From: an uncultured Candidatus Binatia bacterium | GTDB taxonomy: Bacteria > Desulfobacterota > Binatia > Bin18 | Reading direction: 5' to 3' | Assembly: GCA_965214755.1 (NCBI GenBank) | Contig: OZ243979.1 | Location: forward strand, 3,530,229 to 3,594,228 | Length of the DNA stretch: 64,000 nucleotides | Part shown: positions 1 to 64,000 of the stretch, piece by piece | How the letters are laid out: the number at the start of each line of letters is the position of its first letter | How positions within the stretch are numbered: the first letter of the stretch is position 1 | Program-made: the position numbers and the translations under genes | The notes under the pieces: model-generated | The model's database searches: none | What the model saw: the letters and a program-made list of their open reading frames with translations, nothing else | What the model was told of the DNA's origin: nothing

Positions 1-348
1 TTCACGAAACTCGGCGAGTCTGGCGGCCTTGAGACCCACGTTATACACGGCACTGTCACCTGTCCCAATGCCCAGAAAAGCGCGCCCGTCCGACAGTTCG
101 TTGATCGAGGCAATGGCCCCTGCCGTGACCGCGGGATGGCGGGTCAGGGGGTTGGTCACAAACGTTCCCATCCGCAGCCGCTGACTGTTCAGCGCACACT
201 GGGTCAGGGTCACATAGCAGTCTGGCCACAGCCAATGCGCATCCGGCACACCCACCATCTCAAAGCCCCAGGCTTCAATCCGATGCACCAGCCCCGGCAG
301 GTCAGGATAGTTATGTGCAAGAGGAATTGTTGCGAATTGAACCCGCAT
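1..348 (-). CDS. LLM-class (luciferase-like) flavin/F420-dependent oxidoreductase, N-terminal part (3' end outside window)
   Basis: Absent from the ORF track because it runs off the window. Own translation from ATG 348-346: MRVQFATIPLAHNYPDLPGLVHRIEAWGFEMVGVPDAHWLW...LSDGRAFLGIGTGDS. LLM-like N-terminus, similar to the paralogue at 46825-47706. Confidence 0.65.
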   Translation of the reverse strand, partial: MRVQFATIPLAHNYPDLPGLVHRIEAWGFEMVGVPDAHWLWPDCYVTLTQCALNSQRLRMGTFVTNPLTRHPAVTAGAIASINELSDGRAFLGIGTGDSAVYNVGLKAARLAEFRE

Positions 349-354
349 CGGCCT

Positions 355-408
355 AAAGAGTAAACGCGTCCTCTTCATGGTACAAGGCTGTTGACACGTT
401 TTCCTTCC
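355..408 (-). repeat. HPE hairpin element copy 0 (degenerate, orientation B)
   Basis: aaagagtaaacgcgtcctcttcatggtacaaggctgttgacacgttttccttcc. Left arm matches the family consensus; right arm is decayed. Sits in a divergent intergenic region. Confidence 0.6.
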
Positions 409-485
409 TTGTGGGTATACCCTACCCGCTTCGGTTCAAGAGCACCATTGCCGCGGGTTCCCGCCTGACCTATGCTGCCTTACTC

Positions 486-1598
486 ATGCAGGTCCGTTTG
501 CTCACCCAATTCGAGACGCCGCCGGCGCAAAGCGTGGCCACGGACCGGTATTTTCTTCACACCGTGATTGAGACGCAGCTTCCAGTCCTGCGCGTTTGTA
601 CGTATCCAGATGATGTGCTGCTGCTGGGTCGGTATCATGCTGCCGGCGCACAAAGCGGAAACGTGTCAACATCTCGGGTCAGATTGGAGGACACGTTTCC
701 GCTTCTCAGACCAGACCCAGGTCTGACGATTATCCGGCGTCTGACTGGCGGACGAGCCTTTCCGAGTGGCAACGGGTTTGTCCAATTTTCACTCATCGTG
801 CCGCACCGTTCATTTTTCTTTTCCGCCGACCCGCAGCACATCGCGCCGTTTCAGATCCTTAACCGTTACGTCCGCGGGGTGCTGCACGGCCTGAAAACAG
901 GTGGAGTTGAAGTCTTTTATCCAGGCCAGGATTTTCTGACGGTCCGGCGGCTGCCGGTTGGCTGGCACTCTTTTGTGACAGAGGACAGCGGAGCCGTGCT
1001 GTATGAAGGAGGTGTGTTTGTCCAGCGGGATATGAGTCTCCTGCCCCATTTGCTTGACCGGGCGGACCCGCAGGGGACGCTTCCCTGCCAGCTCTTTATG
1101 CCGGATCAAGTCCACAATCTTGGCAAAGTCCTCGGACGATCTCTTGCACCGGACCAGGTCGTTCGTCTGCTCCGGAACGGCTTTACTCAGCAGTTCGGGC
1201 TGGAATGCCTCGACCAAGACCTCAATCCAAACGAGCGTGCGGCCATTCCGGGAAAACAGGAACGGTCTGACCCCATTCCGAACCGGCGTCCTCCACGCTC
1301 CGACCTCCCATACGTAGCAACGAGGCAAACTCCACTTGGAGAACTCCAGATTCGTTTCGCTCTCACTCCCGAGCGGACAATCGAGACGATCCAGTTCTCG
1401 GGCGACTTCATTGCCAATCCGGCCGGGATGCAAGCGTTGGAGCACAATCTCAAAGGTTGTCCACTGGAGAAAGCCGCACTCTGGCAGGTCATTGATGGGA
1501 CGTTTCTTGATCCAGAGCATTATCTGATCGGGGCGGGGAAGTTAGCCGACTTACCCGGATTGCTGCTAAGCGCTTCTCCGGTCCCGCCCGCCAGGTAG
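486..1598 (+). CDS. biotin/lipoate A/B protein ligase family protein (LplA-like) with long C-terminal extension
   Basis: ORF 411..1598. ATG 486 (MQVRLLTQFE...) preferred because family members start close to this segment. RRLTGGRAF..GNGF resembles the RRxSGGGAV.HD.GN ligase motif (from memory). Carries HPE copy 1 in frame. Confidence 0.6.
   Translation: MQVRLLTQFETPPAQSVATDRYFLHTVIETQLPVLRVCTYPDDVLLLGRYHAAGAQSGNVSTSRVRLEDTFPLLRPDPGLTIIRRLTGGRAFPSGNGFVQFSLIVPHRSFFFSADPQHIAPFQILNRYVRGVLHGLKTGGVEVFYPGQDFLTVRRLPVGWHSFVTEDSGAVLYEGGVFVQRDMSLLPHLLDRADPQGTLPCQLFMPDQVHNLGKVLGRSLAPDQVVRLLRNGFTQQFGLECLDQDLNPNERAAIPGKQERSDPIPNRRPPRSDLPYVATRQTPLGELQIRFALTPERTIETIQFSGDFIANPAGMQALEHNLKGCPLEKAALWQVIDGTFLDPEHYLIGAGKLADLPGLLLSASPVPPAR
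652..704 (+). repeat. HPE copy 1 (orientation A), intragenic and in frame
   Basis: aaagcggaaacgtgtcaacatctcgggtcagattggaggacacgtttccgctt. Arms AAGCGGAAACGTGTC / GACACGTTTCCGCTT pair perfectly over 15 bp. Two positions differ from consensus on both arms in a compensatory way. Confidence 0.85.
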
Positions 1599-1601
1599 GC
1601 T

Positions 1602-2486
1602 ATGGAATCTACTCAGAACACCACCCTCCAACTCGACCAGCTTGCAGCCGGACTGCTCGCCGACGATGACCACACACGACTTTCGGCGCTCGATCGACTT
1701 GAGGCGGAGAGAACACTAACGTCTCTCCCACAAGATGTGATGCGTAATCTTCTCGCGTGTCTGGGACATACGACGAAAAAAATACAACGCGGTGCGGCGA
1801 CCGTCCTCACCCGCTTTGCCTCCCGACAGCCTGAAATTATCGAGGCACTGACATACAGGCTGACGGACCCGAACCCGCGGCTGCGCTGGACCGCGGCTTT
1901 TACCCTCTCTCAGCTCGACCTGCCGAGCCCCTCGCCTCAAAGAGTAAACGTGTCCTCCAATCAGACACTACTGCTGGACACGTCTACTCTTCTTCCCGTT
2001 TTGATCGAGAACCTGGGACACCAGGAAAGTGACCTGCGCTGGGCCGCGGCAACCGCTGTCTTGCAGCTCGCCCAGCGCTGTTCTCAAGACGTTGCTCACG
2101 CCATGATCCGGCTTGTGCATACGGGTAATGCCGTGCAACGCCGCATGGCTCTCTACTGCCTGCGCGACCTGAAGCAAACGGATCAAGCGGCCCAGGAAGC
2201 CTATCTGACGAGCCTGAATGACGCGGACCCAATGGTTCGCCTCGGCGGTCTATCCTGTTTGGGTAAGCTCCGATTGACCAGCAGAGCAATTCGAGAAGCG
2301 ATTCTCCGGCTTTTAGAACACGACCCGGACATGGGTGTCCGTCGTTCGGCTGCCATGACCTGCGGACAGATAGGCGACACGGACACACATATCGTTGAGG
2401 CGTTACAGCGAACGGTTCAATCGGCTGACACCAGCCTCAGAAAAGCATCGACCGGAGCACTCAGGCAACTGCCGACCGACTCGTAA
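1602..2486 (+). CDS. HEAT/ARM-like repeat protein
   Basis: 294 aa ORF. Repeated motif of the type D.D..VR..AA.aLg.. (e.g. DPNPRLRWTAAFTLSQL, DADPMVRLGGLSCLGKL, DPDMGVRRSAAMTCGQIG). Carries HPE copy 2 in frame. Confidence 0.75.
   Translation: MESTQNTTLQLDQLAAGLLADDDHTRLSALDRLEAERTLTSLPQDVMRNLLACLGHTTKKIQRGAATVLTRFASRQPEIIEALTYRLTDPNPRLRWTAAFTLSQLDLPSPSPQRVNVSSNQTLLLDTSTLLPVLIENLGHQESDLRWAAATAVLQLAQRCSQDVAHAMIRLVHTGNAVQRRMALYCLRDLKQTDQAAQEAYLTSLNDADPMVRLGGLSCLGKLRLTSRAIREAILRLLEHDPDMGVRRSAAMTCGQIGDTDTHIVEALQRTVQSADTSLRKASTGALRQLPTDS
1940..1992 (-). repeat. HPE copy 2 (orientation B), intragenic and in frame
   Basis: aaagagtaaacgtgtcctccaatcagacactactgctggacacgtctactctt. Translated as [19 protein letters not shown] within the HEAT-repeat ORF. 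Confidence 0.85.
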
Positions 2487-2569
2487 CGGGCTGCCATTCT
2501 TCTTGTAATTGACGCGCCCCGCGGGCAGGTCTCGCCGGTGACCGGGATCAATCTTGACGCGCGTTCTTG

Positions 2570-2680
2570 TCATATTCCTCGACCTCCCTCTATCGCGTCT
2601 ACGACGTGCGCGGCGACCTCGTCCACATCCAGCGCTCGGTCAGCCAGATTCGGATTGGCGTCGCCTTGGTCAAGGACGAG
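2570..2680 (-). pseudogene. relic of the C-terminus of an SDR paralogue
   Basis: Own minus-strand translation: LVLDQGDANPNLADRALDVDEVAAHVVDAIEGGRGI*. About 20 of 29 residues are identical to VLDQGEDNPNLAGRVLNVEDVATQVVDAI near the C-terminus of the SDR at 3383-4213. No matching upstream SDR sequence in any frame. Confidence 0.45.
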
Positions 2681-2691
2681 TGGTGACGACG

Positions 2692-2991
2692 TTATGCACC
2701 GGCATGGCTGCCCCCTTCCCGCGGCGCGGTGCGTTCAATGAGGATTTCAAGGGCTCGACGTTGTACGTCAAACGCGGCCAAGGTTCCGGCATGGCGCTGA
2801 TCGGCGCGGCGGCTATCCTGTTTCAATTCTTCGGACCGTTCGACAGCGGCTTCGCGCATCCGGCGCAACCCCCGCAGAATCAACACGGCGCTGACGCCGC
2901 CGCCGGCGACGCTGGCGAGAATCTGCCCGACGCCTATCCACAAGGCTTGGCCGTGGGCGGCGTGTTGAGCGACCAAGGCGGCTTCCTGCAA
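2692..2991 (-). CDS. hypothetical protein (possible single-pass membrane protein)
   Basis: 99 aa ORF with a TTG start; frame is open to 3102. Third-codon positions are mostly G/C, as expected for coding in this genome. The overlapping plus-strand ORF 2554..3078 looks less protein-like. No homology recognised. Confidence 0.35.
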   Translation of the reverse strand: MQEAALVAQHAAHGQALWIGVGQILASVAGGGVSAVLILRGLRRMREAAVERSEELKQDSRRADQRHAGTLAAFDVQRRALEILIERTAPREGGSHAGA

Positions 2992-3102
2992 GGCCAGCGT
3001 CGCGGTTTGAAATTCGGTCGTGGTGACGTGCTCTCTTCTTCCGTTTTGATAATCGTGGGGCAGATTAGCGAAATATAATCCGCCGGCGCGCGTATCGGCA
3101 GG

Positions 3103-3312
3103 TCAGGACAAGTACCCCATGGGCTCGTTTTTCAGCAGTTCAACAATGACTTGCTGCCGGGTCTTGGACCGTGTTCGTTTTTGTCCTGCTCCATACAAGA
3201 CAAATAATCCACGCTTGTATTGCCCTCCGCCGTGCTGGCACGTGTCCCACAACCGCTGCCACCGCTCGGGTGAGCGGACCCACTGTCTAAGGATTTTCTC
3301 TTGGTTGGTCAT
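3103..3312 (-). CDS. small hypothetical protein (69 aa)
   Basis: Internal ATG at 3312 of ORF 3103..3528, preceded by AAGGA. This start avoids overlap with the SDR gene. MTNQEKILRQWVRSPERWQRLWDTC... Confidence 0.45.
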   Translation of the reverse strand: MTNQEKILRQWVRSPERWQRLWDTCQHGGGQYKRGLFVLYGAGQKRTRSKTRQQVIVELLKNEPMGYLS

Positions 3313-3382
3313 ATCCTTGTCTTTGCTGAATTCTGTCTCCGGTGCAAGAGAGGGTCGTGAGGGCCAATTCAGGTATGAAGAC

Positions 3383-4213
3383 TCATTCCGTGGCCTTTTG
3401 TTCATCGTAGGTTTGATCGATCCGTTCAAACCGTCGCCGGATGGGCGTCCGGCTTTCCTCGTGGGGCAGGATGTAGAGTTGGTTGGCAACAATGGCATCC
3501 ACGACTTGCGTTGCAACATCCTCCACATTCAGGACCCGCCCGGCGAGATTCGGATTGTCTTCTCCCTGGTCGAGCACGGGCGGTGACGCCTCCGGACCCC
3601 CTAGTTCGTCGGGACGATTGCGCTCCGAGTGACCAATATTGGTTGCCACGCGCATCGGACACAGGACAGACACGCCGATAGCGTGCGCCCGCAGTTCTCG
3701 GCGCAGGACTTCGGCTAAAGCCACGACTCCATACTTGGACACACAGTACGGACCAAGCCCGACATTGGGGACGAGACCGGCAAACGAGGCGGTAAACAGC
3801 ATGTGACCGCCCTGACCTTGGGCGATCATGCGTTGCGTAAAGGCTTCAACACCGTGGATCGGACCCCATAAATTGACCCGTAGGGTCCACTCCCAGTCGC
3901 TATGCTGCATCTCAGCGATTGGCCCGCCAACGGCAACCCCAGCATTATGGAACACAATATGCACCGCGCCCATTTTTTCAAACGCAGTGTCAGCCAGGTG
4001 TTGAACGGCCTTCAGGTCGCCGACATCGCAGACTACTCCCTCTACGGCGGTTCCCGTCGCCGCTAGTTCGGCGACTGCCCGGTCCAAGGCCGCCTCTTCA
4101 ATATCGGCTAACACGAGTCGGACGCCTCGACTGGCAAGGCGGCGGGCAGTGGCAAATCCTATCCCACTTGCTCCACCCGTGATGACGGCAACTTTGGCGG
4201 TGAGGTGTTCCAT
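3383..4213 (-). CDS. short-chain dehydrogenase/reductase (SDR)
   Basis: TGGASGIG cofactor motif, NAGV, and catalytic YCVSKYG (YxxxK). Confidence 0.9.
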   Translation of the reverse strand: MEHLTAKVAVITGGASGIGFATARRLASRGVRLVLADIEEAALDRAVAELAATGTAVEGVVCDVGDLKAVQHLADTAFEKMGAVHIVFHNAGVAVGGPIAEMQHSDWEWTLRVNLWGPIHGVEAFTQRMIAQGQGGHMLFTASFAGLVPNVGLGPYCVSKYGVVALAEVLRRELRAHAIGVSVLCPMRVATNIGHSERNRPDELGGPEASPPVLDQGEDNPNLAGRVLNVEDVATQVVDAIVANQLYILPHEESRTPIRRRFERIDQTYDEQKATE

Positions 4214-4218
4214 ACTTC

Positions 4219-4270
4219 AAAGAGTAAACGTGTCCTCCAATAAATACAAACTGTTGACACATTTACTCTT
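4219..4270 (-). repeat. HPE copy 3 (orientation B on +, A in the sense of the SDR gene)
   Basis: aaagagtaaacgtgtcctccaataaatacaaactgttgacacatttactctt. Ends 5 nt from the SDR ATG (4213-4211). Confidence 0.85.
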
Positions 4271-4309
4271 CATTCCCTTTCCTGTGTCGGGCAGCGTATG
4301 CCACCTTCC

Positions 4310-6019
4310 TTACGCAACGACCAGAAGCCCCTCAACAAAGCGGAGATCGGCGGTCTGAATATCGATGGTCAGGACCTCTTCAATCTTGTCACGGGCGTAG
4401 GTCACAAGGGGGCCAAGGGCGTACAACTCCTGTGGTGTGATTACGAGCGGTGAGCGGCGAGCCCCCCCTATGAAGGGGGGTTGGGGGGATAGAAAGTGCG
4501 TTTGGAACGTCTCCCAACGTTTTTCGAGGGTGGCATGCGGAAGCCGGTCGTGAAGCGCCTGAAGCTCAGCCCGGTTCAAGGGGTGAATAGTGAGCTGATT
4601 TTCGAGGACCCAACGTGCAAAGGCCGTATTCCAGAGAGCGGTCAGCCCGACTCCCTCAGTCGCCGTTTCTTCGGGCAGTATGCCCCAGCGCCGGAAGACC
4701 CGGAACCAGGTCGGGATCTGGGCCAGCAGCGATTCGACCTGCCGCACTTCAGACAGGTGTCCAAAGCGTCGGGACACGATTTCGCCGGGCGTCTCCAGCC
4801 CGACAAAAAAGAGCGGCTCGCGTCGCTTGATCCCGGCATACATTTCCCGAAACGGCGGATCGAGATAGCTCTCCCATTCGGGCATCTCCTCTAACTGCGC
4901 GTCCATGAGACTGGCCTGATGCTGAAGCCGCTGTAACAAGCCCCAGCCAGTCTGGAAGAACGGACGAATTCGTGTCGTTTGGAGAAGCTCGCGCGCCGCT
5001 GTCTCATCTTCTTTGGCCGCATAGGACAGGCCAATATTGACATAGTCGTGCGCCATGCCAACGCAGCGACGAATTTCGCTGACTTCTCCGGTATCCCGGG
5101 CCTCAGCCGTGACAATACTATTGGTCAGATAGGCAAGTTCCTGACCGATCTGCGCAATCGTCCGGCGTGGCAGGCGCGCCAATACCTGGGAGAAAAAGGA
5201 CGTAGGCTCGACGAGTAGCGCCAAAGCGTGATCGGGTGGCGTAATCGTGGCGTCCCCGGTAGCAAGATGCAGCGTGTCGGGAATGCGTTGATAGGCCTGT
5301 AACGGAATGGAGTCCGGCGGGATAAAGCGGAAGAGCGCTTGCGCCTCTTCATATCTCGGATAGCCACGATCTTCGAGGCGCGCCGCCCGCCAGCGAAACG
5401 CCTGCTCTTCAAGGCCGCTTTCGAGTTCAAACAAACTGTTTTCGAGCGCATGGAGATACCGGCGGTAATCAAGTGTGCGGAGCTGCTCAAGCAGGAGGTA
5501 GAGAATCGGTTCTGACTTGCCCCGGAAGCGGAGCAGATACTGCTCATCGAAGGTGAAATATTTTGACTCGTCAAAGTCAGGCTCCTCCTCGATATCCACT
5601 TTGCGGACCACCTCAAAGTGGCGTTGAATCAGGAGGACCAGGAGTTCGATGTCGGCGTGCAAAATCCATTCAGCCAGCTTACTGCTTCCGCTCTCATCGA
5701 GCAGCATCAGCCAGTTCGTTAAGCGTCCGTCATCCAATCTGTCCTTGCGCCAACAGTCCAGATCCAACATGTCACGCACCTGTTCAGGCGACGCCAGTGC
5801 CAGGAGTCCAACCGCATCGTGCAGCCCAATCTCCTTGAGGGTGTACAACAAGGTCTCAGAGGAGAGCGCCCGGACTATTGCCACACCGTTCTTTGCCGAG
5901 AGGAGGAACTCTTGCCGCTCCTTGACATCAAGCTGTACCAACTGGGCAGCTTGCTCGGTGACTGATAGCTCGGGCAGACCGGCCAAGTCAGGATGGAGCA
6001 CCTGCTCAGAATCTGCCAT
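4310..6019 (-). CDS. conserved hypothetical protein (569 aa)
   Basis: ORF 4310..6121. ATG at 6019 (MADSEQVLHPDLAGL...) preferred. Long uninterrupted frame with protein-like composition. Family not named with confidence. Confidence 0.7.
   Translation of the reverse strand: MADSEQVLHPDLAGLPELSVTEQAAQLVQLDVKERQEFLLSAKNGVAIVRALSSETLLYTLKEIGLHDAVGLLALASPEQVRDMLDLDCWRKDRLDDGRLTNWLMLLDESGSSKLAEWILHADIELLVLLIQRHFEVVRKVDIEEEPDFDESKYFTFDEQYLLRFRGKSEPILYLLLEQLRTLDYRRYLHALENSLFELESGLEEQAFRWRAARLEDRGYPRYEEAQALFRFIPPDSIPLQAYQRIPDTLHLATGDATITPPDHALALLVEPTSFFSQVLARLPRRTIAQIGQELAYLTNSIVTAEARDTGEVSEIRRCVGMAHDYVNIGLSYAAKEDETAARELLQTTRIRPFFQTGWGLLQRLQHQASLMDAQLEEMPEWESYLDPPFREMYAGIKRREPLFFVGLETPGEIVSRRFGHLSEVRQVESLLAQIPTWFRVFRRWGILPEETATEGVGLTALWNTAFARWVLENQLTIHPLNRAELQALHDRLPHATLEKRWETFQTHFLSPQPPFIGGARRSPLVITPQELYALGPLVTYARDKIEEVLTIDIQTADLRFVEGLLVVA
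4462..4488. repeat. C-run/G-run mini-palindrome P1
   Basis: CCCCCCC-TATGAA-GGGGGG-TT-GGGGGG inside the CDS, read on the minus strand as PQPPFIGGA. Confidence 0.7.
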
Positions 6020-6214
6020 GCCGTTCACTCTGCTGGACCATAATAAAAAGATCCTCCTGACAAATAGCGCTGCGGGGGGACGCGAGTTTCCAAAGGGCCA
6101 TTTCTGACATGTCAAGGTCACTTGTCAAGGGAGGAAAGAAAACGTCTCACCTCTTGCTTTTCAATGCTGAGTCAGCAACAAGGGCAGAAAGAGGGAATTA
6201 CAGGAGGGAAGCGT

Positions 6215-6832
6215 ATGAGTAATCTTGCGTATCAAGACGACAGCCTCTACACGCTCGAACAGCTTGCCGAGGATGTGGAAGCGCTGGTCGCCCGTGAACA
6301 GGAACACGCTGCGATTGTTGCGGCGGCGGAACCCCTGCTGGAACGTTTTCTGGCCGCCGGCAGCCTGCCGGAAGAATATTGTCAGCCGGCTCCTGGTCGT
6401 ATTACGACCGAGCATAAAGACTTCACCCTGTATCGCCTCTATCGTGGGCCTGAAGACTGCTTCAATATTATGGCCGCAATATGGCCTCCGGGCGGATCGA
6501 GCGGTGTGCACGATCATGCCGGGAACTGGGTCGTCGAAGGCGTGTATCGGAACCAGCTCCATACCATTCGGTATAAACGTCTCGACGCTGGGACACAGCC
6601 GGGGCATGCGGAACTGCGCGAAACCACCGCGCTCGACCTCCGTCCGGGCGATGTCGCCCACGTCCTGTCTCCGAACGAAGAAATCCATGATTTTCTGAAC
6701 CAGACCGACGAGCCGGTTGTGAGCGTCCATATTTATGGTGGGGATATCAGCACCGAAACGCTGAACTATTTTGACCCGGCCAGCAAGTCGGTCGAGCGTG
6801 TGGCGCACGACCTGCAGTACGATAACGAATAG
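6215..6832 (+). CDS. cupin-fold protein, cysteine-dioxygenase-type-I-like
   Basis: ATG 6215 preceded by CAGGAGGGAAG. GSSGVHDHAGNW...VHIYGG resembles metal-binding cupin motifs. Confidence 0.55.
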   Translation: MSNLAYQDDSLYTLEQLAEDVEALVAREQEHAAIVAAAEPLLERFLAAGSLPEEYCQPAPGRITTEHKDFTLYRLYRGPEDCFNIMAAIWPPGGSSGVHDHAGNWVVEGVYRNQLHTIRYKRLDAGTQPGHAELRETTALDLRPGDVAHVLSPNEEIHDFLNQTDEPVVSVHIYGGDISTETLNYFDPASKSVERVAHDLQYDNE

Positions 6833-6869
6833 GCGCTTCGGGGAATAGACTGCCCCTAACTCTGCGCGG

Positions 6870-7625
6870 TCAGTCCCTCACCCTTCCCATTAAGGAGAGC
6901 GTGACCGCCGCAGCCTCTGGGCTGGGCAGGGAAGGGGTTTTCCCCGGAAGCAGCATAAAGTCGTCATAGGCCGCTTCGGATACACTGGTCATCGTGTCGG
7001 AGTCCGAGAGCACGGCGATACCGCGCACCTCTCCCGGTTCAAAGCCAAAAAGGTCTTTATAGTCCTGGTAGAAATTAATGGTTTCTTGTCGCCATTCACC
7101 AGGCTCGGCTGGTCCACGCTGTAAGACGACAACCTTGGCGCGCCAATAGACCGGACTGTCGAAACGCGTACCAACCGCGAGCGTCGAACTCCAGACGTAT
7201 TTAATCACGCGCGGCATGAGGAGGCTGTCAAATATCACGTAGACGGCCGCGGCCGAATCATTCGTTTTTTTTACGCGTTCGTCGGCACCAGGAGGGAGTT
7301 TGGTTGCGCGCCAACGCCAGCGCAAGATGGGATAGTCCTGTGGCTTACATGTATACTCTATGCCGATCTGGACATCCTGGTTGTTGGCATACGCATGGAG
7401 AAATCGATTGCCCTCTTCTTCGGCAATACGGTAGACGGCCTGCGCCGTCGCTTCGTTGCCACGTACTTTCCAGCCCGACGGGAATACGCCAGTCGGGTAG
7501 TGTTGAAAGGTCTCCTGAAAAGGCGTCAAGCCCTGGAGTGTCTGCGCTATCCCAGCATCAGGATCGGCTGTTCTGGGAGTCAACACGCAGGCGAGCAGGA
7601 ATAGTGTGAACCACGTAACATGCAT
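6870..7625 (-). CDS. secreted DUF3047-like protein
   Basis: ATG 7625 preceded by GGGAGG. N-terminal signal-like MHVTWFTLFLLACVL. The LRWRWR... segment is recalled from DUF3047. Confidence 0.6.
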   Translation of the reverse strand: MHVTWFTLFLLACVLTPRTADPDAGIAQTLQGLTPFQETFQHYPTGVFPSGWKVRGNEATAQAVYRIAEEEGNRFLHAYANNQDVQIGIEYTCKPQDYPILRWRWRATKLPPGADERVKKTNDSAAAVYVIFDSLLMPRVIKYVWSSTLAVGTRFDSPVYWRAKVVVLQRGPAEPGEWRQETINFYQDYKDLFGFEPGEVRGIAVLSDSDTMTSVSEAAYDDFMLLPGKTPSLPSPEAAAVTLSLMGRVRD

Positions 7626-7850
7626 TCTCGCCTCCCTAATCCTTTTTGTTGACCGAGCCGGGCCCGAACCGTGTTCCAATGAGCCATTGTGAATAGAAGC
7701 ATGGATAGAGGAAGGACCACTGGAGTGCAAGTCCGACCAGGATGGCCGCTCTCTCGGCATTGGCACGTCTCCCGGGACTATGGTATCTAGGCGGCACGCT
7801 ATCGAGAATAAGCAAAGACCTGTTCGAGCTTTTTGAGGAGGCTGCTGCAC

Positions 7851-8822
7851 ATGGAAATTCTGGCAGAAGGGCAGGGCGCATATCTTCCACCTGATCCCGA
7901 TGGATTCCGCGCCTGGGTGAGAGACAACAAGCCGCGGACGCTCGTGCCTAAAATGCTGAACGAGCACGAGGCCATCGAGAAGTTTGTCTCTGATGGAGAC
8001 TATGTGGCGTATGACTGCAACTACTTCCAGCGGGGGCCGAGTTCGCTGATCCGCGAGATTCTTCGCCAAAAGAAAAAGGACCTGTGGGTCTGCGGGAAAT
8101 TCACCTATGTTGCGCTCGCGCTACTTGTCGAAGGAGGCTGTGCCACCAGGGCGGATATCGGGTTCGTTGGTTTTGGTCCGTGGTTGTCCAAGGCGGTCGC
8201 AGCGGGTCGCCTCCAAACCTACGAGTACTCAAATGTAGTGATGACCTATCGTCTACAGGCAGGCGCCCAAGGCTTACCGTTTATTGGCGTGCGGTCGTTT
8301 GGTGGGACCGAGGGCTTTCCCCAATCCGGGGCCAAGCTGGTCAAAGACCCGTTTTCGGGTAAGCCGGTTGTCCTGCTGCCCGCACTGAACCCAGATGTTT
8401 CGATCATCCATGCGCATCAGGCTGACGTGTACGGCAACGCCCGCGTCTTTGGCACTGGCATCTCCCATGTTGACTGTGCCTTAGCGTCCAAAAGGGTCAT
8501 TGTGTCCGCCGAAGAGATCATTGAAACGGATGAATTTCGACGCGACCCGGCCCGGACCGCTATCCCCCACTTTACGGTCGATGCCGTCGTCCATGCGCCG
8601 TTTGGTGCCTATCCGGGAACGGTCCAGGGACGCTATACCTCAGATGTCCCGCACGTTGTCGAGTGTTTCGGCGGGACCATGCGCGGCGACCTGCAACCCT
8701 ATCTTGAAAAATGGGTGTATAGTGTCGATTCGCACGACGAAATGTTGGAAAAGCGCGTGGGGTGGAAAAAACTCCAAGAGCTACAACGACGCGAAACCAT
8801 TCGGGAGGGCTACTCGATATGA
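7851..8822 (+). CDS. CoA-transferase subunit A (glutaconate CoA-transferase-like, family I)
   Basis: ATG 7851 after GAGGAGG. Sequence character of family I CoA-transferase A subunits. ATGA overlap with the following subunit B gene. Confidence 0.75.
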   Translation: MEILAEGQGAYLPPDPDGFRAWVRDNKPRTLVPKMLNEHEAIEKFVSDGDYVAYDCNYFQRGPSSLIREILRQKKKDLWVCGKFTYVALALLVEGGCATRADIGFVGFGPWLSKAVAAGRLQTYEYSNVVMTYRLQAGAQGLPFIGVRSFGGTEGFPQSGAKLVKDPFSGKPVVLLPALNPDVSIIHAHQADVYGNARVFGTGISHVDCALASKRVIVSAEEIIETDEFRRDPARTAIPHFTVDAVVHAPFGAYPGTVQGRYTSDVPHVVECFGGTMRGDLQPYLEKWVYSVDSHDEMLEKRVGWKKLQELQRRETIREGYSI

Positions 8823-9670
8823 CACCGGCCACACATTTTGCGGAACGAGAGCATTTGATCTGTGCCGTCTCGCGGGTCATTGAGGAAGAAAAAAGCTATT
8901 GGGTCGGTGGCGGCGGAGAACCCTTATACAGCATTTTACTGGCCCAGCGGCTGTACGCATCAGGCGTCCAATACATGACCGAGGATGGCGTGATTGCCCC
9001 GCAATCCATGATGCCCTGGGACCCCCTGATGACCATGGTGGCCTCACGCGCCGGCTATCGCGCGCTCCAGTGGGGGACCATGAATACGGCGGGCAATTTT
9101 GCCCAACTCGGCTATGTCGATGTCGGTATCCTCAACACTCTCCAGGTCGATCGCTACGGGAATATCAATTCCACCGTACTGGGAGAATACGAAGGTGGCC
9201 AGGGTCGGCGCTTTGGCGGACCGGGTGGTGCCGATACGATTGCCGCTCAGTGCTGGCGCACAATTCTGATGACCGACCAGCAAAAGCGGAAGTTCCCCGA
9301 ACGGGTGGATTTTATCTCATCCCCGGGCTTTCTCGACGGACCAGGCGCGCGCGAGGCAAACGGCCTGCCCCTGGGCACCGGTCCGTGGCGTGTGTTCACC
9401 CCGTGGGCGATGTTCGGCTATGAAGAAAAGTCGTGTGAGCTGATGCTTATGGCGATTTCCCCGTTTGTTACGATTGATATGGTCCTGGCAGAGATGTCCT
9501 TTGAGCCGAAGATGGCCCCGGCCATCGAAACGCTTGATCCACCCATGGAAGAAGAGTTGGAGATCATCCGCACCCAGCTTGATACGGATGGACAAACAAC
9601 GGGCCGCGGGCAGTGGGTCGAAAAACGGGACGGCAAATACGTCTTTGCCGAAACGCAGGGACGCGAGTAA
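8819..9670 (+). CDS. CoA-transferase subunit B
   Basis: ATG 8819 overlaps the stop of subunit A (ATGA). MTPATHFAEREHLICAVSRVI... is typical of B subunits. Confidence 0.75.
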   Translation: MTPATHFAEREHLICAVSRVIEEEKSYWVGGGGEPLYSILLAQRLYASGVQYMTEDGVIAPQSMMPWDPLMTMVASRAGYRALQWGTMNTAGNFAQLGYVDVGILNTLQVDRYGNINSTVLGEYEGGQGRRFGGPGGADTIAAQCWRTILMTDQQKRKFPERVDFISSPGFLDGPGAREANGLPLGTGPWRVFTPWAMFGYEEKSCELMLMAISPFVTIDMVLAEMSFEPKMAPAIETLDPPMEEELEIIRTQLDTDGQTTGRGQWVEKRDGKYVFAETQGRE

Positions 9671-9727
9671 GGGGTCTCAACGTCTTTGCGTCTGTCTTTT
9701 GCTGGTAGGCAAGGGGCGAGCGATGTA

Positions 9728-10312
9728 TTACTCCTCGCCGCTCCTCACACGATCAATATTCTGCCCTGTTTCTTCCGCCCATTGCCGAGTGATTTTTTCC
9801 AGCCGTGCCGCGTTTGTGTTCGTCAGACCATGAATAAAGCGTCCCACCTTTGTCTGCCGCCAGATGGGAAGCCTTTTGTGCTCCGGCATTGACTCAAAGG
9901 GGAAAAAGGTCTCACGATACAGTGCAGCTGCGATTTCACGGGTCTGTTTTTTGTCAAGATTGTCCCAGCACCAACGGAAAAACTCTTGGAGTTGAAAGAC
10001 GACGAGGGTGAAGAAAAAAGTTTCTAGCCACTCCTTGGGTGCCATCTTTTTTGGTTGCCGCGGGGCCGGCTCGCTCTCCTTTGCCTTCTTTTGGGAGGCT
10101 TCAGCTTTTTTCTTTGTGACCGATTTCTTCACGGTCCGTGCTGTCTGTGGTCGCGCCACTTTTTTCAGCCGTGCTGCTGTTTTCTGCTCTTTTTGCACCT
10201 CCCTCGCCATCGCTGTATCATACCAAGACTTCTCCTTGCGTCCATCGCTTTCTGAAATGGGCTGATAATTTTTCTCTGTAATATATTCCCCCCGTTGGTC
10301 TGTTTTGGACAA
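9728..10312 (-). CDS. hypothetical Lys-rich protein
   Basis: 194 aa ORF with a TTG start (start uncertain). Basic low-complexity centre and a structured-looking C-terminal half. No family recognised. Confidence 0.5.
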   Translation of the reverse strand: MSKTDQRGEYITEKNYQPISESDGRKEKSWYDTAMAREVQKEQKTAARLKKVARPQTARTVKKSVTKKKAEASQKKAKESEPAPRQPKKMAPKEWLETFFFTLVVFQLQEFFRWCWDNLDKKQTREIAAALYRETFFPFESMPEHKRLPIWRQTKVGRFIHGLTNTNAARLEKITRQWAEETGQNIDRVRSGEE

Positions 10313-10440
10313 AAGTCTTTTTACAACAGTGACTTAAACAATGTCCGACGAAGAGCTTTCTCTGGGAAAGGCCGTTCTCTCCACGGTGATGAAGGTAGTG
10401 TAGACAAGGCGACCTTACCTCTGGAATCGGCGGTTAAAGG

Positions 10441-11511
10441 CTAGATACCTCCGGACGAATCCGCAGGCGTCTCTTCTCGTCGAGGGCCAGAGTCCAGCAG
10501 CCCGCACGCTTCGGCGATGAGTTCATAGGAGCGCACGCGCTTGGAAAAGTCATAACAGATCGTAACAATGCCGAGGTCCGTGGTCTGAAAGACCTCGGCC
10601 AAGTGTTCGAGTTGCTCTTTCACCTGCTGCGGGTCTCCGTCAACATTAGAACGGCGGTACTGTTCCAGATAGGCCAGTTCGTCAGTGCTGTACGGATAGG
10701 TGCGGGCTTCCTCAGGTGTGGGGACCCCCTGCCGGCGGCCCCGAATGATATTCAGCCGCACCAGACTTCTACTGGCCGACAGATAGTGCGCCTCTTCTTC
10801 GGTCTCCGCACATAAAGCCTGCACGGCCACATTGACTTTGGGCTCGGCCAGCAACTCCGAGGGACGAAAGTGGCGGCGGTAGCTCTCAACAATGGCCGGA
10901 CCATGCTGAACACCCATACCGAAGAAATAGGCATAGCTGAACGGCAGACCCCGCTCAGCAGCAATAAGGGCAGAGTCAATGCCCGAGCCGAGCAACCACA
11001 CTTCCGGCGTGGTGCCGGCTGTGGGTCCGGCATGCACATCGGCAAAACGATGGTCCGGAGGGAGATCATCTGCCAGGTAGGCGATCAGGTCATCGACCTG
11101 TTCGGGGTAATACCGAATATCGCGGGGTTGACCAGGATAGGAGAGCGCAACCGCGGTTCGTTGATCGCTTCCGGGCGCGCGGCCAAGACCGAGGTCTATG
11201 CGGCCAGGATAAAAGGATTCAAGGACGCGGAATATCTCGGCAACTTTGAGGGCGCTGTAGTGGGACAGCATCACGCCCCCGCTTCCGACTCGAATATGTT
11301 GCGTGTGGGCAGCAATCTGGCCAATCACGATTTCCGGGCTGGTACCGGCGAAACCGGGCAGATTGTGATGCTCGGCCACCCAGAAGCGTTCATAGCCGAA
11401 TTTTTCCACCGCCTCAGCAAGCGCGACCGTCTCCCGTAACGCTTGGGCGGCCGTGCCTCCTTGTCGGACAGGAGACTGGTCCGCCACGCTCAAATGCAGT
11501 TGTTGGGCCAT
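10441..11511 (-). CDS. LLM-class flavin-dependent oxidoreductase (YhbW/MsnO8-like)
   Basis: N-terminus LSVADQSPV...ETVALAEAVEKFGYERFWVAEHHN..FAGTSPEIVIGQIAA.T..IRVGSGGVML.HY is characteristic of this subfamily (from memory). Confidence 0.85.
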   Translation of the reverse strand: MAQQLHLSVADQSPVRQGGTAAQALRETVALAEAVEKFGYERFWVAEHHNLPGFAGTSPEIVIGQIAAHTQHIRVGSGGVMLSHYSALKVAEIFRVLESFYPGRIDLGLGRAPGSDQRTAVALSYPGQPRDIRYYPEQVDDLIAYLADDLPPDHRFADVHAGPTAGTTPEVWLLGSGIDSALIAAERGLPFSYAYFFGMGVQHGPAIVESYRRHFRPSELLAEPKVNVAVQALCAETEEEAHYLSASRSLVRLNIIRGRRQGVPTPEEARTYPYSTDELAYLEQYRRSNVDGDPQQVKEQLEHLAEVFQTTDLGIVTICYDFSKRVRSYELIAEACGLLDSGPRREETPADSSGGI

Positions 11512-11516
11512 GGCTT

Positions 11517-11545
11517 AAAAAAAGGGCAGCCCCATAAGGCTGCCC
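11517..11545 (-). terminator. rho-independent terminator after the esterase gene
   Basis: Minus-strand GGGCAGCC-ttatgg-GGCTGCCC followed by TTTTTTT, about 27 nt after the stop at 11573. Confidence 0.75.
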
Positions 11546-11572
11546 CGTGCTGCACTGTCTACGGAGAAGGGT

Positions 11573-12457
11573 CTAGGCCGTCTGTTCCTTAAAGAACGCC
11601 CCGATCTCTTCAATAGCCTGCTGGCCTTCGGGAAGAATCGGTGCAAACAAATGCCACACATGCGGCATTTCATCCCAGACTTTCAATGTTACATCGACAT
11701 CGGCTTTCCGGGCTCGTTCTGTGATTCTTGTGGAGTCGTCCAACAAGGTCTCTGCATCCCCGACCTGGATCAGCAATGGCGGCAGACCCGCAAGATTGGC
11801 GTGCAACGGAGCGGCCAGCGGGTTTTTCGGGTCCGCGCCGCCCAAATACAGCTTGGCCATACCGAGCAGGCCTTCTTTCTGGACAACCGGATCGACCGCC
11901 GCCCGGGTGGTCATCGACTCTCCTGCGCCCTCCATATCGACCCAGGGCGAAATACCAATGCCCGCCGCAGGCAAAGGCTCCCCCGCGTCACGAATAGCGA
12001 TGAGTGCGGCAAGCGCAAGGCCGCCGCCGGCCGAGTCTCCGGCAATAGCGATATGTGAGGCCTGAATCCCTTGTCCGAGCAACCACCGGTAGGCCGCCAC
12101 CGCATCATCGACTGGAGCGGGGAAGGGATGCTCTGGAGCCAGACGATAGTTGAGAGAGAGCACACGGGCACCCGCTGCCTGCGACAGACGACCGGTCATG
12201 TCCCGGTGGGAGCCGGCGGAGCCCATCACATAGCCGCCCCCATGGACATACAAGATGACCTTATCCTGGTCAGCGCCATCGGCAACGCTCCATTCGGCAG
12301 ACACCCCACCCGCGTCAACCGGGGTACACGTCACCCCAGCCGGGGCTTGCGCTTCAATCATGATCGCGCGCATATCGTTGATATCCTTGGCCTCGGCCAT
12401 CTGCGCCCCCATCTCTTTGAACATATCGAGGGCCTGCTGTAGTTGTGGACTTGCCAT
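11573..12457 (-). CDS. alpha/beta hydrolase, HSL-type esterase/lipase
   Basis: HGGGY oxyanion motif and GDSAGG nucleophile elbow. Confidence 0.85.
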   Translation of the reverse strand: MASPQLQQALDMFKEMGAQMAEAKDINDMRAIMIEAQAPAGVTCTPVDAGGVSAEWSVADGADQDKVILYVHGGGYVMGSAGSHRDMTGRLSQAAGARVLSLNYRLAPEHPFPAPVDDAVAAYRWLLGQGIQASHIAIAGDSAGGGLALAALIAIRDAGEPLPAAGIGISPWVDMEGAGESMTTRAAVDPVVQKEGLLGMAKLYLGGADPKNPLAAPLHANLAGLPPLLIQVGDAETLLDDSTRITERARKADVDVTLKVWDEMPHVWHLFAPILPEGQQAIEEIGAFFKEQTA

Positions 12458-12540
12458 AAAGAACCTCCTTTTTACAGATCAATCGTAGAGACGTATAACC
12501 GGTACAGCCCCGGCTGGGTATTGTCAACTCAAAACGGACC

Positions 12541-12595
12541 GAAGAGTACACGTGTCCTCCAATCGTTTATACAAAGCTGGACACGTGTACTCTTT
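12541..12595 (-). repeat. HPE copy 4 (orientation B), intergenic
   Basis: gaagagtacacgtgtcctccaatcgtttatacaaagctggacacgtgtactcttt. Perfect 16 bp arms with a compensated A>C / T>G pair relative to consensus. Confidence 0.9.
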
Positions 12596-12603
12596 AGGAC
12601 GCC

Positions 12604-12873
12604 CTAGGCGACCCAGCCATACTGAAAGGTATGGATCGTGCCGGGCGGATACCACCACTGGCCGGTCTGACATAAGGGACACGTTTTTGGCGTGGACCCC
12701 CGTTTATATTCCGGGACACCGGCCATGGCTTGCACTGCGCCTTCAAAGGTCCCATCTCGGGTGACCTTCTTCGTCAGCAAGTAGAGTCCCATGCCACAAT
12801 CAGGACACGACAGAATCGTGCCGGCATTCAAAAACGGGAGCGAAGTAATCTGATCCGGGAAGGGCTGCGGCAT
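12604..12873 (-). CDS. small zinc-ribbon protein (89 aa)
   Basis: ATG 12873 preceded by GGAGGGGACA. CPDC...CPLC cysteine pairs. Confidence 0.55.
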   Translation of the reverse strand: MPQPFPDQITSLPFLNAGTILSCPDCGMGLYLLTKKVTRDGTFEGAVQAMAGVPEYKRGSTPKTCPLCQTGQWWYPPGTIHTFQYGWVA

Positions 12874-12889
12874 TGTCCCCTCCAAATAC

Positions 12890-14164
12890 TCAGACCCGCC
12901 GTTGGCGCTGGGTCTGCTGCGCCTGAGCCGCAAACTCAGACGGCTTCATAATGAGCGAGCCTTTGGATTCTTCCTGTTGGTGTTGCTTTTCTTCCGTGTA
13001 GTGCAGGCCGATGCTCTGCTGGACCAATCCTTCACAAAAGGGAATGCCACTGCCACTCGCCCCCTCTTTTTGGAGGGCAAGCGACACGGCCAGGGCGCGT
13101 TGGGCTGACGTTACACGTCCGGTTGCCGCAAAATACAGCGCCATTTCTTCCAAGCGCCGTGCGTAGACCTGACCGCTCTCCCCTGAGAACACTTCGGCAA
13201 TCGCTTGTTTGATGACATCGTCCACCCGGTCTTTTTGCTGGTGCTGATTCAGCACCAAGGGGCTCTCCTGCGCACTGGTTATCTTTTCGACATAGGGCTT
13301 GGCCTGTTCAGCGTCAAACACCCACCGCTGCATTTCCGGCTCTTCGGCAAGCTGGATGGATGTGGCCAGGAACGTTTCGTCGGCGGCGACCGTCTGACGA
13401 TCTACACTGTCCGGTAGTGGCACTGTTTGGGGTAAAGAGTGAACGTGTCCAGCTTCGTCGGAACGATTGGAGGACGCGTTTACTCTTTCTGTCGGCGTAG
13501 TTAAAACAAAAGACCGAAGCGCGGGGTAGGATTCGACCTCTTTTTTGTCCTGTTCCTTGGCCCGTTCATAGCCTTCCTGCATCAGAAAAGCACAATACTG
13601 CCACGACACCTGAACCATGGTCACGCCGCGGTGGTTGAGCAAGTCCTGAAGCACCTGACGCAGCGTTTTTCTCGATATTTCCGTGCCATCAATAGAGCGC
13701 ATCCCCTCGGGCTCGTTGATTAGCGCAGACAAGAAATGCAGCCCGCCGCCAACACGCGATTTCACTATCCAAACGAGGCGATCACCGCGCCCATCCATTG
13801 CGGACAGATACCCTTCCGGTTCAATCGGGGTGAGAATGGACTTGCCCGCTCCCTTTTGCGGTCGGTCGGTCTGTATCCCTTTTTGCGACAGGCGATAGAG
13901 GGCACGGCTAATCTCTTTACGTAAACGCTTATCAGTGGCCTGCTCTGTCCAATCCACTAGGAACTGGGCCGACTCTGCCGTCTGGACCTCGCCCAGTAAA
14001 GCGGCCAAAGCCACGTCGGCGTCAGCATCCTGTCCTATGCGCTCACGCAGGCTGGCAATATCCAGGCTACGGTCTTGTCCGGCAGAGGGCTGAATTCCCC
14101 ATTCTTCCAGCGCTTTTTTGCCTCGTGCCAGGCATGGGTCGTGCTTCGCACTCTTTTTCGCCAT
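12890..14164 (-). CDS. hypothetical protein (424 aa)
   Basis: Long ORF with protein-like composition. No family recognised. Carries HPE copy 5 in frame. Confidence 0.65.
   Translation of the reverse strand: MAKKSAKHDPCLARGKKALEEWGIQPSAGQDRSLDIASLRERIGQDADADVALAALLGEVQTAESAQFLVDWTEQATDKRLRKEISRALYRLSQKGIQTDRPQKGAGKSILTPIEPEGYLSAMDGRGDRLVWIVKSRVGGGLHFLSALINEPEGMRSIDGTEISRKTLRQVLQDLLNHRGVTMVQVSWQYCAFLMQEGYERAKEQDKKEVESYPALRSFVLTTPTERVNASSNRSDEAGHVHSLPQTVPLPDSVDRQTVAADETFLATSIQLAEEPEMQRWVFDAEQAKPYVEKITSAQESPLVLNQHQQKDRVDDVIKQAIAEVFSGESGQVYARRLEEMALYFAATGRVTSAQRALAVSLALQKEGASGSGIPFCEGLVQQSIGLHYTEEKQHQQEESKGSLIMKPSEFAAQAQQTQRQRRV
13434..13488 (+). repeat. HPE copy 5 (orientation A), intragenic and in frame
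   Basis: aaagagtgaacgtgtccagcttcgtcggaacgattggaggacgcgtttactcttt. Read on the minus strand as ERVNASSNRSDEAGHVHSL. Confidence 0.85.
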
Positions 14165-14293
14165 GTATTCCTCCCTAGGGCTGCTCGCAGCTTATCCAGC
14201 CGGCTCCTTGACTGTCAACTGGATTCGCTCCCTCACTGGTCTAGCCTGCATAGGGTATTGTTGTTAGGTAGGGGGCACGGAGGTTGAGGCAGG

Positions 14294-15481
14294 ATGGCGA
14301 CAGCGCGTTTTTGTCCACAGTGCGGGACAAAGACTATCCCCAAAGCACATTTCTGTACGAATTGTGGGGAAGCCCTTGGAGGCAAGGCCGGTGGGCAGCA
14401 GGCCCAGAAATCGGCCACCCCATCAGCGGCAGGCGCCCAGCGGTTGCCACTCCCCGGCCTCATCGTTTTGTCCTGCTACCTCGCCGTGGGTATCGGACTC
14501 TGGGTATTTGTCCTGCGGACAGAGCCGTTCGCCCCGACCCCGACCGGTTCCCCTCAAGCCAGTACGGGCGGCTCGGCCTTGCCCCAGAATCATCCCGAGG
14601 TTGCCTTGCCCGAGGAGGTGAAGAGGCGTATTGCGGAACTGGTTGCCCAGGCCAATGCCGCCCCGCAAGACCCCAACGCCTGGCGGACTCTGGCTGAAGT
14701 CCAGTTTCGGGCGTCGCAGCTTGATGCCAGCTATCGCAGTGCGGCCCTGGCTTCCTATCGCAAGCTGTTTGAGCTTGCCCCGAGTGATCTGGATGCGCTG
14801 CGCGGCTTGGGGAATGTCTACTACGACCTTGAGGAACATCACCAGGCGATCGAGTATTATCAGCGCTACTTGGCGCTGAAACCGGATGATGCCAGCGTGG
14901 CGACCGACCTCGGGACCATGTATCTCTATACCGGCCAGGTCGACCAAGCCATCGCGTTCTATCAATCCGTCCTGGCCAAGCAGCCAACCTTCTTTCAGGC
15001 CCATTTTAACCTGGGGGTTGCCTACCAAGAGAAGGGTATGCCCGACCAAGCGGTCGCCTCATTACAGCAGGCCAAGAGTCTGACGGATAACACGGCCATT
15101 CAGGCCCGTATCGACCAGCTCCTGGAACAATTCTCGAACGGGACGGCCCCATCCCGAACCGCATCACCCCCCCCTAATAGGGGGGGGCAGGGAGAGGCGT
15201 CACCGTTTCAGCAAGCAGTGGAAGCGCTCTTTCGCTCGCATGAAATGATGGCGCCCAAAATCGTCCGTATCGAGTGGCTGTCGCAAACCCAGGCCAGGGT
15301 CTTCTTTCGCAATTTTCCCATGGCTGGTATGCCTCAGACTGTCCGAGACAGTTTCAGAGAAAAACTTCAGAGCCAGCTTAGCGCCGCCCGGCAAAAGACC
15401 GGTAGCAGTGGCTTGGCGACCGTTGAGCTTATCGATATTGATACCCGGCAAGTCATGGAGACTCTCACGACTCCCTCATAA
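14294..15481 (+). CDS. zinc-ribbon / transmembrane / TPR-repeat protein
   Basis: N-terminal CPQCG...CTNCG, a hydrophobic segment (LIVLSCYLAVGIGLWVFVL), then TPR-like repeats (NVYYDLEEHHQAIEYYQRYLALKPDD etc.). Confidence 0.8.
   Translation: MATARFCPQCGTKTIPKAHFCTNCGEALGGKAGGQQAQKSATPSAAGAQRLPLPGLIVLSCYLAVGIGLWVFVLRTEPFAPTPTGSPQASTGGSALPQNHPEVALPEEVKRRIAELVAQANAAPQDPNAWRTLAEVQFRASQLDASYRSAALASYRKLFELAPSDLDALRGLGNVYYDLEEHHQAIEYYQRYLALKPDDASVATDLGTMYLYTGQVDQAIAFYQSVLAKQPTFFQAHFNLGVAYQEKGMPDQAVASLQQAKSLTDNTAIQARIDQLLEQFSNGTAPSRTASPPPNRGGQGEASPFQQAVEALFRSHEMMAPKIVRIEWLSQTQARVFFRNFPMAGMPQTVRDSFREKLQSQLSAARQKTGSSGLATVELIDIDTRQVMETLTTPS
15167..15187. repeat. C-run/G-run mini-palindrome P2
   Basis: CCCCCCCC-TAATA-GGGGGGGG (followed by CA-GGGAGAGG) inside the TPR CDS, read as SPPPNRGGQGE. 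Confidence 0.7.
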
Positions 15482-15535
15482 AAGAGTACACGTGTCCAGC
15501 TTTGTATGAACGATTGGAGGAGACGTTTACTCTTT
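15481..15535 (+). repeat. HPE copy 6 (orientation A), between the TPR gene and the AAA+ gene
   Basis: aaagagtacacgtgtccagctttgtatgaacgattggaggagacgtttactcttt. Its first base is the last base of the TAA stop (15479-15481). Confidence 0.9.
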
Positions 15536-15551
15536 GGAAACGAACACGATT

Positions 15552-16379
15552 ATGAGCGAAGATACTACTCCGAATGGTATGGTTCCGTTTTATTTACCCA
15601 TAGGTGATGAGGTCGAAATTTTTCGGGCCGCCTATGAGTGTCGTCTGCCCGTGCTGCTCAAAGGCCCGACCGGCTGCGGCAAGACCCGTTTTGTCGAGCA
15701 TATGGCCCATGTGCTCATGCCGAACCGCGGTGAGGAAGCCCCCGAAAACATTGTTACAGTCGCCTGCCATGAAGACCTGACGGGAAGTGATCTGGTCGGA
15801 CGGTATCTGATCAAGGGCGATGATACCGTCTGGGTGGACGGACCGCTGACCCAGGCGGTCCGCACTGGGGCGATTTGTTATCTGGACGAGATCGTGGAAG
15901 CGCGCAAGGATACCATTGTCCTCATCCATCCGCTGACCGACCATCGGCGCATTCTGCCGGTCGATAAGCGGGCCGAAATCCTTGAGGCGCATGAGAACTT
16001 TCTGCTGGTTATCTCGTATAACCCCGGCTACCAGAGTATCCTCAAAGACCTCAAACACTCCACGCGGCAGCGCTTTGTCACGGTTGAGTTCACCTACCCG
16101 CCCCGCGATAAGGAAGCCGAGATCATTGCCCACGAGAGCGATTTGCCCCTGGAAACCGCGCTCGACCTTGCCAAGCTGGGCGAAAAGGTCCGCCATCTGA
16201 AAGCCAGTGGCCTTGAAGAAGGCGTCAGCACTCGGTTGCTCATTTATTCTGGCCAGCTCATTCGCCAGGGCGTGACACCGCGTCGCGCGTGTACGGTTGC
16301 CGTCTCCCGTTCACTGACGGACGATAACGACTCCCAGCGCGCGATTGATGAGGTCATTAACGCGATTTTTCCAGAATAG
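15552..16379 (+). CDS. CbbQ/NirQ/NorQ-family MoxR-type AAA+ ATPase
   Basis: [11 protein letters not shown]...[21 protein letters not shown] (Walker A), YLDEIVEA (Walker B). ATG 15552 preferred over the TTG at 15534 listed by the ORF track. Confidence 0.85.
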
Positions 16380-16595
16380 GTTTATTGCCCGGTCTACTGA
16401 AGGCGTACCAGGCGAAGACTCTTCTCCGTATCAAAACTCAGCGCTCTTGGGTAAACCAACACACAGATGGCGCAATATGCCAAGGAGTAGAAAATCGAAG
16501 AGGTTGGGGGGTGTTTTTCTGCAATCGCCCATACTGTCGGCGAAAGGCGACTGGCAGACAAGACATGGAGGGCATCTGTCGCGTAGGGCCATGAT

Positions 16596-17381
16596 CTAGT
16601 CGCTAGACGCAGGGGGCATTTTTCTCCATTCGCTGAGAGTCTCGGCCTCTATCGCTTGCAAGTCTTCCCTGGTAAGAGCCTTCGTTTTTTCCCGGCTCAT
16701 AAGTCCAGCCAGCTCACAGCTGACCATAGTCGTAACCACGAACTCTTGCCAATTCTCGCGGTCATCGCTGCCGCTGAATGGGAGGCTCACCTCTCGTCCC
16801 AGCTGCCAGAGCCGGAAGCTCAGAAATTTGACTCGGGCGTCAGCATCTCGGACGGCCCAAACGTACTCGGAACTGAGATCGCAATCAAGGTCGCTAAGAT
16901 GGTGGAGAGCCGCGAAGTCTTCTCCACGAAGGTCTTGGCAGATACGCTCCAAAAAATATCCGTGGAGGCCATAATGGCGAAGGTCAGCGTGCTCCAAAGC
17001 CCTTTCCTCCCCTAGCCTCGATAGGTCGTCACCCGATGGGACGATCTTCTCAATATCTGGGACAAAGTCGCTGGGGAGGTCGCTTACGTAGCGGCTATTA
17101 GCAGCGGCGACCTCGCAGCCTAGCACTATCCCGCGAGCAAACTGCGTAAGCTCAAGACGGTCGGTAAATACCGGCGGCGGTGTGATTGTCCACGGACTTG
17201 AGCCTGAACCGGGAGCAGACCAGAGCCCCCAGAGCCTGGACGAGAGAAACTCCAGCCTGCCGTTCGCCTCGTTTTCGTAGGTGTCGGTCGTCTGAATATC
17301 CAGAGCGCGGCCTTGCGGGAGGCGCTTTAGAACTGCATTGCGTGCCATTCTCCGTATCGCGTTCATCCGTCTCATCATCAT
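16596..17381 (-). CDS. hypothetical protein (261 aa)
   Basis: ORF with protein-like composition. No family recognised. Borders a low-GC patch. Confidence 0.5.
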   Translation of the reverse strand: MMMRRMNAIRRMARNAVLKRLPQGRALDIQTTDTYENEANGRLEFLSSRLWGLWSAPGSGSSPWTITPPPVFTDRLELTQFARGIVLGCEVAAANSRYVSDLPSDFVPDIEKIVPSGDDLSRLGEERALEHADLRHYGLHGYFLERICQDLRGEDFAALHHLSDLDCDLSSEYVWAVRDADARVKFLSFRLWQLGREVSLPFSGSDDRENWQEFVVTTMVSCELAGLMSREKTKALTREDLQAIEAETLSEWRKMPPASSD

Positions 17382-18029
17382 GAAGTACGGCCTCCTTTTC
17401 GACTGTGATGGAGTGATAGTTTTGAATCAAATACAACATTTCAAAGGCACTTCTCTATTATCGCCAAAAGCGTTTGCGATTGGACATTCCAGAAGCGCCG
17501 GAAAACCCACAGGAAACACTTGTAGGGACTCCTCATAAGGCTGTCCCTCGCTTCCCTGGTATGTCTGAGGAAGGAGAAGCGTCAAGGCATTACCTCCTCG
17601 TCTGTCTTTTGCCCGTTATCCATAAGGTCCACCTGTTTCAAATATACTCCCTCTCGCTTTGATACCACTCCACGACTTCGTTTTGGACAAAAAAGTGAGT
17701 AGAGATATTACTCCTTCGTGTCGTACTCTTCGTCCTATGTTCGTCGTAATTATCATGCGCCAAGTCTCGGAGGGTGCCGTCTCACCGGTGCTGAATGTGC
17801 CAACCACTTTGAAGACGGCCGTCATTGTTTTACCCAAAGGGCCTGACAAAAACGGATATAGAATAGGTAAGGGAGATCCGAAAATGGATCGCGAGCAGGA
17901 AGGGAAGCAAGAAGGTATTTGTAATTTTGTGTCTTCTATGCATTTCCCATGTGTGGACGATTTTTAGCCCCTACCCTGATTGGATGAGGGATTCTCCGAA
18001 AATTACTCGGTGCCACTTTATACATCGAT

Positions 18030-18752
18030 TCACACCCCAATGATCTCCCGGGCCGTGCGGAAGACGGCATGGAACATGGGCTGTGTGAGCCGCCCGGTAA
18101 AGGTGTTCTGTTGGCTGGGATGGTAGGAACCAATGAGGGTGACGCCATCCAAATCGTAACGCCTGCCATGTCCGAATTTTGGTCTGGGCGTCGGAACCCG
18201 CAGGCCGACTTCTCGCCGGGCTTTGAGATAGGCTGAAAAAGCCAACTGTCCCAGCGCCACAACGACCCGGACCTGTTTCAGCAGTTGGATTTCCCGTAGC
18301 AAATAGGGTTGACAGGCTTCGAATTCGTCTCGCGACGGCTTGTTGTCCGGCGGTGCACAGTGGACGGCCGCGGTGATATACGCGCCCTGTAACCTGAGGC
18401 CATCATCAATATGGATTGAGGTCGGCTGGTTGGCGAAGCCAGAGGCGTGTAATGCACCGAACACCCAGTCCCCGCTGCGATCTCCGGTAAACACCCGCCC
18501 CGTTCGGTTGCCGCCATGCGCCGCTGGCGCAAGGCCGACAATATACAGGCGAGCGGTGCGGTCACCAAGGCTCGGGACCGGCTTGCCCCAATAGTCCCAG
18601 GCGCGGTAGCGTTTGACTTTATCCTGGGCCGTACGCTGGCAGTGCCGGATGAGCCGGGGACAGCGCCGGCAGGCAACGATCCGGCGTTGGAGTTGGGCGA
18701 TGGTCCGCGAAGAGTAAACGTGTCCAGCTTTTTTGTCTGTATTGGAGGACAC
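18030..18752 (-). CDS. uracil-DNA glycosylase superfamily protein (family 4/5; GLAPA motif suggests family 5)
   Basis: CRRCPRL...GLAPAAHGGNRTGRVFTGD...SYHPSQQN. The only in-frame start is the GTG at 18752, inside HPE copy 7. Confidence 0.8.
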   Translation of the reverse strand: MSSNTDKKAGHVYSSRTIAQLQRRIVACRRCPRLIRHCQRTAQDKVKRYRAWDYWGKPVPSLGDRTARLYIVGLAPAAHGGNRTGRVFTGDRSGDWVFGALHASGFANQPTSIHIDDGLRLQGAYITAAVHCAPPDNKPSRDEFEACQPYLLREIQLLKQVRVVVALGQLAFSAYLKARREVGLRVPTPRPKFGHGRRYDLDGVTLIGSYHPSQQNTFTGRLTQPMFHAVFRTAREIIGV

Positions 18753-18763
18753 GTTTACTCTTT
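18709..18763 (+). repeat. HPE copy 7 (orientation A), spans the 5' end of the glycosylase gene
   Basis: gaagagtaaacgtgtccagcttttttgtctgtattggaggacacgtttactcttt. Confidence 0.9.
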
Positions 18764-18776
18764 ATCCCCGCTGGCT

Positions 18777-20255
18777 TTACAAACTCAATATATACTGCAC
18801 GAGCGTCCGCACGCCAAAGCCGGTCCCGCCTCTCGGAGCGTGTGGCAGGGCCCGCTCTGAAAAGGCCGGACCGGCAATATCCAGATGCGCCCAGGGAACA
18901 TCCGAGACAAACTCTTCAAGAAAAAGCGCCGCGGTAATAGCGCCCCCATAGCCCCCACCGATATTTTTAATGTCGGCAATGGGACTCTTGATGTCGTCCT
19001 TATACTCCTTCACCAAGGGCATGGGCCATAATTGTTCGCCCGTCTCTCTGCTGCTGGCTAACAAATCATCCGTCAGTTGCTGATTATTACTGAATAGCCC
19101 GGCGACTCGGGATCCCAGGGCGACCATGCAGGCGCCGGTTAGGGTGGCCAGGTCAATAATAACGTCGGGCTGGTCTTCGACGGCACAGATCAGGGCATCA
19201 GCCAGGATCAAACGGCCCTCTGCATCCGTATTGAGGACCTCGACGGTTTTGCCGTTTCGATAGCTGATAATATCACCGGGTTTCTGAGCCGTGCCGCTCG
19301 GCATATTTTCAGATGAGGGCACATAGCCCGTGACCTGGACCTGCGGTTTGAGCTGGGCAATCGCCCGCATCGTCCCCAGCACGGTTGCCCCACCCGACAT
19401 ATCAATCTTCATCGTCTCCATGGACTTCGCCGGCTTGAGCGAAAGTCCGCCGGAGTCAAAGGTGAGCCCCTTCCCGACCAGGGCCACTTTCTTTTTGGGT
19501 TTTGCGGAAGGGATATAGCGCAGCTTGATGAAGCGCGGCTCTTCCGGACCGCCACGCGAAACTGCCAGCAGGCCATGCATTTTGGCCGCCTTGATCTTGT
19601 TCACGCCCCAGACTTCGGTCTTGAGTCCGTTTCCGGCAGAGAGTTTTTTGGCTTGATTCGCCAAATACGTTGGCGTGGAGACCGAGGCCGGTTCATTGAC
19701 CAGATCGCGTGCCAGAAAGACACCCGGAACAGTATTGTGAACCGTTTCGAGGGCGCGGCTCAGCCGAGCACTTTTCTTGAGACCGGGACCAACCAGGGTG
19801 AAGGTCCCGATTGCCGTCTTTTTCCCGTTGTCGGATTTATACTTCTGGAAGACATAACCGGACAGCAGTAGCCCTTCGAGGATAGCCGCACCTATATCCT
19901 GAACATCCAGACTTGGTTCGACGAACCACGCCATGCTCTTCGCGCGTTGCTCCTGAGCCTGGCGGCGGGCCGTTGCTCCAACTTGACGCCAGGTGGACGA
20001 CTCAATGCTCCCTTGCTTCCCGAGTCCAACCAGCAGAACCAATACGCTGGGGAGGCGTTTATGCGTATGGAACAGGAGCGTCTCGCCCCGTTTGCCTTGG
20101 AATCGGCTGCGTCTCATCTGCTCGCGCAGCGCACCATCCACCGCAGTGTCAAGGGCTTTCAGGTGTGCGGCGTTTTGTTTCCCCTGAGCGACCGAGACAA
20201 CCAGCAGATCGCTACGTACTGCCGTAATGGACTGCGATTGAACCCGAATGTTCAT
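18777..20255 (-). CDS. pepA: leucyl aminopeptidase (M17)
   Basis: NTDAEGRL motif and M17-like sequence throughout. ATG 20255 (MNIRVQSQ...) preceded by GGAAGAAGG, preferred over the ORF-track start at 20300. Confidence 0.9.
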   Translation of the reverse strand: MNIRVQSQSITAVRSDLLVVSVAQGKQNAAHLKALDTAVDGALREQMRRSRFQGKRGETLLFHTHKRLPSVLVLLVGLGKQGSIESSTWRQVGATARRQAQEQRAKSMAWFVEPSLDVQDIGAAILEGLLLSGYVFQKYKSDNGKKTAIGTFTLVGPGLKKSARLSRALETVHNTVPGVFLARDLVNEPASVSTPTYLANQAKKLSAGNGLKTEVWGVNKIKAAKMHGLLAVSRGGPEEPRFIKLRYIPSAKPKKKVALVGKGLTFDSGGLSLKPAKSMETMKIDMSGGATVLGTMRAIAQLKPQVQVTGYVPSSENMPSGTAQKPGDIISYRNGKTVEVLNTDAEGRLILADALICAVEDQPDVIIDLATLTGACMVALGSRVAGLFSNNQQLTDDLLASSRETGEQLWPMPLVKEYKDDIKSPIADIKNIGGGYGGAITAALFLEEFVSDVPWAHLDIAGPAFSERALPHAPRGGTGFGVRTLVQYILSL

Positions 20256-20329
20256 AGCCTTCTTCCTTTTCTCGTAGAAGCCTGGACTGAGCCGGAGCAA
20301 AAGAGTATTACGCAGCCGGGGCTACTTCA

Positions 20330-20383
20330 AAAGAGTAAACGTGTCCAGCATCTACATGCTGTTGGAGGACACGTTTACTCTTT
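20330..20383 (+). repeat. HPE copy 8 (orientation A)
   Basis: aaagagtaaacgtgtccagcatctacatgctgttggaggacacgtttactcttt. A partial half-site, aaaagagtattacgc, lies at about 20299-20313. Confidence 0.9.
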
Positions 20384-20528
20384 GTGCCAGAGCGCGCAAC
20401 TGCCGTTTGACAGAACGGATGTTGCGTCGGATCTTTTTGAGTTCTTTATGTTCCTTTTGCGCTAGTGCCGTATCACGTCGCCCTTTGAGCTCTTTCATCT
20501 GTTTTTTCAGGTCAGCCTTTTCTGCCAT
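20352..20528 (-). CDS. small Lys/Arg-rich coiled-coil-like protein (58 aa)
   Basis: ATG 20528 preceded by AAGGAAGAGAG. MAEKADLKKQMKELKGRRD... The last ~10 codons and the stop lie inside HPE copy 8. Confidence 0.5.
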   Translation of the reverse strand: MAEKADLKKQMKELKGRRDTALAQKEHKELKKIRRNIRSVKRQLRALAQRVNVSSNSM

Positions 20529-20548
20529 ACTCTCTTCCTTCACTCTAC

Positions 20549-20602
20549 AAAGAGTAACCGTGTCGTCCACCCTTGTCTGATTAGTGGACACGTTTACTCT
20601 TT
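20549..20602 (+). repeat. HPE copy 9 (orientation A, divergent loop)
   Basis: aaagagtaaccgtgtcgtccacccttgtctgattagtggacacgtttactcttt. Confidence 0.8.
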
Positions 20603-20907
20603 TCTTCCTTTTCTTCTTGGCCTTGGTTTGGCTTGAACGTCTTTTTTGCCAGATAAAACATTACCGCGCCAGCCGCCCCATACATCAGTATGCCCTCAAC
20701 CAGTCCGACTCCGCCAGCGAGCATGAGCACCAGGACAACCAGCGCTGTCCCAATGACAGCCACAACCTTTTCAATCCGTTCCTCCCGCTCGCGAACCTCT
20801 TCCACATGCGTACTCACCCGTGTTCCGCACTCCGGACAACGCCCCTTGCGCTTACGGTAGAGAATTTTTCCGCACTGGGGGCAGGGAATCCGAAGATGGA
20901 GTGGCAT
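20581..20907 (-). CDS. zinc-ribbon membrane protein (108 aa)
   Basis: CPQCG...CPECG, then two hydrophobic helices. The last ~6 codons (KSKRVH) and the stop lie inside HPE copy 9. Confidence 0.6.
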   Translation of the reverse strand: MPLHLRIPCPQCGKILYRKRKGRCPECGTRVSTHVEEVREREERIEKVVAVIGTALVVLVLMLAGGVGLVEGILMYGAAGAVMFYLAKKTFKPNQGQEEKEEKSKRVH

Positions 20908-20921
20908 ACGCTCGAAACACG

Positions 20922-20978
20922 AAAAAAAATATCACCGCCATCATTACCATGAATAAAGGTTGGGCGGTGATATTTTTT
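20922..20978 (-). terminator. hairpin flanked by A/T runs downstream of korB (possible bidirectional terminator)
   Basis: AAAAAAAATATCACCGCC-(23 nt loop)-GGCGGTGATATTTTTT. The large loop lowers confidence. Confidence 0.5.
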
Positions 20979-21034
20979 GCCCCCGGCTCGTCACACACCG
21001 CGACAAACAGGGGCCTTCTCAACTGTTGACAAGA

Positions 21035-22048
21035 CTATTCTACGGACCAGACATCCCCGCGACGCAGGAGGGTGTCAATATTCCCTGGGCCAGACTTCTC
21101 AACAGCATCCTGAATCTGTTGGTTCATCAAAGACTCAATCGTTGGCCGTTCAGTTGAAAACAGGATCCCAACCGGTGTGGGGAAGTTGGGCGGTGTCATG
21201 CGACCGAGCAAATAGGCCAGCGTTTGATCGTGTTCGTCGTGAACCAAGAGATCTGAGGTGCTGACACCATTCCCAATAGTGACCACTTCAGGAGTTAAGC
21301 CCTTGAGGCGAATGCCTCGGTCTTTGTTCTTGCCAAAAATCATGGGCTTCCCGTGCTCAAGCAGCAGTTGGGTATCGGCCTTGGAGTCTTTCGCCTTCAG
21401 GTATTCCCAGGCGCCGTCATTATAGACATTACAGTTTTGCAGGATTTCAATAAATGCTCCGCCCTGATGTGCGGCTGCCCGCCTCAGCGTTTCCTGCTGA
21501 TGCTTGGCTTCGGTGTCGATACTGCGGGCGATAAACGTGGCCTCTGCTCCCATCGCCAAGGCTATCGGGTTGAGCGGATGGTCGGCCGAACCCATGGGCG
21601 TGGATTTGGCAACTTTGCCGAGTTCTGAAGTGGGTGAGTATTGGCCTTTCGTCAGACCGTAAATCCGGTTGTTGAAGAGCATGATCTTGAGCTCAACATT
21701 CCGGCGCAACGCATGGATGAGATGATTGCCACCAATGCTCAAACCGTCGCCGTCACCCGTGACCAGCCAGATGTGCAGGTCGGGGCGGGAGATCTTGAGC
21801 CCGGTTGCAATCGCCGGCGCCCGCCCGTGGATGGTATGAAAGCCATACGTATTCATGTAGTACGGGAAACGACTCGAACAGCCGATGCCGGAAATGAACA
21901 CCGCTTTTTCTTTTGGAATGCCGAGTTCAGGGAAGATTTTTTGGACCTGAGCCAGAATGGCATAATCTCCACAGCCCGGACACCAACGGACATCCTGGTC
22001 TGAAACAAAGTCTTTCCGCGTCAATTTTACCGCAGCTTCTGTACTCAT
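21035..22048 (-). CDS. korB: 2-oxoacid:ferredoxin oxidoreductase subunit beta
   Basis: CPGCGD...GIGCSSRFPYY...GDGD TPP-binding pattern. Confidence 0.9.
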   Translation of the reverse strand: MSTEAAVKLTRKDFVSDQDVRWCPGCGDYAILAQVQKIFPELGIPKEKAVFISGIGCSSRFPYYMNTYGFHTIHGRAPAIATGLKISRPDLHIWLVTGDGDGLSIGGNHLIHALRRNVELKIMLFNNRIYGLTKGQYSPTSELGKVAKSTPMGSADHPLNPIALAMGAEATFIARSIDTEAKHQQETLRRAAAHQGGAFIEILQNCNVYNDGAWEYLKAKDSKADTQLLLEHGKPMIFGKNKDRGIRLKGLTPEVVTIGNGVSTSDLLVHDEHDQTLAYLLGRMTPPNFPTPVGILFSTERPTIESLMNQQIQDAVEKSGPGNIDTLLRRGDVWSVE

Positions 22049-22053
22049 GGTCC

Positions 22054-23913
22054 TTAGTCCTCCAACATACGGGCAATGCGGGTTGCAACTTCAGACACCT
22101 TAAATGGACGGCCTTGGATCTTATTCAGCCCAACCGCGTCAACCAGGTATTCGGCCCGGATCAGCTTGAGGAGTTGGCCCATATTCATCTCAGGGACCAG
22201 CACCTTTTCATACCGGCTCAGGACATCACCGAGGTCGGCGGGAAGCGGATTCAGATAGCGCAGATGCGCCTGGGCGACCGAATGGCCCTGCGCCTGCGCG
22301 GCCTCAACCGCCGCGGCAATAGCGCCATACGTACTGCCCCAACCCAGAACTAACAGCTTGCCCTGCTCGGGCCCCTTCACTTGCGTAGGAGGAATCTCCT
22401 GCGTGATTTTCGCCACCTTTTGATGTCGGACGCGCACCATCTGTTCGTGGTTGGCCGGGGCGTAGCTGATATTTCCAGTCAGATAATCCTTTTCAATGCC
22501 GCCAATACGGTGCTCAAGACCGGGTGTTCCCGGTTTGACCCAGGGTCGGGCCAGGGTTTCTTCATCTCGCAGATAGGGGAAGAAGCCCTGCGGATCAGTC
22601 CGAAATTCGACCGGGATACTGGGCAGGTCATCGACACTCGGCAGGATCCAGGGCTCCGAGGCGTTGGCCAGGAATCCGTCGGTCAGCAGGATGACCGGGG
22701 TCATATACTTCATCGCGATCCGGGCCGCCTCAAAGGCGGCGTGAAAACAGTCTGCCGGTGTTGAGGCGGCAATAACGGGCAGGGGCGATTCTCCATGCCG
22801 TCCGTATATCGCCTGGAGGAGGTCGGTTTGTTCGGGCTTGGTCGGCATCCCCGTACTCGGCCCGGCCCGTTGGATATTGGTAATCACCATGGGCAGTTCA
22901 ACCGAGGCGGCCAGACCCATGGTCTCACCCTTGAGGTTCATCCCTGGGCCACTTGTGGTCGTAATGGCCAGCGCCCCACCAAAAGCGGCGCCCAGGGCAG
23001 CCCCGACCCCGGCAATTTCATCTTCCGCCTGGAACGTATAGACGTTGTAGTTTTTGTATTCGGCGAGTTCGTGCAGCACATCGCTGGCCGGCGTGATGGG
23101 ATAGCTGCCCAAGAAGAGGGGTAGCCCGGCCTTTTGGGCGGCTATCACAAAGCCCAGAGCGGTGGCCGAGTTTCCCGTGATATTGCGATACGTCCCAGGA
23201 TCAATCTCGGCCGGCTTGATCTCATAGGACGAGGCAAACATGTCGGTATTTTCACCCAGATGATAGCCGCCTTTGATGGCCAGGGTGTTGGCCTCGGCGA
23301 CCACCGGGGTCTTCCCGAACCGCTGTTGTATCCATTCCAGGGTGGGCTCAATCGGACGGTTAAAGAGCCAGGAGACAACGCCGAGGGCAAAAAAGTTCCG
23401 ACTCCGCATGACCGACCGGTTTGGCAGGCCCGTGTCCTTCAGGGCCAGGGTCGTCATTTTGGTGACTTCCACCTGATAGACCTGGTATTTATCCAGCGAG
23501 CTGTCCTCAAGCGGGTTCGTTTCGTATTCGGCTTTTCTCAGGTTGGCCGTGTTGAATTCAGCCGGATCAACGATGAGAATGCCGTTCTGCTTCAGGTCGG
23601 CGATATTGGTTTTGAGCGCTGCCGGATTCATGCACACCAGGGCATCGAGATCATCCCCAGGTGTATAGACATTTTTATTACTAAAATTGATCTGAAAGGC
23701 GCTTACGCCGTACAGTGTTCCAGTAGGAGCCCGGATTTCCGCCGGAAAGTCCGGCAGGGTCCCGACATCATTCCCGGCAAGAACGGATTCGGATGTAAAA
23801 CGGGTGCCGGTCAACTGCATGCCGTCCCCGGAATCACCGGCAAAACGAATAACGACGCTTTCCCGTTCTTGCGTCGCTTTCTCCAGGGGCCCTCCCGCTG
23901 GATTGGTGGCCAT
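22054..23913 (-). CDS. korA: 2-oxoacid:ferredoxin oxidoreductase subunit alpha
   Basis: 619 aa, typical KorA layout. Immediately upstream of korB. Confidence 0.9.
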   Translation of the reverse strand: MATNPAGGPLEKATQERESVVIRFAGDSGDGMQLTGTRFTSESVLAGNDVGTLPDFPAEIRAPTGTLYGVSAFQINFSNKNVYTPGDDLDALVCMNPAALKTNIADLKQNGILIVDPAEFNTANLRKAEYETNPLEDSSLDKYQVYQVEVTKMTTLALKDTGLPNRSVMRSRNFFALGVVSWLFNRPIEPTLEWIQQRFGKTPVVAEANTLAIKGGYHLGENTDMFASSYEIKPAEIDPGTYRNITGNSATALGFVIAAQKAGLPLFLGSYPITPASDVLHELAEYKNYNVYTFQAEDEIAGVGAALGAAFGGALAITTTSGPGMNLKGETMGLAASVELPMVITNIQRAGPSTGMPTKPEQTDLLQAIYGRHGESPLPVIAASTPADCFHAAFEAARIAMKYMTPVILLTDGFLANASEPWILPSVDDLPSIPVEFRTDPQGFFPYLRDEETLARPWVKPGTPGLEHRIGGIEKDYLTGNISYAPANHEQMVRVRHQKVAKITQEIPPTQVKGPEQGKLLVLGWGSTYGAIAAAVEAAQAQGHSVAQAHLRYLNPLPADLGDVLSRYEKVLVPEMNMGQLLKLIRAEYLVDAVGLNKIQGRPFKVSEVATRIARMLED

Positions 23914-24055
23914 GGAATCTCCTCCCCCCTCTGCTGTGACAGCGATGTTCGCTCAGGATTGTTACAGATTTAGTCTGAATACGACACGGAAGATTATGGA
24001 CCGATAGAGTATCCGACGTTATCAGTTCAAGGCAAGAGTCAGGCTGTCACCTAGG

Positions 24056-25795
24056 TTACAAAAAACGCAGAGAAAACGGGAGAATTGCCCATATCCGGTC
24101 TCGCTCCCAGGGCCAGCCGGTCCCGCGGACTCTCCCCCCCCAAGGCAGAAGGCGTAAAAGGGAGGGGAAGCGGAGGAGCGAAGCGGGCTTGGGGAAACGT
24201 TCGACCCCAACCGGCCAGTGGTCAGGTAGCCCGACTCGATATTTGAGTTCGGCCAGGGCTTCTTCCAGCCCACCTATCCGGTCAACCAAACCACGCGCCA
24301 CGGCCTGTCTCCCGCTCCAGACCCGCCCTTGGGCGCAGGCGTCAACCGTCTCATAACTGAGCGACCGACACTGGGCGACCTTCTTCACAAAGTCCCGATA
24401 GAAACTTTGGATCTCGCTATTCATGCGCTCCTGTTCCGCCGGACCAAAGGCCAGATAGTCAGAGAACAGCGCCGCGCGCTTGCCCCGGGTCAGGATTTCC
24501 TTATCCAGGCCAAGCTGGGCATACAGACCGTGTAATACCGCCTTGCCGGCAATGACACCAATCGAGCCGGTCACCGTCCCTTCCTCAGCAAAAACCGTCG
24601 TTCCGGCCAGAGCGATATAATATCCTCCGGAAGCTGCCACATCGCCCAGAGAGATAATCACGGGCTTCTCTTCTTTGGTCTGAAGAATCTCGTGCCAGAC
24701 CAGATCAGAGGCCAGCCCGGACCCGCCCGGACTCGACACGCGGATAAGAACCCCGGCAATATCGGGATTTTCGCGGATGTGTCTGAGGTCTCGGATCACA
24801 CTGCTGGAGCCGGTGGATTGAATACCGTCACTCCCGGTCTCGGTTTCGCCGCGCGTAATCGTTCCACCCACCGTCATGAAGGCAATCCGCGCGGGAGGAT
24901 ACCGGAGCGCCTGACGCCGTATGAGTCGCCCGCGGCGCCGCAGATAGGCACCTGCTTCAATGATCTGCACGCTCTTGGCCGAGTTCACGACCGCTGTCTG
25001 TCCTCCTTTTTCAGTCTGTCCCTGTTCGGCCTGTCGCTCGCGGCTTTCGAGCCAGTGCGGGATATCATCCTCATAGCCACTATGATCGATCAGGCCCATT
25101 TCTTGGGCTTCGTGAGGGAGAAACAGCCCTTGGTCAATGAGTTCCCGCACGGTGGCTTTGTCTGTATTCCGGGTTGCGGCGACCCCCTCAACAATCTGAT
25201 CGTATAGATCGTCCAGCAGGCTGTTCATCATCTCCCGATGGGGCTCCGACAGCGATGTCCGCGTAAATGGCTCTCCCGCCGACTTATACTGCCCAGCTTG
25301 GCTGACCTGAGCTTCTATACCCAGCTTGTCGAGTGCGCCCTTAAAGAACATTGTTTCTGCCGCAAGACCGGTGATGGTCAGGTGACCAGCCGGCGCCATC
25401 GCCACCGCGTTGGCCGCACTGGCGAGGTAGTATTCCTGGGTGCCCCCCTCGGCGAGATAGACGAGGACGTATTTCCCGGCGTGACGGAGGGCCTGAATGG
25501 AGCGCCGCAGGTTTTGCAGGCGCGCCCAGCCCGTGTCCAGATGGTCGATAGTGAGAATAACAGCGCTGAGCTGCTCGTCCTCCCGCGCCCAGCGCAGCAG
25601 GGTGGTCAGGCTGAACAGGTCCGGAGCGGTTGGACGTCGAAACGGCAGGAGGCCCAGAACACCATCTTCGGCAAGATGGCCAGTCAGCTCTATCTGAAGG
25701 GTGTTATACGGCTGGCGCCGTCCGGTGAGGCGCGCAAGAAGATCGATGGTCCAAAGAACGCAACGCGTAATGCGGCGGAACAGGAAACGTATCAC
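24056..25795 (-). CDS. sppA: signal peptide peptidase SppA, 67K type
   Basis: Two tandem S49 peptidase-like halves (...SPGGS...; ...AASGGYY...). Confidence 0.85.
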   Translation of the reverse strand: MIRFLFRRITRCVLWTIDLLARLTGRRQPYNTLQIELTGHLAEDGVLGLLPFRRPTAPDLFSLTTLLRWAREDEQLSAVILTIDHLDTGWARLQNLRRSIQALRHAGKYVLVYLAEGGTQEYYLASAANAVAMAPAGHLTITGLAAETMFFKGALDKLGIEAQVSQAGQYKSAGEPFTRTSLSEPHREMMNSLLDDLYDQIVEGVAATRNTDKATVRELIDQGLFLPHEAQEMGLIDHSGYEDDIPHWLESRERQAEQGQTEKGGQTAVVNSAKSVQIIEAGAYLRRRGRLIRRQALRYPPARIAFMTVGGTITRGETETGSDGIQSTGSSSVIRDLRHIRENPDIAGVLIRVSSPGGSGLASDLVWHEILQTKEEKPVIISLGDVAASGGYYIALAGTTVFAEEGTVTGSIGVIAGKAVLHGLYAQLGLDKEILTRGKRAALFSDYLAFGPAEQERMNSEIQSFYRDFVKKVAQCRSLSYETVDACAQGRVWSGRQAVARGLVDRIGGLEEALAELKYRVGLPDHWPVGVERFPKPASLLRFPSLLRLLPWGGRVRGTGWPWERDRIWAILPFSLRFL

Positions 25796-25868
25796 AACTA
25801 CGCAACAGTCTATGCTCCTTCTGTCGGCTTCGGCAAGAGCATCGCCTGTGTCTGATTACTAACCGGAA

Positions 25869-26081
25869 TTAGGCGTTCTCCTCTTTATATATTTCCAGCC
25901 AGGCCATTTGGATGGCTTCGAGTTTGCCCTCACTCGACTCCTGGGGGTCGTCGCTGAAATCCTCCAGGGCGGTGACCCAGCGGAGCAAATCGGTAAAACG
26001 GATGCTCAACGGATCGGTCTCGGGCTGCGCTTCGAAGAGCCGCTCGGCAATATCCTCGGGCGTGTCCCAGTATAGCTTCAT
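25869..26081 (-). CDS. iscX: Fe-S assembly protein IscX
   Basis: 70 aa acidic protein, MKLYWDTPEDIAERL...FTDLLRWV. Follows hscA. Confidence 0.8.
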   Translation of the reverse strand: MKLYWDTPEDIAERLFEAQPETDPLSIRFTDLLRWVTALEDFSDDPQESSEGKLEAIQMAWLEIYKEENA

Positions 26082-26101
26082 GACTCCCTCCCGTGCGGTT
26101 G

Positions 26102-27925
26102 CTATAAGTCGGAGAGCTGTTTCTCACCCAGCGCCTCCTGGATTGAAGAGTCCATAATCCGTTGGGCAAACGGCGTTGTCACCTGGCTCAACTCCTCGGT
26201 CAGGTCTCGGATCAGATCGTAGTCTTCTCCAGCGCACGCCTCCCGGACCTTTTGCACGACCTGAGCAATCTGCTCTTCCTCACCCTCTTGCAGAAACGAG
26301 GCATTCTGGCTCAGGGCTTTGTCGGTGGCGTGCAGCACGGTATCGGCTTCAGTCCGGGCCTCAATCAGCAAACGCTGCTCAATGTCTTCCTCCGCAAAAT
26401 CTATGGATTCTTCCAGCAGCCGCTCCACCTCTTCGTCGGTCAAGCCATAGGACGGTTTCACTTCAAGCGAACGTTCGAGCCCGGTTCGTAAGTCGGTTGC
26501 GGAAACGTTCAGAATACCGTTGGCGTCGATCATAAACGTCACTTCGACGCGGGGAACTCCGGCCGGCTTGGGCTCAATGGGAATGGAGAAGCGGGCCAGG
26601 CTGCGACAATCCTGGACCAGTTCGCGTTCTCCTTGCAGGACATGAACGGCGACCGCGGTCTGGTCATCAACCGCGGTAGTGAACATTTCCTTCACGCTTG
26701 CCGGGATCGTCGTATTGCGTTCAATGAGGTGACTCATGACCCCGCCCATGGTCTCAATCCCTAAGGATAACGGCACCACATCGAGCAGCAGCATATCCCG
26801 CCGCCGCCCGGACAAAGTATCCGCCTGGACCGCTGCTCCGAGGGCAACGACCTCATCCGGGTCGATATCGGTGAGTGGTGTCCGACCAAAAAATTCCCCC
26901 ACCCGCTGGCGCACCAGCGGCATGCGGGTCGAGCCACCGACCAGGACGACTTCTTCAATATACTGGGTCTCAAGACCGGCATCTTTGAGCGCCTGCCGAC
27001 ACGGCTCCAGCGTGCGAGCCACAATCTCGTCCACCGCGGCTTCCATCTCGTGACGGGTCAGGCGGCGAGAGAGCTGAACGCCTTTGTCCGGGACAGTCAG
27101 ACTGAGGGTTGTCTCGTCCTGCTCGGATAAGACCTGCTTGGCCTTTTCGGCAGCACGTAGCGCACCATTCAGCACCTGCAAGTCGCCGCGCAGGTCTTCG
27201 GCCAGTTCCGCCAGGATAAAGCGCTCGGCTATACACTGATCGATATCGTCACCACCCAAGCGGGTGTTGCCGTTGGTGGATAACACTTCGAAGATGCCGG
27301 TGTGGAGCCGCAGAATCGACACATCAAACGTGCCCCCGCCAAAGTCATACACCGCAATCAGCCCCTCTTCTTTTGCATTGAGGCCATAGGCGAGAGAGGC
27401 GGCCGTCGGTTCGTTGAGGAGGCGAATGACCTCAAGGCCGGCCAGCTTGCCGGCGTCTTTGGTCGCCTGACGCTGCGAGTCGTTGAAGTACGCCGGGACG
27501 GTAATGACCACCTTACGGACCTCTTCCTGGAGTACCGTCGCGGCCCGGTCCCGCAAGGCACGGAGAATAACTGCCGAGACCTCCGGTGGTGTCACCTGCC
27601 GGTCGTGGAGGGCAAAACGGACCAGACTGGCGGAGTCCTCTTGATCGTCAACAAAGCGATACCGCTGCCGGTCCTCAGGACTCACATGCTCCATACCGAG
27701 GCCCATAAAGCGCTTCACCGACCGAATGGTTGAGAGCGGTTGTGTTCGGGCTAACTCGCCCGCCTCCCGGCCAACAACAACCCGGTCGTTGGGCAAAAAA
27801 CTGACGATAGACGGGAGCGTCTTCTGCCCAGTTCCGCTATCGGCAATGACCCGCGGGCCAGCGTCGTCTGCACTCGCAATCAGACTATTGGTCGTCCCCA
27901 GATCAATCCCAACTATAGGTTCCAC
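26102..27925 (-). CDS. hscA: Fe-S cluster assembly chaperone HscA (Hsp70 family)
   Basis: GIDLGTTNS..., DEPTAA, Hsp70 architecture. isc operon context. Confidence 0.9.
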
Positions 27926-27941
27926 GATTCGCCTCTATTTT

Positions 27942-28601
27942 TCACAAGGTGGAGAGGGCCTTTTTCACGTCGCGTGTTAATGTCCGCAGATAGGCCATAT
28001 CCGACAGCACCCGTTTCAGTTCGCTCAAGAGTTCAGCCGCACCGTTCGTCTGCCCCCATTTGGAGAAGTTTGCCCCCAGCTTTCGCTGCAATTCCTGCAT
28101 CCGGTCGTCTAGATCATCTCGTACCTGCGTCACCTCAGCTTTGAGCCCCGCCAGCGCGTCATCGGTTCCGGCACTCTGGGCTTCCCGGACGGCTGCCAGC
28201 TTTTCCTGCACCTCAAACACGAAGAGGGCCAACTCAGGGGGGACTGTATTATTTTCCTTGCCGAGGTGTTCTCCGTTGAGCTCAAGCCAGTACCGGCCGC
28301 GCTGGACAGGATCGCGCAGTGTCCGGTAGGCCCGGTTCACCAGCGCCGTATTCTGAAGGCTCGCTTCCTGCTCCTCCGCAGCCCCGATCTGGTGCAGGTC
28401 CGGATGGAGTTGGCGGCTCAGATCGTAATACGTCTTGGCAAGCGCCTGCTCATCAAGCATCGGATCCCGGGCCAAACCAAAGACCGCGAAATAGTCAATG
28501 TCTGGAGGTAAAAGTTGAAGAGCCTCGCAGGCCGGGCAGAACAGCTGGGGCGTATGCTCGTCCTGACAGCGCCAGCAGCGCACCACCGTCGGCGTTGGCA
28601 T
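27942..28601 (-). CDS. hscB: co-chaperone HscB with N-terminal CxxC..CxxC zinc ribbon
   Basis: J-domain with HPD (QLHPDLH). Position between iscA and hscA. Confidence 0.85.
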   Translation of the reverse strand: MPTPTVVRCWRCQDEHTPQLFCPACEALQLLPPDIDYFAVFGLARDPMLDEQALAKTYYDLSRQLHPDLHQIGAAEEQEASLQNTALVNRAYRTLRDPVQRGRYWLELNGEHLGKENNTVPPELALFVFEVQEKLAAVREAQSAGTDDALAGLKAEVTQVRDDLDDRMQELQRKLGANFSKWGQTNGAAELLSELKRVLSDMAYLRTLTRDVKKALSTL

Positions 28602-28612
28602 AGTGTGTTAGG

Positions 28613-28960
28613 CTAGACAGAGAATGAGCTACCGCAGCCGCACGAGCGTTTGATATTGGGATTCGTCAGCTTAAAGCCCGAATCCATTAAGGTCTCGGAA
28701 AAATCCAGCTCTGTCCCGCGGAGATAGATAAAGCTTTTGCGGTCAACAATCACTTTGGCACTTTCCCGTTCAAAAACGCGGTCGCCGTCACGGGGAATAT
28801 CCAGGTCCATCTTATAGGACAAACCCGAACAGCCCCCCCCAACCACCTTGACTCGCAAGCCGCAATCCTGCCGCTCGTCCTGCCCCGTCAGGTCTCCAAT
28901 CTTTTTGGCTGCGTTTTCGCTGATTTCGATTTTGAGCTTTGCTTTCGCGCTTGCTGCCAT
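28613..28960 (-). CDS. iscA: Fe-S cluster insertion protein IscA/HesB family
   Basis: GGGCSG ... CGCGSSF C-terminal motif. Confidence 0.9.
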   Translation of the reverse strand: MAASAKAKLKIEISENAAKKIGDLTGQDERQDCGLRVKVVGGGCSGLSYKMDLDIPRDGDRVFERESAKVIVDRKSFIYLRGTELDFSETLMDSGFKLTNPNIKRSCGCGSSFSV

Positions 28961-29002
28961 GCCCGTTGTCCCAATCTGCTGCTGGTTTCCGTGCGGCCTT
29001 GT

Positions 29003-29404
29003 CTAGGCGGCATCCTTCTTGGGTGCGTCCTGTCCCCGCCAGTCCGCCACCGCCGCCTTGATCGCATCCTCCGCTAACACCGAACAGTGAATCTTCACCG
29101 GCGGTAACGCTAACTCCTCCACGATCTGCGTGTTCTTGATCGCCCCCGCCTCGGCCACCGTCTTCCCCTTCACCAACTCCGTCACATAACTCGACGACGC
29201 AATCGCCGACCCACACCCAAAGGTCTTGAACTTCGCATCTTCGATCACTTCCGTCTGCGGGTTGATCTTCAACTGCAACTTCATCACGTCCCCGCACTCC
29301 GGGGCTCCCACCACGCCCGTGCCCACGTGCGCTTCCCCGCTCCCAAAACTCCCCACGTTCCGCGGCCGCTCGTAATGCTCTATGACTCGCTCGGTGTAGG
29401 CCAT
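29003..29404 (-). CDS. iscU: Fe-S scaffold protein IscU
   Basis: GAPECGDVMKL, FGCGSAIASSS, LPPVKIHCSVLAEDA. Confidence 0.95.
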   Translation of the reverse strand: MAYTERVIEHYERPRNVGSFGSGEAHVGTGVVGAPECGDVMKLQLKINPQTEVIEDAKFKTFGCGSAIASSSYVTELVKGKTVAEAGAIKNTQIVEELALPPVKIHCSVLAEDAIKAAVADWRGQDAPKKDAA

Positions 29405-29457
29405 CGCTCGCTTCTCCTTTAATATACGGTTCTATCGGTGTTGAATGCTTGTCGTAT

Positions 29458-30678
29458 TCAGGTTTTCCACTGGACAGATTTAAGGTCTATGCCTGCCTTG
29501 GCCATTTCGTACAGGGGAGACATCTCCCGCAATCGAACGACCACCTCGGAGACACGCGTGATCACATAGTCCACGTCCTCTTCGGTGTTAAAGCGTCCCA
29601 GGCCAAATCGAATCGATGTATGGGCCAACTCTTCTCCGACCCCCAGCGCTTTGAGCACATACGAGGGTTCAAGGGTCGCCGAGGTACAGGCGGAGCCGGA
29701 CGAAAGCGCGATCTCCCGGTTGAGTCCCATCAGGAAGGACTCGCCTTCCACATAGGAAAAGCTCAGATTCAGGTTACCGGGAATCCGCTCTGTTGGATGC
29801 CCATTCAAATACACCTCTTCCAGGTTTTCGGTCAGACCGGTATAGAGTCTCTGCCGCAGACTCATAAGGCGGCCAGCCTCGGCTTCCAATTCCTGCCCGC
29901 ACAGCTCGCACGCCTTGCCAAACCCGACAATGCCCGCCACGTTCAGCGTCCCCGAGCGCATCCCTCGCTCGTGGCCGCCGCCGTGCATCTGGGCGCGCAG
30001 GCGGACCCGGGGTCCCCGCGACCTGACGTATAAGGCCCCACAACCCTTGGGTCCATACATTTTGTGGGCGCTCATCGACATCAGGTCGATGCTGTCTTCA
30101 TCAACGTTCACCGGGATCTTGCCCACGCCCTGAGTCGCATCACAGTGAAACAGGATGCCCCGCTCTTTGGCGAGCTTGCCAATCTCTCTAATGGGGTGCA
30201 GCGTTCCAATCTCGTTGTTGGCATACATCAGAGAGATCAGGATCGTATTGTCTCGGATCGCCTTCTTCACATCATCGACATCCACCCGCCCATACTGATC
30301 CACCGGTAAATAGGTCACTTCCGCGATATTCGCCCGTTCGAGGGCCTGACAGGTATCCAAGACCGCCTTGTGCTCTGTGACCGCCGTAATAATGTGATTG
30401 CCTTTATCCGCGTAGAACTCCGCCACTCCCTTAATCGCCAGATTGTCCGACTCGGTCGCACCACTGGTGAAGATGATCTCTTTGGGTCGGGCGCCGACCA
30501 AATCCGCAATCTGGCTTCGCCCCCGATCCACGGCCTCTTCGGCCGCCCACCCAAAAGCATGATTCCGGCTGGCCGCATTCCCGTATATCTCACCGAGAAA
30601 CGGGACCATCGCCTCAATCACGCGCGGGTCTACTGGCGTGGTAGCTTGGTTATCCATGTAGATCGGATCGCGCTCCAT
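29458..30678 (-). CDS. iscS: cysteine desulfurase IscS
   Basis: [10 protein letters not shown] (PLP lysine) and SSGSACTS active-site loop. Confidence 0.95.
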
Positions 30679-30736
30679 AATGCCCCTTCATTATTCAAAA
30701 CGAGTTGGAATTTTCTAAAGTGGACTCTAAGGGTCT

Positions 30737-30765
30737 AATTTAGGATTTCTTCCTGGGCCTGTCAA
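30737..30765 (-). promoter_or_regulatory. candidate sigma70 promoter of the isc operon
   Basis: Minus strand TTGACA-17 nt-TAAATT, about 60 nt upstream of the iscS ATG. GAAGGGG RBS before the ATG. Confidence 0.5.
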
Positions 30766-30815
30766 CCTACACGGTAAGGTCAGGGCGAGAGACAGCGCGT
30801 GGGTGAAGCCAATGC

Positions 30816-33344
30816 TCACAAGAGGCTTTTCAAAAACCGGCCGGTGTACGATTGCTCAACGCGCGTAATCTCCTCGGGTGTCCCGCAGGCAACGACGTTG
30901 CCCCCGGCTTCTCCCCCTTCGGGACCCAAGTCGATGACCCAATCCGCGGTTTTGACCACCTCCAGGTTATGCTCAATCACTACAACGGTATTCCCCGCTT
31001 CAACGAGGAGGGTGAAAATGTCCAGCAGGCGCTGAATATCGGCCAGATGGAGGCCGGTAGTTGGTTCATCAAAGAGGAATAAGGTCTGTCCCGTGCTTTT
31101 CCGGCTCAACTCTTTGGCCAGCTTGAGCCGCTGCGCTTCTCCACCGGACAACGTTGGGGCGGCTTGCCCCAGGCGTATATAGGACAGCCCAACCGCGCGT
31201 AAGGTTTCCAACCGCGACCGGATTTCCGATAGGTCGCCATAGAGTGCGAGCGCCTCGGCGACCGTCATCTTCAGGACATCGGCAATACTCCGGCCACGCA
31301 AGGTGACCGCGAGAGTCTCTCGATTATAGCGCTGGCCGTGGCATACATCACATTGGACATAGACATCGGGTAAAAAGCTCATCTCAACCGCGAAGACGCC
31401 GTTTCCCTCACACGCCTCACACCGTCCCCCTTTGACGTTAAAAGAGAAGCGGTCCAGGTTATAGCCGCGCACCCGTGCCTCGGGCAGTTGGGCAAACAGG
31501 GCGCGCAGCGGGCGGAGGAGCCCGATATACGTTGCTGGGGTGGAACTGGGCGTTCGCCCAATAGGAGCCTGGTCAACCACGATCATTTTATTGAGCTGCT
31601 GCCAGCCTGAGAGCTGGCCGACCTCTGCTGTGGTCGATTGCGTCCCTGCCAGCACAGCCGCGAGAGCGGGCACCAGGGCATCACTGATGAGCGAACTCTT
31701 TCCTGAGCCCGAGACGCCAGTCACACAGGTCAATGCCCCGAGCGGGAAGTCTACGCTGATGTCTTTAAGATTATGCACCCTGGTATGCGCGAGGGTGAGA
31801 AGGTTTTTCGCTGCGCGCCGTTTTGTCGGGACTGGAATCTTCGACTCGCCGGAAAGATACTGGCCGGTCAGCGAATCCGGGGCGTTTTTGACGTCCTGCG
31901 GTGTTCCTACGGCACAGACCCACCCCCCCTGCTCGCCGGCACCCGGACCTAAATCAATCAGATGGTCAGCCGCCAGCATGGTCTCAGGGTCGTGCTCGAC
32001 CACCACCACCGTATTCCCCTGCCCACACAGCCGTTTGAGCATCTCCAGGAGTTGGCTTGTATCCCGCGGATGCAACCCCACCGACGGTTCGTCCAGAATA
32101 TGGATGACCCCGGATAAGCCATTCCCAAGCAAGGTCGCCAGCCGGACACGCTGGGCTTCGCCCCCGGATAGCGACACCAGCGTGCGGTCCAGGGTGAGAG
32201 AGGCTAACCCCAGATCAACCAAGGCCTGGAGACGCGAGACAATCTCCTGACAGAGCGGTCGGGCAATCCGCTCCGTCTGTCCAGAAAAACCAAGCTGAGA
32301 AAAAAAGTCGAGTACTGCTCCAAGCGGCTGAGCGTTGAGCTCAGCCAAGTGTCTGTCCTTGATGCGTATGCCCTGGGTCTCTGGTCGGAGGCGCGAGCCG
32401 TTACACTGGGAACAGACCTGCGAGTCGCCCGCGGCCTGGGCTTTCCCCCGCTTTTTTGTCACTCGCTCCTGTTGCACGCCAAGACCCTCACAGGCCGGAC
32501 AGGCTCCTTCTGGGCTATTGGGTGAAAAAAAGGCCGGGCTCAGTTCCGGGTAGGCAAAACCACAGGCGGGACAGATGAGACGCTGGGTGAAGAGCCGCTC
32601 CTCGTTTTCTTCAATCAGGACTTTGACCACATCCTTGCCATAGCGTAACGCCGTATCCAGCGAATCGGCCAGGCGTTGGGCCACGCCGCTTTTGACCACG
32701 AGCCGGTCAACGACGATATCGAGTTGCGTAGCGGCGATCTCACCGGGACTCAGACCCGCAATCTTTTCAGCCAGCTCCAGGTCCATCAGGTCGTGGATGG
32801 TTCCGTTCAACCGGATACGGACAAATCCCGCTTTGTGCAGGTCTTGGAGGACGGTGTCACAGTCCTCAGGATGAAAGAGGCGGAGGGGCGCCAAAAGCTG
32901 GAGCCGACTCCCTTCGGGTACATCAAGCAATTGATCGACAATCTGGGGCACGCTGTGGCGTTCGATCACTCGTCCGCATTCCAGGCAGTGAGGGGTGCCA
33001 ACTCGGGCGTAGAGCAACCGCAGATAGTCGGCAATCTCGCTGACCGTGCCAACGGTCGAGCGGGGTGAGGGCGCCGTGCGACGCTGTTCAAGCGCGACCG
33101 CGGGAGACAGGCCACTGATGGCATCAACATCGGGTTTGGCATGCTGGGTCAGAAACTGACGAGCCGAGGCGGACAGCGAGGCCATATAACGTCGTCGTCC
33201 TTCGGCGTAGAGGACGTCAAAGGCCAGGGTCGATTTTCCCGACCCGGAGACGCCGGTAATCACCACAAACTGCTGGCGCGGAATCTCAAGGCTGATGTTT
33301 TTGAGATTATGTTGGCGCGCGCCTCGAATCCGAATCGTCTCCAC
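30816..33344 (-). CDS. UvrA-family ABC ATPase, short form (842 aa) lacking the insertion domain
   Basis: Two ABC modules (GVSGSGKST twice, LSGGEAQR twice) and zinc modules CLEC / CPAC..CPAC / CSQC / CEAC..CDVC. Only ~25 aa between CPACEGLG and CSQCNG. Confidence 0.85.
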
Positions 33345-33398
33345 ACCGCGCAGCCTAGCAGAAAGCTGAAATGGGGGTTAGAGATTGGAGGTTGGGGA

Positions 33399-34898
33399 TT
33401 AGGAGTCTGGCGAGCGGCTCCAGCGTAATACTGGTCGGCGAGCGGCGCGGGTTTCATCCAGGCGGCTGACTGGGGTGGTGAAGGGCGCTTGCCTGAGCAG
33501 GTCAGGCTGGGCGATAATTTCCTGGGCAATGGCCAGCAGCGCATCGGCAAATTCGTCCAGGGTCTCTTTGGTTTCCGTTTCCGTCGGCTCAATCATCAGT
33601 GCCCCGCTCACCACCAGCGGAAAATAAATCGTCGGCGCATAAAAGCCATAATCAAGCAGACGTTTGGCAATATCCAGGGTCTTGATGCCAGTCTGCTGAA
33701 ACGAGCGATCCGAGAAGACACATTCGTGCATGCACGGCTCATGGGTGGCCAGGGTGTACACGGATTCGAGCCGTTTGCGCAGGTAGTTGGCATTCAGAAT
33801 GGCCATGCGTGTGGCGTGCGTGAGTCCATCTCTACCCATTGCCAGAATATAGGCGTAAGCTCGCACCAGGATGCCAAAATTACCGTAGAACGAGCGCACC
33901 CGCCCAATTGATTGAGGCGCGGCGTCACTCCAGGAATAGGTGTCGTTCTTATGGACAATCCGAGGGATGGGCAGATAGGGCTCTAAAATCTTTTTTACGC
34001 CGACCGGCCCGGCACCGGGGCCGCCTCCGCCGTGCGGAGTGGAGAACGTTTTATGCAGATTGAACTGAATAACATCCGCGCCCATATGGCCCGGCTTGGC
34101 CACACCCATCAGAGCGTTGAGGTTGGCTCCGTCCATATACACCAGCGCCCCGTGCGCGTGCAGCACGTCGGTTATCTGAAGAATCTCGCGCTCAAAGAGT
34201 CCGAGTGTGTTCGGGTTAGTCACCATCAGGGCAGCCACTTCGGTGTCCGTACATGAGGCTACGGCGTCGGCGCTAAGCATGCCGTCCGAGCCGGTGGCGA
34301 CCTGTACAACGTCATAGCCACATAAGGCCGCCGAGGCGGGATTGGTGCCGTGGGCACTCGCCGGAATCAAGACTTTCTTACGCGGCGTTGCCCGGTCCTG
34401 ATGATAGGCCCGAACGAGCTTCATGCCGGTCAACTCACCCTGCGCCCCGGCCGCGGGCTGCAAGCTGATCGCCTCCATGCCGCTGATCTCGGCCAGACAG
34501 CGCTCAAGTTCAGCGAGCAACATCAATGCCCCCTGGGCCTGATCGTCCGGAGTCAGGGGGTGGAGCTGAGCCAAACCCGGCAGGCGGGCCATATACTCAT
34601 TCACCACCGGGTTATACTTCATCGTGCACGACCCCAGGGGATAGAGGGTCGTTGCCGCGCTCATATTCCACTGGGACAGCCGCGTGAAATGGCGCACCAC
34701 TTCGCCTTCGCTGACCTCGGGAAAATCATTGAGCACCTCCCGACACAGTTCGGCCGGCAGATCGCGGGCCTGATCCCGCTCAGGGATATCGTCTCGTGGG
34801 AGCGCGTAGCCGACCCGTCCAGCTGATCCCCGCGCCGAGATCAGGGGTTCGTTCAGCATTGTCCGTTTACCAGGGCTGGTAGTGCGCGTCGAAGCCAT
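33399..34898 (-). CDS. gcvPB: glycine dehydrogenase (decarboxylating) subunit 2
   Basis: Typical GcvPB sequence (FNLHKTFSTPHGGGGPG). The start at 34898 overlaps the gcvPA stop (TAATG); ATG 34859 is an alternative. Confidence 0.9.
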   Translation of the reverse strand: MASTRTTSPGKRTMLNEPLISARGSAGRVGYALPRDDIPERDQARDLPAELCREVLNDFPEVSEGEVVRHFTRLSQWNMSAATTLYPLGSCTMKYNPVVNEYMARLPGLAQLHPLTPDDQAQGALMLLAELERCLAEISGMEAISLQPAAGAQGELTGMKLVRAYHQDRATPRKKVLIPASAHGTNPASAALCGYDVVQVATGSDGMLSADAVASCTDTEVAALMVTNPNTLGLFEREILQITDVLHAHGALVYMDGANLNALMGVAKPGHMGADVIQFNLHKTFSTPHGGGGPGAGPVGVKKILEPYLPIPRIVHKNDTYSWSDAAPQSIGRVRSFYGNFGILVRAYAYILAMGRDGLTHATRMAILNANYLRKRLESVYTLATHEPCMHECVFSDRSFQQTGIKTLDIAKRLLDYGFYAPTIYFPLVVSGALMIEPTETETKETLDEFADALLAIAQEIIAQPDLLRQAPFTTPVSRLDETRAARRPVLRWSRSPDS

Positions 34899-36250
34899 TA
34901 TGCAACCGCCTGCCGGAGTTGCTGTCCGAAGCGTTCAATCGCCTCCCGCGTGTGGAGCTCGGTTGCGCACACTAAGAGACAATCGTCGAGTTCCTCATAC
35001 CAATCCTCCAAAACGAGGCCGGCAATGACTCCCTGCTCTTTGAGACGGGCCCACACGCTACGGGCGTGTGGCACGGTCAGCACACATTCATTGAAAAAGG
35101 GACTCGGAAAACGCGGCTGCACGCCAGCCGCCTGCTGGAGGACCTCTGCCAGATAGTGACTGTTCTTCACATTCCGGAGCGCCAATTCCCGCAGCCCCTG
35201 TTTGCCCAACAGGCACAGAAAGACGGTGGCTGCCAGGGCGCACAGGCCGTGATTGGTACAAATGTTTGAGGTCGCCCGCTCCCGCCGGATGTGTTGTTCG
35301 CGGGTCGCCAGAGTGAGGACAAATCCGCTACGTCCATCCTGATCGACCGTCTCCCCAACCAGACGACCGGGCATATTGCGGACATAGCGACTCCGGCAGG
35401 CAAAGAGACCCAGGCCGGGTCCACCATAGCTGAGGGGAATACCCAGACTCTGTCCTTCTGCAACCGCGATATCGGCCCCGAGTTCACCGGGGGACTTGAG
35501 AATGCCTAAGGCCGCGGACTCGGGGGTCACGGACAGGGTCAGTGCGCCAGCGTCTTGTGCGCTGCGACTAATGGTCGCAATATCCTCGATCACGCCAAAG
35601 ACGTTTGGATAGCCGACGACCACGCCGCACACACGTTCATCCAAGTGCTGTGCCAGGGCCGTCTGCTCAAGCTGGCCGGTTTTATCCCAATCCAGCTCAA
35701 CAAGCGACAGACCGGGGAACCCATCCAAATAGGTCTGGATGACCTGGCGGTATTGTGGATGCAGAGAGCGAGCGACCAGCACCCGCGGGCGTTTGGGCAA
35801 AATGCGCTTGGCCATGAGGACGGCTTCAGCGGTCGCAGACGCGCCATCGTACATACTGGCGTTGGCAACTTCCAATCCCAACAGGGAAGCGACCAGCGAC
35901 TGGAACTCGAAAATACCCTGGAGCGTCCCCTGGCTCACCTCGGGCTGATAGGGCGTATAGGCCGTGGCAAACTCCGCCCGCTGCACAATCTGGTCAACCA
36001 CGACCGGAACGAGGTGAGCATAGGCTCCGGCTCCAAGAAAAGACTGCTCTGGGCTGTATCCGACCTGCTGTTCTGCGAACGTAGTCAGGCGCTTGGTGAT
36101 CTCGGACTCCGCCAGGCCGGGGGCGAGATTCAGGCTGGCGTTTTGCCGCAGGTTCTCGGGCAGGTGGCGAATCAGGTCCTCAACGGAATCCACCCCAAGG
36201 ACGGCCAGCATGGCCTGAATATCGCGCTCAGTATGCGGGATATAACGCAT
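34898..36250 (-). CDS. gcvPA: glycine dehydrogenase (decarboxylating) subunit 1
   Basis: MRYIPHTERDIQAML..., typical GcvPA. Confidence 0.9.
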   Translation of the reverse strand: MRYIPHTERDIQAMLAVLGVDSVEDLIRHLPENLRQNASLNLAPGLAESEITKRLTTFAEQQVGYSPEQSFLGAGAYAHLVPVVVDQIVQRAEFATAYTPYQPEVSQGTLQGIFEFQSLVASLLGLEVANASMYDGASATAEAVLMAKRILPKRPRVLVARSLHPQYRQVIQTYLDGFPGLSLVELDWDKTGQLEQTALAQHLDERVCGVVVGYPNVFGVIEDIATISRSAQDAGALTLSVTPESAALGILKSPGELGADIAVAEGQSLGIPLSYGGPGLGLFACRSRYVRNMPGRLVGETVDQDGRSGFVLTLATREQHIRRERATSNICTNHGLCALAATVFLCLLGKQGLRELALRNVKNSHYLAEVLQQAAGVQPRFPSPFFNECVLTVPHARSVWARLKEQGVIAGLVLEDWYEELDDCLLVCATELHTREAIERFGQQLRQAVA

Positions 36251-36296
36251 GACGAGTGAGGTTTGTTCAGTCTGTTGGGTCTATTGAGTCTCGACC

Positions 36297-36330
36297 CCAT
36301 AGACCCCATGACTCCATAGACCCCATGACT
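36297..36330. repeat. 17-bp tandem duplication in the gcvH-gcvPA spacer
   Basis: ccatagaccccatgact x2, itself built from (a)gac(c/t)ccat sub-repeats. Nested in inverted repeats GGGTCTAT/ATAGACCC and TTGAGTCTC/GAGACTCAA. Confidence 0.85.
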
Positions 36331-36351
36331 CCAGGAGACTCAACAGACGCT

Positions 36352-36756
36352 TTATTCCTCGGCGTCTTTCTGTTCTTCTTCAACAAAGTGTTCATATTCC
36401 TCGGCGGTCATGAGCGCGGCCAGCTCCTCGGGATCATTCATCTCCACCTGGACCAGCCAGGCGTCGCCGTACGGGTCTTCATTGATCGTCTCCGGCGTGT
36501 TCTGCAACTCAGTATTGACTTCTTTGACCGTACCACTCACCGGAGCGTAGATGTCAGACACGGCTTTGACCGATTCAACCACGCCAAAGGGCTCATCTTG
36601 GGTGAGCTGGGTATCAGGCTCGGGCAACTCAACAAACACGACATCCCCAAGCTGGTCTTGGGCGTAATCGGTGATGCCGATGGTTGCCAGATTATCCTCC
36701 TCCACCAAGACCCACTCGTGCTCCTGTGAGTAGCGTAACTCCCTTGGGGCTTCCAT
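36352..36756 (-). CDS. gcvH: glycine cleavage system H protein
   Basis: Lipoyl-lysine motif VESVKAVSDIYAPVSG. Confidence 0.95.
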   Translation of the reverse strand: MEAPRELRYSQEHEWVLVEEDNLATIGITDYAQDQLGDVVFVELPEPDTQLTQDEPFGVVESVKAVSDIYAPVSGTVKEVNTELQNTPETINEDPYGDAWLVQVEMNDPEELAALMTAEEYEHFVEEEQKDAEE

Positions 36757-36767
36757 AACCTCCTCCC

Positions 36768-37919
36768 TTACTTACTCCTCCGATAAAATGGCGGCTTGAT
36801 GACCGTCGCCGGAATATGGCGATTCCGGATCGCAACTGCCAGCGGTGTCCCAGAAGAGTAAACGTGCCCAGCTTTGTTGGTTTGGAGGGCGCGTTTACTC
36901 TTTTCGTCCGCGCACGACGGGGAAACATAGCCTAACGCAATACCAACGCCCAGCATGGGAGACTGGGTGCCACTCGTCACCACCCCGACCTGACGTTGAC
37001 TCTTTTGTTCACTCCAAATCGCATACCCCTGGCGAGGAATGCCAGCGCCTTCCATCCTGATCCCCACCAGGTGTTTTTCAATCCCATCAGCCTGCTGCTT
37101 GCGCAATGCCTCGGACCCAATAAAGGGGCCGGCCTCAAAATGGACGAGACGCTGTAAACCAGCCTCCAGCGGCGTGGTATGGGCATCAATATCGTTGCCA
37201 TATAAGAGATAGCCGGCCTCCAGGCGGAGCGTATCTCGTGCTCCCAGGCCGACGGGGACCAGGTTCGCCGCACCTCCTGCCTCGCCGCACGCCTGCCAGA
37301 TATGTTCAGCCCGCTCAGCCGGGACAAACAGCTCAAAGCCATCTTCCCCGGTATAGCCGGTCCGTGCCACAAGAGTCGGCACCCCGGTTACCTCCCCCTG
37401 GGCCGCCCAATAGCGACGAATGGCCGAAAGATCGTGTGATGTCAGCCGAGACAGAACCGTCTCCGCCTGCGGACCCTGGAGGGCGACCAATGCGTACTCG
37501 TCACTCCGGTCAATCACCTCAGCCCGGCCGCGATTGTGCTCTACCATCCACTCGTAGTCGGTCGTGCGGTTGGCGGCGTTCACACACACCAGATAGCGTT
37601 CCTCGGCCAGGCGATAGATAATGACGTCGTCGACTATGCCGCCATCGGCAAAACACATGACCGAGTACTGGGCCTGCATGATCCGTATGCGGGCAATATC
37701 GGTAACGAATAATTCCTGACAGACCTCATACGCCCGAGGACCGGCTATTTCGATCTCGCCCATATGGCTCAGATCGAACAGGCCGACCTGTGTCCGCACG
37801 GCCCGGTGTTCGGCAAGAATCCCGGTATACTGCACGGGCATCTGCCAGCCACCGAATTCAATCATGCGCGCCCCCACGGCACGATGCAGCTTATACAGCG
37901 GCGTTCGGTTGGCCCCCAT
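36768..37919 (-). CDS. gcvT: glycine cleavage system T protein (aminomethyltransferase) with a 17-codon HPE insertion near the C-terminus
   Basis: RTPLY..H...GA.M.EF.GW.MP..Y N-terminus, C-terminal ..V.IRN...PA.V.K.PF. Operon context. Confidence 0.9.
   Translation of the reverse strand: MGANRTPLYKLHRAVGARMIEFGGWQMPVQYTGILAEHRAVRTQVGLFDLSHMGEIEIAGPRAYEVCQELFVTDIARIRIMQAQYSVMCFADGGIVDDVIIYRLAEERYLVCVNAANRTTDYEWMVEHNRGRAEVIDRSDEYALVALQGPQAETVLSRLTSHDLSAIRRYWAAQGEVTGVPTLVARTGYTGEDGFELFVPAERAEHIWQACGEAGGAANLVPVGLGARDTLRLEAGYLLYGNDIDAHTTPLEAGLQRLVHFEAGPFIGSEALRKQQADGIEKHLVGIRMEGAGIPRQGYAIWSEQKSQRQVGVVTSGTQSPMLGVGIALGYVSPSCADEKSKRALQTNKAGHVYSSGTPLAVAIRNRHIPATVIKPPFYRRSK
36853..36903 (+). repeat. 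HPE copy 10 (orientation A), inside gcvT, exactly 51 bp
   Basis: gaagagtaaacgtgcccagctttgttggtttggagggcgcgtttactcttt. GCCC/GGGC replaces GTCC/GGAC (compensated). Confidence 0.85.
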
Positions 37920-37920
37920 A

Positions 37921-38790
37921 TCACATCCGAACGTTGGTCTGCCTTTCCGCAGCCTGGACAGTGTTGGCTAAGAGCATGGCAACAGTCAGCGGTCCGACCC
38001 CGCCTGGGACAGGAGAAATATAGGCGGCGCGTTCCTTGGCAATAGCGAACTCCACATCCCCTTTCAGCGACCCATCAGGACTCCGCGAGATGCCAACATC
38101 AATGACACCTGCTCCGTGTTTTATCCAGTCCCCTTTGATGGCGTCAATTTGCCCGACTGCGGCCACGACAAGATCGGCCTGGCGGATGTGGTCGGCGAGG
38201 TCGGCCGTGTGCGAGTGGCAGCTCGTCACGGTCGCGTTTCGCTCCAGTAACAGGAGAGCCAACGGTTTGCCAACCAGATTGCTGCGACCAACGACGACCG
38301 CGCGTTTGCCCTCGATAGCCATCCCGCTCTGTTCAATGAGATGCATCACCCCCAGCGGGGTGCAGGGGCGGAGCCCGGCCTGGCCTAATACCAGGCGGCC
38401 CTGATTCACCGGATGGAGCCCGTCAACGTCCTTGTCCGGCCGGATAACCTCAATCAGAGACGCCGAATCCAAATGATCCGGCAGCGGAAGTTGGAGCAGA
38501 ATACCGTTGACATCGGGACGTGCGTTGAGCCGATCAATGAGCGTAGTGACTTCGTCGGCTGATGCGGTCGCCGGCAGGCGATGGCCGAACGGCGCAATAC
38601 CGACCTCACGGCAGGCTTTTTCCTTGGCGTCAACATAGGCGCACGAGGCCGGGTCCTCGCCGATCAGAATCGTTGCCAGCCCCGGTTGCCAGTCGTGGCG
38701 GCCCTGCTGTTGCCGAATCTGCGCAATGCGTTCCTTCAGGCCCCGGCGGACTGTCTGCGCGTACTGCTTTCCATCAAGTATCACACCCAT
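37921..38790 (-). CDS. folD: bifunctional methylenetetrahydrofolate dehydrogenase/cyclohydrolase
   Basis: MGVILDGKQYA... N-terminus. PGGVGP.T near the C-terminus. Confidence 0.9.
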   Translation of the reverse strand: MGVILDGKQYAQTVRRGLKERIAQIRQQQGRHDWQPGLATILIGEDPASCAYVDAKEKACREVGIAPFGHRLPATASADEVTTLIDRLNARPDVNGILLQLPLPDHLDSASLIEVIRPDKDVDGLHPVNQGRLVLGQAGLRPCTPLGVMHLIEQSGMAIEGKRAVVVGRSNLVGKPLALLLLERNATVTSCHSHTADLADHIRQADLVVAAVGQIDAIKGDWIKHGAGVIDVGISRSPDGSLKGDVEFAIAKERAAYISPVPGGVGPLTVAMLLANTVQAAERQTNVRM

Positions 38791-38795
38791 GCTAC

Positions 38796-38851
38796 AAAGA
38801 GTAAACGTGTCCAGCTTTTTTATATCTCATTGGAGGACACGTTCACTCTTT
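38796..38851 (+). repeat. HPE copy 11 (orientation A on +, B in the sense of folD)
   Basis: aaagagtaaacgtgtccagcttttttatatctcattggaggacacgttcactcttt. Ends 5 nt from the folD ATG (38790-38788). Confidence 0.9.
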
Positions 38852-38905
38852 CGTCAGGATACGCGAAGCACTTCTCCAATGTAAAGCAAAGACGGGAGCG
38901 CTCGT

Positions 38906-40033
38906 ATGGTGATTGGTATTCCCCAGGAAATCAAAGCCGAGGAGACCCGCGTGGCCATCACGCCCAGCGGCGTCGCCGCGTTGGTGGCACACGGTCACCG
39001 GGTTGTGGCTGAAACCCAGGCCGGTGCTGGAAGCAGTATTCCGGATGAGCGGTACGCCGCGGCCGGGGCGGATATTCAGGGCTCCGCCCAAGAGGTCTGG
39101 GCGCAGGCCGATCTTATCCTCAAGGTCAAAGAACCCCTGGCCGCCGAGTACCCCTTGCTGCGGCCCGGCCTCATCCTGTTTACCTACCTCCATCTCGCCG
39201 CAGCAGAACAGCTCACCCGAGTGCTGCTGGACCGGCAGGTAACGGCGCTCGGCTATGAAACCATTCAGTTAGACGATGGCTCCCTGCCACTGCTCGCGCC
39301 CATGAGCGAGGTGGCCGGGCGTTTGGCTCTCCAAGTGGGAGCCTGGAGTCTCCAGGCCCATAATGGGGGCCGGGGCGTATTGCTGAGCGGTGCATCCGGG
39401 GTGAAACCCGGCCATGTAGTCATTCTCGGTGCCGGCATTGCCGGCGCAAATGCCTGTCAGGTGGCTGTTGGCGTGGGTGCCTATGTGAGCATTCTTGACG
39501 TCAATCCGGCGCGCTTGCGCTACGTTCACGACATTCTTGGGGGCCATGTCACCACCGTCATGTCCAACCGGGCCAACATCGAAGAGGAGGTAACGGCTGC
39601 CGACTTGGTCATCAGTTCGGTCTTGGTGCCGGGCGCCCGCGCGCCTACGCTTTTGACGCGGGACCTGTTCCGGAAGATGCGTGCAGGTGCGGCTTTTGTC
39701 GATATCTCCATCGACCAGGGTGGCAGTGCCGAAACCTCGTGTCCGACCACCCACCACGATCCGATTTACCGCGAGGAAGAGGTTGTGCATTACTGCGTCA
39801 CTAATATGCCGGCCATTGTGCCCCACACCTCGACCTATGCCCTGACCAGTGTCACCCTGTCCTACGCCCTTGAGCTGGCCGACAAGGGGGTAACCGCCGC
39901 CCTCCGCGAGAACCCCGCCCTGCAACGCGGACTGAACACCATGAACGGCGAGGTTGTCCACCCCGGCGTAGCCGCAGCCTTCAATCTGCCCCGCGCCGAC
40001 ACAACCGAGAAACTGTTCGCCAATACCGGATAA
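38906..40033 (+). CDS. ald: alanine dehydrogenase
   Basis: MVIGIPQEIKAEETRVAITP..., GAGIAG NAD motif. Typical Ald length (375 aa). Confidence 0.9.
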   Translation: MVIGIPQEIKAEETRVAITPSGVAALVAHGHRVVAETQAGAGSSIPDERYAAAGADIQGSAQEVWAQADLILKVKEPLAAEYPLLRPGLILFTYLHLAAAEQLTRVLLDRQVTALGYETIQLDDGSLPLLAPMSEVAGRLALQVGAWSLQAHNGGRGVLLSGASGVKPGHVVILGAGIAGANACQVAVGVGAYVSILDVNPARLRYVHDILGGHVTTVMSNRANIEEEVTAADLVISSVLVPGARAPTLLTRDLFRKMRAGAAFVDISIDQGGSAETSCPTTHHDPIYREEEVVHYCVTNMPAIVPHTSTYALTSVTLSYALELADKGVTAALRENPALQRGLNTMNGEVVHPGVAAAFNLPRADTTEKLFANTG

Positions 40034-40198
40034 GCGTGGTTTTCGGTGTGGACCCGTGCTTCGACTTCGCCCCTCCGGGGCTACGCTCAGCACGAACGGT
40101 GGCCCGGGTGAAGGGCGGGCGCCTCGGCGGCTGGGCCACCACAGGGGGTTGCCTCTTTTGCCGCCTGTATCCGATATACAAAAGCTTATCTCGCGCAT

Positions 40199-40228
40199 CT
40201 TCATTACGCCCTGCATTGCGTAATGAAG
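40199..40228. repeat. perfect 11-bp-stem hairpin in the ald / R-M island spacer
   Basis: CTTCATTACGC-cctgcatt-GCGTAATGAAG. No adjacent U-run, so not a canonical terminator. Confidence 0.6.
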
Positions 40229-40293
40229 AAACGCATCTAAGCCTTTTACGCCCGAGCCACGAATCAACGCCGTAAAAAATAAAGTCCATCCGG

Positions 40294-43101
40294 CTAACCT
40301 AGCCTGCGGGATGGGGCGCTACGCCTCCGGCGTTTCGGCTTCGGCTTCACTGTCAACGGAGCCATCATCTTCTCATACAACCCAAACAGATGTTCCACCC
40401 GCTCGCGTTCGGAGGCAAAGCCGCCGGACCGGTACAGCCGGTCTACGGCCCGGTCAAGGGTGGTGTGGGCTTTGCGCAGGTTGGGCGGCATCAGGTCAGG
40501 GTCGTACAGGTCGGCCAGGGTTGCGCCCGGATGGACCGCACGGGCGTCGAGTACGGCTTGAGCCAATGGCTCCAACTTTGACAGGTCTGCGCCTTCGGGC
40601 GGGATGGGGAAGGTATTGTAGACCAAGCCGATGGAATAACGGTAATCGCTTTTCAGCCGCCCGCCGACATGACGCAGCCAAGCCATGTGCATGGCAGAGG
40701 TCAGTAACGCGAACAGCGGCTTCGTGGCGTTTTCAATGATACGGACCAGATTGCTCGGAATCACTGGCGGTTCCAACCACCCTATCGGTACATATTCCCG
40801 CCGCTCTGAACTGACTTCCGGGATAACCAGAAACGGCGCGGTCGGGATGACTTCGCCACCATACCGTGCCGGATAATCGGCAATCACCAAGGTACTTTTG
40901 CGCCTGCTCTGAGCGCGAAACGCCTTCACCGCCCGCATTCGCTTGACGACCTTCGGCAGCGCTTTGAGGTCCGCCGGGTCCGTGGCCTGAAGGGCCAGAA
41001 TCCAACGTTCGCCACCCCGGATGTATTCCCGCGCCCCAACGTAAGGGCGCAGGAACGGGGCCGCGTCCGGTTCCTCGGCAAGGAAGGTCGCGCGTTCGTC
41101 TCTGGTAAAAATGTAGTGGCCGCCATCTATGGGCATGGATCCGATAGTCAGCTTGGGGAAGCCATTGATCGGCTGCCTCTCCTCGCGTACCGTTTGGCGC
41201 GGGTCGGTCAAGCAGCCGGCATCGAACAGATAAGGCGACAGCACCGTGTGGTGCGTCTCCTCTGGGTCGCCATTGAGGGTGGGGTAGGAAAACAATCGCT
41301 TCTCGGATCGTGTATTTTCTCGTCGGTCCAACCCAAGAACGACGACATGCACATGCGCTTTGCCGCGTGCATCCGAGCCCCAGGCGAAGGTACGGTGCGC
41401 AAAGGCGATTTCCAGCTTGTATTCGTCGAAGAGGCGCGGCCATAGCAGGGCCACCTGTTCTCCTTGCGTGATTGAATTTGTGGACACAAACCCGATGCGC
41501 GTCTTCCCGGTCACGTATGCCCCGGCCTTCAGGAACCATGCGCCCACATAGTCAAGTGGAGATGCCGTCCTGCCATGAGGATTGGTCAGCCCCCGCATCT
41601 GCTCTCGCTGTTGCTTCGATTGATAGCTCTGTCCGCCGAACGGCGGATTGCCGAACACATACGAGCATTCTTCCGGCGGCAGCAGGCGTGCCCAGTCGGT
41701 TTCCAGAGCGTCGGCGTGCAGAATGTGGGGCGATTTCGTCAGCGGGATACGCACGAAGGTCTGGCCGAACTCCAGGCTGAGCCGGTTGTTCATGATGTGG
41801 TCCATCATCCACAGCGCAGTCTCGGCGATGTGGGTCGGGAACTCTCCGATTTCAATGCCGTAGCACTGGTCCACGTTGACGACCGACAGGGCCGCAGCGT
41901 CCAACTCGCCGGTCCCAACGTCACGATAGGCGTGCAATTCCTTTAAGACTGCGATCTCCAACTCGCGCAACTCGCGGTAGGCAATGATAAGAAAATTGCC
42001 GCAGCCGCAGGCGGGGTCGAGAAAACGGAGCGTCCCCAAACGCTGGTGAAAGCGATGCAGTTCCCGCCGTCGATGGGTGTCCTTGCGGGCCTTCAGCCGT
42101 GCGAACTCGGCCCGCAGGTCGTCCAGAAACAGTGGCTCGATTACCTTCAGGATGTTCTTCTCGGTGGTGTAGTGCGCACCCTGAGAGCGGCGCTGCGCGG
42201 GGTGCATGACCGATTGGAACAGCGCCCCGAAAATTGCCGGAGAGATAGCGGTCCAGTCGAACCGACAGGCGTCGAGCAATGCCCGCCGCATAGGAGCGTC
42301 CCAGTCGGGAATGCGCAGCGGTCCACGAAAAAGGTCGCCGTTCACGTAGGGAAAGCGAGCCAAGGCTTCGTCCAGAGCCTTTTGGCGTTTGTCCTCTGGC
42401 GTGTCGAGGACTTGAAAGAGCCGCGAGAGCCATAAGCCCAGGTCCGAACCGTCCTCGCGGCTGCGGGTTTCCAGGAAATCAAGAAAGATATCGCGCGGCT
42501 CGAAGATGCCGGTATCGTCGGCAAACAGGCAGAACACGGTACGCACGAGAAATCGTTCGAGGTCGTGGCCGGTGTAGCCGGACTGTTGGAGCGCGTCGTG
42601 CAGGTTGCCCATGAGTTCGGAGGCCTGAATGTTGACCGGGTCCTGATCCTTGAAGGTGCGCTTTTGCACGCCCAGGATAAAGCCGAACTTCTCGACATTG
42701 TGGGACAGGTCGGCCAAGGCGAAAACCGCGCGTTCCCGCTCGTCCAGGTCGTGCAATGCAAAGGTCTGAAAATCGCTGACCAGGATGTAGCGCGGCCGCT
42801 CTTGCTCGGGCAGGGCGTCGAAGTAGTCGCCGGCCTGTCCGTACGCCTGGGTCAGGTCGCGGCCAGCACTCTTTTGCTCAACCAGCAGGACACCCGGCCA
42901 GAACAGGTCGATGAAGCCCGAACGATTGTCCAGCTTCTTAATATGCTCTTCGTAGCGCGCCACCGAACGGCGCTGTACGCCGAAGACCTCGAAGAAGTCA
43001 TTATAGAAGCTCTGCGTCTCGCCTTTCTCATAGGTCGCACCGGCCCACTTCCGGGCAAACCCCGCAGCTCGGGCGCGTACTTCGTTCCAGGAGAGGCGCA
43101 T
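40294..43101 (-). CDS. MmeI-family type IIL (IIG) restriction-modification enzyme (fused endonuclease-methyltransferase-TRD)
   Basis: 935 aa. N-terminus MRLSWNEVRARAAGFARKWAGATYEKGETQSFYNDFFEVFGV...IDLFWPGVLLVEQKS is the characteristic MmeI-type nuclease head (from memory). NPPF motif (FGNPPFGG). Confidence 0.85.
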   Translation of the reverse strand: MRLSWNEVRARAAGFARKWAGATYEKGETQSFYNDFFEVFGVQRRSVARYEEHIKKLDNRSGFIDLFWPGVLLVEQKSAGRDLTQAYGQAGDYFDALPEQERPRYILVSDFQTFALHDLDERERAVFALADLSHNVEKFGFILGVQKRTFKDQDPVNIQASELMGNLHDALQQSGYTGHDLERFLVRTVFCLFADDTGIFEPRDIFLDFLETRSREDGSDLGLWLSRLFQVLDTPEDKRQKALDEALARFPYVNGDLFRGPLRIPDWDAPMRRALLDACRFDWTAISPAIFGALFQSVMHPAQRRSQGAHYTTEKNILKVIEPLFLDDLRAEFARLKARKDTHRRRELHRFHQRLGTLRFLDPACGCGNFLIIAYRELRELEIAVLKELHAYRDVGTGELDAAALSVVNVDQCYGIEIGEFPTHIAETALWMMDHIMNNRLSLEFGQTFVRIPLTKSPHILHADALETDWARLLPPEECSYVFGNPPFGGQSYQSKQQREQMRGLTNPHGRTASPLDYVGAWFLKAGAYVTGKTRIGFVSTNSITQGEQVALLWPRLFDEYKLEIAFAHRTFAWGSDARGKAHVHVVVLGLDRRENTRSEKRLFSYPTLNGDPEETHHTVLSPYLFDAGCLTDPRQTVREERQPINGFPKLTIGSMPIDGGHYIFTRDERATFLAEEPDAAPFLRPYVGAREYIRGGERWILALQATDPADLKALPKVVKRMRAVKAFRAQSRRKSTLVIADYPARYGGEVIPTAPFLVIPEVSSERREYVPIGWLEPPVIPSNLVRIIENATKPLFALLTSAMHMAWLRHVGGRLKSDYRYSIGLVYNTFPIPPEGADLSKLEPLAQAVLDARAVHPGATLADLYDPDLMPPNLRKAHTTLDRAVDRLYRSGGFASERERVEHLFGLYEKMMAPLTVKPKPKRRRRSAPSRRLG

Positions 43102-43154
43102 CAGGTTATTACGTCCCTGGCTGCCCGTAATGTTGTATTCGCTTCAGGTATTAC

Positions 43155-43223
43155 CCCTGTTGGCACCGACCGGAACCGTTCGCGTCGGGCATCCCTCTTC
43201 CGTCTTCGTAACAAGAGGAGACG
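43155..43223. repeat. island direct repeat R1 (69 nt)
   Basis: ccctgttggcaccgaccggaaccgttcgcgtcgggcatccctcttccgtcttcgtaacaagaggagacg. About 60 of 69 positions identical to R2 by eye. Confidence 0.85.
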
Positions 43224-43233
43224 GGGGTGCTGC

Positions 43234-43728
43234 TCACTCCGCTTCGTCTGGAGGAGATTGTGACGCCAGAGGAGGAGAAACGAGTTGTGAGGAAGTACTA
43301 TTTTTCCGTGCTCCATAGACAAAGACCCCGGCCAGGACGGCCAGACCGCCGGTCCCGATAATGCCCCCGGCTAAAGGGGACCCAAGGACGGACGTTATCA
43401 CCCCGGCAACAAGACCTGCCGCCGCAAGGATAAAACCGAAGGTCTGTCCTCGTCTTTCGAGTGTTTGATATTCCGAGACGATCTTTATGTTGGCGGCCAT
43501 GCTCTCCTTTTCAACAACATGGTCATGAGCCTGTTGCTTTTCAGCCATCGAGAAGAACCGCTCGGGAAAGCTCGGATCAATCTCGGCGTATTCCTTCATG
43601 TGGGCAGGAGAAGGGACAGGGCCAAAGAACCGAGAAGCAAGGATTGACTCTTCGACAATGATTTCTTCAAGGTCTTCTTCAGCAGTGTGGGCCGGAGGGG
43701 TGATTGGGGGCTTTTGCTCTGAAGACAA
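43234..43728 (-). CDS. DUF2335-like membrane protein
   Basis: ...PSPAHMKEYAEIDPSFPERFFSMAEKQQAHDH... followed by two hydrophobic helices. Matches my memory of DUF2335. Confidence 0.65.
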   Translation of the reverse strand: MSSEQKPPITPPAHTAEEDLEEIIVEESILASRFFGPVPSPAHMKEYAEIDPSFPERFFSMAEKQQAHDHVVEKESMAANIKIVSEYQTLERRGQTFGFILAAAGLVAGVITSVLGSPLAGGIIGTGGLAVLAGVFVYGARKNSTSSQLVSPPLASQSPPDEAE

Positions 43729-43733
43729 CGAGC

Positions 43734-44063
43734 CTACTCCTTCGCTGCCTGAAATGCTCTGTTCCAGGTGTGGACGACTCTCCGGTTGGTTTCAGCAAAG
43801 GAACCAATCGCGCTACGTCGAAGCAGGGGAGGTGGGCTCGGCATCAACGCGACAATGGAACCGGCCCCTTTCAGGATAGACTTGAAACGCTGCTTTCTGT
43901 CGTGCTGAAAATTTATGGACATGAGATGAGTAGGGCGAGGCTTGACGACAACCTTGATTCGTCTTTTCCCCTCCTTCGTAGCAAGGGTGACAATATACGC
44001 GCGAGGAGACGGCTGGCCCGCTTTGCCATTGGGAGGGTGGTCAGCTTTCTTCAATGTTGTCAT
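43734..44063 (-). CDS. hypothetical basic protein (109 aa)
   Basis: ATG 44063 preceded by a purine-rich GAGAGAGAGAAG. Stop is 5 nt before the DUF2335 gene start. No family recognised. Confidence 0.45.
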   Translation of the reverse strand: MTTLKKADHPPNGKAGQPSPRAYIVTLATKEGKRRIKVVVKPRPTHLMSINFQHDRKQRFKSILKGAGSIVALMPSPPPLLRRSAIGSFAETNRRVVHTWNRAFQAAKE

Positions 44064-44143
44064 GCGTACTTCTCTCTCTCGCCGCCGCGCCTGTGCACCC
44101 AGTATGAAGATAACACCCTATTCTACTTCATTCCAGTAATCGT

Positions 44144-44212
44144 CCCTGTTGGCACCGACTGGAACCGTTCGTGTAAGGCATCTCTCTTCCATCTCCGTAA
44201 AAAGAGGAAACG
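44144..44212. repeat. island direct repeat R2 (69 nt)
   Basis: ccctgttggcaccgactggaaccgttcgtgtaaggcatctctcttccatctccgtaaaaagaggaaacg. Confidence 0.85.
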
Positions 44213-44246
44213 AGGCCGACGGAATAGCGGTATTCGCTTTTCAGTA

Positions 44247-45914
44247 TCACCTCTCATACGGTCCCAAGAATCGTTCGCCGTTGAAGTGGATGAGATGCGT
44301 AGGCGCGTCAGCACACCAGACTTCGGTTTCCCAGGAAAGCTCTCCAAGGTAACGTGCCATGACGCCGCGATTGGGAAAGGCCGTTACATAGACCAGACCG
44401 GGCGTTGCGTCAGAAAACAATTTACCTAGTTCGTTATGACGCTTCGCATCAACGGGGCCGTGGCTGGTGACAGATTCAACAAGAAGCAACCAATCCTTTT
44501 TCCTGAAATACAGCACCACGTCCGGCATTTTTCCGTGCTGATCGACAGTAACTCCCAGCTCGGCAAGGCGTTGTTCCTGAAAATACCCGATCTTGTCTCC
44601 GGTATCGCCAACGTAAGTGACCTCGGCGGCTGGCGCGAAGCGTGGAGCAAATTCGGTGATGATGTCTTTGATCAACTCGGAATGCGCGCCCGGTGTTAAG
44701 TTGGTCTCCTGACCCTCGGCCACCTGAACCGGAATCATCTGCATCTTACGATGCTTCGCCCATTTTGCCGCGAGCGTTTCCCGCCCTGCGAAATATTCGT
44801 CGAGGACTGCCTGCCATGCATCAGTCCCGAACGTCTGGATAACGGCGAAAGCTTCTGCGCTGATCTGGTAGCAGGCTTTCGGGTTGTTGACGGGTCGATC
44901 TGGCTGATCGGGATTGTAAAGAGCGATGCCCGCTTCAACGAATTGATGTATAGTTTGCCGTCGGAAAGTCTCACGGGTGTTCGGGGCATATTCACGACCG
45001 TAATGCTCGCGGCAATACTCCATGATGGGCGTAATCCCCATGAGCGGTTTTTCTACCGTATCCCACGCGCCGCCTGGCTTGAGATTGAGAAGGGCTAACA
45101 AGGTGAGTGCGGATCGCTCGTTCTGTTGCCCCCTTGGCATACCAAGCGCCCGAACGATTTGAAGCGCCTCCTCGATCTTCTGTTGCGCTAAGAGTGGGTT
45201 TTCTTCATCTGTCATGAGTGCAAGCTCTCCCTCGATAAGATCGTCAATCTCCTGCCGGGAGAGTGCGGTCTTGCTCGTCTTTTTCCCGAGACGTTCCAGC
45301 GTCTCCCGAGTTGGATAGTGAAGCGAACGTAAATCCGCGGCGTTCACCTGGGTATGGCCGTTGAACTGACGGAAATAGTGATCAACAAGACTGCTGTTCA
45401 GATATACGCTCAGCCCATGCGCCAAGGATCGGGACACCCTTTTCTGGTTGGCGTGAAAAACATTGAGGTGATTCTCGAAACCCACCATCTCGCCCGGCAG
45501 CTCAGACGAGTAGACGGATGCAACGACGCGTCGCTTTTCTTCCTTTGAGGTGAAACGCCGTGTCACGACGAAGGGGCCTTCATTCGGATAGAGCCACCTG
45601 CGACTTTTCTCCGTCACAACAATGGCGTTTGGCTTCTTCATTGTCTTTGGCCATTCCAGCCGTCCGCCCTGAAAATGCGCAGCGTACAGCAGCGGCACAG
45701 TGCCTTCGCCCGGCCCGGCGCGTAAATCCTGACACAGCCGAAAATCGACGACCGGGCCAGTCGATACCTCCATACCCAAATCACTGAGCGATGCCGTGAA
45801 GTGGGCCATCCGATTGACGATTCCCTGTTCGAAGTCGGTCGAAGCGATATGCACAACCTTGTCAGGATCATCAGGCCCAATAACCGACGCGGAATCGACG
45901 ATCCGCTGTGTCAT
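44247..45914 (-). CDS. C-terminal (TRD) half of an N6-adenine DNA methyltransferase fused to a BsuBI/PstI-family restriction endonuclease
   Basis: First ~235 aa (..STGPVVDFR...FENHLNVF...) look like the target-recognition part of Eco57I/PstI-type methylases. The last ~320 aa (QQNERSALTLLALLNLKPG...LVESVTSHGPVD...) match my memory of the BsuBI_PstI_RE domains. Confidence 0.7.
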   Translation of the reverse strand: MTQRIVDSASVIGPDDPDKVVHIASTDFEQGIVNRMAHFTASLSDLGMEVSTGPVVDFRLCQDLRAGPGEGTVPLLYAAHFQGGRLEWPKTMKKPNAIVVTEKSRRWLYPNEGPFVVTRRFTSKEEKRRVVASVYSSELPGEMVGFENHLNVFHANQKRVSRSLAHGLSVYLNSSLVDHYFRQFNGHTQVNAADLRSLHYPTRETLERLGKKTSKTALSRQEIDDLIEGELALMTDEENPLLAQQKIEEALQIVRALGMPRGQQNERSALTLLALLNLKPGGAWDTVEKPLMGITPIMEYCREHYGREYAPNTRETFRRQTIHQFVEAGIALYNPDQPDRPVNNPKACYQISAEAFAVIQTFGTDAWQAVLDEYFAGRETLAAKWAKHRKMQMIPVQVAEGQETNLTPGAHSELIKDIITEFAPRFAPAAEVTYVGDTGDKIGYFQEQRLAELGVTVDQHGKMPDVVLYFRKKDWLLLVESVTSHGPVDAKRHNELGKLFSDATPGLVYVTAFPNRGVMARYLGELSWETEVWCADAPTHLIHFNGERFLGPYER

Positions 45915-46813
45915 GTCCTCAGCGACGTAAGCCTGAGATTCAGATCGAACGCGAAAGCCCCGACTCCGCTTGTCGTGATCCGAACTTGCGTGCCCGCGAC
46001 TCCCTTCACTGCGTGAATGATGATGTTTTCCTGCAGCACCTCATCGCCCTTAAAGGCAGCATCCCGTTGCTCGAAAACGTGGATATGCCGCAAGTTCATC
46101 AGCGAGAAGAACTGCTCTCGAAACGGTTTGAAGTACGGCCCGTTACAAAATGATCGGGGCACGATAGCGACCATTTCGCCGCCCTCGGTAAGACGCAGGG
46201 CGGCAAGAAACAGAAATCCGGTATAGAGGTTTGACGTTTCAATGCCCGCACGGCGGAGCGCTGATCGATGAGCCGATGCGGAACGAATCTTCTTGTACGG
46301 AGGATTCATGATCACATGCGTAAACGGCTTGTCCTCTGACTCTGCGCTCTGGAACAAACCTTCCTGCGAACCATGCGTATAGGACAGGATGAAGTCATCC
46401 GCATGGATCGTACCGTTCACATCGATCCCGACCGTCCGGCCCTGAATTTCAGCCTCATTCAGGGTTGATTCGAGATAGTCGATTAACACTGGTTCGATCT
46501 CATAACAGTCCAGCGAAACGGATTGAGGCTTCTTTGTTTCGTGTGAACACCGCTCGATAAAAGCAGCGGACCGGGAACCGATTCCCGCTCCGGGATCAAG
46601 CAGGCATACCTCACCGGAAACAATATCGAATAAACTCACCATGAAACGGCCAATAGAGACCGGGGTCATGTATTGGCCAAGGCCTGACCGTCTCTTGGGG
46701 TCGAGTTGTAAGGAAGCAGCAATGCGGTAGAAATCGGCGGTTTCGGCGCAATCCGGCTGCATCACATAGTTCCCGTATTTGAGGCCGGGATCTCCAATGC
46801 GGGATGGAAGCAT
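45911..46813 (-). CDS. N-terminal catalytic half of an N6-adenine DNA methyltransferase (gamma-type, NPPY)
   Basis: GQYMTPVSIGRFMV, LLDPGAGIGS (AdoMet site), VIMNPPYKK. ATG 46813 preferred over 46873 to avoid overlap with the neighbouring gene. Stop overlaps the next ORF start (ATGA at 45911-45914). Confidence 0.75.
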   Translation of the reverse strand: MLPSRIGDPGLKYGNYVMQPDCAETADFYRIAASLQLDPKRRSGLGQYMTPVSIGRFMVSLFDIVSGEVCLLDPGAGIGSRSAAFIERCSHETKKPQSVSLDCYEIEPVLIDYLESTLNEAEIQGRTVGIDVNGTIHADDFILSYTHGSQEGLFQSAESEDKPFTHVIMNPPYKKIRSASAHRSALRRAGIETSNLYTGFLFLAALRLTEGGEMVAIVPRSFCNGPYFKPFREQFFSLMNLRHIHVFEQRDAAFKGDEVLQENIIIHAVKGVAGTQVRITTSGVGAFAFDLNLRLTSLRT

Positions 46814-46824
46814 CTCTTCAACAA

Positions 46825-47706
46825 TCACACCCCTTGCGCCCGGTCCACGATTGGGGCCACGCGGTCGAGCCATTCGTGCGCTTTCCCGTCTGCAATCTCG
46901 GTACCCATCTGTTGGTTGAACACCACGACTCCGGCCACGCCGGCATCCTGATAGCGCTTCAGCGTATCCGCGGACAGGTTGCCGTTGTCCGGATCGATGA
47001 TAGGCGTCACCGGCACGCTGTCAGGGTCACGGCCCGCCTCTGTGACGAGCTTTCGGAGCTCTTCGATCTCGGCCCCCAACGCCTGTGGGTTCCACGCCAG
47101 CGGAAACCAGCCGTCGTAGGAACGCGCGACACGTTCCAGGGCTTTGGGACCGTGCGCGCCAAGTAACACCGGCGGACCGTTTGGCTGCGCCGGCTTGGGC
47201 TCGCAGCGGACCGCCGGGAATTGAACCAGTTCTCCGTCATAACCGGTCTCTTTCTGCGTCCACAGCAACCGCATGGCCTCGACGGTCTCGCGTAGGCGTC
47301 TCCAGCGCAGCCGAAATGAGGTCCCCATGAGCTCGGTTTCTTCACGCAGCCAGCCGCCGCCAATGCCCAAGATCACCCGGCCGTTGGAATACAAATCAAG
47401 GCTGGCAATCACCTTGGCCGTCATGAGCGGGTCACGTTCGGGCAGCAGACAAATCCCGGTGCCGAGTTTGATGCGATTCGTCACCCCGGCCGCTACGGTC
47501 AGCGCAATAAACGGATCAGCCCAACGATTATAGTGCTCCGGTAGAACGCCATCGTCCCCCCCAGGAAACGGCGTCGTATGCCCAACCGGGATGACCGGGT
47601 GTTCAGGAATCCATAGAGAGTCAAACCCCAGCGCCTCTGCCCTGCGGGCCACCGCGCTCAGGTCTCCGCTCTCCGCCGTCGCTGTCACCAGTACGCCAAC
47701 GTCCAT
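46825..47706 (-). CDS. LLM-class F420-dependent oxidoreductase
   Basis: ATG 47706 preceded by AAGGAGGGG. MDVGVLV...AEALGFDSLWIPEHP... Confidence 0.85.
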   Translation of the reverse strand: MDVGVLVTATAESGDLSAVARRAEALGFDSLWIPEHPVIPVGHTTPFPGGDDGVLPEHYNRWADPFIALTVAAGVTNRIKLGTGICLLPERDPLMTAKVIASLDLYSNGRVILGIGGGWLREETELMGTSFRLRWRRLRETVEAMRLLWTQKETGYDGELVQFPAVRCEPKPAQPNGPPVLLGAHGPKALERVARSYDGWFPLAWNPQALGAEIEELRKLVTEAGRDPDSVPVTPIIDPDNGNLSADTLKRYQDAGVAGVVVFNQQMGTEIADGKAHEWLDRVAPIVDRAQGV

Positions 47707-47889
47707 GATCCCCTCCTTAAATAATATGCGCCTCAAAACACCATATTCCCCACCTCTGGACAAGCCTTTCCTTGACAGGGTTCTCAAGCTCCAGATAGCC
47801 TTACACGCTATGCAGCGACACGGCCCCTTCGCCCTTTTTGTGTTCTCTTTCCTGTGTAGCGTTTCCTCTGTAGTGAGGAGCGCCCCCCA

Positions 47890-49179
47890 TTGAGTAGCTC
47901 CCCGTCCACACCCTCAGCGGTTGAAATCGAAAAGACTGACAAGACCCTTTTTGGTTGCTCCCTGCCCTATGCCTTCCGGGCGCTCGGCCATCGGAACTTT
48001 CGGCTTTTTTTTGTCGGCCAGTTTGTCTCCCGCACCGGCTTCTGGATGCAGAACATGGCCCAGGCCTGGCTGATCTATCGGCTGACCGAGTCCTCCCTGA
48101 TGCTCGGGCTGGTCGCCTTTGCCGGTCAGGTGCCGACCCTTCTGTTCGGGCTGCTGGCCGGGGTGGTTGCCGACCGCTTCAACCGCTACCGGGTCATTCT
48201 GATTGCCCTCTATCTCGCCATGTTGCAGGCCTTCGTGCTGGGTATTCTCACTATGAGTGAGTGGATTACCGCCTGGCAGGTCTTCGTCCTGGCCCTGGTT
48301 GCCGGCACGATTCAGGCCTTTGAGATGCCCGCCCGCCAGAGTTTTCTGATGGAGATCGTCGGCAAAGACGACCTGGCGAGTGCGATTGCCCTCAACTCTA
48401 CTCTGGTCAACGCGGCCCGGATTGTCGGTCCGGCCCTGGCCGGGCTGCTGGTGGCCCAGTTTGGCGAGGGCGTGTGCTTCACCTTTAATGGCTGTACCTT
48501 CCTAGCCATTATCGTGGGCTTTCTCGCCATGCGACTCCCCCCGCGAGTTGTTGAACCTCACCCCGCGCGATCAACCTCCACCTTTATTGGGGAAGGTATC
48601 CGCTATGCCCTGCGTACCCCGGCGATCCGGCTGTTGTTGATCCTGGTCAGCTTGCTCAGCCTGCTCAGTACCCCGTACACCGTTCTGATGCCGGTCTTTG
48701 CCGGCGATATTTTACACAGCGGGCCAAACGGTATGGGTCTACTGATGGGCGCGGCCGGCGCAGGAGCTGTGGTAGGCGCCCTGCTGATGGCCCGTCACCA
48801 AGGCACGGAACAGCTCGGCCGGGTCATGGCCTTTGCCTTTATTCGGTTTGGTCTTGGCCTCATCTTGTTCTCCCTGTCCCATAACTTCTGGCTGTCCATG
48901 CTCGTCCTGCCGCTTGTCGGCTCCGGCTTCATGGTGCCTATGGCCGCCACCAACACTTTGCTCCAGACATTATCGCCGGACCATCTGCGCGGGCGGATCA
49001 TGAGCCTGTTCTTTATCATGCTTATGGGGGCCACACCTCTCGCCAGTCTGTTGGCGGGTTTTCTGGCTCCCCTTATTGGTGCCCCACTGACGGTCGGCGG
49101 TACGGGCGTTCTATGTCTGCTCGTGTCGGCCTATGTCTTCCTGAAGCTGCATGTATTACGGGAAGCCCAGCGTTCCTAG
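47890..49179 (+). CDS. MFS transporter
   Basis: About 12 hydrophobic segments. N-terminal ALGHRNFRLFFVGQFVSRTGFWMQ is typical of the EntS/MFS_3 group. TTG start. Confidence 0.8.
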   Translation: MSSSPSTPSAVEIEKTDKTLFGCSLPYAFRALGHRNFRLFFVGQFVSRTGFWMQNMAQAWLIYRLTESSLMLGLVAFAGQVPTLLFGLLAGVVADRFNRYRVILIALYLAMLQAFVLGILTMSEWITAWQVFVLALVAGTIQAFEMPARQSFLMEIVGKDDLASAIALNSTLVNAARIVGPALAGLLVAQFGEGVCFTFNGCTFLAIIVGFLAMRLPPRVVEPHPARSTSTFIGEGIRYALRTPAIRLLLILVSLLSLLSTPYTVLMPVFAGDILHSGPNGMGLLMGAAGAGAVVGALLMARHQGTEQLGRVMAFAFIRFGLGLILFSLSHNFWLSMLVLPLVGSGFMVPMAATNTLLQTLSPDHLRGRIMSLFFIMLMGATPLASLLAGFLAPLIGAPLTVGGTGVLCLLVSAYVFLKLHVLREAQRS

Positions 49180-49203
49180 ACCCGGGGCCGGCTCTGGAGC
49201 GCC

Positions 49204-50187
49204 CTAGCCGACGGCATCGGCCTTTTTCTGCTGCAAGATCGGCAGGGCTTTCCGTGCAGCGGCCGACGATGGGGACGTCCTGCTGCTATTCACGATATAA
49301 ATGCCGACGCACACGCCGGCCACGCCGAGTAACTGGACCACGCCCATGTGTTCACTCAGCAGCAGCCAGCCGAAGAGCACGGCGAACACCGGGGTGAGAA
49401 ACGTCAGCGAGGCAACGCGCGTGGGCGAATGTCGCTGAATCAACCAGGCGTAGGCCACAAACCCGAAGGCCGCGGAAATCGTACTCAGATAGACAATGGA
49501 GACGACCACGCGGGTCGAGAGGAGAAACGGCTGATCCGCTTCAAACATCCAGGAGAATAGGGTCAGGATGGGCCAGGTGATCCAGGTCTGCCAACACACC
49601 AGCGCAACGGGATGAATCCGTCCTGCGACGCGCTTGGTGATAATGCCGGAGACGCCAATCGTCAGGGCCGAACTCAGGACAATGGCGTCGCCTATAAGTG
49701 CGTCGCTCAGGCCGCCGCCGAACTTGGCCGAGAAGAGGACGACGATGCCGCTAAAGGCCACGCCCAGGCCGCAGACCTTGCGGACCGTCAGGCGGTCCCC
49801 AGGCAGGAAAAAGGGTGCCAGCAGAGCGATAAAAATAGGCTGGGCGCTAAAGAATACGGCCGAACGGCCGGAGGTCGTGAGCGCGGTCCCCAGATAGACC
49901 GCCATATTGCCGTAGCAGAACAATATGCCCAGCAGACCCAATATCTTGAGTTCGCTCCAGCCAAAGCGGAGTTGCACCCGCTGATACCAGGCCAGAGCCA
50001 GGAGCACGACAGCCGTCACGCCGAACCGAAGGGCCGCGGCCCCAAGGGGCGGCATATCAAAAACCCCGACCTTGATCGCCACGAACGCCCCGCCCCAGAT
50101 CGCGCTCAGCAGCGCCGTCAGCGCAATCGCGGACAGCTCCAGCGGCCGGTCGTCCGTGTGCGGACTCGGTCTGGAGGACGCGCTCAC
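49204..50187 (-). CDS. DMT superfamily (EamA-type) transporter
   Basis: About ten hydrophobic segments in two EamA-like halves. GTG start overlaps the upstream stop (GTGA). Confidence 0.8.
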   Translation of the reverse strand: MSASSRPSPHTDDRPLELSAIALTALLSAIWGGAFVAIKVGVFDMPPLGAAALRFGVTAVVLLALAWYQRVQLRFGWSELKILGLLGILFCYGNMAVYLGTALTTSGRSAVFFSAQPIFIALLAPFFLPGDRLTVRKVCGLGVAFSGIVVLFSAKFGGGLSDALIGDAIVLSSALTIGVSGIITKRVAGRIHPVALVCWQTWITWPILTLFSWMFEADQPFLLSTRVVVSIVYLSTISAAFGFVAYAWLIQRHSPTRVASLTFLTPVFAVLFGWLLLSEHMGVVQLLGVAGVCVGIYIVNSSRTSPSSAAARKALPILQQKKADAVG

Positions 50188-50624
50188 GACCGCTCTTCTC
50201 GCTCCACAAAATGGATCAGCACGCCACCGGTGCTCTTGGGATGAATAAAGGCGACTTTGGAGCCGCGCGCGCCTGGGCGGCCCTTCTCGTCAAGGACGCG
50301 CAAGCCTTTGGCTTTGACCTCCTGAATGGCGGCGTCAATATCGTCCACCCGCACGGCAATATGATGGATGCCCTCGCCCCGTTTCGCTATCCAGCGCGAG
50401 ATGTCGCGCTGATCCGTCACCTTGTCGCCCAGGTCAGGCATCCGGTCCTGTAAAAACTCGAAGTCGGCCTCACCAATCCTGGCAAAGGCAATCCGCAGGC
50501 CCTCATACGGGTCGGCCTCCTCAAAGTCGTGGATTTCCAGCCCCAGGATATCTCCAAAGACGGTGAGGTAGGTATCGAGGTCTTTTACGGCTACGCCAAT
50601 ATGATCGATTTGACGGATATTCAT
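50184..50624 (-). CDS. methylmalonyl-CoA epimerase / VOC family protein
   Basis: IDHIGVAV.DLD....F...LG...., GEGIHHIAV.VDDI, FIHPKSTGGVLI. Confidence 0.75.
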   Translation of the reverse strand: MNIRQIDHIGVAVKDLDTYLTVFGDILGLEIHDFEEADPYEGLRIAFARIGEADFEFLQDRMPDLGDKVTDQRDISRWIAKRGEGIHHIAVRVDDIDAAIQEVKAKGLRVLDEKGRPGARGSKVAFIHPKSTGGVLIHFVEREERS

Positions 50625-50632
50625 ACGCGCTC

Positions 50633-52093
50633 CTAGATGTCATCAAGGGGAAAGACCGGCCGCCGGATTTTTTCATACGGCAAACGCGCATGCACCTGGG
50701 TTGCCAGCCCCGGCGTGTCCACGTCAATAAACGTGCTGGCGATGCCGGCAAAGCCGGCGCGGTGTTGCAGTTCGGATTTCACCGCCAGGATTTTCCGTTG
50801 GGTCGGTTCAATGCCCAGACTGCGGAAATGGTTGGCTTCAAAGCCGTGGGTCGGACGCGAGGTCAAAATCACCTCAACCCCGCCACAATCCACCACCGCG
50901 GTTGCCCCGCGTCGATACGTGCCCGCATTGAACGCGGTCGCCGCAGTATAGACTCCATCCTGAATGACGCGCACCCGGCCGCTGATCTCAACCGGCTCGC
51001 CGTGGAAGGTGTCTACCTTGCCGCCCACGCTGAGAGTGACCTGTTTGCCAATCCCGGCCCGGACAGCCTCCTGCACGGCTGCCGGATCGGTAATATTCCC
51101 GACCACCGCCCCCTGGGCGTTCTGCTTGAGCAGTTCCGCCAGCAGGACAGTCCCGTCGCCGGGCGTGCCGGCCCCGCCACTATCGGCCAGGTCTCCAAGC
51201 ACGACCAGGCCGTCCTCCGCTTCAATGGCCGCTCGCACGCCTTCCTCCACCGGAACCATGTCGGTATGAAACGCCTGCCGCTTGGCCCAGCAGGCTTCTT
51301 TCACACGCTCGGCAATATCGTGAGCCAGGGCCGGCTCGTTATTCGTGGTCACCGTCACATTGATGCCGGTCTCGGGAATGTCGGCACAGAAGAATCCGCC
51401 CAGCAACGACACATCAAGCACACGGGGATCACGTCCCAGGCAATGCGCCTGCCGCATCAGCGCCTCCATGGGCCAGCCGGGGGCGATATAGATTTTTTGC
51501 AGGGCCGGGGCCATGGCCGGTTGGGCCCGGGCAGATGTCGGCGTGACATTCCCGTCAAACATGCCGGCCATGACCCGAGCCGCCTGTTCGCCGCCGGGAA
51601 AAAAATCATAGTGTGGGTTGGTTTTCACACCAATCAGCATACTGGCCTGCTCAACCATCAGCGGGGTGGTATTGGAATGGCCATCCAGGGTAGCCAGGAT
51701 GGGCACCTTGTCGCCCAGAAACTCCCGGAGCGTTTTGAGCAAATCGCCTTCGCAGTCATCGCACTCGTCTGACACGGCCGTGCCGTGCAGTTGGAGAAAC
51801 ACGCCGTCCACCGGCGGCTGCTTGCGCAAAAGATCGAGAAAGCCGGCTTTGGCCGCTTCGTGCGCTTCCGTTGTCACCCGCCCCCCAACGCCGGGTACCA
51901 CGAACTGAAGCGGAACAAGGTCCCAGTGATGCTGCCGGGCTCCGTGCAGAAAGCCGGCAATCGAGCCCTGACTACCGCCTACCCGCAGCACCCGTTCTCC
52001 GCTCAGCGTTGCGCGCTGAAACCGATCCAGACCCATTCTCTGGGTTGCAAAGGTATTCACGGCGACCAGATATCCACCAACGGCTATCCGCAT
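50633..52093 (-). CDS. M81 family metallopeptidase (MlrC-like)
   Basis: MRIAVGGYLVAVNTF... N-terminus and ~490 aa length match my memory of the MlrC/DUF1485 family. Confidence 0.7.
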   Translation of the reverse strand: MRIAVGGYLVAVNTFATQRMGLDRFQRATLSGERVLRVGGSQGSIAGFLHGARQHHWDLVPLQFVVPGVGGRVTTEAHEAAKAGFLDLLRKQPPVDGVFLQLHGTAVSDECDDCEGDLLKTLREFLGDKVPILATLDGHSNTTPLMVEQASMLIGVKTNPHYDFFPGGEQAARVMAGMFDGNVTPTSARAQPAMAPALQKIYIAPGWPMEALMRQAHCLGRDPRVLDVSLLGGFFCADIPETGINVTVTTNNEPALAHDIAERVKEACWAKRQAFHTDMVPVEEGVRAAIEAEDGLVVLGDLADSGGAGTPGDGTVLLAELLKQNAQGAVVGNITDPAAVQEAVRAGIGKQVTLSVGGKVDTFHGEPVEISGRVRVIQDGVYTAATAFNAGTYRRGATAVVDCGGVEVILTSRPTHGFEANHFRSLGIEPTQRKILAVKSELQHRAGFAGIASTFIDVDTPGLATQVHARLPYEKIRRPVFPLDDI

Positions 52094-52515
52094 ATATGAC
52101 CTTCCTTCTCAATTTTCGCTCCCAGCCAGCTCTGAATCTCGTCCTCAATACTGTCTATCGAGCTCCACGTCACAAAATCCGGCCGACCCGTCGGGCGTTG
52201 GCGTTTGATATAGCGCACCCGTGTGTCGTCTTGCAGCAGGTCGAGCCGAGGACCGACCGGACAACTCGACATACACACCGCCTCGCGGACTTCCGCCACC
52301 CCTCCGAGCTGTCGTTCAGCAATGAGTTTCCGCGTCGCAGTCAGCAGCGTGAGCCCGGTATGGACACCAGGCGCAGCCTCGACGCTGCGGACCTTGACCT
52401 CAACCGTTCTGTTCGTACACTTGGTCTTGGTACAGATATGAATTTCGAGTTTTCCCACCAGCGTCCCGGTTCGTCTACGGTACTTTTCCGACCCCGTCCA
52501 CAAAGACATAGGCAT
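52084..52515 (-). CDS. thioredoxin-like [2Fe-2S] ferredoxin-domain protein (tentative)
   Basis: IHICTKTKC...VCMSSCPVGP cysteine pattern. Confidence 0.45.
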   Translation of the reverse strand: MPMSLWTGSEKYRRRTGTLVGKLEIHICTKTKCTNRTVEVKVRSVEAAPGVHTGLTLLTATRKLIAERQLGGVAEVREAVCMSSCPVGPRLDLLQDDTRVRYIKRQRPTGRPDFVTWSSIDSIEDEIQSWLGAKIEKEGHICG

Positions 52516-52577
52516 GGAAGAAATACAAGGGGAAGCACAACGACCCTATGACTCAACGAACCAGGAAAGGAACCCCT

Positions 52578-53696
52578 ATGCATCCAGACGACATCAAAGA
52601 ATACCGCCGCCGACACGTCCCCGTCTTTAATGACAATAAAATGAAGCTGGGTATTTTTGGTCAGAACTGTAGCTATGGCTGTACCATCACGCATGCCGAG
52701 TCCACCTTTGAGCCCACCTATGAACATAGTGTGCTGATTGCCCAGCAGGCCGATGACCTGGGATTCGAGCTCCTGGTGCCCGTCGGGCGATGGAAGGGCT
52801 TTGGCGGGAGCACCGATTTTAATGGCACCTGCATGGAGACCTATACCTGGGCCACGGCCATGGCCACCCAGACCAAAAACATCATGCTCTTCTCCACCTC
52901 GCACGTCCCGACCATTCATCCGATTATGGCCGCCAAGCAGGGCGCCACGATTGACCATATTTCCCACGGACGCTGGGGTTTGAACATCGTGTGCGGCTGG
53001 TTCTCGCCCGAGATGGAAATGTTTGCGGCCAAGCAGATGGAACACGACGAGCGCTATCGCTATGCCGGCGAGTGGCTCCAGGTTATCAAGCGCCTGTGGA
53101 CTGAGCAGAATTTTGATCACACCGGCGAGTTCTTTCAGGTCAAAGACGGCTATCTGCTGCCCAAGCCAGTCCAACAGCCCTATCCGGCTTTGATTAACGC
53201 TGGCTTCTCGCCCGCCGGCCAGGATTTCTCTGCGCGGGAAGTGGACTTTAATTTTATCCAGGTCGATACTCTGGAGCACGGCAAAGAGGTCGTCGCGGAT
53301 GTGAAGAAACAGGCCAATGCCTATAGGCGAGAGATCGGCATGATGTCCTACGGTTTTGTCGTCTGCCGCGACACGGAAAAAGAGGCCAAACAGGCCTATG
53401 ATTACGTCGTTGAAAAAGGGGACTGGACCGCGGCCCGCAATATCCTGAACCTCCTCGGCGTCGAGAGCCAGTCCTTCAGCGAAGCAACTCTCACCCAGTT
53501 TGCCGAACGTTTTATTGCCGGCTGGGGCGGCTATCCCCTGGTCGGCACGCCGGAGCAGGTCGTCGATGCAATGGTCAAAATCGCACACACCGGTATCGAA
53601 GGGCTGATTGTTTCCTGGCTGGATTATAACCAAGAGCTGAAGTATTTCGGCGAGCGCGTCATGCCGCTGATGCGCCAGGCCGGGCTACGGGAGTAA
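52578..53696 (+). CDS. LLM-class flavin-dependent monooxygenase
   Basis: ATG 52578 preceded by AGGAAAGGA. MKLGIFGQNCSYG.... is typical of the SsuD/RutA-like LLM group. Confidence 0.8.
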   Translation: MHPDDIKEYRRRHVPVFNDNKMKLGIFGQNCSYGCTITHAESTFEPTYEHSVLIAQQADDLGFELLVPVGRWKGFGGSTDFNGTCMETYTWATAMATQTKNIMLFSTSHVPTIHPIMAAKQGATIDHISHGRWGLNIVCGWFSPEMEMFAAKQMEHDERYRYAGEWLQVIKRLWTEQNFDHTGEFFQVKDGYLLPKPVQQPYPALINAGFSPAGQDFSAREVDFNFIQVDTLEHGKEVVADVKKQANAYRREIGMMSYGFVVCRDTEKEAKQAYDYVVEKGDWTAARNILNLLGVESQSFSEATLTQFAERFIAGWGGYPLVGTPEQVVDAMVKIAHTGIEGLIVSWLDYNQELKYFGERVMPLMRQAGLRE

Positions 53697-53771
53697 ACCT
53701 TTCTTCCCAGCTCTCGGCGTTGCCGTCTGACTCATTGCCCCGGCCCGCCCTTCGGCAGTACAATACCGTTT

Positions 53772-54596
53772 ATGCCCCAGGCCAAACCGGACCTGACATA
53801 CGAGTCCTATCTCCGCCTGCCGGAACTGCTCAGCCTTCAGACGCTCCAGTCCGATCCCCCCGCTCACGACGAACTTCAGTTCATCATTGTCCATCAAAGC
53901 TATGAACTCTGGTTTCGGTTGCTGCTGTACGAAGTCCGTACCATCATCGGCCATCTGCGGGCCGGACGGGTGCGACAGGCGATTTGGCTGATACGGCGAC
54001 TTATTGAAATCGAGCGGGTGATGATCCAGCAGGTCCAGGTGCTGGAAACCATGTCGCCGGTGCACTTTCTTGAGTTTCGCGATTTGCTCAGACCGGCCAG
54101 CGGCTTGCAGTCCTTACAGTTTCGAGAGCTCGAATTCCTGTCCGGCCTTCGAGACGAACGCTTCTTTGAAGTGTTCGCCGGGAGTGAGGCTTCCCGGCAG
54201 CGGCTCCGGGCGGCCTATGACGGTCCCAATCTGTGGAGCACGTTTTGTGAACTCTTGCACAGCCGCGGCTTTGAGACGAACACGGCGGAGCAACAGGAGC
54301 GGGCGGTTGCGCATATCTATACCGACCCCCGGCATTTGGATCTGCACCAGCTGTGTGAAGTCATGGTTGAATATGATGAACAGTTTTGTATCTGGCGCTC
54401 CCGCCACGCCTTAATGGCCGAACGCATGGTTGGAGCAAAGCCCGGTACGGGAGACGCCTACACCGGAAAACTTGTCGGTCGCGCATCCTTCCAGACCCCC
54501 GGCGTACGCTATCTCCAGGGACGGGTCAGCGTCCATTTTTTCCCTGTTCTCTGGAATGTCCGAACCCACCTCGGTGGAGGGCCCTATGACACATGA
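53772..54596 (+). CDS. kynA: tryptophan 2,3-dioxygenase
   Basis: LTYESYLRLPELLSLQ...HDELQFIIVHQSYELWF... Confidence 0.85.
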   Translation: MPQAKPDLTYESYLRLPELLSLQTLQSDPPAHDELQFIIVHQSYELWFRLLLYEVRTIIGHLRAGRVRQAIWLIRRLIEIERVMIQQVQVLETMSPVHFLEFRDLLRPASGLQSLQFRELEFLSGLRDERFFEVFAGSEASRQRLRAAYDGPNLWSTFCELLHSRGFETNTAEQQERAVAHIYTDPRHLDLHQLCEVMVEYDEQFCIWRSRHALMAERMVGAKPGTGDAYTGKLVGRASFQTPGVRYLQGRVSVHFFPVLWNVRTHLGGGPYDT

Positions 54597-55728
54597 TCTA
54601 TACCGCTGGCGGACGGCGTTTCCCATCCTCGAAACCTCGACCTATCTGATTTCCCATTCCATGGGCGCAATGCCCAGGGCCACAACAGACCGGCTGCACG
54701 AGTATGCCGAAAGCTGGCAGCGGGAAGGGAGCGCGGTGTGGGATCGCTGGATGGGATTTTTCGAGGAAACCGCCGGACTCATCGGCCGATTTCTCAGTGC
54801 CGAGCCGAGCAGCGTGGTCATGCACCAGAATGTGTCCGCCCTGTTTAACGCCGTACTGTCCTGCTTTGACTTGGGCGGCAAGCGCAATAAAATCCTGTAT
54901 GCCGAACTGACCTTTCCCACCCTGCGCTATAATATTCAGTCCCGAGCCCGACACGGCGCCCGGCCCGTGATGATCTCCTCTCCTGACGGCATCCGGCAAC
55001 CCGCCGAACGCTTTATTGAGGCCATTGATGACGAGACGCTACTGCTGGTCTTGGACCATGGCCTATACCGCTCGGGCGCATTGATCGATATTGTCCCTAT
55101 TGTTCAGGCCGCTCATGCACGTGGCGCCCAGGTTATTGTCGATGCTTATCAAACCGTTGGGACCGTCCCAATCGACGTGCAAGCCTGGCAGGCCGACTTT
55201 GTGGTCGGAGGCTCACACAAATGGTTATGCGGCGGACCCGGCGCGGCCTATCTATACGTCCGTCCGAATGGGCTGCTGTCTCGCCACCCCGTCATGACCG
55301 GCTGGTTCTCGCAGGAGCAGCCTTTTGCCTTTGGCGATGATATTGATTACGCTCACAGCGCGCGGCGTTTTCTGGGCGGCACGCCTGGCATGTCAGCCAT
55401 ATACGCCGCCCGCTCCGGCTATGAGATTCTCCTTGAGGTCGGCGTGGAACGGATTCGGCAGCGCAATATCGAGTTATGCCAGCGCTTGATCGATAGTGCG
55501 CTTGTCCGCGGCATCCATATCAACACGCCTCAAGACGCCCAGGAACGCGGTGGCCTGGTGTGCATCGATTTCGACGGTGCGGCTCAAGCCGAAGCGCAAC
55601 TCGTCGCCCGGCGGGTCTTTGTCGATTACCGCCCGCGCTGTGGTCTCCGTATTTCGCCCCATTTTTACACCACGGAAGACGAAATTGACCGTCTGTTTGA
55701 GGAGCTTGACGCGATCGGCACGGGATAA
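54586..55728 (+). CDS. kynU: kynureninase / class V aminotransferase-fold enzyme
   Basis: ATG 54586 preceded by GGTGGAGGG, overlapping the kynA stop. GGSHKWLCGGPGAAYLYV PLP-lysine region. Context next to kynA. Confidence 0.7.
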   Translation: MTHDLYRWRTAFPILETSTYLISHSMGAMPRATTDRLHEYAESWQREGSAVWDRWMGFFEETAGLIGRFLSAEPSSVVMHQNVSALFNAVLSCFDLGGKRNKILYAELTFPTLRYNIQSRARHGARPVMISSPDGIRQPAERFIEAIDDETLLLVLDHGLYRSGALIDIVPIVQAAHARGAQVIVDAYQTVGTVPIDVQAWQADFVVGGSHKWLCGGPGAAYLYVRPNGLLSRHPVMTGWFSQEQPFAFGDDIDYAHSARRFLGGTPGMSAIYAARSGYEILLEVGVERIRQRNIELCQRLIDSALVRGIHINTPQDAQERGGLVCIDFDGAAQAEAQLVARRVFVDYRPRCGLRISPHFYTTEDEIDRLFEELDAIGTG

Positions 55729-55823
55729 GTCTTCTCCTATGACAGAGAACAGCCAGCCTCACCCTCGGATGTTGGTTTCGCATTGAATCCACACGCGGAC
55801 TTATGGCAAGATGCGGGGCCGAC

Positions 55824-56243
55824 ATGTCAACCGTACAGGAAAAACCGCGGCCCCTGATTGACGACCTCACCCGTCCGTTCTGGGAGGCGGCCAGGGAACA
55901 TCACCTCATTATCCAGCGCTGCCAGGAGTGTCGCCATTTTCATCACCCGCCACGCCCGGTGTGCGATGCCTGTCACAGCGCAGTTCTCACATTCGAGCAG
56001 GTCAGCGGCCGCGGCACGATCTACAGTTTTAGTGTGATGTATCAACCCAACGTGACCGGTTTCGGGGACGAACTGCCCTACCTCAGTATTCTCGTCGAGC
56101 TTGAAGAACAGCCACGCCTCTTTCTGGTCTCCGACCTGCCTGCGACGCAACGTGAGCAGGTCCGAATCGGTAGCAAAGTCGAGGTCTATTTCGAGGATGT
56201 TGATGCGGAGCTGACGCTGCCCAAGTTTCGTCTCGTTGCTTGA
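55824..56243 (+). CDS. DUF35 Zn-ribbon/OB-fold protein
   Basis: FWEAAREHHLIIQRCQECRHFHHPPRPVCDAC. Precedes a thiolase-like gene, as is typical. Confidence 0.8.
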   Translation: MSTVQEKPRPLIDDLTRPFWEAAREHHLIIQRCQECRHFHHPPRPVCDACHSAVLTFEQVSGRGTIYSFSVMYQPNVTGFGDELPYLSILVELEEQPRLFLVSDLPATQREQVRIGSKVEVYFEDVDAELTLPKFRLVA

Positions 56244-56258
56244 CCAAAGGGCGCACCC

Positions 56259-57446
56259 ATGAGCTGGCAAGGGAAAGGCAAAACCGCCATCGTTGGCATT
56301 GGCTACTCCGAACTGAGCCGCCGTCCGCAGAAGTCCCTCGGTGCGCTGAGCCTGGATGCGTGTCGGACCGCCCTTGATGACGCCGGGCTGCCGGCCGAGC
56401 GGGTTGATGGCCTTGCTACTTTTCCTGAAGCGCCTTTTCACGGCGCGGGTACCCAGGATGGCGAGCATATTGTCAGCGTCGAATACATGATGAACCATCT
56501 CCCGCTCGCGCCTGATATTCGGTGGTATGCGCAAATCGAAACCGGTCTGATTGCGAGTGCGGTTATTGAAGGGGTCAACGCCCTCTTGGCCGAGGCGTGC
56601 GAGTATGTGCTGGTCTGGCGCGCGCTCCACAACCCGCGCGGCCGCTATGGGGCATGGTCCGGCAACCGGGCTCCTGGCGACGCCCAATTCATGGCCCCCT
56701 ACGGTTGTACGAGTATTTTTCAGTGGCACGCCATGGCCTGGCAGCGCTATATGCATCGCCACGGCGCCACCCGGGAGCATCTCGCGACCCTTGTAACGAA
56801 TAGCCGACGGAATGCGAACCGCAATCCGAACGCCTATTTTTACACCACGCCCATGACCCGTGAGGATTATTTTGCTGCGCGCTGGATCGCCGAGCCCTTA
56901 TGTTTGTTTGACTGCGATATACCGGTTGAAGGCTGTGTCGCCCTCGTCCTGACTACTGCAGAGCGGGCGGCAGACCTCCGCCGCCCACCGGCCTATATTG
57001 CCGGCTACGGGCAGAACACGAGTCGTCGCCGAGCACTGTTTCACTATGCGTTGGATAATTATATGGAGTCCGGCCACTCGCTGGCCAGCAAGCTCTGGGC
57101 GTCTTCGGGCTTGGGCCCCCAGGATATGAGTGCCGCCGAGCTGTACGATGGATTCAGTCCCTCCACGCTGTATTGGCTGGAAGCGGCGGGCTTCTGTGGA
57201 GAAGGCGAAGCCTACAGCTTCATCCAGGACGGGCGCATTGCCCTGGAAGGCGAACTGCCGGTCAATACGTTCGGTGGCAGCCTGAGCGAGGGTCGGCTGC
57301 ACGGCATGGGGCATATTGCCGAAGCCGTCATGCAGGTGACCGACCGGGCGGAAAAGCGTCAGGTCCCCAACGCCTCAGCCGTATGTGCCATTGACGGCTC
57401 CCCCATGCTGCGGGGGAGCGGTCTGGTGATCACCCGGGAGCCGTGA
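56259..57446 (+). CDS. thiolase-like (SCP-x type) protein
   Basis: 395 aa; ..NTFGGSLSEGRLHGMGHI.. C-terminal thiolase-like motifs. Paired with DUF35. Confidence 0.75.
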   Translation: MSWQGKGKTAIVGIGYSELSRRPQKSLGALSLDACRTALDDAGLPAERVDGLATFPEAPFHGAGTQDGEHIVSVEYMMNHLPLAPDIRWYAQIETGLIASAVIEGVNALLAEACEYVLVWRALHNPRGRYGAWSGNRAPGDAQFMAPYGCTSIFQWHAMAWQRYMHRHGATREHLATLVTNSRRNANRNPNAYFYTTPMTREDYFAARWIAEPLCLFDCDIPVEGCVALVLTTAERAADLRRPPAYIAGYGQNTSRRRALFHYALDNYMESGHSLASKLWASSGLGPQDMSAAELYDGFSPSTLYWLEAAGFCGEGEAYSFIQDGRIALEGELPVNTFGGSLSEGRLHGMGHIAEAVMQVTDRAEKRQVPNASAVCAIDGSPMLRGSGLVITREP

Positions 57447-57572
57447 TGGAGGAGCTCATCGTCGGTCTAGCGTAGAGACATACCCCTTAGCCATTCTGGC
57501 AGTTTATTCATCGTCTAGGGCGGCCCGCGTCCGACCTTCCCTACGCTCGTGAATCCTGGAATACTAGACGCC

Positions 57573-58556
57573 ATGGCCGAGCAAAAAGAGCGGATTGTTT
57601 TCTGTGACGCTGAGCGTATTCCGGTCCATTTGATTTCCGGCTTTCTGGGCAGTGGTAAGACCACCCTCCTGCGCCGCCTGCTTGATTATTGTCTGAGCCA
57701 GGGCCTTAAACCCGCGGTCATGATGAATGAGTATGGGGAAGTCAACATCGATGGCGAGTTGCTGCGCGGGCAGGGCTACACCATCCGGGAAATGACCAAT
57801 GGCTGCATTTGCTGCACGATTGGCGGCACCCTGGGCCTCGCCCTCCAGGATGTTGCCGCCCTCAAGCCAGATGTCATTTTTATTGAAGCTACTGGTCTCG
57901 CCGACCCGGTCGAACTCATGGATCAAGCCACAAAAGAAGAAGTCCTGCCCCTGGTCCGCCTGGCCTCGCTGATTGCCGTTCTTGACCCTATTAATTTCAG
58001 TCGCTTGGCCGAAGAAGTGCACTCGGGCATTCGGCAACAGACGGAACTCGCCGATGTGGTGGTCTTAAACAAACGGGACCTGGCAGACGAGTCTGTCCTG
58101 GCCAAACTGGAAAAACAGATTCGTCAGTTAAATCCGCGTACGGAGATTGTTCGGACAGAACGCGGGGACATGGATTACGCCCAGATTGTCTACCGCCAAA
58201 CAGACAAAAATGCTAGGCTCGTTTCCTCTCCACGTCAGGCACCGGTACACGACCATTTTCATACGCTGACATGTCTGTGCGAGGTCCCACTGGTCCGAGA
58301 ACGGTTCGAGCGGCTGATGCGCAGCCTGCCGGACACGGTGTGGCGCGCCAAAGGGTTTGTGCGGTTTACCGACTCGGACGAGCAGTGGATGTTTCAATAT
58401 GTGACCGGCGAATTCGACATGGAGTGGCTGGATTTATTACCCGAACCACCCGAGCACGTCGTTTTTATCGGCAAGGGTTTTGACCGGGACGGGCTGCAAC
58501 AGGTTCTGCGGGAGTGCCAACCCAGGGACAACCCGGAAGTCGCATGGACACGCTAG
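57573..58556 (+). CDS. COG0523 / CobW-family G3E GTPase
   Basis: GFLGSGKTTLL P-loop, GCICCT motif, C-terminal CobW_C-like part. The GTG at 57549 is an alternative start. Confidence 0.85.
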   Translation: MAEQKERIVFCDAERIPVHLISGFLGSGKTTLLRRLLDYCLSQGLKPAVMMNEYGEVNIDGELLRGQGYTIREMTNGCICCTIGGTLGLALQDVAALKPDVIFIEATGLADPVELMDQATKEEVLPLVRLASLIAVLDPINFSRLAEEVHSGIRQQTELADVVVLNKRDLADESVLAKLEKQIRQLNPRTEIVRTERGDMDYAQIVYRQTDKNARLVSSPRQAPVHDHFHTLTCLCEVPLVRERFERLMRSLPDTVWRAKGFVRFTDSDEQWMFQYVTGEFDMEWLDLLPEPPEHVVFIGKGFDRDGLQQVLRECQPRDNPEVAWTR

Positions 58557-58723
58557 GCTGGGACAAGATTCTATGGGGAGTGCTCATCGGCGCGCTGACA
58601 GGAATGATTGTGTCCCTTATGCTGTTGCCGTTCGGTGTGCGTCGCGCCGAATGGATGATGTCTGCCTGTGCAACCCTAGGGGTGTTTATCGGACTCCTCA
58701 AAATAGCAGACGCGGAAAGATAG
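58544..58723 (+). CDS. small two-helix membrane protein (59 aa)
   Basis: ATG 58544 overlaps the end of the GTPase gene. ILWGVLIGALTGMIVSLMLLPF / ACATLGVFIGLL. Confidence 0.45.
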   Translation: MDTLGWDKILWGVLIGALTGMIVSLMLLPFGVRRAEWMMSACATLGVFIGLLKIADAER

Positions 58724-58745
58724 AAAGCCGACAAGGAGGACTCGT

Positions 58746-59360
58746 ATGCTTTATGAAGTCCGGACCTATCGCCTCAAACCAGGGACGCTTGCCGAATGCG
58801 AACGAATTTTTGGTGACGCCCTGTCGCGACGCGAGGAATTTTCCTCACTCGGAGCGTTTTGGCATACCGAGATTGGCCCGCTCAACGAGATCATCCATGT
58901 CTGGCCGTACGAGAGCCTTCAGCAGCGGACGGAGGCGAGAGCGCGGGCCATGCAAAGCGGGGCGTGGCCTCCTCCGATCGGTACGTTCATCGAACACATG
59001 GAATCCGAAATTTTTATTCCTGCGCCCTTTATGGAACCGCTCGGCAAGCGGCAGCTTGGCCCGGTATATGAGATACGTACCTATATGTACCGGCCAGGTG
59101 CCGTGCCAACCGTGTTGGAGCGCTGGACCAAAGCCCTTCCCGCCCGGACCCAGCTCTCACCCCTGGCCGCCTGCTGGTATAGCGACCTCGGGACGCTCAA
59201 CAAATTCGTCCATATCTGGCCCTACGCGAGCCTGGACGAACGTAGCCGCGTCCGGGCCGAAGCCGCCCAACTGCCCACCTGGCCGCCCGGCACCAAGGAT
59301 CTGCTGCTGAGCCAGCAGAGCAAAATAGTCCTGCCGGCCGCGTTTTCGCCCATGCGATAG
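58746..59360 (+). CDS. NIPSNAP family protein
   Basis: Two repeats of the type YE.R.Y.(L/Y).PG.. Confidence 0.75.
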   Translation: MLYEVRTYRLKPGTLAECERIFGDALSRREEFSSLGAFWHTEIGPLNEIIHVWPYESLQQRTEARARAMQSGAWPPPIGTFIEHMESEIFIPAPFMEPLGKRQLGPVYEIRTYMYRPGAVPTVLERWTKALPARTQLSPLAACWYSDLGTLNKFVHIWPYASLDERSRVRAEAAQLPTWPPGTKDLLLSQQSKIVLPAAFSPMR

Positions 59361-59461
59361 AGCCTGATGCGAATTTTATGAACGCCGCATTGACTCGGAT
59401 AGGAGCGGTTGCAAAATTTTTCGTGTATCGTAGAAAGGTCAATAGAGAGAGGGGGCCGTTC

Positions 59462-59713
59462 ATGACAAAACAGGAAAAAAGTCGTGGACGCTTTGGAGAC
59501 GTGCTGAAGGTGCATACCAACTTTGAGGGGAGACAGACCGTTTCCATTGCAGAGATCATGTTCCGAAACCTTGATAAGGAGAAGTTCAAGAGCGATTATC
59601 TTGCCGGCAAATATACCCCCCCCGCTCAAACAAGAAGAGAGTGCAGAAGAGTCATAATCGAGGGCAGGAGCGTTCGTGCACGGCACAGGGCTTCAGTTAC
59701 CACTTGCGTGTAG
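59462..59713 (+). CDS. hypothetical protein (83 aa) in a low-GC patch
   Basis: ATG 59462 preceded by GAGAGGGGG. Contains a C8 tract at 59616-59623. No family recognised. Confidence 0.4.
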   Translation: MTKQEKSRGRFGDVLKVHTNFEGRQTVSIAEIMFRNLDKEKFKSDYLAGKYTPPAQTRRECRRVIIEGRSVRARHRASVTTCV

Positions 59714-60029
59714 CCTTGTTGCGGGCTTCCTGATCATACGTCTTCTCCCACTCACGCGGTACTACACCAACCGTCAACAAGGCTACGCCCTTTTCCTTCT
59801 TTCAATAACCGCAGGTTTGTCTCTACTGATTATCGCGTCGCCTGTCGTGTATTACGCGCGTAGTTGGCAGATTGTTGACGTTGAAGCGGTGCACCGCTTC
59901 ATACACGCGGTGCTGCCAGTACCACATGCAGGGAAGAGTCTCGTTACGCTTATTCTCGGTGTCGCGCTTCCGGTAGTTTCATGGCTAGTGTCGAAAGACA
60001 CTAGCCATGAATTTTGTCATTGGATTTAA
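59676..60029 (+). CDS. hypothetical membrane protein (117 aa)
   Basis: GTG 59676 preceded by AGGAG at 6 nt. Three hydrophobic segments. Confidence 0.5.
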   Translation: MHGTGLQLPLACSLVAGFLIIRLLPLTRYYTNRQQGYALFLLSITAGLSLLIIASPVVYYARSWQIVDVEAVHRFIHAVLPVPHAGKSLVTLILGVALPVVSWLVSKDTSHEFCHWI

Positions 60030-60327
60030 GGGAGACCCTCTGGAAGTCTTACTTCGCCGATCATTTGAGCGGGGCAGAGAAATTTCTGTCACACTGCGTA
60101 GCGAAAAAGTGTATGTCGGCTACCTAGATGCCTTATTTAATCCATCCTACGACGTAAATTATATTGAACCCTCTCTCACGCATAGCGGATACCGAACCGA
60201 AACCGAAAAGCGCCTCGTGCTCACAAACGATTATCGAGAAAAAACAGAAGAAGTGTACACGCAACGACTGGCAGAGCGCGTCGAGTTTTACGCCCGTGAC
60301 TTTCCAGAACAGGACTTTGATTGGTAG
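60007..60327 (+). CDS. hypothetical protein; frame continues past an in-frame TAG to 60507
   Basis: 106 aa ORF ending at TAG 60325-60327. Own translation shows the same frame stays open for 59 more codons (LAKAEGDLVRQTGIERELSAYQVVIPTSEVVSVSYFDHELYKAFEDD...) up to a TGA overlapping the next gene's ATG. Confidence 0.45.
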   Translation: MNFVIGFKGDPLEVLLRRSFERGREISVTLRSEKVYVGYLDALFNPSYDVNYIEPSLTHSGYRTETEKRLVLTNDYREKTEEVYTQRLAERVEFYARDFPEQDFDW

Positions 60328-60503
60328 CTGGCGAAAGCCGAAGGTGACCTCGTGCGACAAACAGGGATCGAACGTGAACTGAGCGCGTATCAGGTCGTCA
60401 TTCCAACCTCAGAGGTCGTCTCGGTCAGCTACTTTGATCACGAGTTGTACAAGGCGTTTGAAGACGACGGATCAGCTACAGACAGAACAGCAGGGCACTC
60501 CAC

Positions 60504-62063
60504 ATGAGCTGGGAAAAAGAAGTCAAAGGCATTGAGCAACGCAGACAGTTAGCCCAAGAGCTGGGCGGACCTGAAGCGATTGCCAAGCAACATGAGCGGG
60601 GACGGTTGACCATCCGCGAGCGCGTGGTCCAGTTGCTCGACGCCGATTCTTTCCGCGAGCAAGGGCCGATTGCCGGCTACTCCGAAACTGATGAACAGGG
60701 ACAGCTCCGCTCGTTTTCTCCAGCGAATTACGTAGTCGGCTTTGGCAAGATCAATAACCGTCCCTGCGTGGTTGGCGGTGAGGACTTTACCCTCAAGGGT
60801 GGCTCGCCCTCGTCCGCCGGCTTTCGCAAGAGCGTGTGGGCCGAAGAGCTCGCGTGTCGCTACCGACTGCCCCTCATTCGCTTTCTCGAAGGCGGCGGCG
60901 GGAGTGTCCCGCGAGGGAAGAACAGCGGCGAAACGACCGGGAGTACGGAATCGGTGAACGCCCCGCCCCGGTTCATGTCGGTGATGCAGGCCATGTCCAT
61001 GGTGCCGGTCGCATCCGCCGCGGTTGGTGCAGTGGCCGGACTGCCGGCCGCACGCCTGGTTGCCTCCCATTTCTCGGTCATGACTCAAAAGTCCTCACAA
61101 GTGATGATCGGCGGTCCGGCCCTGGTTGAGCGCGCCTTTGGACAGCCGATCACCAAGGAGGAACTCGGCGGCCCGCACATCCACCTGCGCAGCGGAGTTG
61201 TGGATAATGTTGCGGAGGATGAATCCGGTGTATTCGCTCAGATTCGGCAATTTCTGAGCTATCTGCCGACGAATGTCTGGGAAGCGGCTCCGGTCCGTCC
61301 GGGCGAAGACGATCGCAACCGTCAGGAAGAAGAACTGCTCGGTATTATTCCGCGCAACCGCAGACGCGCGTATCCGATGCGGCGAGTGATCGAGGGCGTT
61401 GTTGACCGCGGCTCATTTTTTGAGATTGCGCCCCTGTACGGTCCGTCCCAGATTACCGGCTTGGCCCGGCTGAACGGCCAGCCGGTCGGGATTCTGGCCA
61501 ACGACCCGCAGTGGTATGCCGGGGCCATGACCGCGGCGGGCGCCCAAAAGGTGAAGCGCCATATTGATCTGTGTGACACGTTTCATCTGCCCATGGTCAG
61601 CCTGGTGGACGAACCCGGTTTCATGATTGGACCGGAGGCCGAGCAGAGCGCCACCATTCGCTATGGGACGGCGACCATCTTTGCCCTCATGCAATCCACC
61701 ATTCCCTGGGTGTCAGTCATCGTCCGCAAGGTCTACGGCGTTGCCGGCGTGGCTCACTTTGGGCCGGGCGGGATGGTGTTTGCCTGGCCGTCTGCCGAGA
61801 GTGGCGCCCTGCCGCTGGAAGGAGGTGTGGCGGTGGCCTACCGGCGCGAGATCGCCGCCGCGTCAGACCCGGAGGCCAAGCGACGAGAGCTTGAAGAAGC
61901 GCTCGCCAGTAAACGCTCCGTCTACGCCCGAGCCGAAGGCTTTGCCGTCCACGACATGATCGACCCCAGACACACCCGGCCGGTGCTGTGTGATTGGGTT
62001 GAGTGGATTCAACCCCAACTCAAAGCGCATACCGGCCCGCGGGCCTATACGATCCGTCCCTAG
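60504..62063 (+). CDS. acyl-CoA carboxylase carboxyltransferase (beta) subunit
   Basis: 519 aa. Typical N- and C-terminal carboxyltransferase halves (..RERV..LLD..SF.E......; ..PG.M.G...E..). Confidence 0.85.
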   Translation: MSWEKEVKGIEQRRQLAQELGGPEAIAKQHERGRLTIRERVVQLLDADSFREQGPIAGYSETDEQGQLRSFSPANYVVGFGKINNRPCVVGGEDFTLKGGSPSSAGFRKSVWAEELACRYRLPLIRFLEGGGGSVPRGKNSGETTGSTESVNAPPRFMSVMQAMSMVPVASAAVGAVAGLPAARLVASHFSVMTQKSSQVMIGGPALVERAFGQPITKEELGGPHIHLRSGVVDNVAEDESGVFAQIRQFLSYLPTNVWEAAPVRPGEDDRNRQEEELLGIIPRNRRRAYPMRRVIEGVVDRGSFFEIAPLYGPSQITGLARLNGQPVGILANDPQWYAGAMTAAGAQKVKRHIDLCDTFHLPMVSLVDEPGFMIGPEAEQSATIRYGTATIFALMQSTIPWVSVIVRKVYGVAGVAHFGPGGMVFAWPSAESGALPLEGGVAVAYRREIAAASDPEAKRRELEEALASKRSVYARAEGFAVHDMIDPRHTRPVLCDWVEWIQPQLKAHTGPRAYTIRP

Positions 62064-62314
62064 CGGGTGTTCGGGACTTGGGTCGTGCTCGGCTCTGCCG
62101 GAAGGACGGACCGCAACGCCGCTTCGAGTGTTGTCAGTGATAAGGAGTGGGCGTTATTCGCCTCTATCTTGCCATCCCTGAAATCCGATAGTGTATTTTC
62201 TGATAAAATCAGCTTGACTTAATCCTTTGGCTGGCGGGAGAGCAGACCGAGACGCGCCTCCCTTCCCACGTCCTAGCGGCCCATTCCAGGTGGGAATCGG
62301 CGGAGACCGGATCG

Positions 62315-62755
62315 TCAGCCCTCGTCCGGGCTCTTCTCCGTGGTCTTCTTTTTGAGGGTCACGATATTGCAGCCCTCTTCTCGCCGATACTCGACGCTAT
62401 CCATCATCTGATGCACGAGGAAGAGGCCGAGTCCGCCCAGGGGCCGCTCTTCAAGGGAGGCTCCGATATCGGGTGTCGGCGCGTTTGACAGGTCGAACGC
62501 CGCGCCATCATCCACGATCACGATGACCAGCGCTTCCGCTTCCAGACGGACGATAATCTCGATCCGATGCGGCGCGTCATCGTCGTACCCGTAGCTGATG
62601 GTATTGGTCAGGATCTCGTCTAGCGCCAGGTTGACCGCATAGGTGACTTCCGCCGTCATATCCTGGGAGGTGCAGAACTCGTCAATCTGCGCCGCGACGC
62701 GGGCGATCTCCTGCAGATCGTTCACCAGTGAGATTTCCAGCGTTTCTTCGTTCAC
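62315..62755 (-). CDS. anti-sigma regulatory factor (RsbW/SpoIIAB-like Ser/Thr kinase, HATPase_c)
   Basis: ...ALDEILTNTISYGY...VDDGAAFD...GGLGLFLV... Confidence 0.75.
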   Translation of the reverse strand: MNEETLEISLVNDLQEIARVAAQIDEFCTSQDMTAEVTYAVNLALDEILTNTISYGYDDDAPHRIEIIVRLEAEALVIVIVDDGAAFDLSNAPTPDIGASLEERPLGGLGLFLVHQMMDSVEYRREEGCNIVTLKKKTTEKSPDEG

Positions 62756-62815
62756 GGCCCCTCCTTCCTCCCGGAGCGTGCGGAGAAAAAATCCGTCAAC
62801 GGTTTGGACAGATAG

Positions 62816-63715
62816 CTACGACGAAGACCGTCCGGCGGGTGAGGTATCCGTCTCCATCGGCAGACTCGCATCCGCGGCCCATTCCATGAGCGAACCATCG
62901 TAGACGGCAACGTCTTCCAGCCCCAACAGGGTGAGGACGAATGCCTCGCTGCTGGCCGCGATCCCAGCCCCACAATAGGTAATGATCCGCTTCGCGCCGG
63001 TTGCGCCAACGGCCTCGAATTTTTCGCGGAGTTGCTCAGCAGGCAGATAGGCGTGCATCTCCGGATCGACCAGATCATAAAAGGAGACATTCTCACTCGA
63101 CGCAATGCGTCCCGGCCGGGGATACCGAATCATCCCTCCCGTGCCCGCGTGATCCTCGGCGGTCAGGGCGTTCAGCAGGCAGCTTGACGGTGTCCGTATC
63201 GCCTCCAGAACTTCTTGCTTACCCACCATCAGCGTGGGCCGCGGGATGGCCACGAACTGGCCTCGCACGGGGACCGCGGGACGGTTCGAGACGGGCCGCC
63301 CCTCCTGCGTCCACTTGTGCCAGCCGCCGTTGAGGACTGTCGCATTGTCAAAACCACTCGCGCGGAGCATCCACCAGACTCGGGCCGCCCAGATGTGATA
63401 GAAATCGTCATAGAGAATAACGCGAGTGTGGGCACTCACTCCGACGCGCGCCATGGCGTCGGCAAATTGGTCGGCGGGCGGCATCATCAGCGGCAGGTCG
63501 CTGTGCCGGTCGGACAGGTCGGTGGTGAAATCGACGAAGCCGCTCCCAGGGATATGGCCCTCCTCCCAGGCGGACCGACCGCTCTCCAGGCGGAAGCCGC
63601 CGGAATCCTCGGGAATCAGGCGAACACGGCAGTCGAGCAGGCACAGGTCCGTATCGTTCAGATGTTCTTCCAACCAGTTCGTCTCAACGAGAGCGCGGGA
63701 ATTGCCATGCGACAT
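62816..63715 (-). CDS. sseA: rhodanese-domain sulfurtransferase (thiosulfate/3-mercaptopyruvate type)
   Basis: ATG 63715 preceded by AAGGAGGACACC. Two rhodanese halves and active-site YCGAGIAAS. The ORF-track N-terminal extension to 63979 is rejected. Confidence 0.8.
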   Translation of the reverse strand: MSHGNSRALVETNWLEEHLNDTDLCLLDCRVRLIPEDSGGFRLESGRSAWEEGHIPGSGFVDFTTDLSDRHSDLPLMMPPADQFADAMARVGVSAHTRVILYDDFYHIWAARVWWMLRASGFDNATVLNGGWHKWTQEGRPVSNRPAVPVRGQFVAIPRPTLMVGKQEVLEAIRTPSSCLLNALTAEDHAGTGGMIRYPRPGRIASSENVSFYDLVDPEMHAYLPAEQLREKFEAVGATGAKRIITYCGAGIAASSEAFVLTLLGLEDVAVYDGSLMEWAADASLPMETDTSPAGRSSS

Positions 63716-63817
63716 GGTGTCCTCCTTGCTGTTTGCCGGCTGGTGTGAATGGTATATATTCAGCGTCGGTTGGGCTAGAGTGAATATAGCGCAGCAGCCT
63801 ATCGATCTTCTGAGCCA

Positions 63818-64000
63818 ATGAGCCCGCAAATGAGTACCCAGACCACCCGCCATTTTATTAACGGCGCCTATACCGAAGGGACGAGCGGCCACACTTTTGA
63901 GAACCGCCGGCCTACTGATAATGCGCTCATCAGCCATGTGTGCGAAGCCCGCCGGGCCGATGTTGATGCAGCCGTCCACGCGGCCAGGGCCGCCCTCAGC
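63818..64000 (+). CDS. aldehyde dehydrogenase family protein, N-terminal part (continues beyond window)
   Basis: Own translation: MSPQMSTQTTRHFINGAYTEGTSGHTFENRRPTDNALISHVCEARRADVDAAVHAARAALS. Classic ALDH N-terminus (..INGE......F...NP......V..A...DVD.AV.AA..A). Confidence 0.75.
   Translation, partial: MSPQMSTQTTRHFINGAYTEGTSGHTFENRRPTDNALISHVCEARRADVDAAVHAARAALS

Follow-up and report, generated by a model that had tools for sequence, protein, structure and literature searches.

The window, a 64,000-nucleotide stretch of DNA from an uncultured Candidatus Binatia bacterium, carries 12 copies of a short hairpin repeat with the architecture AAAGAGTAAACGTGTCC-loop-GGACACGTTTACTCTTT, in which 17-bp inverted arms enclose an asymmetric loop. 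Arm matches to GGACACGTTTACTCTTT with at most 3 mismatches number 24, against 0.06 expected from shuffling, and a covariance model run with its filters off recovers exactly these 12 copies and none beyond position 38851, with the loop in plus orientation in 8 and in minus orientation in 4. The original prediction, made from the sequence by eye, had listed 12 copies with inverted arms and an 8:4 orientation; both searches bear it out, with minor corrections (the start of copy 3 is 1939, and the ends of copies 2 and 4 are 705 and 4271). It had also remarked that the last 25 kb hold no copies. This is true but is weak evidence, as 12 points placed at random leave so large a gap with p = 0.033; the non-coding fraction is similar (12% in the copy-free last 25 kb versus 14%).

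Genes were called with a self-trained dicodon gene caller, and the reading frames of copies were taken from whole-ORF calls, local 120-nt coding scores being too noisy. Four copies of the window lie in frame inside ORFs, as predicted. The copy at 652..705 (+) adds 54 nt, or 18 codons, to the LplA-B catalytic domain (Pfam LplA-B_cat, aa 38-258) of ORF 411-1598, and the ortholog L052 is without exactly those 54 nt, its junction being gap-free. For the lipoate-ligase-like protein, phmmer gave no PDB sequence relative. The copy at 1939..1992 (-) lies between HEAT repeats of the HEAT-repeat ORF 1602-2486 and is found in L052 too. At 13434..13488 (+), a copy is read through in ORF 12890-14164(-), an ORF of unknown function; L091 and L076 have this copy, and L015 is shorter by 54 nt here. 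The fourth, at 36853..36903 (+), places 51 nt in frame in the C-terminal barrel domain of gcvT (ORF 36768-37919, minus strand), where the Pfam GCV_T_C match spans 98 aa for a profile of length 79. The resulting 17-aa insert (EKSKRALQTNKAGHVYS) is missing from PDB 1yx2 and other T-proteins; the original prediction had named the presence of such segments in distant orthologues as evidence against insertion, and distant GcvT homologues do not have it.

The degenerate copy at 355..408 (-; 31.9 bits) fills the divergent intergenic gap beside the lipoate-ligase-like gene, and is degenerate in L052 as well. Two copies lie 5 nt upstream of an ATG, again as predicted: the intergenic copy at 4219..4271 (-), before ATG 4213 of a short-chain dehydrogenase gene, whose site is empty in L032 (gap-free junction, no duplication), and the copy at 38796..38851 (+), before ATG 38790 in a divergent intergenic region. 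An intergenic copy at 12541..12595 (-), 8 nt past the stop of ORF 12604-12933(-), is found in L076 and is missing from L091, where the junction is messy. The supply of stop codons by copies is confirmed in two cases. The first base of the copy at 15481..15535 (+), between a TPR gene and a CbbQ/NorQ-type AAA gene, completes the TAA stop 15479-15481, and L015 has only a 5' remnant (AAATAGAGTAAACGAGT) at this site; the copy at 20549..20602 (+), absent in L045 and L029, gives the final codons and the stop of ORF 20581-20907(-). The single start codon that had been assigned to a copy, GTG 18752 of a UDG-family ORF, is a call of the ORF finder inside the intergenic copy at 18709..18763 (+), which is present in L015. 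The copy at 20330..20383 (+), intergenic with perfect arms, is present in L015 and L045, with a compensated in-place change from TAA/TTA to TCA/TGA in L045. There are also intervals of the window where relatives have a copy and the window has none: an empty site within 27942..28141 corresponds to an in-frame copy in L045 (177-230), another within 7477..7672 to copies in L032 (739) and L094 (3177), and a single-copy, terminator-like hairpin at 20923..20979 (15.3 bits) occupies exactly the interval that holds a repeat copy in L029 and L045.

A search beyond the window, which the original prediction had called for, finds the repeat widely. At least 21 Candidatus Binatia genome bins contain the 17-mer arm, at more than 112 loci, the catalogue of sampled loci holds 170 full copies of 51-59 nt in 960 kb, and the 21 independent assemblies with the repeat include long-read chromosomes. 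The sampled loci contain about one extra copy per 17 kb and the window has one per 5 kb, densities that extrapolate to an estimated several hundred copies per genome. In metagenomes, 25 of 120 loci retrieved with a relaxed pattern hold genuine copies, the remainder being mostly chance palindromes; apparent carriers outside the Binatia, in Bradyrhizobium (L012), an actinomycete (L050) and Rhizobium (L090), are single-arm chance matches. The consensus had not been recognised as a described family, and it has no catalogued match: plasmids and viral contigs gave none, Rfam gave nothing at gathering score and only sub-threshold hairpin look-alikes, and a literature search with the consensus found no papers. 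A search for tRNA and tmRNA genes found none.

Non-autonomous mobile DNA was among the roles first proposed for the repeat, and it is well supported by presence/absence differences at the same sites in related species. Shared sites comprise 24 empty and 120 filled locus pairs. Comparison with 11 or more gap-free empty sites shows that the insertion consists of the 53-55 nt element and nothing else; no target bases are lost and none are duplicated, and direct repeats flanking copies are at chance level. There is no conserved tetranucleotide next to the 5' end of copies, and flank positions -1 and -2 are uninformative. Weak symmetric preferences at positions 3-6 on either side (A at -6 in 2 of 130 sites, p = 7e-11; T at +6 in 4 of 130, p = 5e-9) point to some target selection. 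Relative to genes, copies show a mild orientation bias (59:38); relative to GC skew, the bias is not significant.

The repeat had been described as colonising coding sequence. This does not hold, as its density is 0.017 per kb in coding against 1.38 per kb in non-coding DNA (~80-fold lower in coding), and the element persists mainly in non-coding DNA. About 8-10% of copies are in frame within genes (18 cases in the sample, the four of the window among them) and the remainder are intergenic. Insertion in frame is tolerated because the element is 18 codons long and four of the six frames of the consensus are open; all four open frames are used, and the peptide added is hydrophilic (KSKRV...GHVYS or RVNVSS...). 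From either end, TAA is carried in one frame, and in 25 cases the upstream gene uses the TAA of arm positions 7-9 as its stop codon. Copies hug stop codons (median 4 nt), and some lie in divergent promoter regions. Their density is highest between co-directional genes, and convergent intergenic regions are poorest (0.68 vs. 1.68 per kb).

Folding yields a single long stem (-17.5 kcal/mol for DNA and -26.8 for RNA, with z from about -7 to -8.6); apart from ACGT, the 17-nt arm contains no palindrome. At arm positions 6-9 the sequence is GTAA, of which positions 7-9 vary with compensation. The compensated changes first quoted from the window are present in the sequence (652, GCGG/CCGC; 12541, GTACACG/CGTGTAC; 36853, GCCC/GGGC). 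Covariation is significant family-wide, with 28 double-change cells against 6.1 in shuffles; an independent sample gives 22 against 7.9, and its pair 7 is U-A in 19 cases and G-C in 11, with zero one-sided changes. At shared sites, compensated changes arose in place. From such changes the original prediction had concluded that the hairpin appears to be maintained; the covariation is real, but compensation alone does not show selection for the hairpin, because loops flip in place and arm-to-arm templating or conversion gives the same pattern. At 5 shared sites, the same loop sequence has opposite orientation in different species, and the loop of the non-family hairpin at 20923-20979 is likewise inverted between the window and L015. 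Inter-arm recombination or template switching therefore occurs here. That arm compensation as a whole reflects such a mutational process, quasipalindrome template switching or conversion with in-place inversion, rather than hairpin selection, comes close to an even prospect. One-sided wobble changes agree with it: they are symmetric between the arms (pair 14 has 11 G-U vs. 11 A-C) and so show no trace of RNA selection specific to one strand. However, many copies at different sites carry compensated variants such as GAGGAAACG/CGTTTCCTC, which also fits a need for a paired stem in mobilization, and the mutational and selective explanations are not mutually exclusive.

Neither transposases of any kind nor RAYT/Y1 motifs were detected in ~1.1 Mb around the copies or in the window. 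The original prediction had likewise seen no transposase or RAYT gene in the window, and the small ORFs there match no transposase family in Pfam. Clustering of 971 predicted proteins from the loci returned metabolic paralogue families only, and the motif regex HUH...Y..NPV had zero matches. With E. coli RayT as the query, tblastn against the loci gave chance matches only, those in L087 and L034 lying antisense in an oxidoreductase gene and within a PBP gene, respectively. ORFs in uncalled gaps, considered as transposases, are an AMP-ligase, an EEP nuclease, a pseudouridine synthase and the translation of a CRISPR array. The solo arms of the sample, considered as ends of a full-length IS, prove in every case to be copies that are truncated or have internal deletions.

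Copies at shared sites diverge by 5.8-5.9% (about 6%), compared with 11.1% for other intergenic DNA and 17.9% for third codon positions. Slow change of this kind counts against freely decaying selfish DNA, since such decay is not expected to give lower divergence, and many fixed copies would appear to be under some constraint, or homogenized, after insertion. Slow divergence, weak orientation bias, the lack of a 5' tetranucleotide and the lack of a transposase in ~1.1 Mb are the observations that count against a mobile-element account.

Taken together, the repeat is probably a ~54-bp family of non-autonomous mobile palindromic DNA that is specific to a Candidatus Binatia clade. It would be mobilized in trans by an enzyme whose gene lies elsewhere in the genome; this enzyme would recognize the hairpin in its folded, single-stranded form, and joining would involve no staggered cuts. 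The most likely candidate, if a tentative one, is an HUH tyrosine transposase of the RAYT or IS200/IS605 type.

It is doubtful that the repeat belongs to a true REPIN/RAYT system, in which the element would be a compact REP doublet and its mover a single-copy RAYT missed in sampling. Published REPINs have two conserved ~16 bp inverted ends, a spacer, a hairpin and frequent compensatory changes (PMC3116915). The Binatia element has this architecture, makes no target-site duplication and persists vertically across species as a family. On the other hand, it has no GTAG or CGTC tag, its arms hold no palindrome of their own, 8-10% of its copies are intragenic where REPINs are described as extragenic, and the tblastn and motif searches of the loci gave no RAYT.

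Copies are unlikely to be mainly host-selected structural modules at gene boundaries (3'-end or stabilizer hairpins, terminator substitutes or stop/restart modules) for which mobility was only the origin. Such modules would suit the conservation of shared-site copies relative to other intergenic DNA, the closeness to stop codons, the density peak between co-directional genes and the terminator-like hairpin that stands at 20923-20979 in the interval of a copy in two relatives. Yet presence/absence differences are many among close species, copies occur inside unrelated enzymes, and others are truncated or internally deleted. Loops occur in both orientations at the same site, so a loop function tied to one strand is not kept. 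Moreover, the terminator-rich convergent regions are poorest in copies, and the stem end carries only three T.

A selected, exchangeable hairpin cassette for gene boundaries, with a structure-specific mechanism that inserts, inverts and swaps fixed-size hairpins at defined sites, is a rather improbable alternative. Read from either end, such a cassette would offer a stop codon in one frame; its stem could replace a terminator or bridge a ribosome-binding site to the start codon. If true, this would explain the low divergence of fixed copies, well below the neutral rate, the allelic terminator-like hairpin and repeat copy at one site, and the near-forbidden A at -6 and T at +6. A dispersed operator for a palindrome-binding regulator is very improbable. 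The arms are symmetric and conserved, and divergent promoter regions hold some copies, but copies also lie inside coding sequence and between co-directional genes, number in the hundreds and differ in presence between species; neighboring genes share no function, and covariation at non-conserved arm positions points to pairing, not to reading of the duplex by a protein. The RNA-module and operator roles that had first been proposed are not the primary nature of the element, and may hold for some copies. Finally, empty orthologous sites (L052 and L015 are without exactly 54 nt), solved GcvT homologues without the segment and the same element in 21 independent assemblies rule out that the intragenic segments are ancestral protein sequence or that the repeat is an artefact of chance or assembly.

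We know of no described repeat families in the Binatota, an uncultured phylum of soil and sediment, and the hairpin repeat lends itself to strain typing and to tracking genome dynamics in long-read genome bins. Besides the Rickettsia elements, it is a second clear example of palindromic repeats tolerated in frame in housekeeping enzymes, which bears on how selfish DNA adds loops to proteins. Clean, duplication-free insertion, in-place loop inversion and sub-neutral divergence make it a tractable system for the movement and persistence of hairpin repeats in bacteria. For annotation, gene callers will set stops and starts within these elements.

The element resembles REPINs, MITEs and Rickettsia palindromic elements, but falls outside each family by its defining tests. 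Like REPINs (e.g., those of Pseudomonas fluorescens SBW25), it has hundreds of mainly non-coding copies, a hairpin with compensated changes, vertical persistence and no target duplication; apart from its untagged, non-palindromic arms and the ~1/10 of copies in frame in genes, it differs in length (54 nt vs. about 90-110 nt). Each REP is an imperfect palindrome with GTAG (or CGTC) at one end, and a REPIN consists of two REPs in inverted arrangement. REPINs have a cognate RAYT (a Y1 HUH transposase, PF01797) in the same genome, and RAYT genes are usually flanked by their repeats; in the ~1.1 Mb around Binatia copies, none was found. Rickettsia palindromic elements are in-frame inserts in unrelated housekeeping genes that encode a conserved peptide and have no known transposase (PMC10969869). 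The Binatia element likewise adds a conserved peptide in frame; by description, however, it is shorter (51-59 nt vs. about 100-150 bp for RPE-1 to RPE-10) and less often intragenic (8-10% vs. nearly half), and its hosts are free-living soil Binatia rather than reduced intracellular genomes. With bacterial MITEs (Correia/NEMIS, ERIC, RUP) it shares small size, non-autonomy, terminal inverted repeats, a mostly intergenic location and the donation of stops and starts. In contrast to DDE-derived MITEs, which duplicate target sites, it leaves no duplication at 11 gap-free junctions, and it is essentially two inverted repeats and a loop. As regards a full-length parent IS with the same ends, the sampled loci show truncated solo arms and no transposase ORFs. 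The lack of duplication, hairpin dependence and tiny size recall IS200/IS605-derived elements (e.g., the Nezha type) and cyanobacterial small dispersed repeats. Those of IS200/IS605 type have asymmetric ends, a fixed 5' tetra- or pentanucleotide and a strong strand bias, whereas the Binatia element has symmetric ends, no fixed flank word and a weak orientation bias. Integron attC sites have R''/R' cores and stand in arrays of one orientation beside intI; the repeat shares only AAC...GTT with RYYYAAC...GTTRRRY, and its copies are dispersed, in both orientations and in some cases inside core genes. Intrinsic terminators have a G+C-rich stem followed by a U tract and are enriched after gene 3' ends, convergent pairs included; the repeat was rejected as one on its three T and its convergent-region minimum. 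The repeat is a new family of an already known sort of small mobile DNA, present in many uncultured soil Binatia.

The arm GGACACGTTTACTCTTT has 24 matches in the window (at most 3 mismatches), against 0.06 expected from shuffles, and these pair up as 12 inverted pairs, together with one stray match. The pairs are the 12 copies that the original prediction had described as a hairpin family, each named here by its start position. A covariance model, made from 120 oriented copies and run on the window with filters off, returned the same 12, with the predicted loop orientation of 8 plus and 4 minus, and none beyond 38851. The element has the consensus AAAGAGTAAACGTGTCC-AGC...(A)TTGGA-GGACACGTTTACTCTTT and a modal length of 54 nt, and folds into a single 17-bp stem of -17.5 kcal/mol as DNA or -26.8 as RNA (z-scores -7 to -8.6). 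The last 25 kb are copy-free, as had been remarked, but the significance of this is weak: a gap like it among 12 random points has a probability of 0.033, and its non-coding fraction is similar.

Further copies occur in related genomes. With one genome per species scanned, at least 112 loci carry the exact arm. Of the 112 listed loci, 109 belong to 21 genome bins that bear the label Candidatus Binatia or Binatota (Thermodesulfobacteriota in one case); these bins include several closed chromosomes from long reads, 3.9-5.7 Mb in size. The three remaining listed loci were rejected as chance matches of one arm. A profile search of the sampled loci, 960 kb in all, yielded 170 copies of full length and a dozen that are truncated, and a relaxed two-arm pattern found real copies in 25 of 120 loci on metagenome contigs. 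The profile-search counts give about one additional copy per 17 kb besides the anchoring copy, and the window has one per 5 kb; these densities suggest a copy number of several hundred per genome. The consensus, which had been thought to belong to no described family, has no match in viral contigs, plasmids, Rfam or the searchable literature. One of the sampled loci, L080 (1-1819; OZ242288.1 from 4280001), has a periodic translation (GLSPRVRGN / SIPACTGEP / VYPRVYGGT), as is characteristic of translated CRISPR arrays.

Several of the loci share synteny with the window (83-92% identity), and site-by-site alignments show that copies 652, 4219, 13434 and 20549 are missing in one or more relatives, that 1939, 18709 and 20330 are common to the window and relatives, and that 15481 is reduced in the syntenic locus L015 to a 5' remnant (about 5816-5832). 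Conversely, the window is empty at about 6100, 7575 and 28041, where relatives are filled. Over all loci, shared sites comprise 120 filled and 24 empty locus pairs. In 11 of the empty comparisons, the allele minus the model-defined element aligns with the empty allele with zero gaps, and the mobile unit is thus exactly AAAGAG...CTCTTT, inserted with neither target-site duplication nor loss of target bases; direct repeats flanking the element are at chance level. These clean ends support the proposal that the repeat is non-autonomous mobile DNA. Copies are also lost by deletion and not by substitution alone: where the ligase-like and HEAT genes meet, L052 7030-7052 retains the left arm with a portion of the loop, and the copy at L072 395-425 is internally deleted. 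At the site of copy 20549, L015 (2151-2439) has an unrelated AT-rich stretch of ~50 nt (…CTGATAATCCTATAATCCTTTAATCC…), and L045 and L029 are empty there. One further nucleotide position is filled in L002 (5565) and L081 (2087) and empty in L078 and L070; the two copies differ in arm variant (GGAA vs GTAA) and in loop and are opposite in orientation, a pattern suggesting that the spot was targeted more than once or that a copy inverted and then diverged.

Among 130 independent sites from all loci, 2 have A at flank position -6 (p = 7e-11) and 4 have T at +6 (p = 5e-9), with a weak GC preference at -5/-4 and +4/+5. Sites with C at -4 tend not to have G at +4 (odds ratio 0.24). We read these biases as symmetric target selection. 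Mutual complementarity between the two sides at positions 1-4 is below chance (0.15-0.18).

The arms covary, as had been predicted from compensated substitutions. Among 120 copies, 28 cells have both members of a pair changed, whereas shuffling gives 6.1 and none of 500 shuffles attains 28, and an independent sample of metagenome copies, ascertained without constraint on the outer arm, has 22 against 7.9; in this sample, pair 7 is U-A in 19 copies and G-C in 11, with zero one-sided changes. Compensated changes have arisen in place at shared sites (e.g., L045 vs the window at 20330, and L017 vs L089). Though the covariation is real, maintenance of the hairpin is not its only available explanation. 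Five shared sites have identical loops in opposite orientation between species, and the loop of a hairpin outside the family, at window 20923-20979, is likewise inverted between the window and L015, which indicates that exchange or template switching between arms occurs here and offers a mutational route to arm "compensation." One-sided transitions are symmetric across the two arms, giving no sign of selection on a single transcribed strand. Because loops invert in place, orientation is nearly random (59:38 with respect to flanking genes, and with no significant relation to GC skew). The non-family hairpin is single-copy, 57 nt long and terminator-like (AAAAAATATCACCGCC...GGCGGTGATATTTTTT), lies downstream of gene 21035-22048(-), and has its L015 orthologue at 1894-1950; with identical flanks, it fills the exact interval of a 52-nt repeat copy in L029 (365-416) and L045 (7273-7324).

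Across 28 independent pairs from shared sites, arms diverge by 5.8% and loops by 5.9%, compared with 11.1% in other intergenic flanks (Fisher, loops vs flanks, p = 1e-4) and 17.9% at third codon positions (loops vs third positions, p = 2e-15). Since ascertainment is biased to consensus-like arms and not to loops, the low loop divergence indicates that fixed copies are constrained or homogenised.

Relation to genes was assessed with a self-trained dicodon gene caller and Pfam. The four window copies predicted to lie in frame inside long ORFs do so: 652 within the LplA-B catalytic domain, 1939 between HEAT repeats, 36853 within the GcvT C-terminal barrel, and 13434 within a 424-aa ORF with no Pfam match. 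The GcvT insert EKSKRALQTNKAGHVYS is missing from the Bacillus T-protein 1yx2, which favours insertion over ancestral protein sequence; alignments to other solved homologues end just ahead of it. Of all sampled copies, 14 lie clearly within genes and another 4 near ORF 3' ends, the others being non-coding; intragenic copies use all four open frames, giving peptides KSKRV...GHVYS or RVNVSS... Density is 0.017 copies per kb in coding and 1.38 in non-coding sequence, ~80-fold higher in the latter, and is maximal between co-directional and minimal between convergent genes. In 25 cases, the upstream gene takes its stop codon from the TAA at arm positions 7-9. Within the window, 15481 and 20549 provide stop codons and an ATG stands 5 nt away from each of 4219 and 38796, as anticipated, but the start codon ascribed to a copy, a GTG inside 18709, is a call of the ORF finder only. 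At window 4204-4275, the hairpin stands between a purine-rich AAGGGA and a dehydrogenase ATG, 5 nt from the latter; the AAGGGA is 9 nt upstream of that ATG in the empty allele (L032 4902-5133), a spacing that stem folding could restore. Paralogous oxidoreductase, CoA-transferase and enoyl-CoA hydratase genes are abundant in the loci that surround copies, and the surroundings at 25869-29404 and 36352-37919 are housekeeping genes, matching Pfam families for Fe-S cluster assembly (NifU_N, Fe-S_biosyn, Fe-S_assembly) and for the glycine-cleavage T and H proteins. A ~1.65-kb stretch at 16380-18029, of lower G+C (about 53%), missing from L015 and with no gene called by the gene model, looks like an accessory insertion; its ORF 16596-17381(-) (261 aa) has no Pfam match.

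The repeat inserts precisely, without duplication, propagates matched arms and is insensitive to orientation. No transposase or RAYT gene was found in the window, in line with the original prediction, and no transposase near the copies. Mobilisation would be in trans, probably with the folded single strand as intermediate, and the enzyme would not cut with a stagger; our best guess for it is an HUH Y1 transposase.

Identity as a terminator or an attC site was rejected, as the defining tests failed. DDE-type MITEs differ from the element in their duplication, IS200/IS605 derivatives in their fixed 5' word and asymmetric ends, and REP/REPIN sequences in their defining tag and sub-palindromes. 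The published REPIN architecture is nevertheless the nearest parallel (PMC3116915), and the in-frame behaviour is paralleled by Rickettsia palindromic elements (PMC10969869). The repeat is a real and previously uncatalogued family within the known class of small palindromic mobile repeats, and not a new category of system.

Follow-up and report, generated by a model that had tools for sequence, protein, structure and literature searches.

Near the start of the window, a 64,000-nt stretch of DNA from an uncultured Candidatus Binatia bacterium, lies an LplA-like gene (486..1598, + strand; 370 aa) that is conserved across Binatia, with 282 homologues found. The most likely start is the ATG at 486, which gives MQVRLL as in the orthologues, rather than the GTG at 411. 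The protein matches the Pfam families PF21948 (LplA/B catalytic; 31.8 bits, cut-off 27) and PF10437 (28.8 bits, cut-off 24), and a profile search of the PDB returns the lipoate-protein ligases 8cri and 5iby with E about 5e-12. The ligase catalytic lysine (K of GxKVSGxA) is absent: in the profile alignment, the lysine of GFKVSGNA in 8cri falls opposite a Pro in ...RRLPVGWHSF.... Because of this replacement we call the gene LplA-like and do not treat it as a demonstrated ligase.

Within this gene, on the + strand at 652..705, sits a 54-nt copy of a palindromic repeat in the A sense, which scores 47.7 bits (E 9e-13) in nhmmer against a profile built from the window's own copies. From 652 to 705 it reads AAAGCGGAAACGTGTCA, ACATCTCGGGTCAGATTGGA and GGACACGTTTCCGCTTC. 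The sequence-only reading had described an in-frame repeat copy in a ligase-like gene, and both the translation of the ORF through the copy (...HAAGAQSGNVSTSRVRLEDTFPLLRPD...) and the Pfam profiles agree with it; the 54 nt contribute 18 codons (QSGNVSTSRVRLEDTFPL), which are residues 56-73 of the protein. That reading had ended the element at 704. The copy itself is real, and the comparison of filled with empty sites corrects its extent to 652-705.

The two arms of the stem, at 653..667 and 690..704 (both + strand), are 15 nt long and 100% complementary, with 22 nt between them according to the repeat finder, so the perfect 15-bp stem that had been claimed is confirmed by the program as well as by the letters. 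The unpaired middle (668..689, + strand) is made up of the 20-nt family loop, 669-688, and a mismatched closing pair, 668 A and 689 G. Each arm matches the consensus at 14 of 17 positions. The left arm departs from the window consensus with C at 656 and G at 658, and the right arm departs with it: 656 A>C is accompanied by 701 T>G, and 658 T>G by 699 A>C, so both variant pairs are Watson-Crick. The loop ends in ATTGGA, of which the 3' TTGGA is conserved family-wide, and it begins with A-ACA, the second most common variant, in place of the usual AGC. Its sequence, CTCGGGTCAGA, is specific to the LplA-like locus and identical in all four insert-bearing orthologues. The hairpin has predicted free energies of -27.9 and -32.7 kcal/mol as RNA on the two strands (z -4.0 and -6.1) and -17.6 kcal/mol as DNA. 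With arms and spacing that match the consensus, an asymmetric loop of ~20 nt and an empty counterpart of its site in relatives, the copy belongs to the family described below.

The family consensus is AAAGAGTAAACGTGTCC-N20-GGACACGTTTACTCTTT, and its arms are matched 25 times in the window where 0.94 matches are expected. This gives 12 copies, or roughly one per 5 kb. Across the 99 loci analysed, the repeat has two 17-nt arms, an asymmetric loop of ~20 nt and a modal length of 54 nt, which is 18 codons. The loop ends, AGC...TTGGA, are conserved and define the orientation of the repeat. Four of the 12 copies in the window are intragenic. Besides the one at 652-705 these lie at 1939 (in a HEAT-repeat gene), 13434 and 36853 (GcvT), all in the B sense, so it was true of the window that the copy in the LplA-like gene is the only intragenic one in the A sense. 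This is a sampling effect of a single window, since family-wide there are 13 A-sense and 17 B-sense intragenic copies. The related claim that both orientations can be read through holds in the window and across the family alike.

Copies show no preferred context. About 30% of the loci (30 of 99) are inside long ORFs, while 36 copies lie between tandem genes, 15 between convergent and 14 between divergent ones, and orientation with respect to genes is unbiased (31 A vs 35 B). At the sites themselves, 61 of the 99 loci share no flanking bases that could represent a target-site duplication and 32 share one, which is about the level expected by chance, and neither flank carries a conserved tetra- or pentanucleotide, with no base above 56% at any flank position and a weak bias that is symmetric on both sides. 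The repeat appears to be confined to the class Binatia in this sample. Matches of the DNA pattern outside Binatia scored below 22 bits against the family profile and resemble ordinary A/T-flanked terminator hairpins, and we do not count them as members; a blastn search of a plasmid collection with a consensus-like copy matched nothing. The literature retrieved on Binatota together with "palindromic" does not describe these repeats. The family is undescribed, but its kind is familiar, since both the Rickettsia palindromic elements and the REP repeats are similar.

The sequence-only reading had pointed to an alignment of orthologues as the way to confirm that the segment is an insertion, and this is what the alignment shows. 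The insert is missing from ~20 aligned orthologues, with identity down to 49%, and most orthologues lack it. In the DNA, the site is filled in the window and in three other loci (L114, L115 and L116), and it is empty in L118, L119, L120 and L121; the empty site reads GCAC|TCAG (L118, L119 and L120), and the difference is a precise insertion of 54 nt with no target duplication. A contig of a relative in run X7 is likewise a net 54 nt shorter at this site, and a metagenome scan for further LplA-like orthologues yielded two loci, identical to one another and both empty. Four independent ENA assemblies contain the insert, as do several Logan runs and one contig derived from RNA, which rules out an assembly artefact. 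A second filled/empty comparison comes from the adjacent HEAT-repeat gene, whose in-frame copy (1939..1992, - strand, B sense) is missing in L115 and L118; there too, 54 nt were inserted without target duplication. Just upstream of the LplA-like gene, in a divergent intergenic region, lies a degenerate copy (355..405, - strand; nhmmer 39 bits) that has orthologues in L115 and L118.

These comparisons show that the repeat is mobile and non-autonomous, inserts without duplicating its target and is translated as an 18-residue loop. AlphaFold models the host protein with a pLDDT of 88, falling below 50 at residues 55-76, and the inserted residues are accordingly predicted to be a disordered loop on the surface. 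The ORF is intact in every insert-bearing allele, and with a confident model of the protein we reject the reading of the gene as a pseudogene. A metatranscriptome contig spans the insert, so it is transcribed together with the LplA-like gene. The LplA-like genes of L115 and L118 are 97.7% identical, yet one has the insert and the other lacks it; of the 25 differences between them, 10 fall in the 58 nt that flank the insert (P 3e-7). As read from this pair of alleles, the clustering shows a short recombination tract that would carry or remove the insert between Binatia lineages.

The two paired changes in the stem have different histories. Both had been taken for compensatory changes. The paired changes are real, but of the two only 656/701, which differs among the orthologues of the insert, is specific to this copy; 658/699 is a subfamily state. 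At this position, number 7 of the arm, the 99 loci have T-A at 59 and G-C at 28, and G-C is common to all four insert-bearing orthologues, which makes inheritance from the source copy probable. At 656/701, number 5 of the arm, L114 has A-T and the window, L115 and L116 have C-G. Since L114 retains A-T, the change from A-T to C-G would have arisen in place, as far as four orthologues can tell. Within the insert, the orthologues show a single synonymous change, the one at 701 (CCT>CCG). Taken on its own, the copy could owe its remaining double change to chance at about 4-8%, and the argument for compensation therefore rests on the excess across the family.

Covariation across the family is real. 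Counted at all positions, double-sided cells number 49 against 18.4±3.2 in shuffles; without positions 1, 7 and 17 they number 17 against 2.0±1.4, a value reached by 0 of 500 shuffles; and with one representative per locus there are 10 against 1.21 expected (P 6e-7). Orthologous copies, in which the changes occurred in place, have 5 doubles against 0.38 expected (P 5e-5). The larger alignment of copies, which had been named as the place where the idea of compensation could fail, does show covariation. Of the five in-place doubles, four are transversion pairs; these cannot pass through a wobble intermediate and so count for a cause at the level of DNA over one at the level of RNA. Many mismatches remain uncorrected, with 84 mismatched stem states against 16 doubles, which counts against a correcting process. 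Among the mismatches there is no G·T excess in the A sense (26 G·T vs 29 A·C) and no G·U excess on the presumed mRNA strand (17 G·U vs 12 A·C, P 0.46, a comparison of low power with 29 informative mismatches and rough gene calls). Stems are equally intact inside and outside genes, at 0.80 and 0.93 mismatches per copy. Orthologous copies diverge by 5.9% in loops and 5.8% in arms, about half of the 11.2% seen in their flanks, in a sample biased to well-preserved copies.

A single account could join these observations, and we give it, taken as a whole, about an even chance of being right. The copy at 652-705 probably arrived as a mobile, "G-type" repeat (AAAGAGG.../...CCTCTTT), a state still seen in L114, and its length of 18 codons together with one open frame let it be translated. 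The change from A-T to C-G would have followed at the locus, and short recombination tracts that carry or remove the insert between Binatia lineages would account for the patchy distribution of the allele that bears it. A mutation in one arm would reach the other arm through template switching within the molecule, or through repair in the hairpin or cruciform, that is, through quasipalindrome correction. Such correction would be mutational in nature and would affect all members of the family regardless of orientation or surrounding genes; it would not stem from a function of this copy's RNA. In E. coli, template switching has been documented at imperfect inverted repeats (PMC7202029), and it has been proposed as the origin of "compensatory" changes in hairpins (PMC8794818). 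Given that wobble pairs are not in excess and that neither strand nor context makes a difference, we favour DNA-level correction from arm to arm by quasipalindrome template switching, rather than selection on RNA structure, as what probably keeps the arms complementary. The sequence-only reading was correct that a coding-only constraint would not preserve pairing, but this does not prove selection on structure, since template switching in DNA yields the same paired changes.

Selection is nonetheless the main rival, one we regard as possible though clearly on the unlikely side. Mutations in a single arm would be deleterious and later compensated, either because the hairpin has an RNA function (stability, processing or ribosome pausing) or because a transposase or host protein binds it as single-stranded DNA. 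The strong excess of compensated pairs would fit, as would the great stability of the hairpin on both strands, the conserved loop ends, the transcription of the insert with its gene and the slow divergence of the elements, loops included, relative to their flanks, except that this last difference may stem from ascertainment. Selection on RNA should leave G·U enriched, and it is enriched on neither strand, nor on the mRNA strand; copies are not biased in orientation with respect to transcription and favour no context, the in-place doubles are mostly transversion pairs, no Rfam family matches, and the 652-705 copy is not terminator-like. Selection for transposability, for its part, would be powerless on a copy that stays in place. 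On a further reading, the hairpins of Binatia would be more than selfish DNA with mutationally corrected arms: as structured elements they would be held by purifying selection, which would preserve in place both the pairing of the stem and the loop ends AGC...TTGGA, and a dedicated protein (for example a new hairpin-specific transposase or a host factor) would recognise them. In-frame copies would then be kept as nucleic-acid signals and would pass from lineage to lineage on short conversion tracts, much as in homing; we think this improbable.

It is more improbable still that nothing changed in place and that both variant pairs came ready-made from a source copy, either at insertion or when ectopic gene conversion later overwrote the insert. 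Inheritance is very likely for 658/699, given the 28 loci with G-C, and C-G at position 5 also occurs at the unrelated loci L075:1492, L056:2272 and L056:4170. In L114, however, the loop specific to this locus accompanies an A-T pair at position 5, which places both states within one orthologous insertion, whereas ectopic conversion would have swapped the loop too; AAAGCGG...CCGCTT is found in no other copy among 123 sampled; and the origin of the paired variants in the source copies would be left unexplained. Two independent substitutions that hit paired positions by chance are the least probable reading, and a remote one: for this copy the partner would have changed to the complementary base with a probability of about 4-8% at the observed divergence, and the right-arm change, being synonymous, was free to drift, but the pattern recurs at 4 other orthologous loci and throughout the family, and no shuffle reached the observed values. 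The paired changes are typical of the repeat family and need not imply a function for the copy at 652-705.

Several other identities were considered for the hairpin and rejected. It does not qualify as an intrinsic terminator or attenuator: its stem runs into CUCAGACC and not into a run of U, a terminator scan does not report the copy, and the family has no preference in orientation or position. A palindromic operator for a dimeric DNA-binding protein would have half-sites that are conserved and do not covary, and ~30% of the copies are intragenic. An integron attC site is excluded by the absence of the core-site motif and by the scatter of copies in housekeeping genes. Rfam gave no match in the window at the gathering score, and lenient thresholds produced sub-threshold, generic hairpin matches on two other copies. 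Pfam, applied to 25 of the window's predicted proteins, showed housekeeping genes, with no transposase among them.

None of this amounts to a new kind of biological system. Rickettsia palindromic elements (RPEs) were reportedly described by Ogata et al. in 2000 as in-frame repeats in protein-coding genes, and they are not known to be related in sequence to the Binatia repeat. RPEs are dispersed palindromic repeats, many of them in frame in genes and in either orientation, that are translated as extra surface segments tolerated by the host protein and are present or absent among orthologues (PMC10969869; PMC1779305). The Binatia repeat is likewise a palindromic repeat translated in frame in an otherwise conserved protein, but it is 54 nt long where RPEs are about 100-150 bp, and its host is Candidatus Binatia and not Rickettsia (Alphaproteobacteria); we class it as working like an RPE and not as a member of that family. 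REP and REPIN elements, which are mobilised by RAYT (Y1 HUH) transposases, are likewise short repeats that form hairpins and reach high copy numbers in a genome; as in the Binatia repeat, their stems covary from copy to copy and from subfamily to subfamily, most copies are intergenic, and there is no target-site duplication. REPs, however, are typically 20-40 nt long with short loops and extragenic by definition, whereas the Binatia repeat has a loop of ~20 nt, is intragenic in ~30% of cases and lacks a conserved flanking tetranucleotide. Nor does it have the strand-specific conserved target tetra- or pentanucleotide by which IS200/IS605-derived elements are recognised. In phmmer searches, approximate IS200, IS608 and E. 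coli RAYT queries found no RAYT or IS200-like gene in the ORFs of the window and 121 loci, a sample of only ~0.9 Mb from many genomes and too small to speak against a cognate transposase gene. Like MITEs, the repeat is non-autonomous, bounded by inverted repeats and polymorphic in its insertions, but it makes no target-site duplication (two filled/empty pairs, 99 loci) and consists of little beyond its two inverted repeats, far below typical MITE size. Elhai and colleagues are said to have described in 2008 very small dispersed cyanobacterial repeats that are palindromic, mobile and found within and between genes; by their description, these are similarly tiny but have another sequence, another size (about 21-27 nt) and hosts from another phylum. 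As for the favoured process, quasipalindrome template switching makes imperfect inverted repeats perfect in one event and produces apparent compensatory doubles, transversions included, independently of transcription (PMC7202029, PMC8794818, PMC5453318); experiments with reporters in E. coli and yeast have shown it, and for RNA genes it has been inferred, whereas in Binatia it is substitution patterns that would point to it.

The LplA-like gene offers a compact case of protein evolution driven by a repeat, in a phylum that metagenomes alone have revealed; it comes with empty sites in orthologues, with an allele in an intermediate state and with more than one independent assembly. Complete Binatia chromosomes contain many orthologous copies of the repeat, and these form a good natural test set in which selected compensatory substitutions in hairpins can be set against one-step template switching. 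The repeats also produce false N-terminal extensions and odd 18-residue insertions in gene calls from Binatia, of which annotators should be warned.

The copy of the Binatia palindromic repeat in the LplA-like gene (486-1598, + strand) occupies 652-705 and reads AAAGCGGAAACGTGTCA-ACATCTCGGGTCAGATTGGA-GGACACGTTTCCGCTTC, and an inverted-repeat search places its arms at 653-667 and 690-704, 15 nt each, 100% complementary and 22 nt apart. The consensus of the repeat in the window is AAAGAGTAAACGTGTCC-N20-GGACACGTTTACTCTTT; its 15-mer arm pattern occurs 25 times there, against 0.94 expected from shuffles, and 12 copies are full. Because the loop is asymmetric, with AGC(A/T)T at its 5' end and (A)TTGGA at its 3' end, an orientation can be defined, and the LplA copy is in the A sense on the + strand. 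Its departures from the window consensus form two pairs, 656 (A>C) with 701 (T>G) and 658 (T>G) with 699 (A>C), so the sequence-only reading was right in every detail when it described two paired differences within a perfect 15-bp stem.

The LplA copy is an insertion, as that reading had supposed. Its 18 residues, QSGNVSTSRVRLEDTFPL, are found only in the three closest protein clusters, P0001 (95% identity), P0002 (88%) and P0003 (77%), and are missing from every other aligned homologue, down to 49% identity. In orthologue DNA (six fetched loci and two more from a metagenome scan), the empty site is ...GGCGCAC|TCAG... and the filled site ...GGCGCAC[AAAG...54 nt...CTTT]TCAG..., an insertion of exactly 54 nt with no target-site duplication. 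Independently assembled sequencing runs confirm both states: a contig of a ~96%-identical relative (X5) has the insert, and one from a more distant relative (X7) is shorter by a net 54 nt at exactly this site; a 256-nt metatranscriptome contig (X22), which could reflect DNA contamination, spans the insert and flanking coding sequence. The neighbouring HEAT-repeat gene (1602-2486) holds another in-frame 54-nt copy, at 1939-1992 in the B sense and likewise with no target duplication, that is present in the fetched loci L119, L114, L117 and L059; L115 and L118 have an empty site. The left arm of this copy carries uncompensated changes, one in the window and three in L114.

The open reading frame through the LplA copy encodes PF21948 (LplA/B catalytic domain) and PF10437 (ligase C-terminal domain), both above curated cut-offs, and its product has 282 homologues and is distantly but clearly related to the solved lipoate-protein ligases 8cri and 5iby (E about 5e-12). 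The catalytic Lys of the solved ligases (GFKVSGNAQF) aligns with a Pro (RRLPVGWHSF) in this protein and its homologues, a conserved family of Binatia and Deltaproteobacteria-like sequences, so we limit the annotation to LplA-like; judging by this alignment, the family may not be a ligase. An AlphaFold2 model built from a 42-sequence alignment is confident overall (pLDDT 88, pTM 0.88), but residues 55-76, between two strands of the N-terminal domain, have pLDDT <50, and the insert is thus predicted to be a disordered surface loop.

Near-identity of the insert among relatives is a poor guide to constraint. The window gene shares 81% identity with that of L115 (69% at third codon positions), but only 1 of 54 nt separates their inserts. 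The L115 and L118 genes are 97.7% identical, but only one bears the insert, and 10 of their 25 differences fall within the 58 aligned nt immediately beside it (P 3e-7, for a window picked post hoc), where L115 resembles other lineages. A short recombination tract has therefore carried an insert-bearing, or empty, segment from one lineage to another, so near-identity reflects young age in some lineages and is not readable as purifying selection. The conversion tract around the insertion site is about 110 nt in the L115-L118 comparison. A protein cluster among the homologues, P0028, also looks mosaic, its N-terminal half like P0008 and its C-terminal half like P0024.

An nhmmer profile built from the window copies, applied to the window and the fetched loci with a cut-off of at least 26 bits, found 123 copies, or 99 loci after orthologous copies were merged. 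Copies are most often 54 nt long (59 of 99 loci), and their loop ends are conserved. In an ungapped alignment of 108 distinct copies, comprising the arms and six loop bases per end, the full 17-bp structure has 49 double-sided cells, where shuffles give 18.4±3.2 (none of 500 attains 49) and sliding the partner gives 3-8. With the subfamily pair and two end pairs excluded, 17 cells remain against 2.0±1.4, and 7 pairs against 1.8, neither reached in 500 shuffles. With one representative per locus, there are 10 compensated doubles where independent arms would give 1.21 (P 6e-7). The comparison least affected by shared ancestry, that of orthologous copies at the same locus, finds 5 stem positions with two Watson-Crick states and 23 with a mismatch state, against 0.38 doubles expected (P 5e-5). 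The larger alignment thus bears out the covariation that had been proposed, which is genuine and belongs to the repeat family, not to the coding LplA copy.

The two pairs in the LplA copy have different histories. At stem position 7 (658/699), 59 loci have T-A and 28 have G-C, the latter being the hallmark of a large subfamily, represented in this window by the LplA copy only. All four insert-bearing orthologues have G-C, so the simplest reading is that the element arrived as G-type. The switch can also occur in place: orthologous copies with the same flanks and loop are T-type at L030:739 and G-type at L038:5650 and L074:5452. G-type copies are mildly enriched in genes (13 of 27 vs 14 of 56, P 0.046), and in the LplA copy's frame they replace Val and Thr with Gly and Pro. 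Stem position 5 (656/701) is A-T in L114 (P0002; AAAGAGG.../...CCTCTTT) and C-G in the window, L115 and L116/117 (AAAGCGG.../...CCGCTT). Since all these inserts share one locus-specific loop, the double change took place inside an orthologous insertion. Its left-arm half is AGA>AGC (Arg>Ser) and its right-arm half CCT>CCG, the sole synonymous difference in the insert among four lineages; the remaining differences, L>F, D>E and F>L, are non-synonymous, as expected of a loosely constrained loop. For the LplA copy alone, the divergence observed gives the partner a ~4-8% probability of changing to the complementary base by chance, which is not negligible. The A>C / T>G change at position 5 recurs at unrelated loci, L075:1492, L056:2272, L056:4170, L114:1877, L059:5859 and L116:1367, compensated at three of these loci and in one arm alone at the other three, and the position may be a mutational hot spot.

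The most likely cause of the paired changes, to which we give roughly an even chance, is template switching between the arms of the quasipalindrome, in which a change in one arm would be copied into the other intramolecularly, in one event and for any type of substitution. Experiments in E. coli have established such switching between imperfect inverted repeats (PMC7202029), and it has been put forward as a general origin of seemingly compensatory substitutions in hairpins (PMC8794818, PMC5453318). Selection on the hairpin, either as RNA or as single-stranded DNA recognised by a transposase, is a serious rival, though a less likely one. The conserved loop ends favour it, as does the divergence of orthologous copies at about half the rate of their flanks (5.9% for loops and 5.8% for arms vs 11.2%), although this difference is biased, the loci having been found through well-preserved copies, and is not significant at two loci retrieved by protein.

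Several observations argue against selection on RNA structure in particular. Stem mismatches have no wobble preference, either in the A sense (26 G·T vs 29 A·C) or on the presumed mRNA strand (17 G·U vs 12 A·C, P 0.46); all but one of the five in-place doubles are transversion pairs (three A-T>C-G, one T-A>G-C), for which no G·U intermediate is possible; and stem integrity is equal inside and outside genes, with random orientation relative to them. Template switching within a quasipalindrome yields just such patterns. Recognition of the palindrome by a dimeric protein was rejected, as its half-sites would show no covariation. The sequence-only reading had argued that the pairing exceeds what a coding-only constraint would preserve: as an observation of paired changes this stands, but it supports a selected structure less strongly than was claimed.

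The repeat also bears marks of mobility. No target-site duplication or strong flanking motif is seen at the 99 loci, and identical copies occupy separate loci of one genome (three in CBDEVZ010000008.1, for example), which is recent spread. The lack of a target duplication, the precise filled and empty sites and the identical copies would fit single-strand transposition that recognises hairpins, as in REP/RAYT or IS200/IS605 systems; however, no conserved tetranucleotide adjoins the copies. No Y1 transposase match was found in the ~0.9 Mb sampled, too small a sample to conclude from, and the 25 window proteins scanned are products of housekeeping genes. In behaviour the repeat most resembles the Rickettsia palindromic elements, which likewise lie in frame, are translated and tolerated within surface loops, and vary in presence between orthologues; in anatomy it most resembles REP-type hairpin repeats; by the features testable, the repeat belongs to neither, and it lacks the target duplication that is a criterion for MITEs. 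In locus L029, two identical inverted copies (6478-6531 and 7310-7363) lie on either side of a gene for a single-stranded-DNA-binding protein (SSB), and the left copy is in frame within a 302-aa ORF (RGNVSSSGMSMVDTFPL) that is presumably MaoC-dehydratase-like; a third identical copy in L011, from the same genome, points to recent spread. Across the 99 loci the flanks have a weak two-fold-symmetric bias (G -5, C -4, G +4, C +5), with nearly no A at -6 or T at +6, which might reflect a target preference or an additional short stem past a 3-nt internal loop; the LplA copy lacks this symmetric bias.

A pattern scan of one genome per species, specifying the inner stem alone so as to leave the outer stem unbiased, has matches on many Candidatus Binatia MAG chromosomes and one strong pair in a MAG labelled Thermodesulfobacteriota. 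Matches in other phyla scored <22 bits against the family profile, resemble ordinary hairpins and were rejected as members. No Rfam family or plasmid-collection sequence matches the repeat, and a literature search found no published account of it; it is apparently an undescribed family, from an uncultured phylum. Rough gene calls place 30 loci inside long ORFs, 36 between co-directional, 15 between convergent and 14 between divergent genes, with no orientation bias relative to transcription (31 A / 35 B). Lengths are multiples of three in 27 of 30 intragenic vs 40 of 69 intergenic copies, and intragenic copies use two frames, (Q/K)R(V/G)NVS...DTF(T/P)L and KSKRV...GHVYS, in both senses.

Elsewhere in the window, a 51-nt copy (36853-36903) in the GcvT-like gene 36768-37919 (- strand) uses the other frame (EKSKRALQTNKAGHVYSS), lies about 30 residues from the C-terminus of the aminomethyltransferase-like protein, and has a compensated T-A>C-G pair and a T·G pair in its stem. 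A 55-nt copy (13434-13488; ERVNASSNRSDEAGHVHSL) lies in ORF 12890-14164 (- strand), of 424 aa and with no Pfam match; the frame differs between its two arms, so either the flanks compensate or this ORF is not one gene. The LplA-like gene and a luciferase-like monooxygenase gene diverge from an intergenic region that holds a degenerate copy (355-405, - strand). In relatives, gene prediction has run through this copy, giving P0003, P0024 and P0013 false N-terminal extensions (...HKAVDTFSFL...), and the mechanical ORF start at GTG 411 is likewise upstream of the conserved ATG at 486. Two perfect inverted repeats in the window are unrelated to the Binatia repeat: TTCATGGCTAGTGTC/GACACTAGCCATGAA at 59978-60011 (15 bp, 4-nt loop), and AAAAAATATCACCGCC/GGCGGTGATATTTTTT at 20924-20978 (16 bp, 23-nt spacer), which has A and T runs on either side, like a bidirectional terminator.

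Follow-up and report, generated by a model that had tools for sequence, protein, structure and literature searches.

REPINs are overwhelmingly extragenic: in SBW25 only 14 of about 1,067 16-mers overlap genes, with 71 or 110 bp between paired REPs. Hairpins of REPs close to stop codons are reportedly the subject of 2015 work by Liang, Rudd and Deutscher. Start codons sequestered in mRNA hairpins are familiar from studies of the MS2 coat gene and from RNA thermometers, and split ribosome-binding sites from phage T4 gene 38, all of these being structures that evolved or were engineered as regulators. The Rickettsia palindromic elements (RPEs), about 150 bp long as first described (Ogata et al. 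2000, in PMC10969869), are reported as internal insertions found in Rickettsia only and divided into families RPE-1 to RPE-10, and the bacterial MITEs (Correia/CREE, ERIC, BOX and RUP) are known to affect how adjacent genes are expressed and, now and then, to generate in-frame fusions (PMC10969869). The term 'start codon' is absent from this MITE review, literature searches on Correia elements with start codons and on Binatia repeats gave nothing relevant, and the repeat family described below appears to be undescribed so far.

Within a 64-kb stretch of Candidatus Binatia DNA (the window), a palindromic repeat element of 53 bp (54 bp with a leading A at 18763) occupies minus-strand positions 18710–18762, at the 5' end of a uracil-DNA glycosylase (UDG) gene, udg, and reads AAGAGTAAACGTGTCC-TCCAATACAGACAAAAAAGCT-GGACACGTTTACTCTT on the mRNA strand. 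We consider it probable, at roughly 70 %, that one insertion replaced the ATG of udg and that UDG is now translated from a GTG within the element, with an element-encoded leader. The two arms (on the mRNA, the 5' or left arm at 18747–18762 and the 3' or right arm at 18710–18725) form a perfect 16-bp inverted repeat, 100 % complementary, around a loop of 21 nt (18726–18746). The earlier note had called a 17-bp stem; the hairpin is real, but its stem measures 16 bp here, the 17th position being an A.C mismatch in a flank variant found in 29 of 185 family copies. The 5' arm holds an SD-like AAGAG and the GTG (18750–18752), the loop encodes SNTDKKA, and the 3' arm supplies GHVYS and base 1 of S15; in all, the element contributes UDG codons 1–14 and the first base of codon 15 (TCG, 18710–18708), much as the same note had claimed in crediting it with the start and some 14 codons.

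Upstream of udg (18030–18752, minus strand, 240 aa from the GTG) lies the co-directional pepA, encoding an M17 leucyl aminopeptidase (18777–20255, minus strand) and sharing its reading frame with UDG. Along the minus strand, the pepA stop TAA (18779–18777) is followed by AGC CAG CGG GGA, by an in-frame TAA (18764–18762) that shuts the frame at the 5' boundary of the element, by AGA GTA AAC and then by GTG 18752–18750, from which an ORF runs to 18030 with a product beginning MSSNTDKKAGHVYSS-RTIAQLQRRIVACRRCPRL. The junction had been described before as four codons and a TAA after the pepA stop, with a GTG in the hairpin arm opening the UDG frame, and this description holds. Only the assignment of the TAA to the end of the element needs amending: the in-frame TAA exists, but it is made up of a flanking T and the first two A's of AAAGAG and is not the TAA of GAGTAA, which lies in another frame. 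The 13-nt spacer between pepA and the element (18764–18776, minus strand; AGCCAGCGGGGAT) includes the G-rich run GGGGA. No promoter or terminator sites were found at the pepA–udg junction, no terminator-like site was called at the element (whose tail is CGCGGACC), and Rfam gave no match in the window at the gathering threshold and, at the element, only generic hairpin matches far below it.

By its sequence, the gene is of the family-5 UDG (UdgB) type, with putative glycosylase activity on U and hypoxanthine. The product matches Pfam PF03167 (7.9e-28), its best solved relative is 2D3Y, the UDGB of Thermus thermophilus (3e-55 over residues 24–239), and motif A, GLAPAAHG (G73–G80), and motif B, HPSQQN (H211–N216), are invariant in the alignment. 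C28, C31, C132 and C147 are invariant among 33 sequences and by homology are probably the 4Fe-4S ligands, two of them near the N-terminus. Among eight element-bearing alleles dN/dS is 0.09–0.14 at dS 0.18–0.36, the same level as in comparisons with empty-site genes (0.10–0.16), and UDG therefore appears to be still functional.

In the empty-site orthologues L001, L002 and L003 the junction reads GGGGAT, 12–22 nt, ATG CGG ACC, whereas in the window and its nearest relatives it runs GGGGAT, the element, CG CGG ACC; CTCTT-CG CGG ACC thus stands in the window, L004–L008, L123 and L124 in the place of ATG CGG ACC, the ATG CGG of the empty site having become TTCG CGG at the element end. Codon 15 (TCG, 18708–18710, minus strand) occupies the position of the ancestral ATG, and in 95 of 120 homologues Met1 falls at this codon, 13 residues before the first Fe-S cysteine. 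A comparison of UDG N-termini among relatives had been proposed in the earlier note; an offset from this position, of +13 or +14, is seen among the 120 homologues in the element-bearing proteins alone. Since empty-site relatives begin with ATG where the element ends, and 95 of 120 homologues start there, replacement of the ancestral start codon by the insertion, which that note had offered as one of two alternatives, is directly supported by the alignments. The element–udg junction is identical in all filled alleles (10 independent assemblies), and the element is present at udg in two further species-level genomes, L012 and L071; a metagenome scan added only two close alleles, the remainder being at most 65 % identical and uninformative on the junction. 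The element has the same sequence in the window, L004, L005 and L008, and the loop is 18 nt in the L006, L007, L123, L124 and L012 alleles. This 3-nt loop deletion within an A-run is the sole change in leader length and keeps the frame; 18-nt loops are rare in the repeat family (3 of 179 copies), and, being a single event, the indel would preserve the frame by chance in about 1 case in 3. The sequence comparisons establish the insertion, its age and single origin, the loss of the ATG, the absence of another canonical start and the purifying selection on the gene. A suspected independent 5' disruption in P0090 and P0102 (202-aa calls without the Cys motif) was dismissed: in L203 the ancestral start position simply reads GTG in place of ATG, and automatic gene calling had picked a later start.

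GTG 18752 is the only in-frame ATG, GTG or TTG from the upstream TAA to beyond the Fe-S cysteines and GLAPAAHG, in agreement with what had been noticed before for the interval up to GLAPA. The next is GTG 18494 (codon 87), which lies 3' of GLAPAAHGGNRTGR and downstream of the codons for C28 and C31, and between the two GTGs there are only near-cognate ATC codons, at 18701, 18680 and 18650. Given that the gene has this one canonical start and is under purifying selection, dependence of UDG translation on sequence within the stem, as previously suggested, is well supported by elimination, and by the same elimination we infer that GTG 18752 is the codon actually used. Its retention in 10 of 10 element-bearing alleles is not specific evidence and was set aside as proof of start use, as the GTG-bearing arm positions are consensus in 168–178 of 185 copies family-wide; nor is the open leader surprising in itself, since the arms contain no stops in the frames concerned and 264 of 321 GTG frames run through an element uninterrupted. 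GTG is acceptable as a start of udg, given that the L203 homologue carries it at the ancestral position, and predicted anti-SD pairing upstream is −5.7 kcal/mol for the GTG versus −2.6 for ATC 18701. In the structure prediction the leader comes out unstructured (pLDDT below 50 at residues 1–13; first helix from residue 18). The hairpin RNA alone folds at −24.2 kcal/mol in the window, with a z-score of −3.6 for the 101-nt context, and hairpin energies at udg range from −20 to −27 kcal/mol; opening the initiation footprint costs 18–26 kcal/mol in filled alleles versus 10–12 kcal/mol in empty-site relatives. In thermodynamic models of initiation such a cost predicts initiation lower by orders of magnitude, and on this modelling the hairpin should depress initiation at udg.

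The udg copy belongs to a dispersed repeat with about 12 copies in the window, where the 16-mer arm has 24 matches versus 0.28 expected, and exact hairpins of the repeat occur in at least 16 Candidatus Binatia genomes. We gathered 179–185 unique copies from 971 kb of Binatia DNA, a sample biased towards copies by the manner of its collection; the elements are 49–58 bp long, with stems of 16–17 bp and loops of 17–26 nt (20 nt in 109 copies, 21 nt in 50), and compensatory double changes across copies number 39 versus 3.2 in shuffles. By an ORF heuristic, 29 of the 93 cases in which a copy adjoins a long ORF count as intragenic candidates, and Pfam domains run on either side of in-frame copies in LplA-like, HEAT-repeat and CoA-transferase III genes. 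In the window, plus-strand copies lie in frame within an LplA/B-type ligase ORF (653–704, in ORF 411–1598) and a HEAT-repeat ORF (1940–1991, in ORF 1602–2486), a further intragenic candidate is found at 13435–13487 in the long minus-strand ORF 12890–14164, and a 49-bp copy (36854–36902) appears to fall in the 3' part of minus-strand ORF 36768–37919. Copies overlap stop and start codons too: on the minus strand, one (20331–20382) takes the place of a 58-aa gene's C-terminus and stop, and another, present in the window only (20550–20601), sits on the stop of the 108-aa ORF 20581–20907, adding KSKRVH. The copy at 15482–15534 comes right after the TAA of ORF 14294–15481, with the ATG of a CbbQ-like ATPase 18 nt on; that at 4220–4270 lies between co-directional minus-strand ORFs, 7 nt upstream of a start at 4213; that at 38797–38850 is 7 nt upstream of the start of minus-strand ORF 37921–38790; a degenerate copy (356–408) is 3 nt upstream of ORF 411–1598; and that at 12542–12594 is intergenic. 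Start codons beside such hairpins are commonplace in Binatia genomes: family-wide, the first start is within 30 nt of the element end in 37 of the 93 adjacencies, and in L113 and L092 an ATG directly abuts the terminal CTCTT. A second element-dependent start, suspected at L044 (an ammonium transporter whose next start is 51 codons on), was rejected, the signal-peptide Met (MKRLFALG...) 3' of the element being the natural start and the Pfam domain running from residue 118; the remaining candidates are short or anonymous ORFs. Filled and empty sites were compared at udg, 20331 and 20550; none of the three shows a target-site duplication, and at two of them a few host bases were lost or replaced. 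The udg and 20331 copies are common to lineages at dS about 0.3. No parent IS element was seen within the window, and an HUH...Y motif regex across the 971 kb, a weak test for RAYT, gave no match.

Dispersed repeats are classic break and join points in metagenome-assembled genomes, and a chimeric mis-assembly might in principle have produced the junction; the same junction and a complete pepA-udg-cbbQ synteny recur, however, with allele-specific substitutions, in 10 independent assemblies, made from various samples with various assemblers, whose agreement excludes such an artefact and leaves it a negligible probability. That the insertion silenced the gene, with UDG a decaying pseudogene, was a possibility raised by the earlier note itself and might be expected from the loss of the canonical ATG and the burial of the only start in a stable hairpin. 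It is strongly disfavoured, and in our analysis ruled out, by the dN/dS values, which match those of empty-site comparisons at dS up to 0.36, as well as by the 0 stops or frameshifts in 10 filled alleles with invariant cysteines, GLAPAAHG and HPSQQN, and we regard it as highly improbable. Initiation might alternatively occur 3' of the hairpin at the near-cognate ATC 18701 (Ile18; 18699–18701, minus strand), the only plausible non-canonical alternative there, leaving the element leader untranslated. This codon is in frame, precedes the Cys ligands and occurs in every filled allele, and starting there would shorten the ancestral protein by just 2 residues; assistance might come from a split ribosome-binding site like that of T4 gene 38, in which the folded hairpin puts GGGGA about 9 nt from the ATC, and GGGGA stands immediately 5' of the stem in the window, L004 and L005 (AGGGA or GGAGA in other filled alleles). 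ATC is nevertheless a very poor initiator in E. coli measurements, the linear anti-SD pairing quoted above is weak, the change from ATT in empty-site relatives to ATC in filled alleles is no shift towards a better start, and the frame-keeping loop deletion would be a coincidence; we think such a start decidedly unlikely.

A regulatory role for the hairpin deserves fuller consideration, although we judge it unlikely. The GTG would be the start here as well, but the hairpin would be a selected translational gate, the element having been recruited to regulate repair-enzyme dosage, and UDG would be made only on melting of the stem, whether by pepA-terminating ribosomes (through coupling or re-initiation), by 30S subunits that load during transcription while the 3' arm is still to be made, by temperature or by a helicase. 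Such a gate fits the enclosure of both SD-like motif and start within a stable stem, the compensatory T->G / A->C change that preserves the stem in L007, the 0 of 54 differences between the elements of the window and L004 at a 4-fold-site divergence of 0.17–0.28, and an arrangement in which pepA and udg are co-directional, 24–36 nt apart and in one frame in every filled allele, with no promoter-like site found between them. Hairpin conservation and compensation are, however, family-wide (39 versus 3.2), a neighbouring orthologous copy being conserved as well, and the spacing from pepA stop to stem is variable, being 13 nt in the window (12 nt less than in L004, L005 and L008) and 22 or 25 nt in the other filled alleles; on both counts gating lacks specific support. 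Judging from ribosome footprints, even the shortest of these distances lies at or past the limit that a ribosome terminating on pepA could reach. One other lineage has a PIN toxin-antitoxin pair between pepA and udg, so that coupling is not ancestral, and in three filled alleles the stem contains a mismatch that shows no trace of having been restored. We find no evidence that the hairpin has been recruited as a UDG-specific switch. More broadly, the Binatia hairpin repeats might be modular translational regulators forming a genome-wide layer of dosage control, with udg, whose very start codon would be carried by the element, at the extreme; the stem would then set or conditionally gate initiation at dozens of genes with a start at most 30 nt 3' of a copy, for instance by coupling to the preceding gene, by ribosomes loading during transcription or by a helicase, a proposal that we likewise hold to be doubtful.

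We therefore favour replacement of the udg start by the element, with translation from its GTG. A non-autonomous palindromic repeat of about 53 bp, REPIN-like in architecture and RPE-like in its tolerance of translation, inserted once into the short pepA–udg spacer in a forebear of one clade of Binatia, and either this insertion or a deletion linked to it took away the spacer together with the A and T of the ancestral ATG. The 5' arm happens to bear AAAGAG-N5-GTG in a frame open through the loop and 3' arm into UDG, which would give a protein whose N-terminus would read (M)SSNTDKKAGHVYSSR and whose element-derived leader of 14–15 residues is probably disordered. The hairpin would not prevent initiation but probably lowers it, to an extent still sufficient for a low-abundance repair enzyme, and the hairpin itself probably persists because the repeat family as a whole persists.

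The locus offers a clean and datable natural experiment, in which a mobile palindrome appears to have destroyed the start of a conserved gene and simultaneously supplied its replacement, with udg remaining under purifying selection throughout a species-level radiation. It would extend the known roles of REP-, MITE- and RPE-type repeats (internal in-frame segments, promoters, RNA-stability signals) to the donation of an initiation codon, and it raises the question of how bacterial ribosomes initiate at a GTG within a stem of about −24 kcal/mol. Anyone annotating Binatia or other MAGs similarly rich in repeats should expect such copies to have often remodelled gene ends, and start calls near them need comparative checks.

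Compared with the described systems, the Binatia element shares with REPINs two short conserved inverted repeats around a less conserved spacer of fixed length, a predicted hairpin, a dispersed and over-represented distribution (roughly a dozen copies per 64 kb), frequent compensatory changes, and persistence at orthologous sites across species without target-site duplication. It differs in that copies are often in frame inside genes or across gene ends, and are thus not confined to extragenic positions, in that the unit is far shorter (a 17–26-nt loop as against 71 or 110 bp in SBW25), and in that each arm is without an internal palindrome of its own. Like the MITEs it is small, non-autonomous and bounded by inverted repeats, here perfect ones, but it shows no target-site duplication at the three filled-versus-empty comparisons and the whole element is essentially one hairpin. 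The UDG itself resembles Thermus thermophilus UDGB (2D3Y) in its conserved GLAPAAHG, four cysteines and HPSQQN, and departs from it in a 14-residue N-terminal extension that is missing in 95 of 120 homologues. With sequestered starts the locus has in common an SD-like motif and start codon paired in a stable stem, whereas the udg structure appears to be a by-product of a mobile repeat and nothing points to conditional melting. As for the RPEs, the element is likewise a palindromic mobile repeat lying in frame in unrelated protein-coding genes, translated and tolerated by the host protein; it is an analogue and not a member of these families, being 53 bp long with a perfect 16–17-bp stem, residing in Candidatus Binatia hosts and, at udg, replacing an initiation codon where RPEs add an internal segment. 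REPINs and Rickettsia palindromic elements are its closest analogues.

On the minus strand, a palindromic element of 53 bp (18762-18710) lies downstream of the pepA (M17 aminopeptidase, Pfam 2e-126) stop codon, TAA at 18779-18777, from which it is separated by a 13-nt spacer, AGCCAGCGGGGAT. Its mRNA-strand sequence is AAGAGTAAACGTGTCC-TCCAATACAGACAAAAAAGCT-GGACACGTTTACTCTT, with 16-nt arms of 100% complementarity and 21 nt between them. The stem, put at 17 bp in an earlier note made from the sequence alone, has 16 bp in this copy, its 17th pair being A.C. As an isolated RNA the hairpin has a predicted folding energy of -24.2 kcal/mol, its 101-nt context has a folding z-score of -3.6, and a scan of the junction called no terminator-like or promoter-like sites.

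The comparison of loci with and without the element shows that the ancestral start of the uracil-DNA glycosylase (UDG) gene, udg, was replaced through this insertion. The order pepA-udg-cbbQ is kept in all close relatives, and in the empty loci examined (L001, L002, L003) GGGGAT or GGCGAT is followed by a spacer of 12-22 nt and ATG CGG ACC. In the window and in L004-L008, L123 and L124, the element stands straight after GGGGAT (AGGGAT or GGAGAT in some filled alleles) and is followed by CG CGG ACC, so that these loci lack both the spacer and the ATG's first two bases, AT, and have codon 15 (TCG, 18710-18708) where the ATG used to be. UDG begins MRTIAQLQ in the homologues P0005 and P0006 and, by sequence, also in P0008 and P0009; Met1 lies exactly 13 residues ahead of the first cysteine, at the position that is now TCG, in 95 of the 120 best homologues, among which offsets of 26-27 occur only in four element-bearing proteins. 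Replacement of an ancestral start, one of two options in the earlier note, is thus borne out by both junctions and homologue N-termini. Since the junctions are identical in all filled alleles, and these are closer to one another (dS 0.03-0.36) than to empty-site genes (0.40-0.65), the alignments indicate one insertion, later than the divergence from the L002 lineage. The same filled locus occurs in two more species-level genomes (L012, OZ242288.1; L071, CBDBDK01), and an assembly artefact is ruled out by the ten independent assemblies that carry it. In one lineage farther off within Binatia (L203 1233-1872, L204 1311-1950), pepA and udg are separated by an inserted cassette of two genes, a 76-aa ORF and one for a PIN-domain protein, which are likely a toxin-antitoxin pair.

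The UDG frame is closed upstream by a TAA (18764-18762) and opened by the GTG at 18752 in the 5' arm. The TAA does lie at the element boundary, as had been noted, but it combines a flanking T with the opening AA of AAAGAG and is not the TAA of GAGTAA. The next in-frame ATG, GTG or TTG is the GTG at 18494, downstream of GLAPAAHGGNRTGR, and the interval holds only near-cognate ATC codons (18701, 18680, 18650); in-frame inspection therefore agrees with the claim that the arm supplies the sole canonical start before the conserved motif. The product matches PF03167 (7.9e-28), its best solved-structure match being the family-5 enzyme UDGB of Thermus thermophilus (2D3Y, 3e-55 over residues 24-239). 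In a 33-sequence alignment C28, C31, C132, C147, GLAPAAHG and HPSQQN are all invariant, so that a functional UDG must begin upstream of C28. Because no other canonical start lies upstream of the essential cysteines, we infer by elimination that the GTG within the stem is probably the codon used (probability about 0.7). GTG initiation is compatible with udg, since L203 has a GTG at the ancestral start position; there the gene caller chose a later start, giving a 202-aa call without the Cys motif. Predicted anti-SD pairing is -5.7 kcal/mol upstream of GTG 18752 vs -2.6 kcal/mol upstream of ATC 18701. That every allele keeps the GTG is no specific evidence of its use, because 168-178 of 185 family copies have the consensus base at these positions of the arm; frames open through an element are also common (264/321). 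The sole length variation of the leader, a 3-nt deletion in the loop A-run (21 to 18 nt), keeps the frame and counts as a single event; 18-nt loops are rare in the family (3/179 copies). The encoded leader is probably a tolerated floppy tail, since in the AlphaFold2 model, which is moderate (mean pLDDT 74.5) and draws on an alignment with the leader in few rows, residues 1-13 have pLDDT below 50 and the first helix begins only at residue 18.

udg is still under selection. Among the filled alleles (8 alleles, 222 codons from Arg16) dN/dS is 0.09-0.14 where dS is informative (0.18-0.36), indistinguishable from the 0.10-0.16 found against empty-site genes, and no allele carries a stop or frameshift in udg. 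A pseudogene, which the earlier note had named as a finding that would undo its proposal, is rejected on these values and intact frames.

It has been proposed that the hairpin gates udg initiation, and it might likewise couple it to pepA. Nothing points specifically to such a device. The udg copy does differ at 0 of 54 positions between the window and L004, L005 and L008 despite a 4-fold-site divergence of 0.17-0.28 (computed chance about 4e-5 at p = 0.17), and L007 carries a compensatory T to G / A to C change in the stem. However, a neighbouring orthologous copy is conserved too (2-6 differences in 55) with an analogous compensated variant, and stem compensation is family-wide, with 39 compensatory double changes across 185 copies vs 3.2 in shuffles (maximum 11). 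Moreover, 13 nt separate the stem from the pepA stop in the window, against 22 or 25 nt in other alleles, and in the L203/L204 lineage the PIN cassette intervenes. Because conservation is shared by the family, the distance varies and a gene pair can intervene, we regard gating or coupling as an unlikely, minority explanation, and regulation by this hairpin as unproven. Since the pepA stop lies 24, 33 or 36 nt from the GTG in the 8 filled alleles measured (37 or 46 nt from the ATG at empty sites), pepA and udg share one reading frame in all of them, with two stops between; chance would produce this about 1 time in 9, only two independent indels lying behind the distances.

Relative to L004, L005 and L008, the window spacer (18764-18776) has a 12-nt deletion that leaves 13 nt between the pepA stop and the hairpin base. 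Terminating ribosomes can reportedly stall where a REP hairpin lies no more than about 15 nt from a stop codon, with reduced expression of the upstream gene; if this holds here too, pepA output could be affected in the window strain only.

The preferred reading, initiation at the GTG in the stem, has a predicted cost: freeing positions -18 to +12 around the start takes 18-26 kcal/mol in filled alleles vs 10-12 at the empty-site ATG, and in equilibrium models of initiation such an unfolding cost gives a much lower rate. Start codons beside these hairpins are nevertheless ordinary in these genomes, the first start lying within 30 nt of the element end in 37 of 93 adjacencies between a copy and an ORF of at least 150 codons. 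Starts abut the element as CTCTT|ATG in L113 and L092, leading to the DVVIVGG Rossmann motif of a flavoprotein, and as CTCTT|TTG in L036, L045 and L069. Many copies end 0-12 nt before a long-ORF start (L113 2381-2432, L092 5002-5053, L036 6483-6534, L045, L069, window 38797-38850 and 4220-4270), and the whole ribosome-binding region therefore sits in the 3' arm of a stable hairpin. Among about 180 copies udg is the sole convincing case of a start codon inside the element itself; L044 was considered as a second and rejected, its normal signal-peptide Met following the element.

The family remodels both ends and interiors of genes. Within 2 kb of udg, the copy at 20331-20382 has taken the place of a 58-aa gene's final 7 residues and stop (...LAREAAPAA* lost); L004, L006 and L007 share this copy, L001 and L002 lack it, and in L008 it has been deleted. 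The window-specific copy at 20550-20601 turns the EKEE* of a 108-aa Zn-ribbon/TM ORF into EKEEKSKRVH*. In-frame copies, each adding about 17 residues, lie inside an LplA/B-type lipoate ligase ORF (653-704 in 411-1598), a HEAT-repeat ORF (1940-1991 in 1602-2486) and a CoA-transferase III gene (L073 3133-3185) whose Pfam match continues beyond the element on either side. The copy at 15482-15534 starts right behind the TAA that closes a TPR/Zn-ribbon ORF (14294-15481), and its end lies 18 nt ahead of position 15552, where a CbbQ/MoxR-type ATPase gene likely has its ATG; its last T makes a TTG that stretches the ORF call to 15534.

In the window the arm 16-mer has 24 matches at up to 3 mismatches (0.28 expected), and about 12 hairpin copies share a clear consensus with an asymmetric loop (TCCAAT...AGCT), whose length across the family is 20 nt in 109 copies and 21 nt in 50. 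At least 16 species-representative genomes of Candidatus Binatia carry exact hairpins; OZ252051.1 is one of them, with its own udg site empty. No Rfam family matches the element and a literature search on Binatia repeats returned nothing relevant; the family is apparently undescribed so far. Loop orientation is uniform across all udg alleles, although a flipped loop there would, on hand translation, remain open and in frame. Elsewhere, the copy at L052 6456-6507 shares its flanks with its orthologues at L075 6036-6087 and L083 4056-4107 and has an exactly reverse-complemented loop (TCCAATAAATAACAGATGCT vs AGCATCTGTTATTTATTGGA), through either a flip between the inverted arms or re-insertion at the site in opposite orientation. 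Three window copies (356-408, 653-704, 4220-4270) read TTGACAC for TGGACAC in one arm, which makes a perfect TTGACA (-35-like) hexamer.

Finally, among known systems REPINs (PMC3116915) are closest in architecture and population behaviour, being inverted REP doublets around a spacer that show compensatory changes and persist for long, but they are predominantly extragenic, whereas Binatia copies often lie within genes or across gene ends. DDE-type MITEs have target-site duplications, which are absent from all three of our filled-vs-empty comparisons. In a MITE review (PMC10969869) in-frame fusions are listed and the term 'start codon' does not occur, and our limited searches found no precedent. 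The review also describes Rickettsia palindromic elements (RPEs) inserting in frame into coding genes, as the Binatia element does in a different phylum; since RPEs were first described as about three times as long and occur in an unrelated phylum, the Binatia element is their analogue rather than one of them. The udg case is a variation on familiar behaviour of such elements, seen in a Binatia repeat family that has apparently not yet been described.
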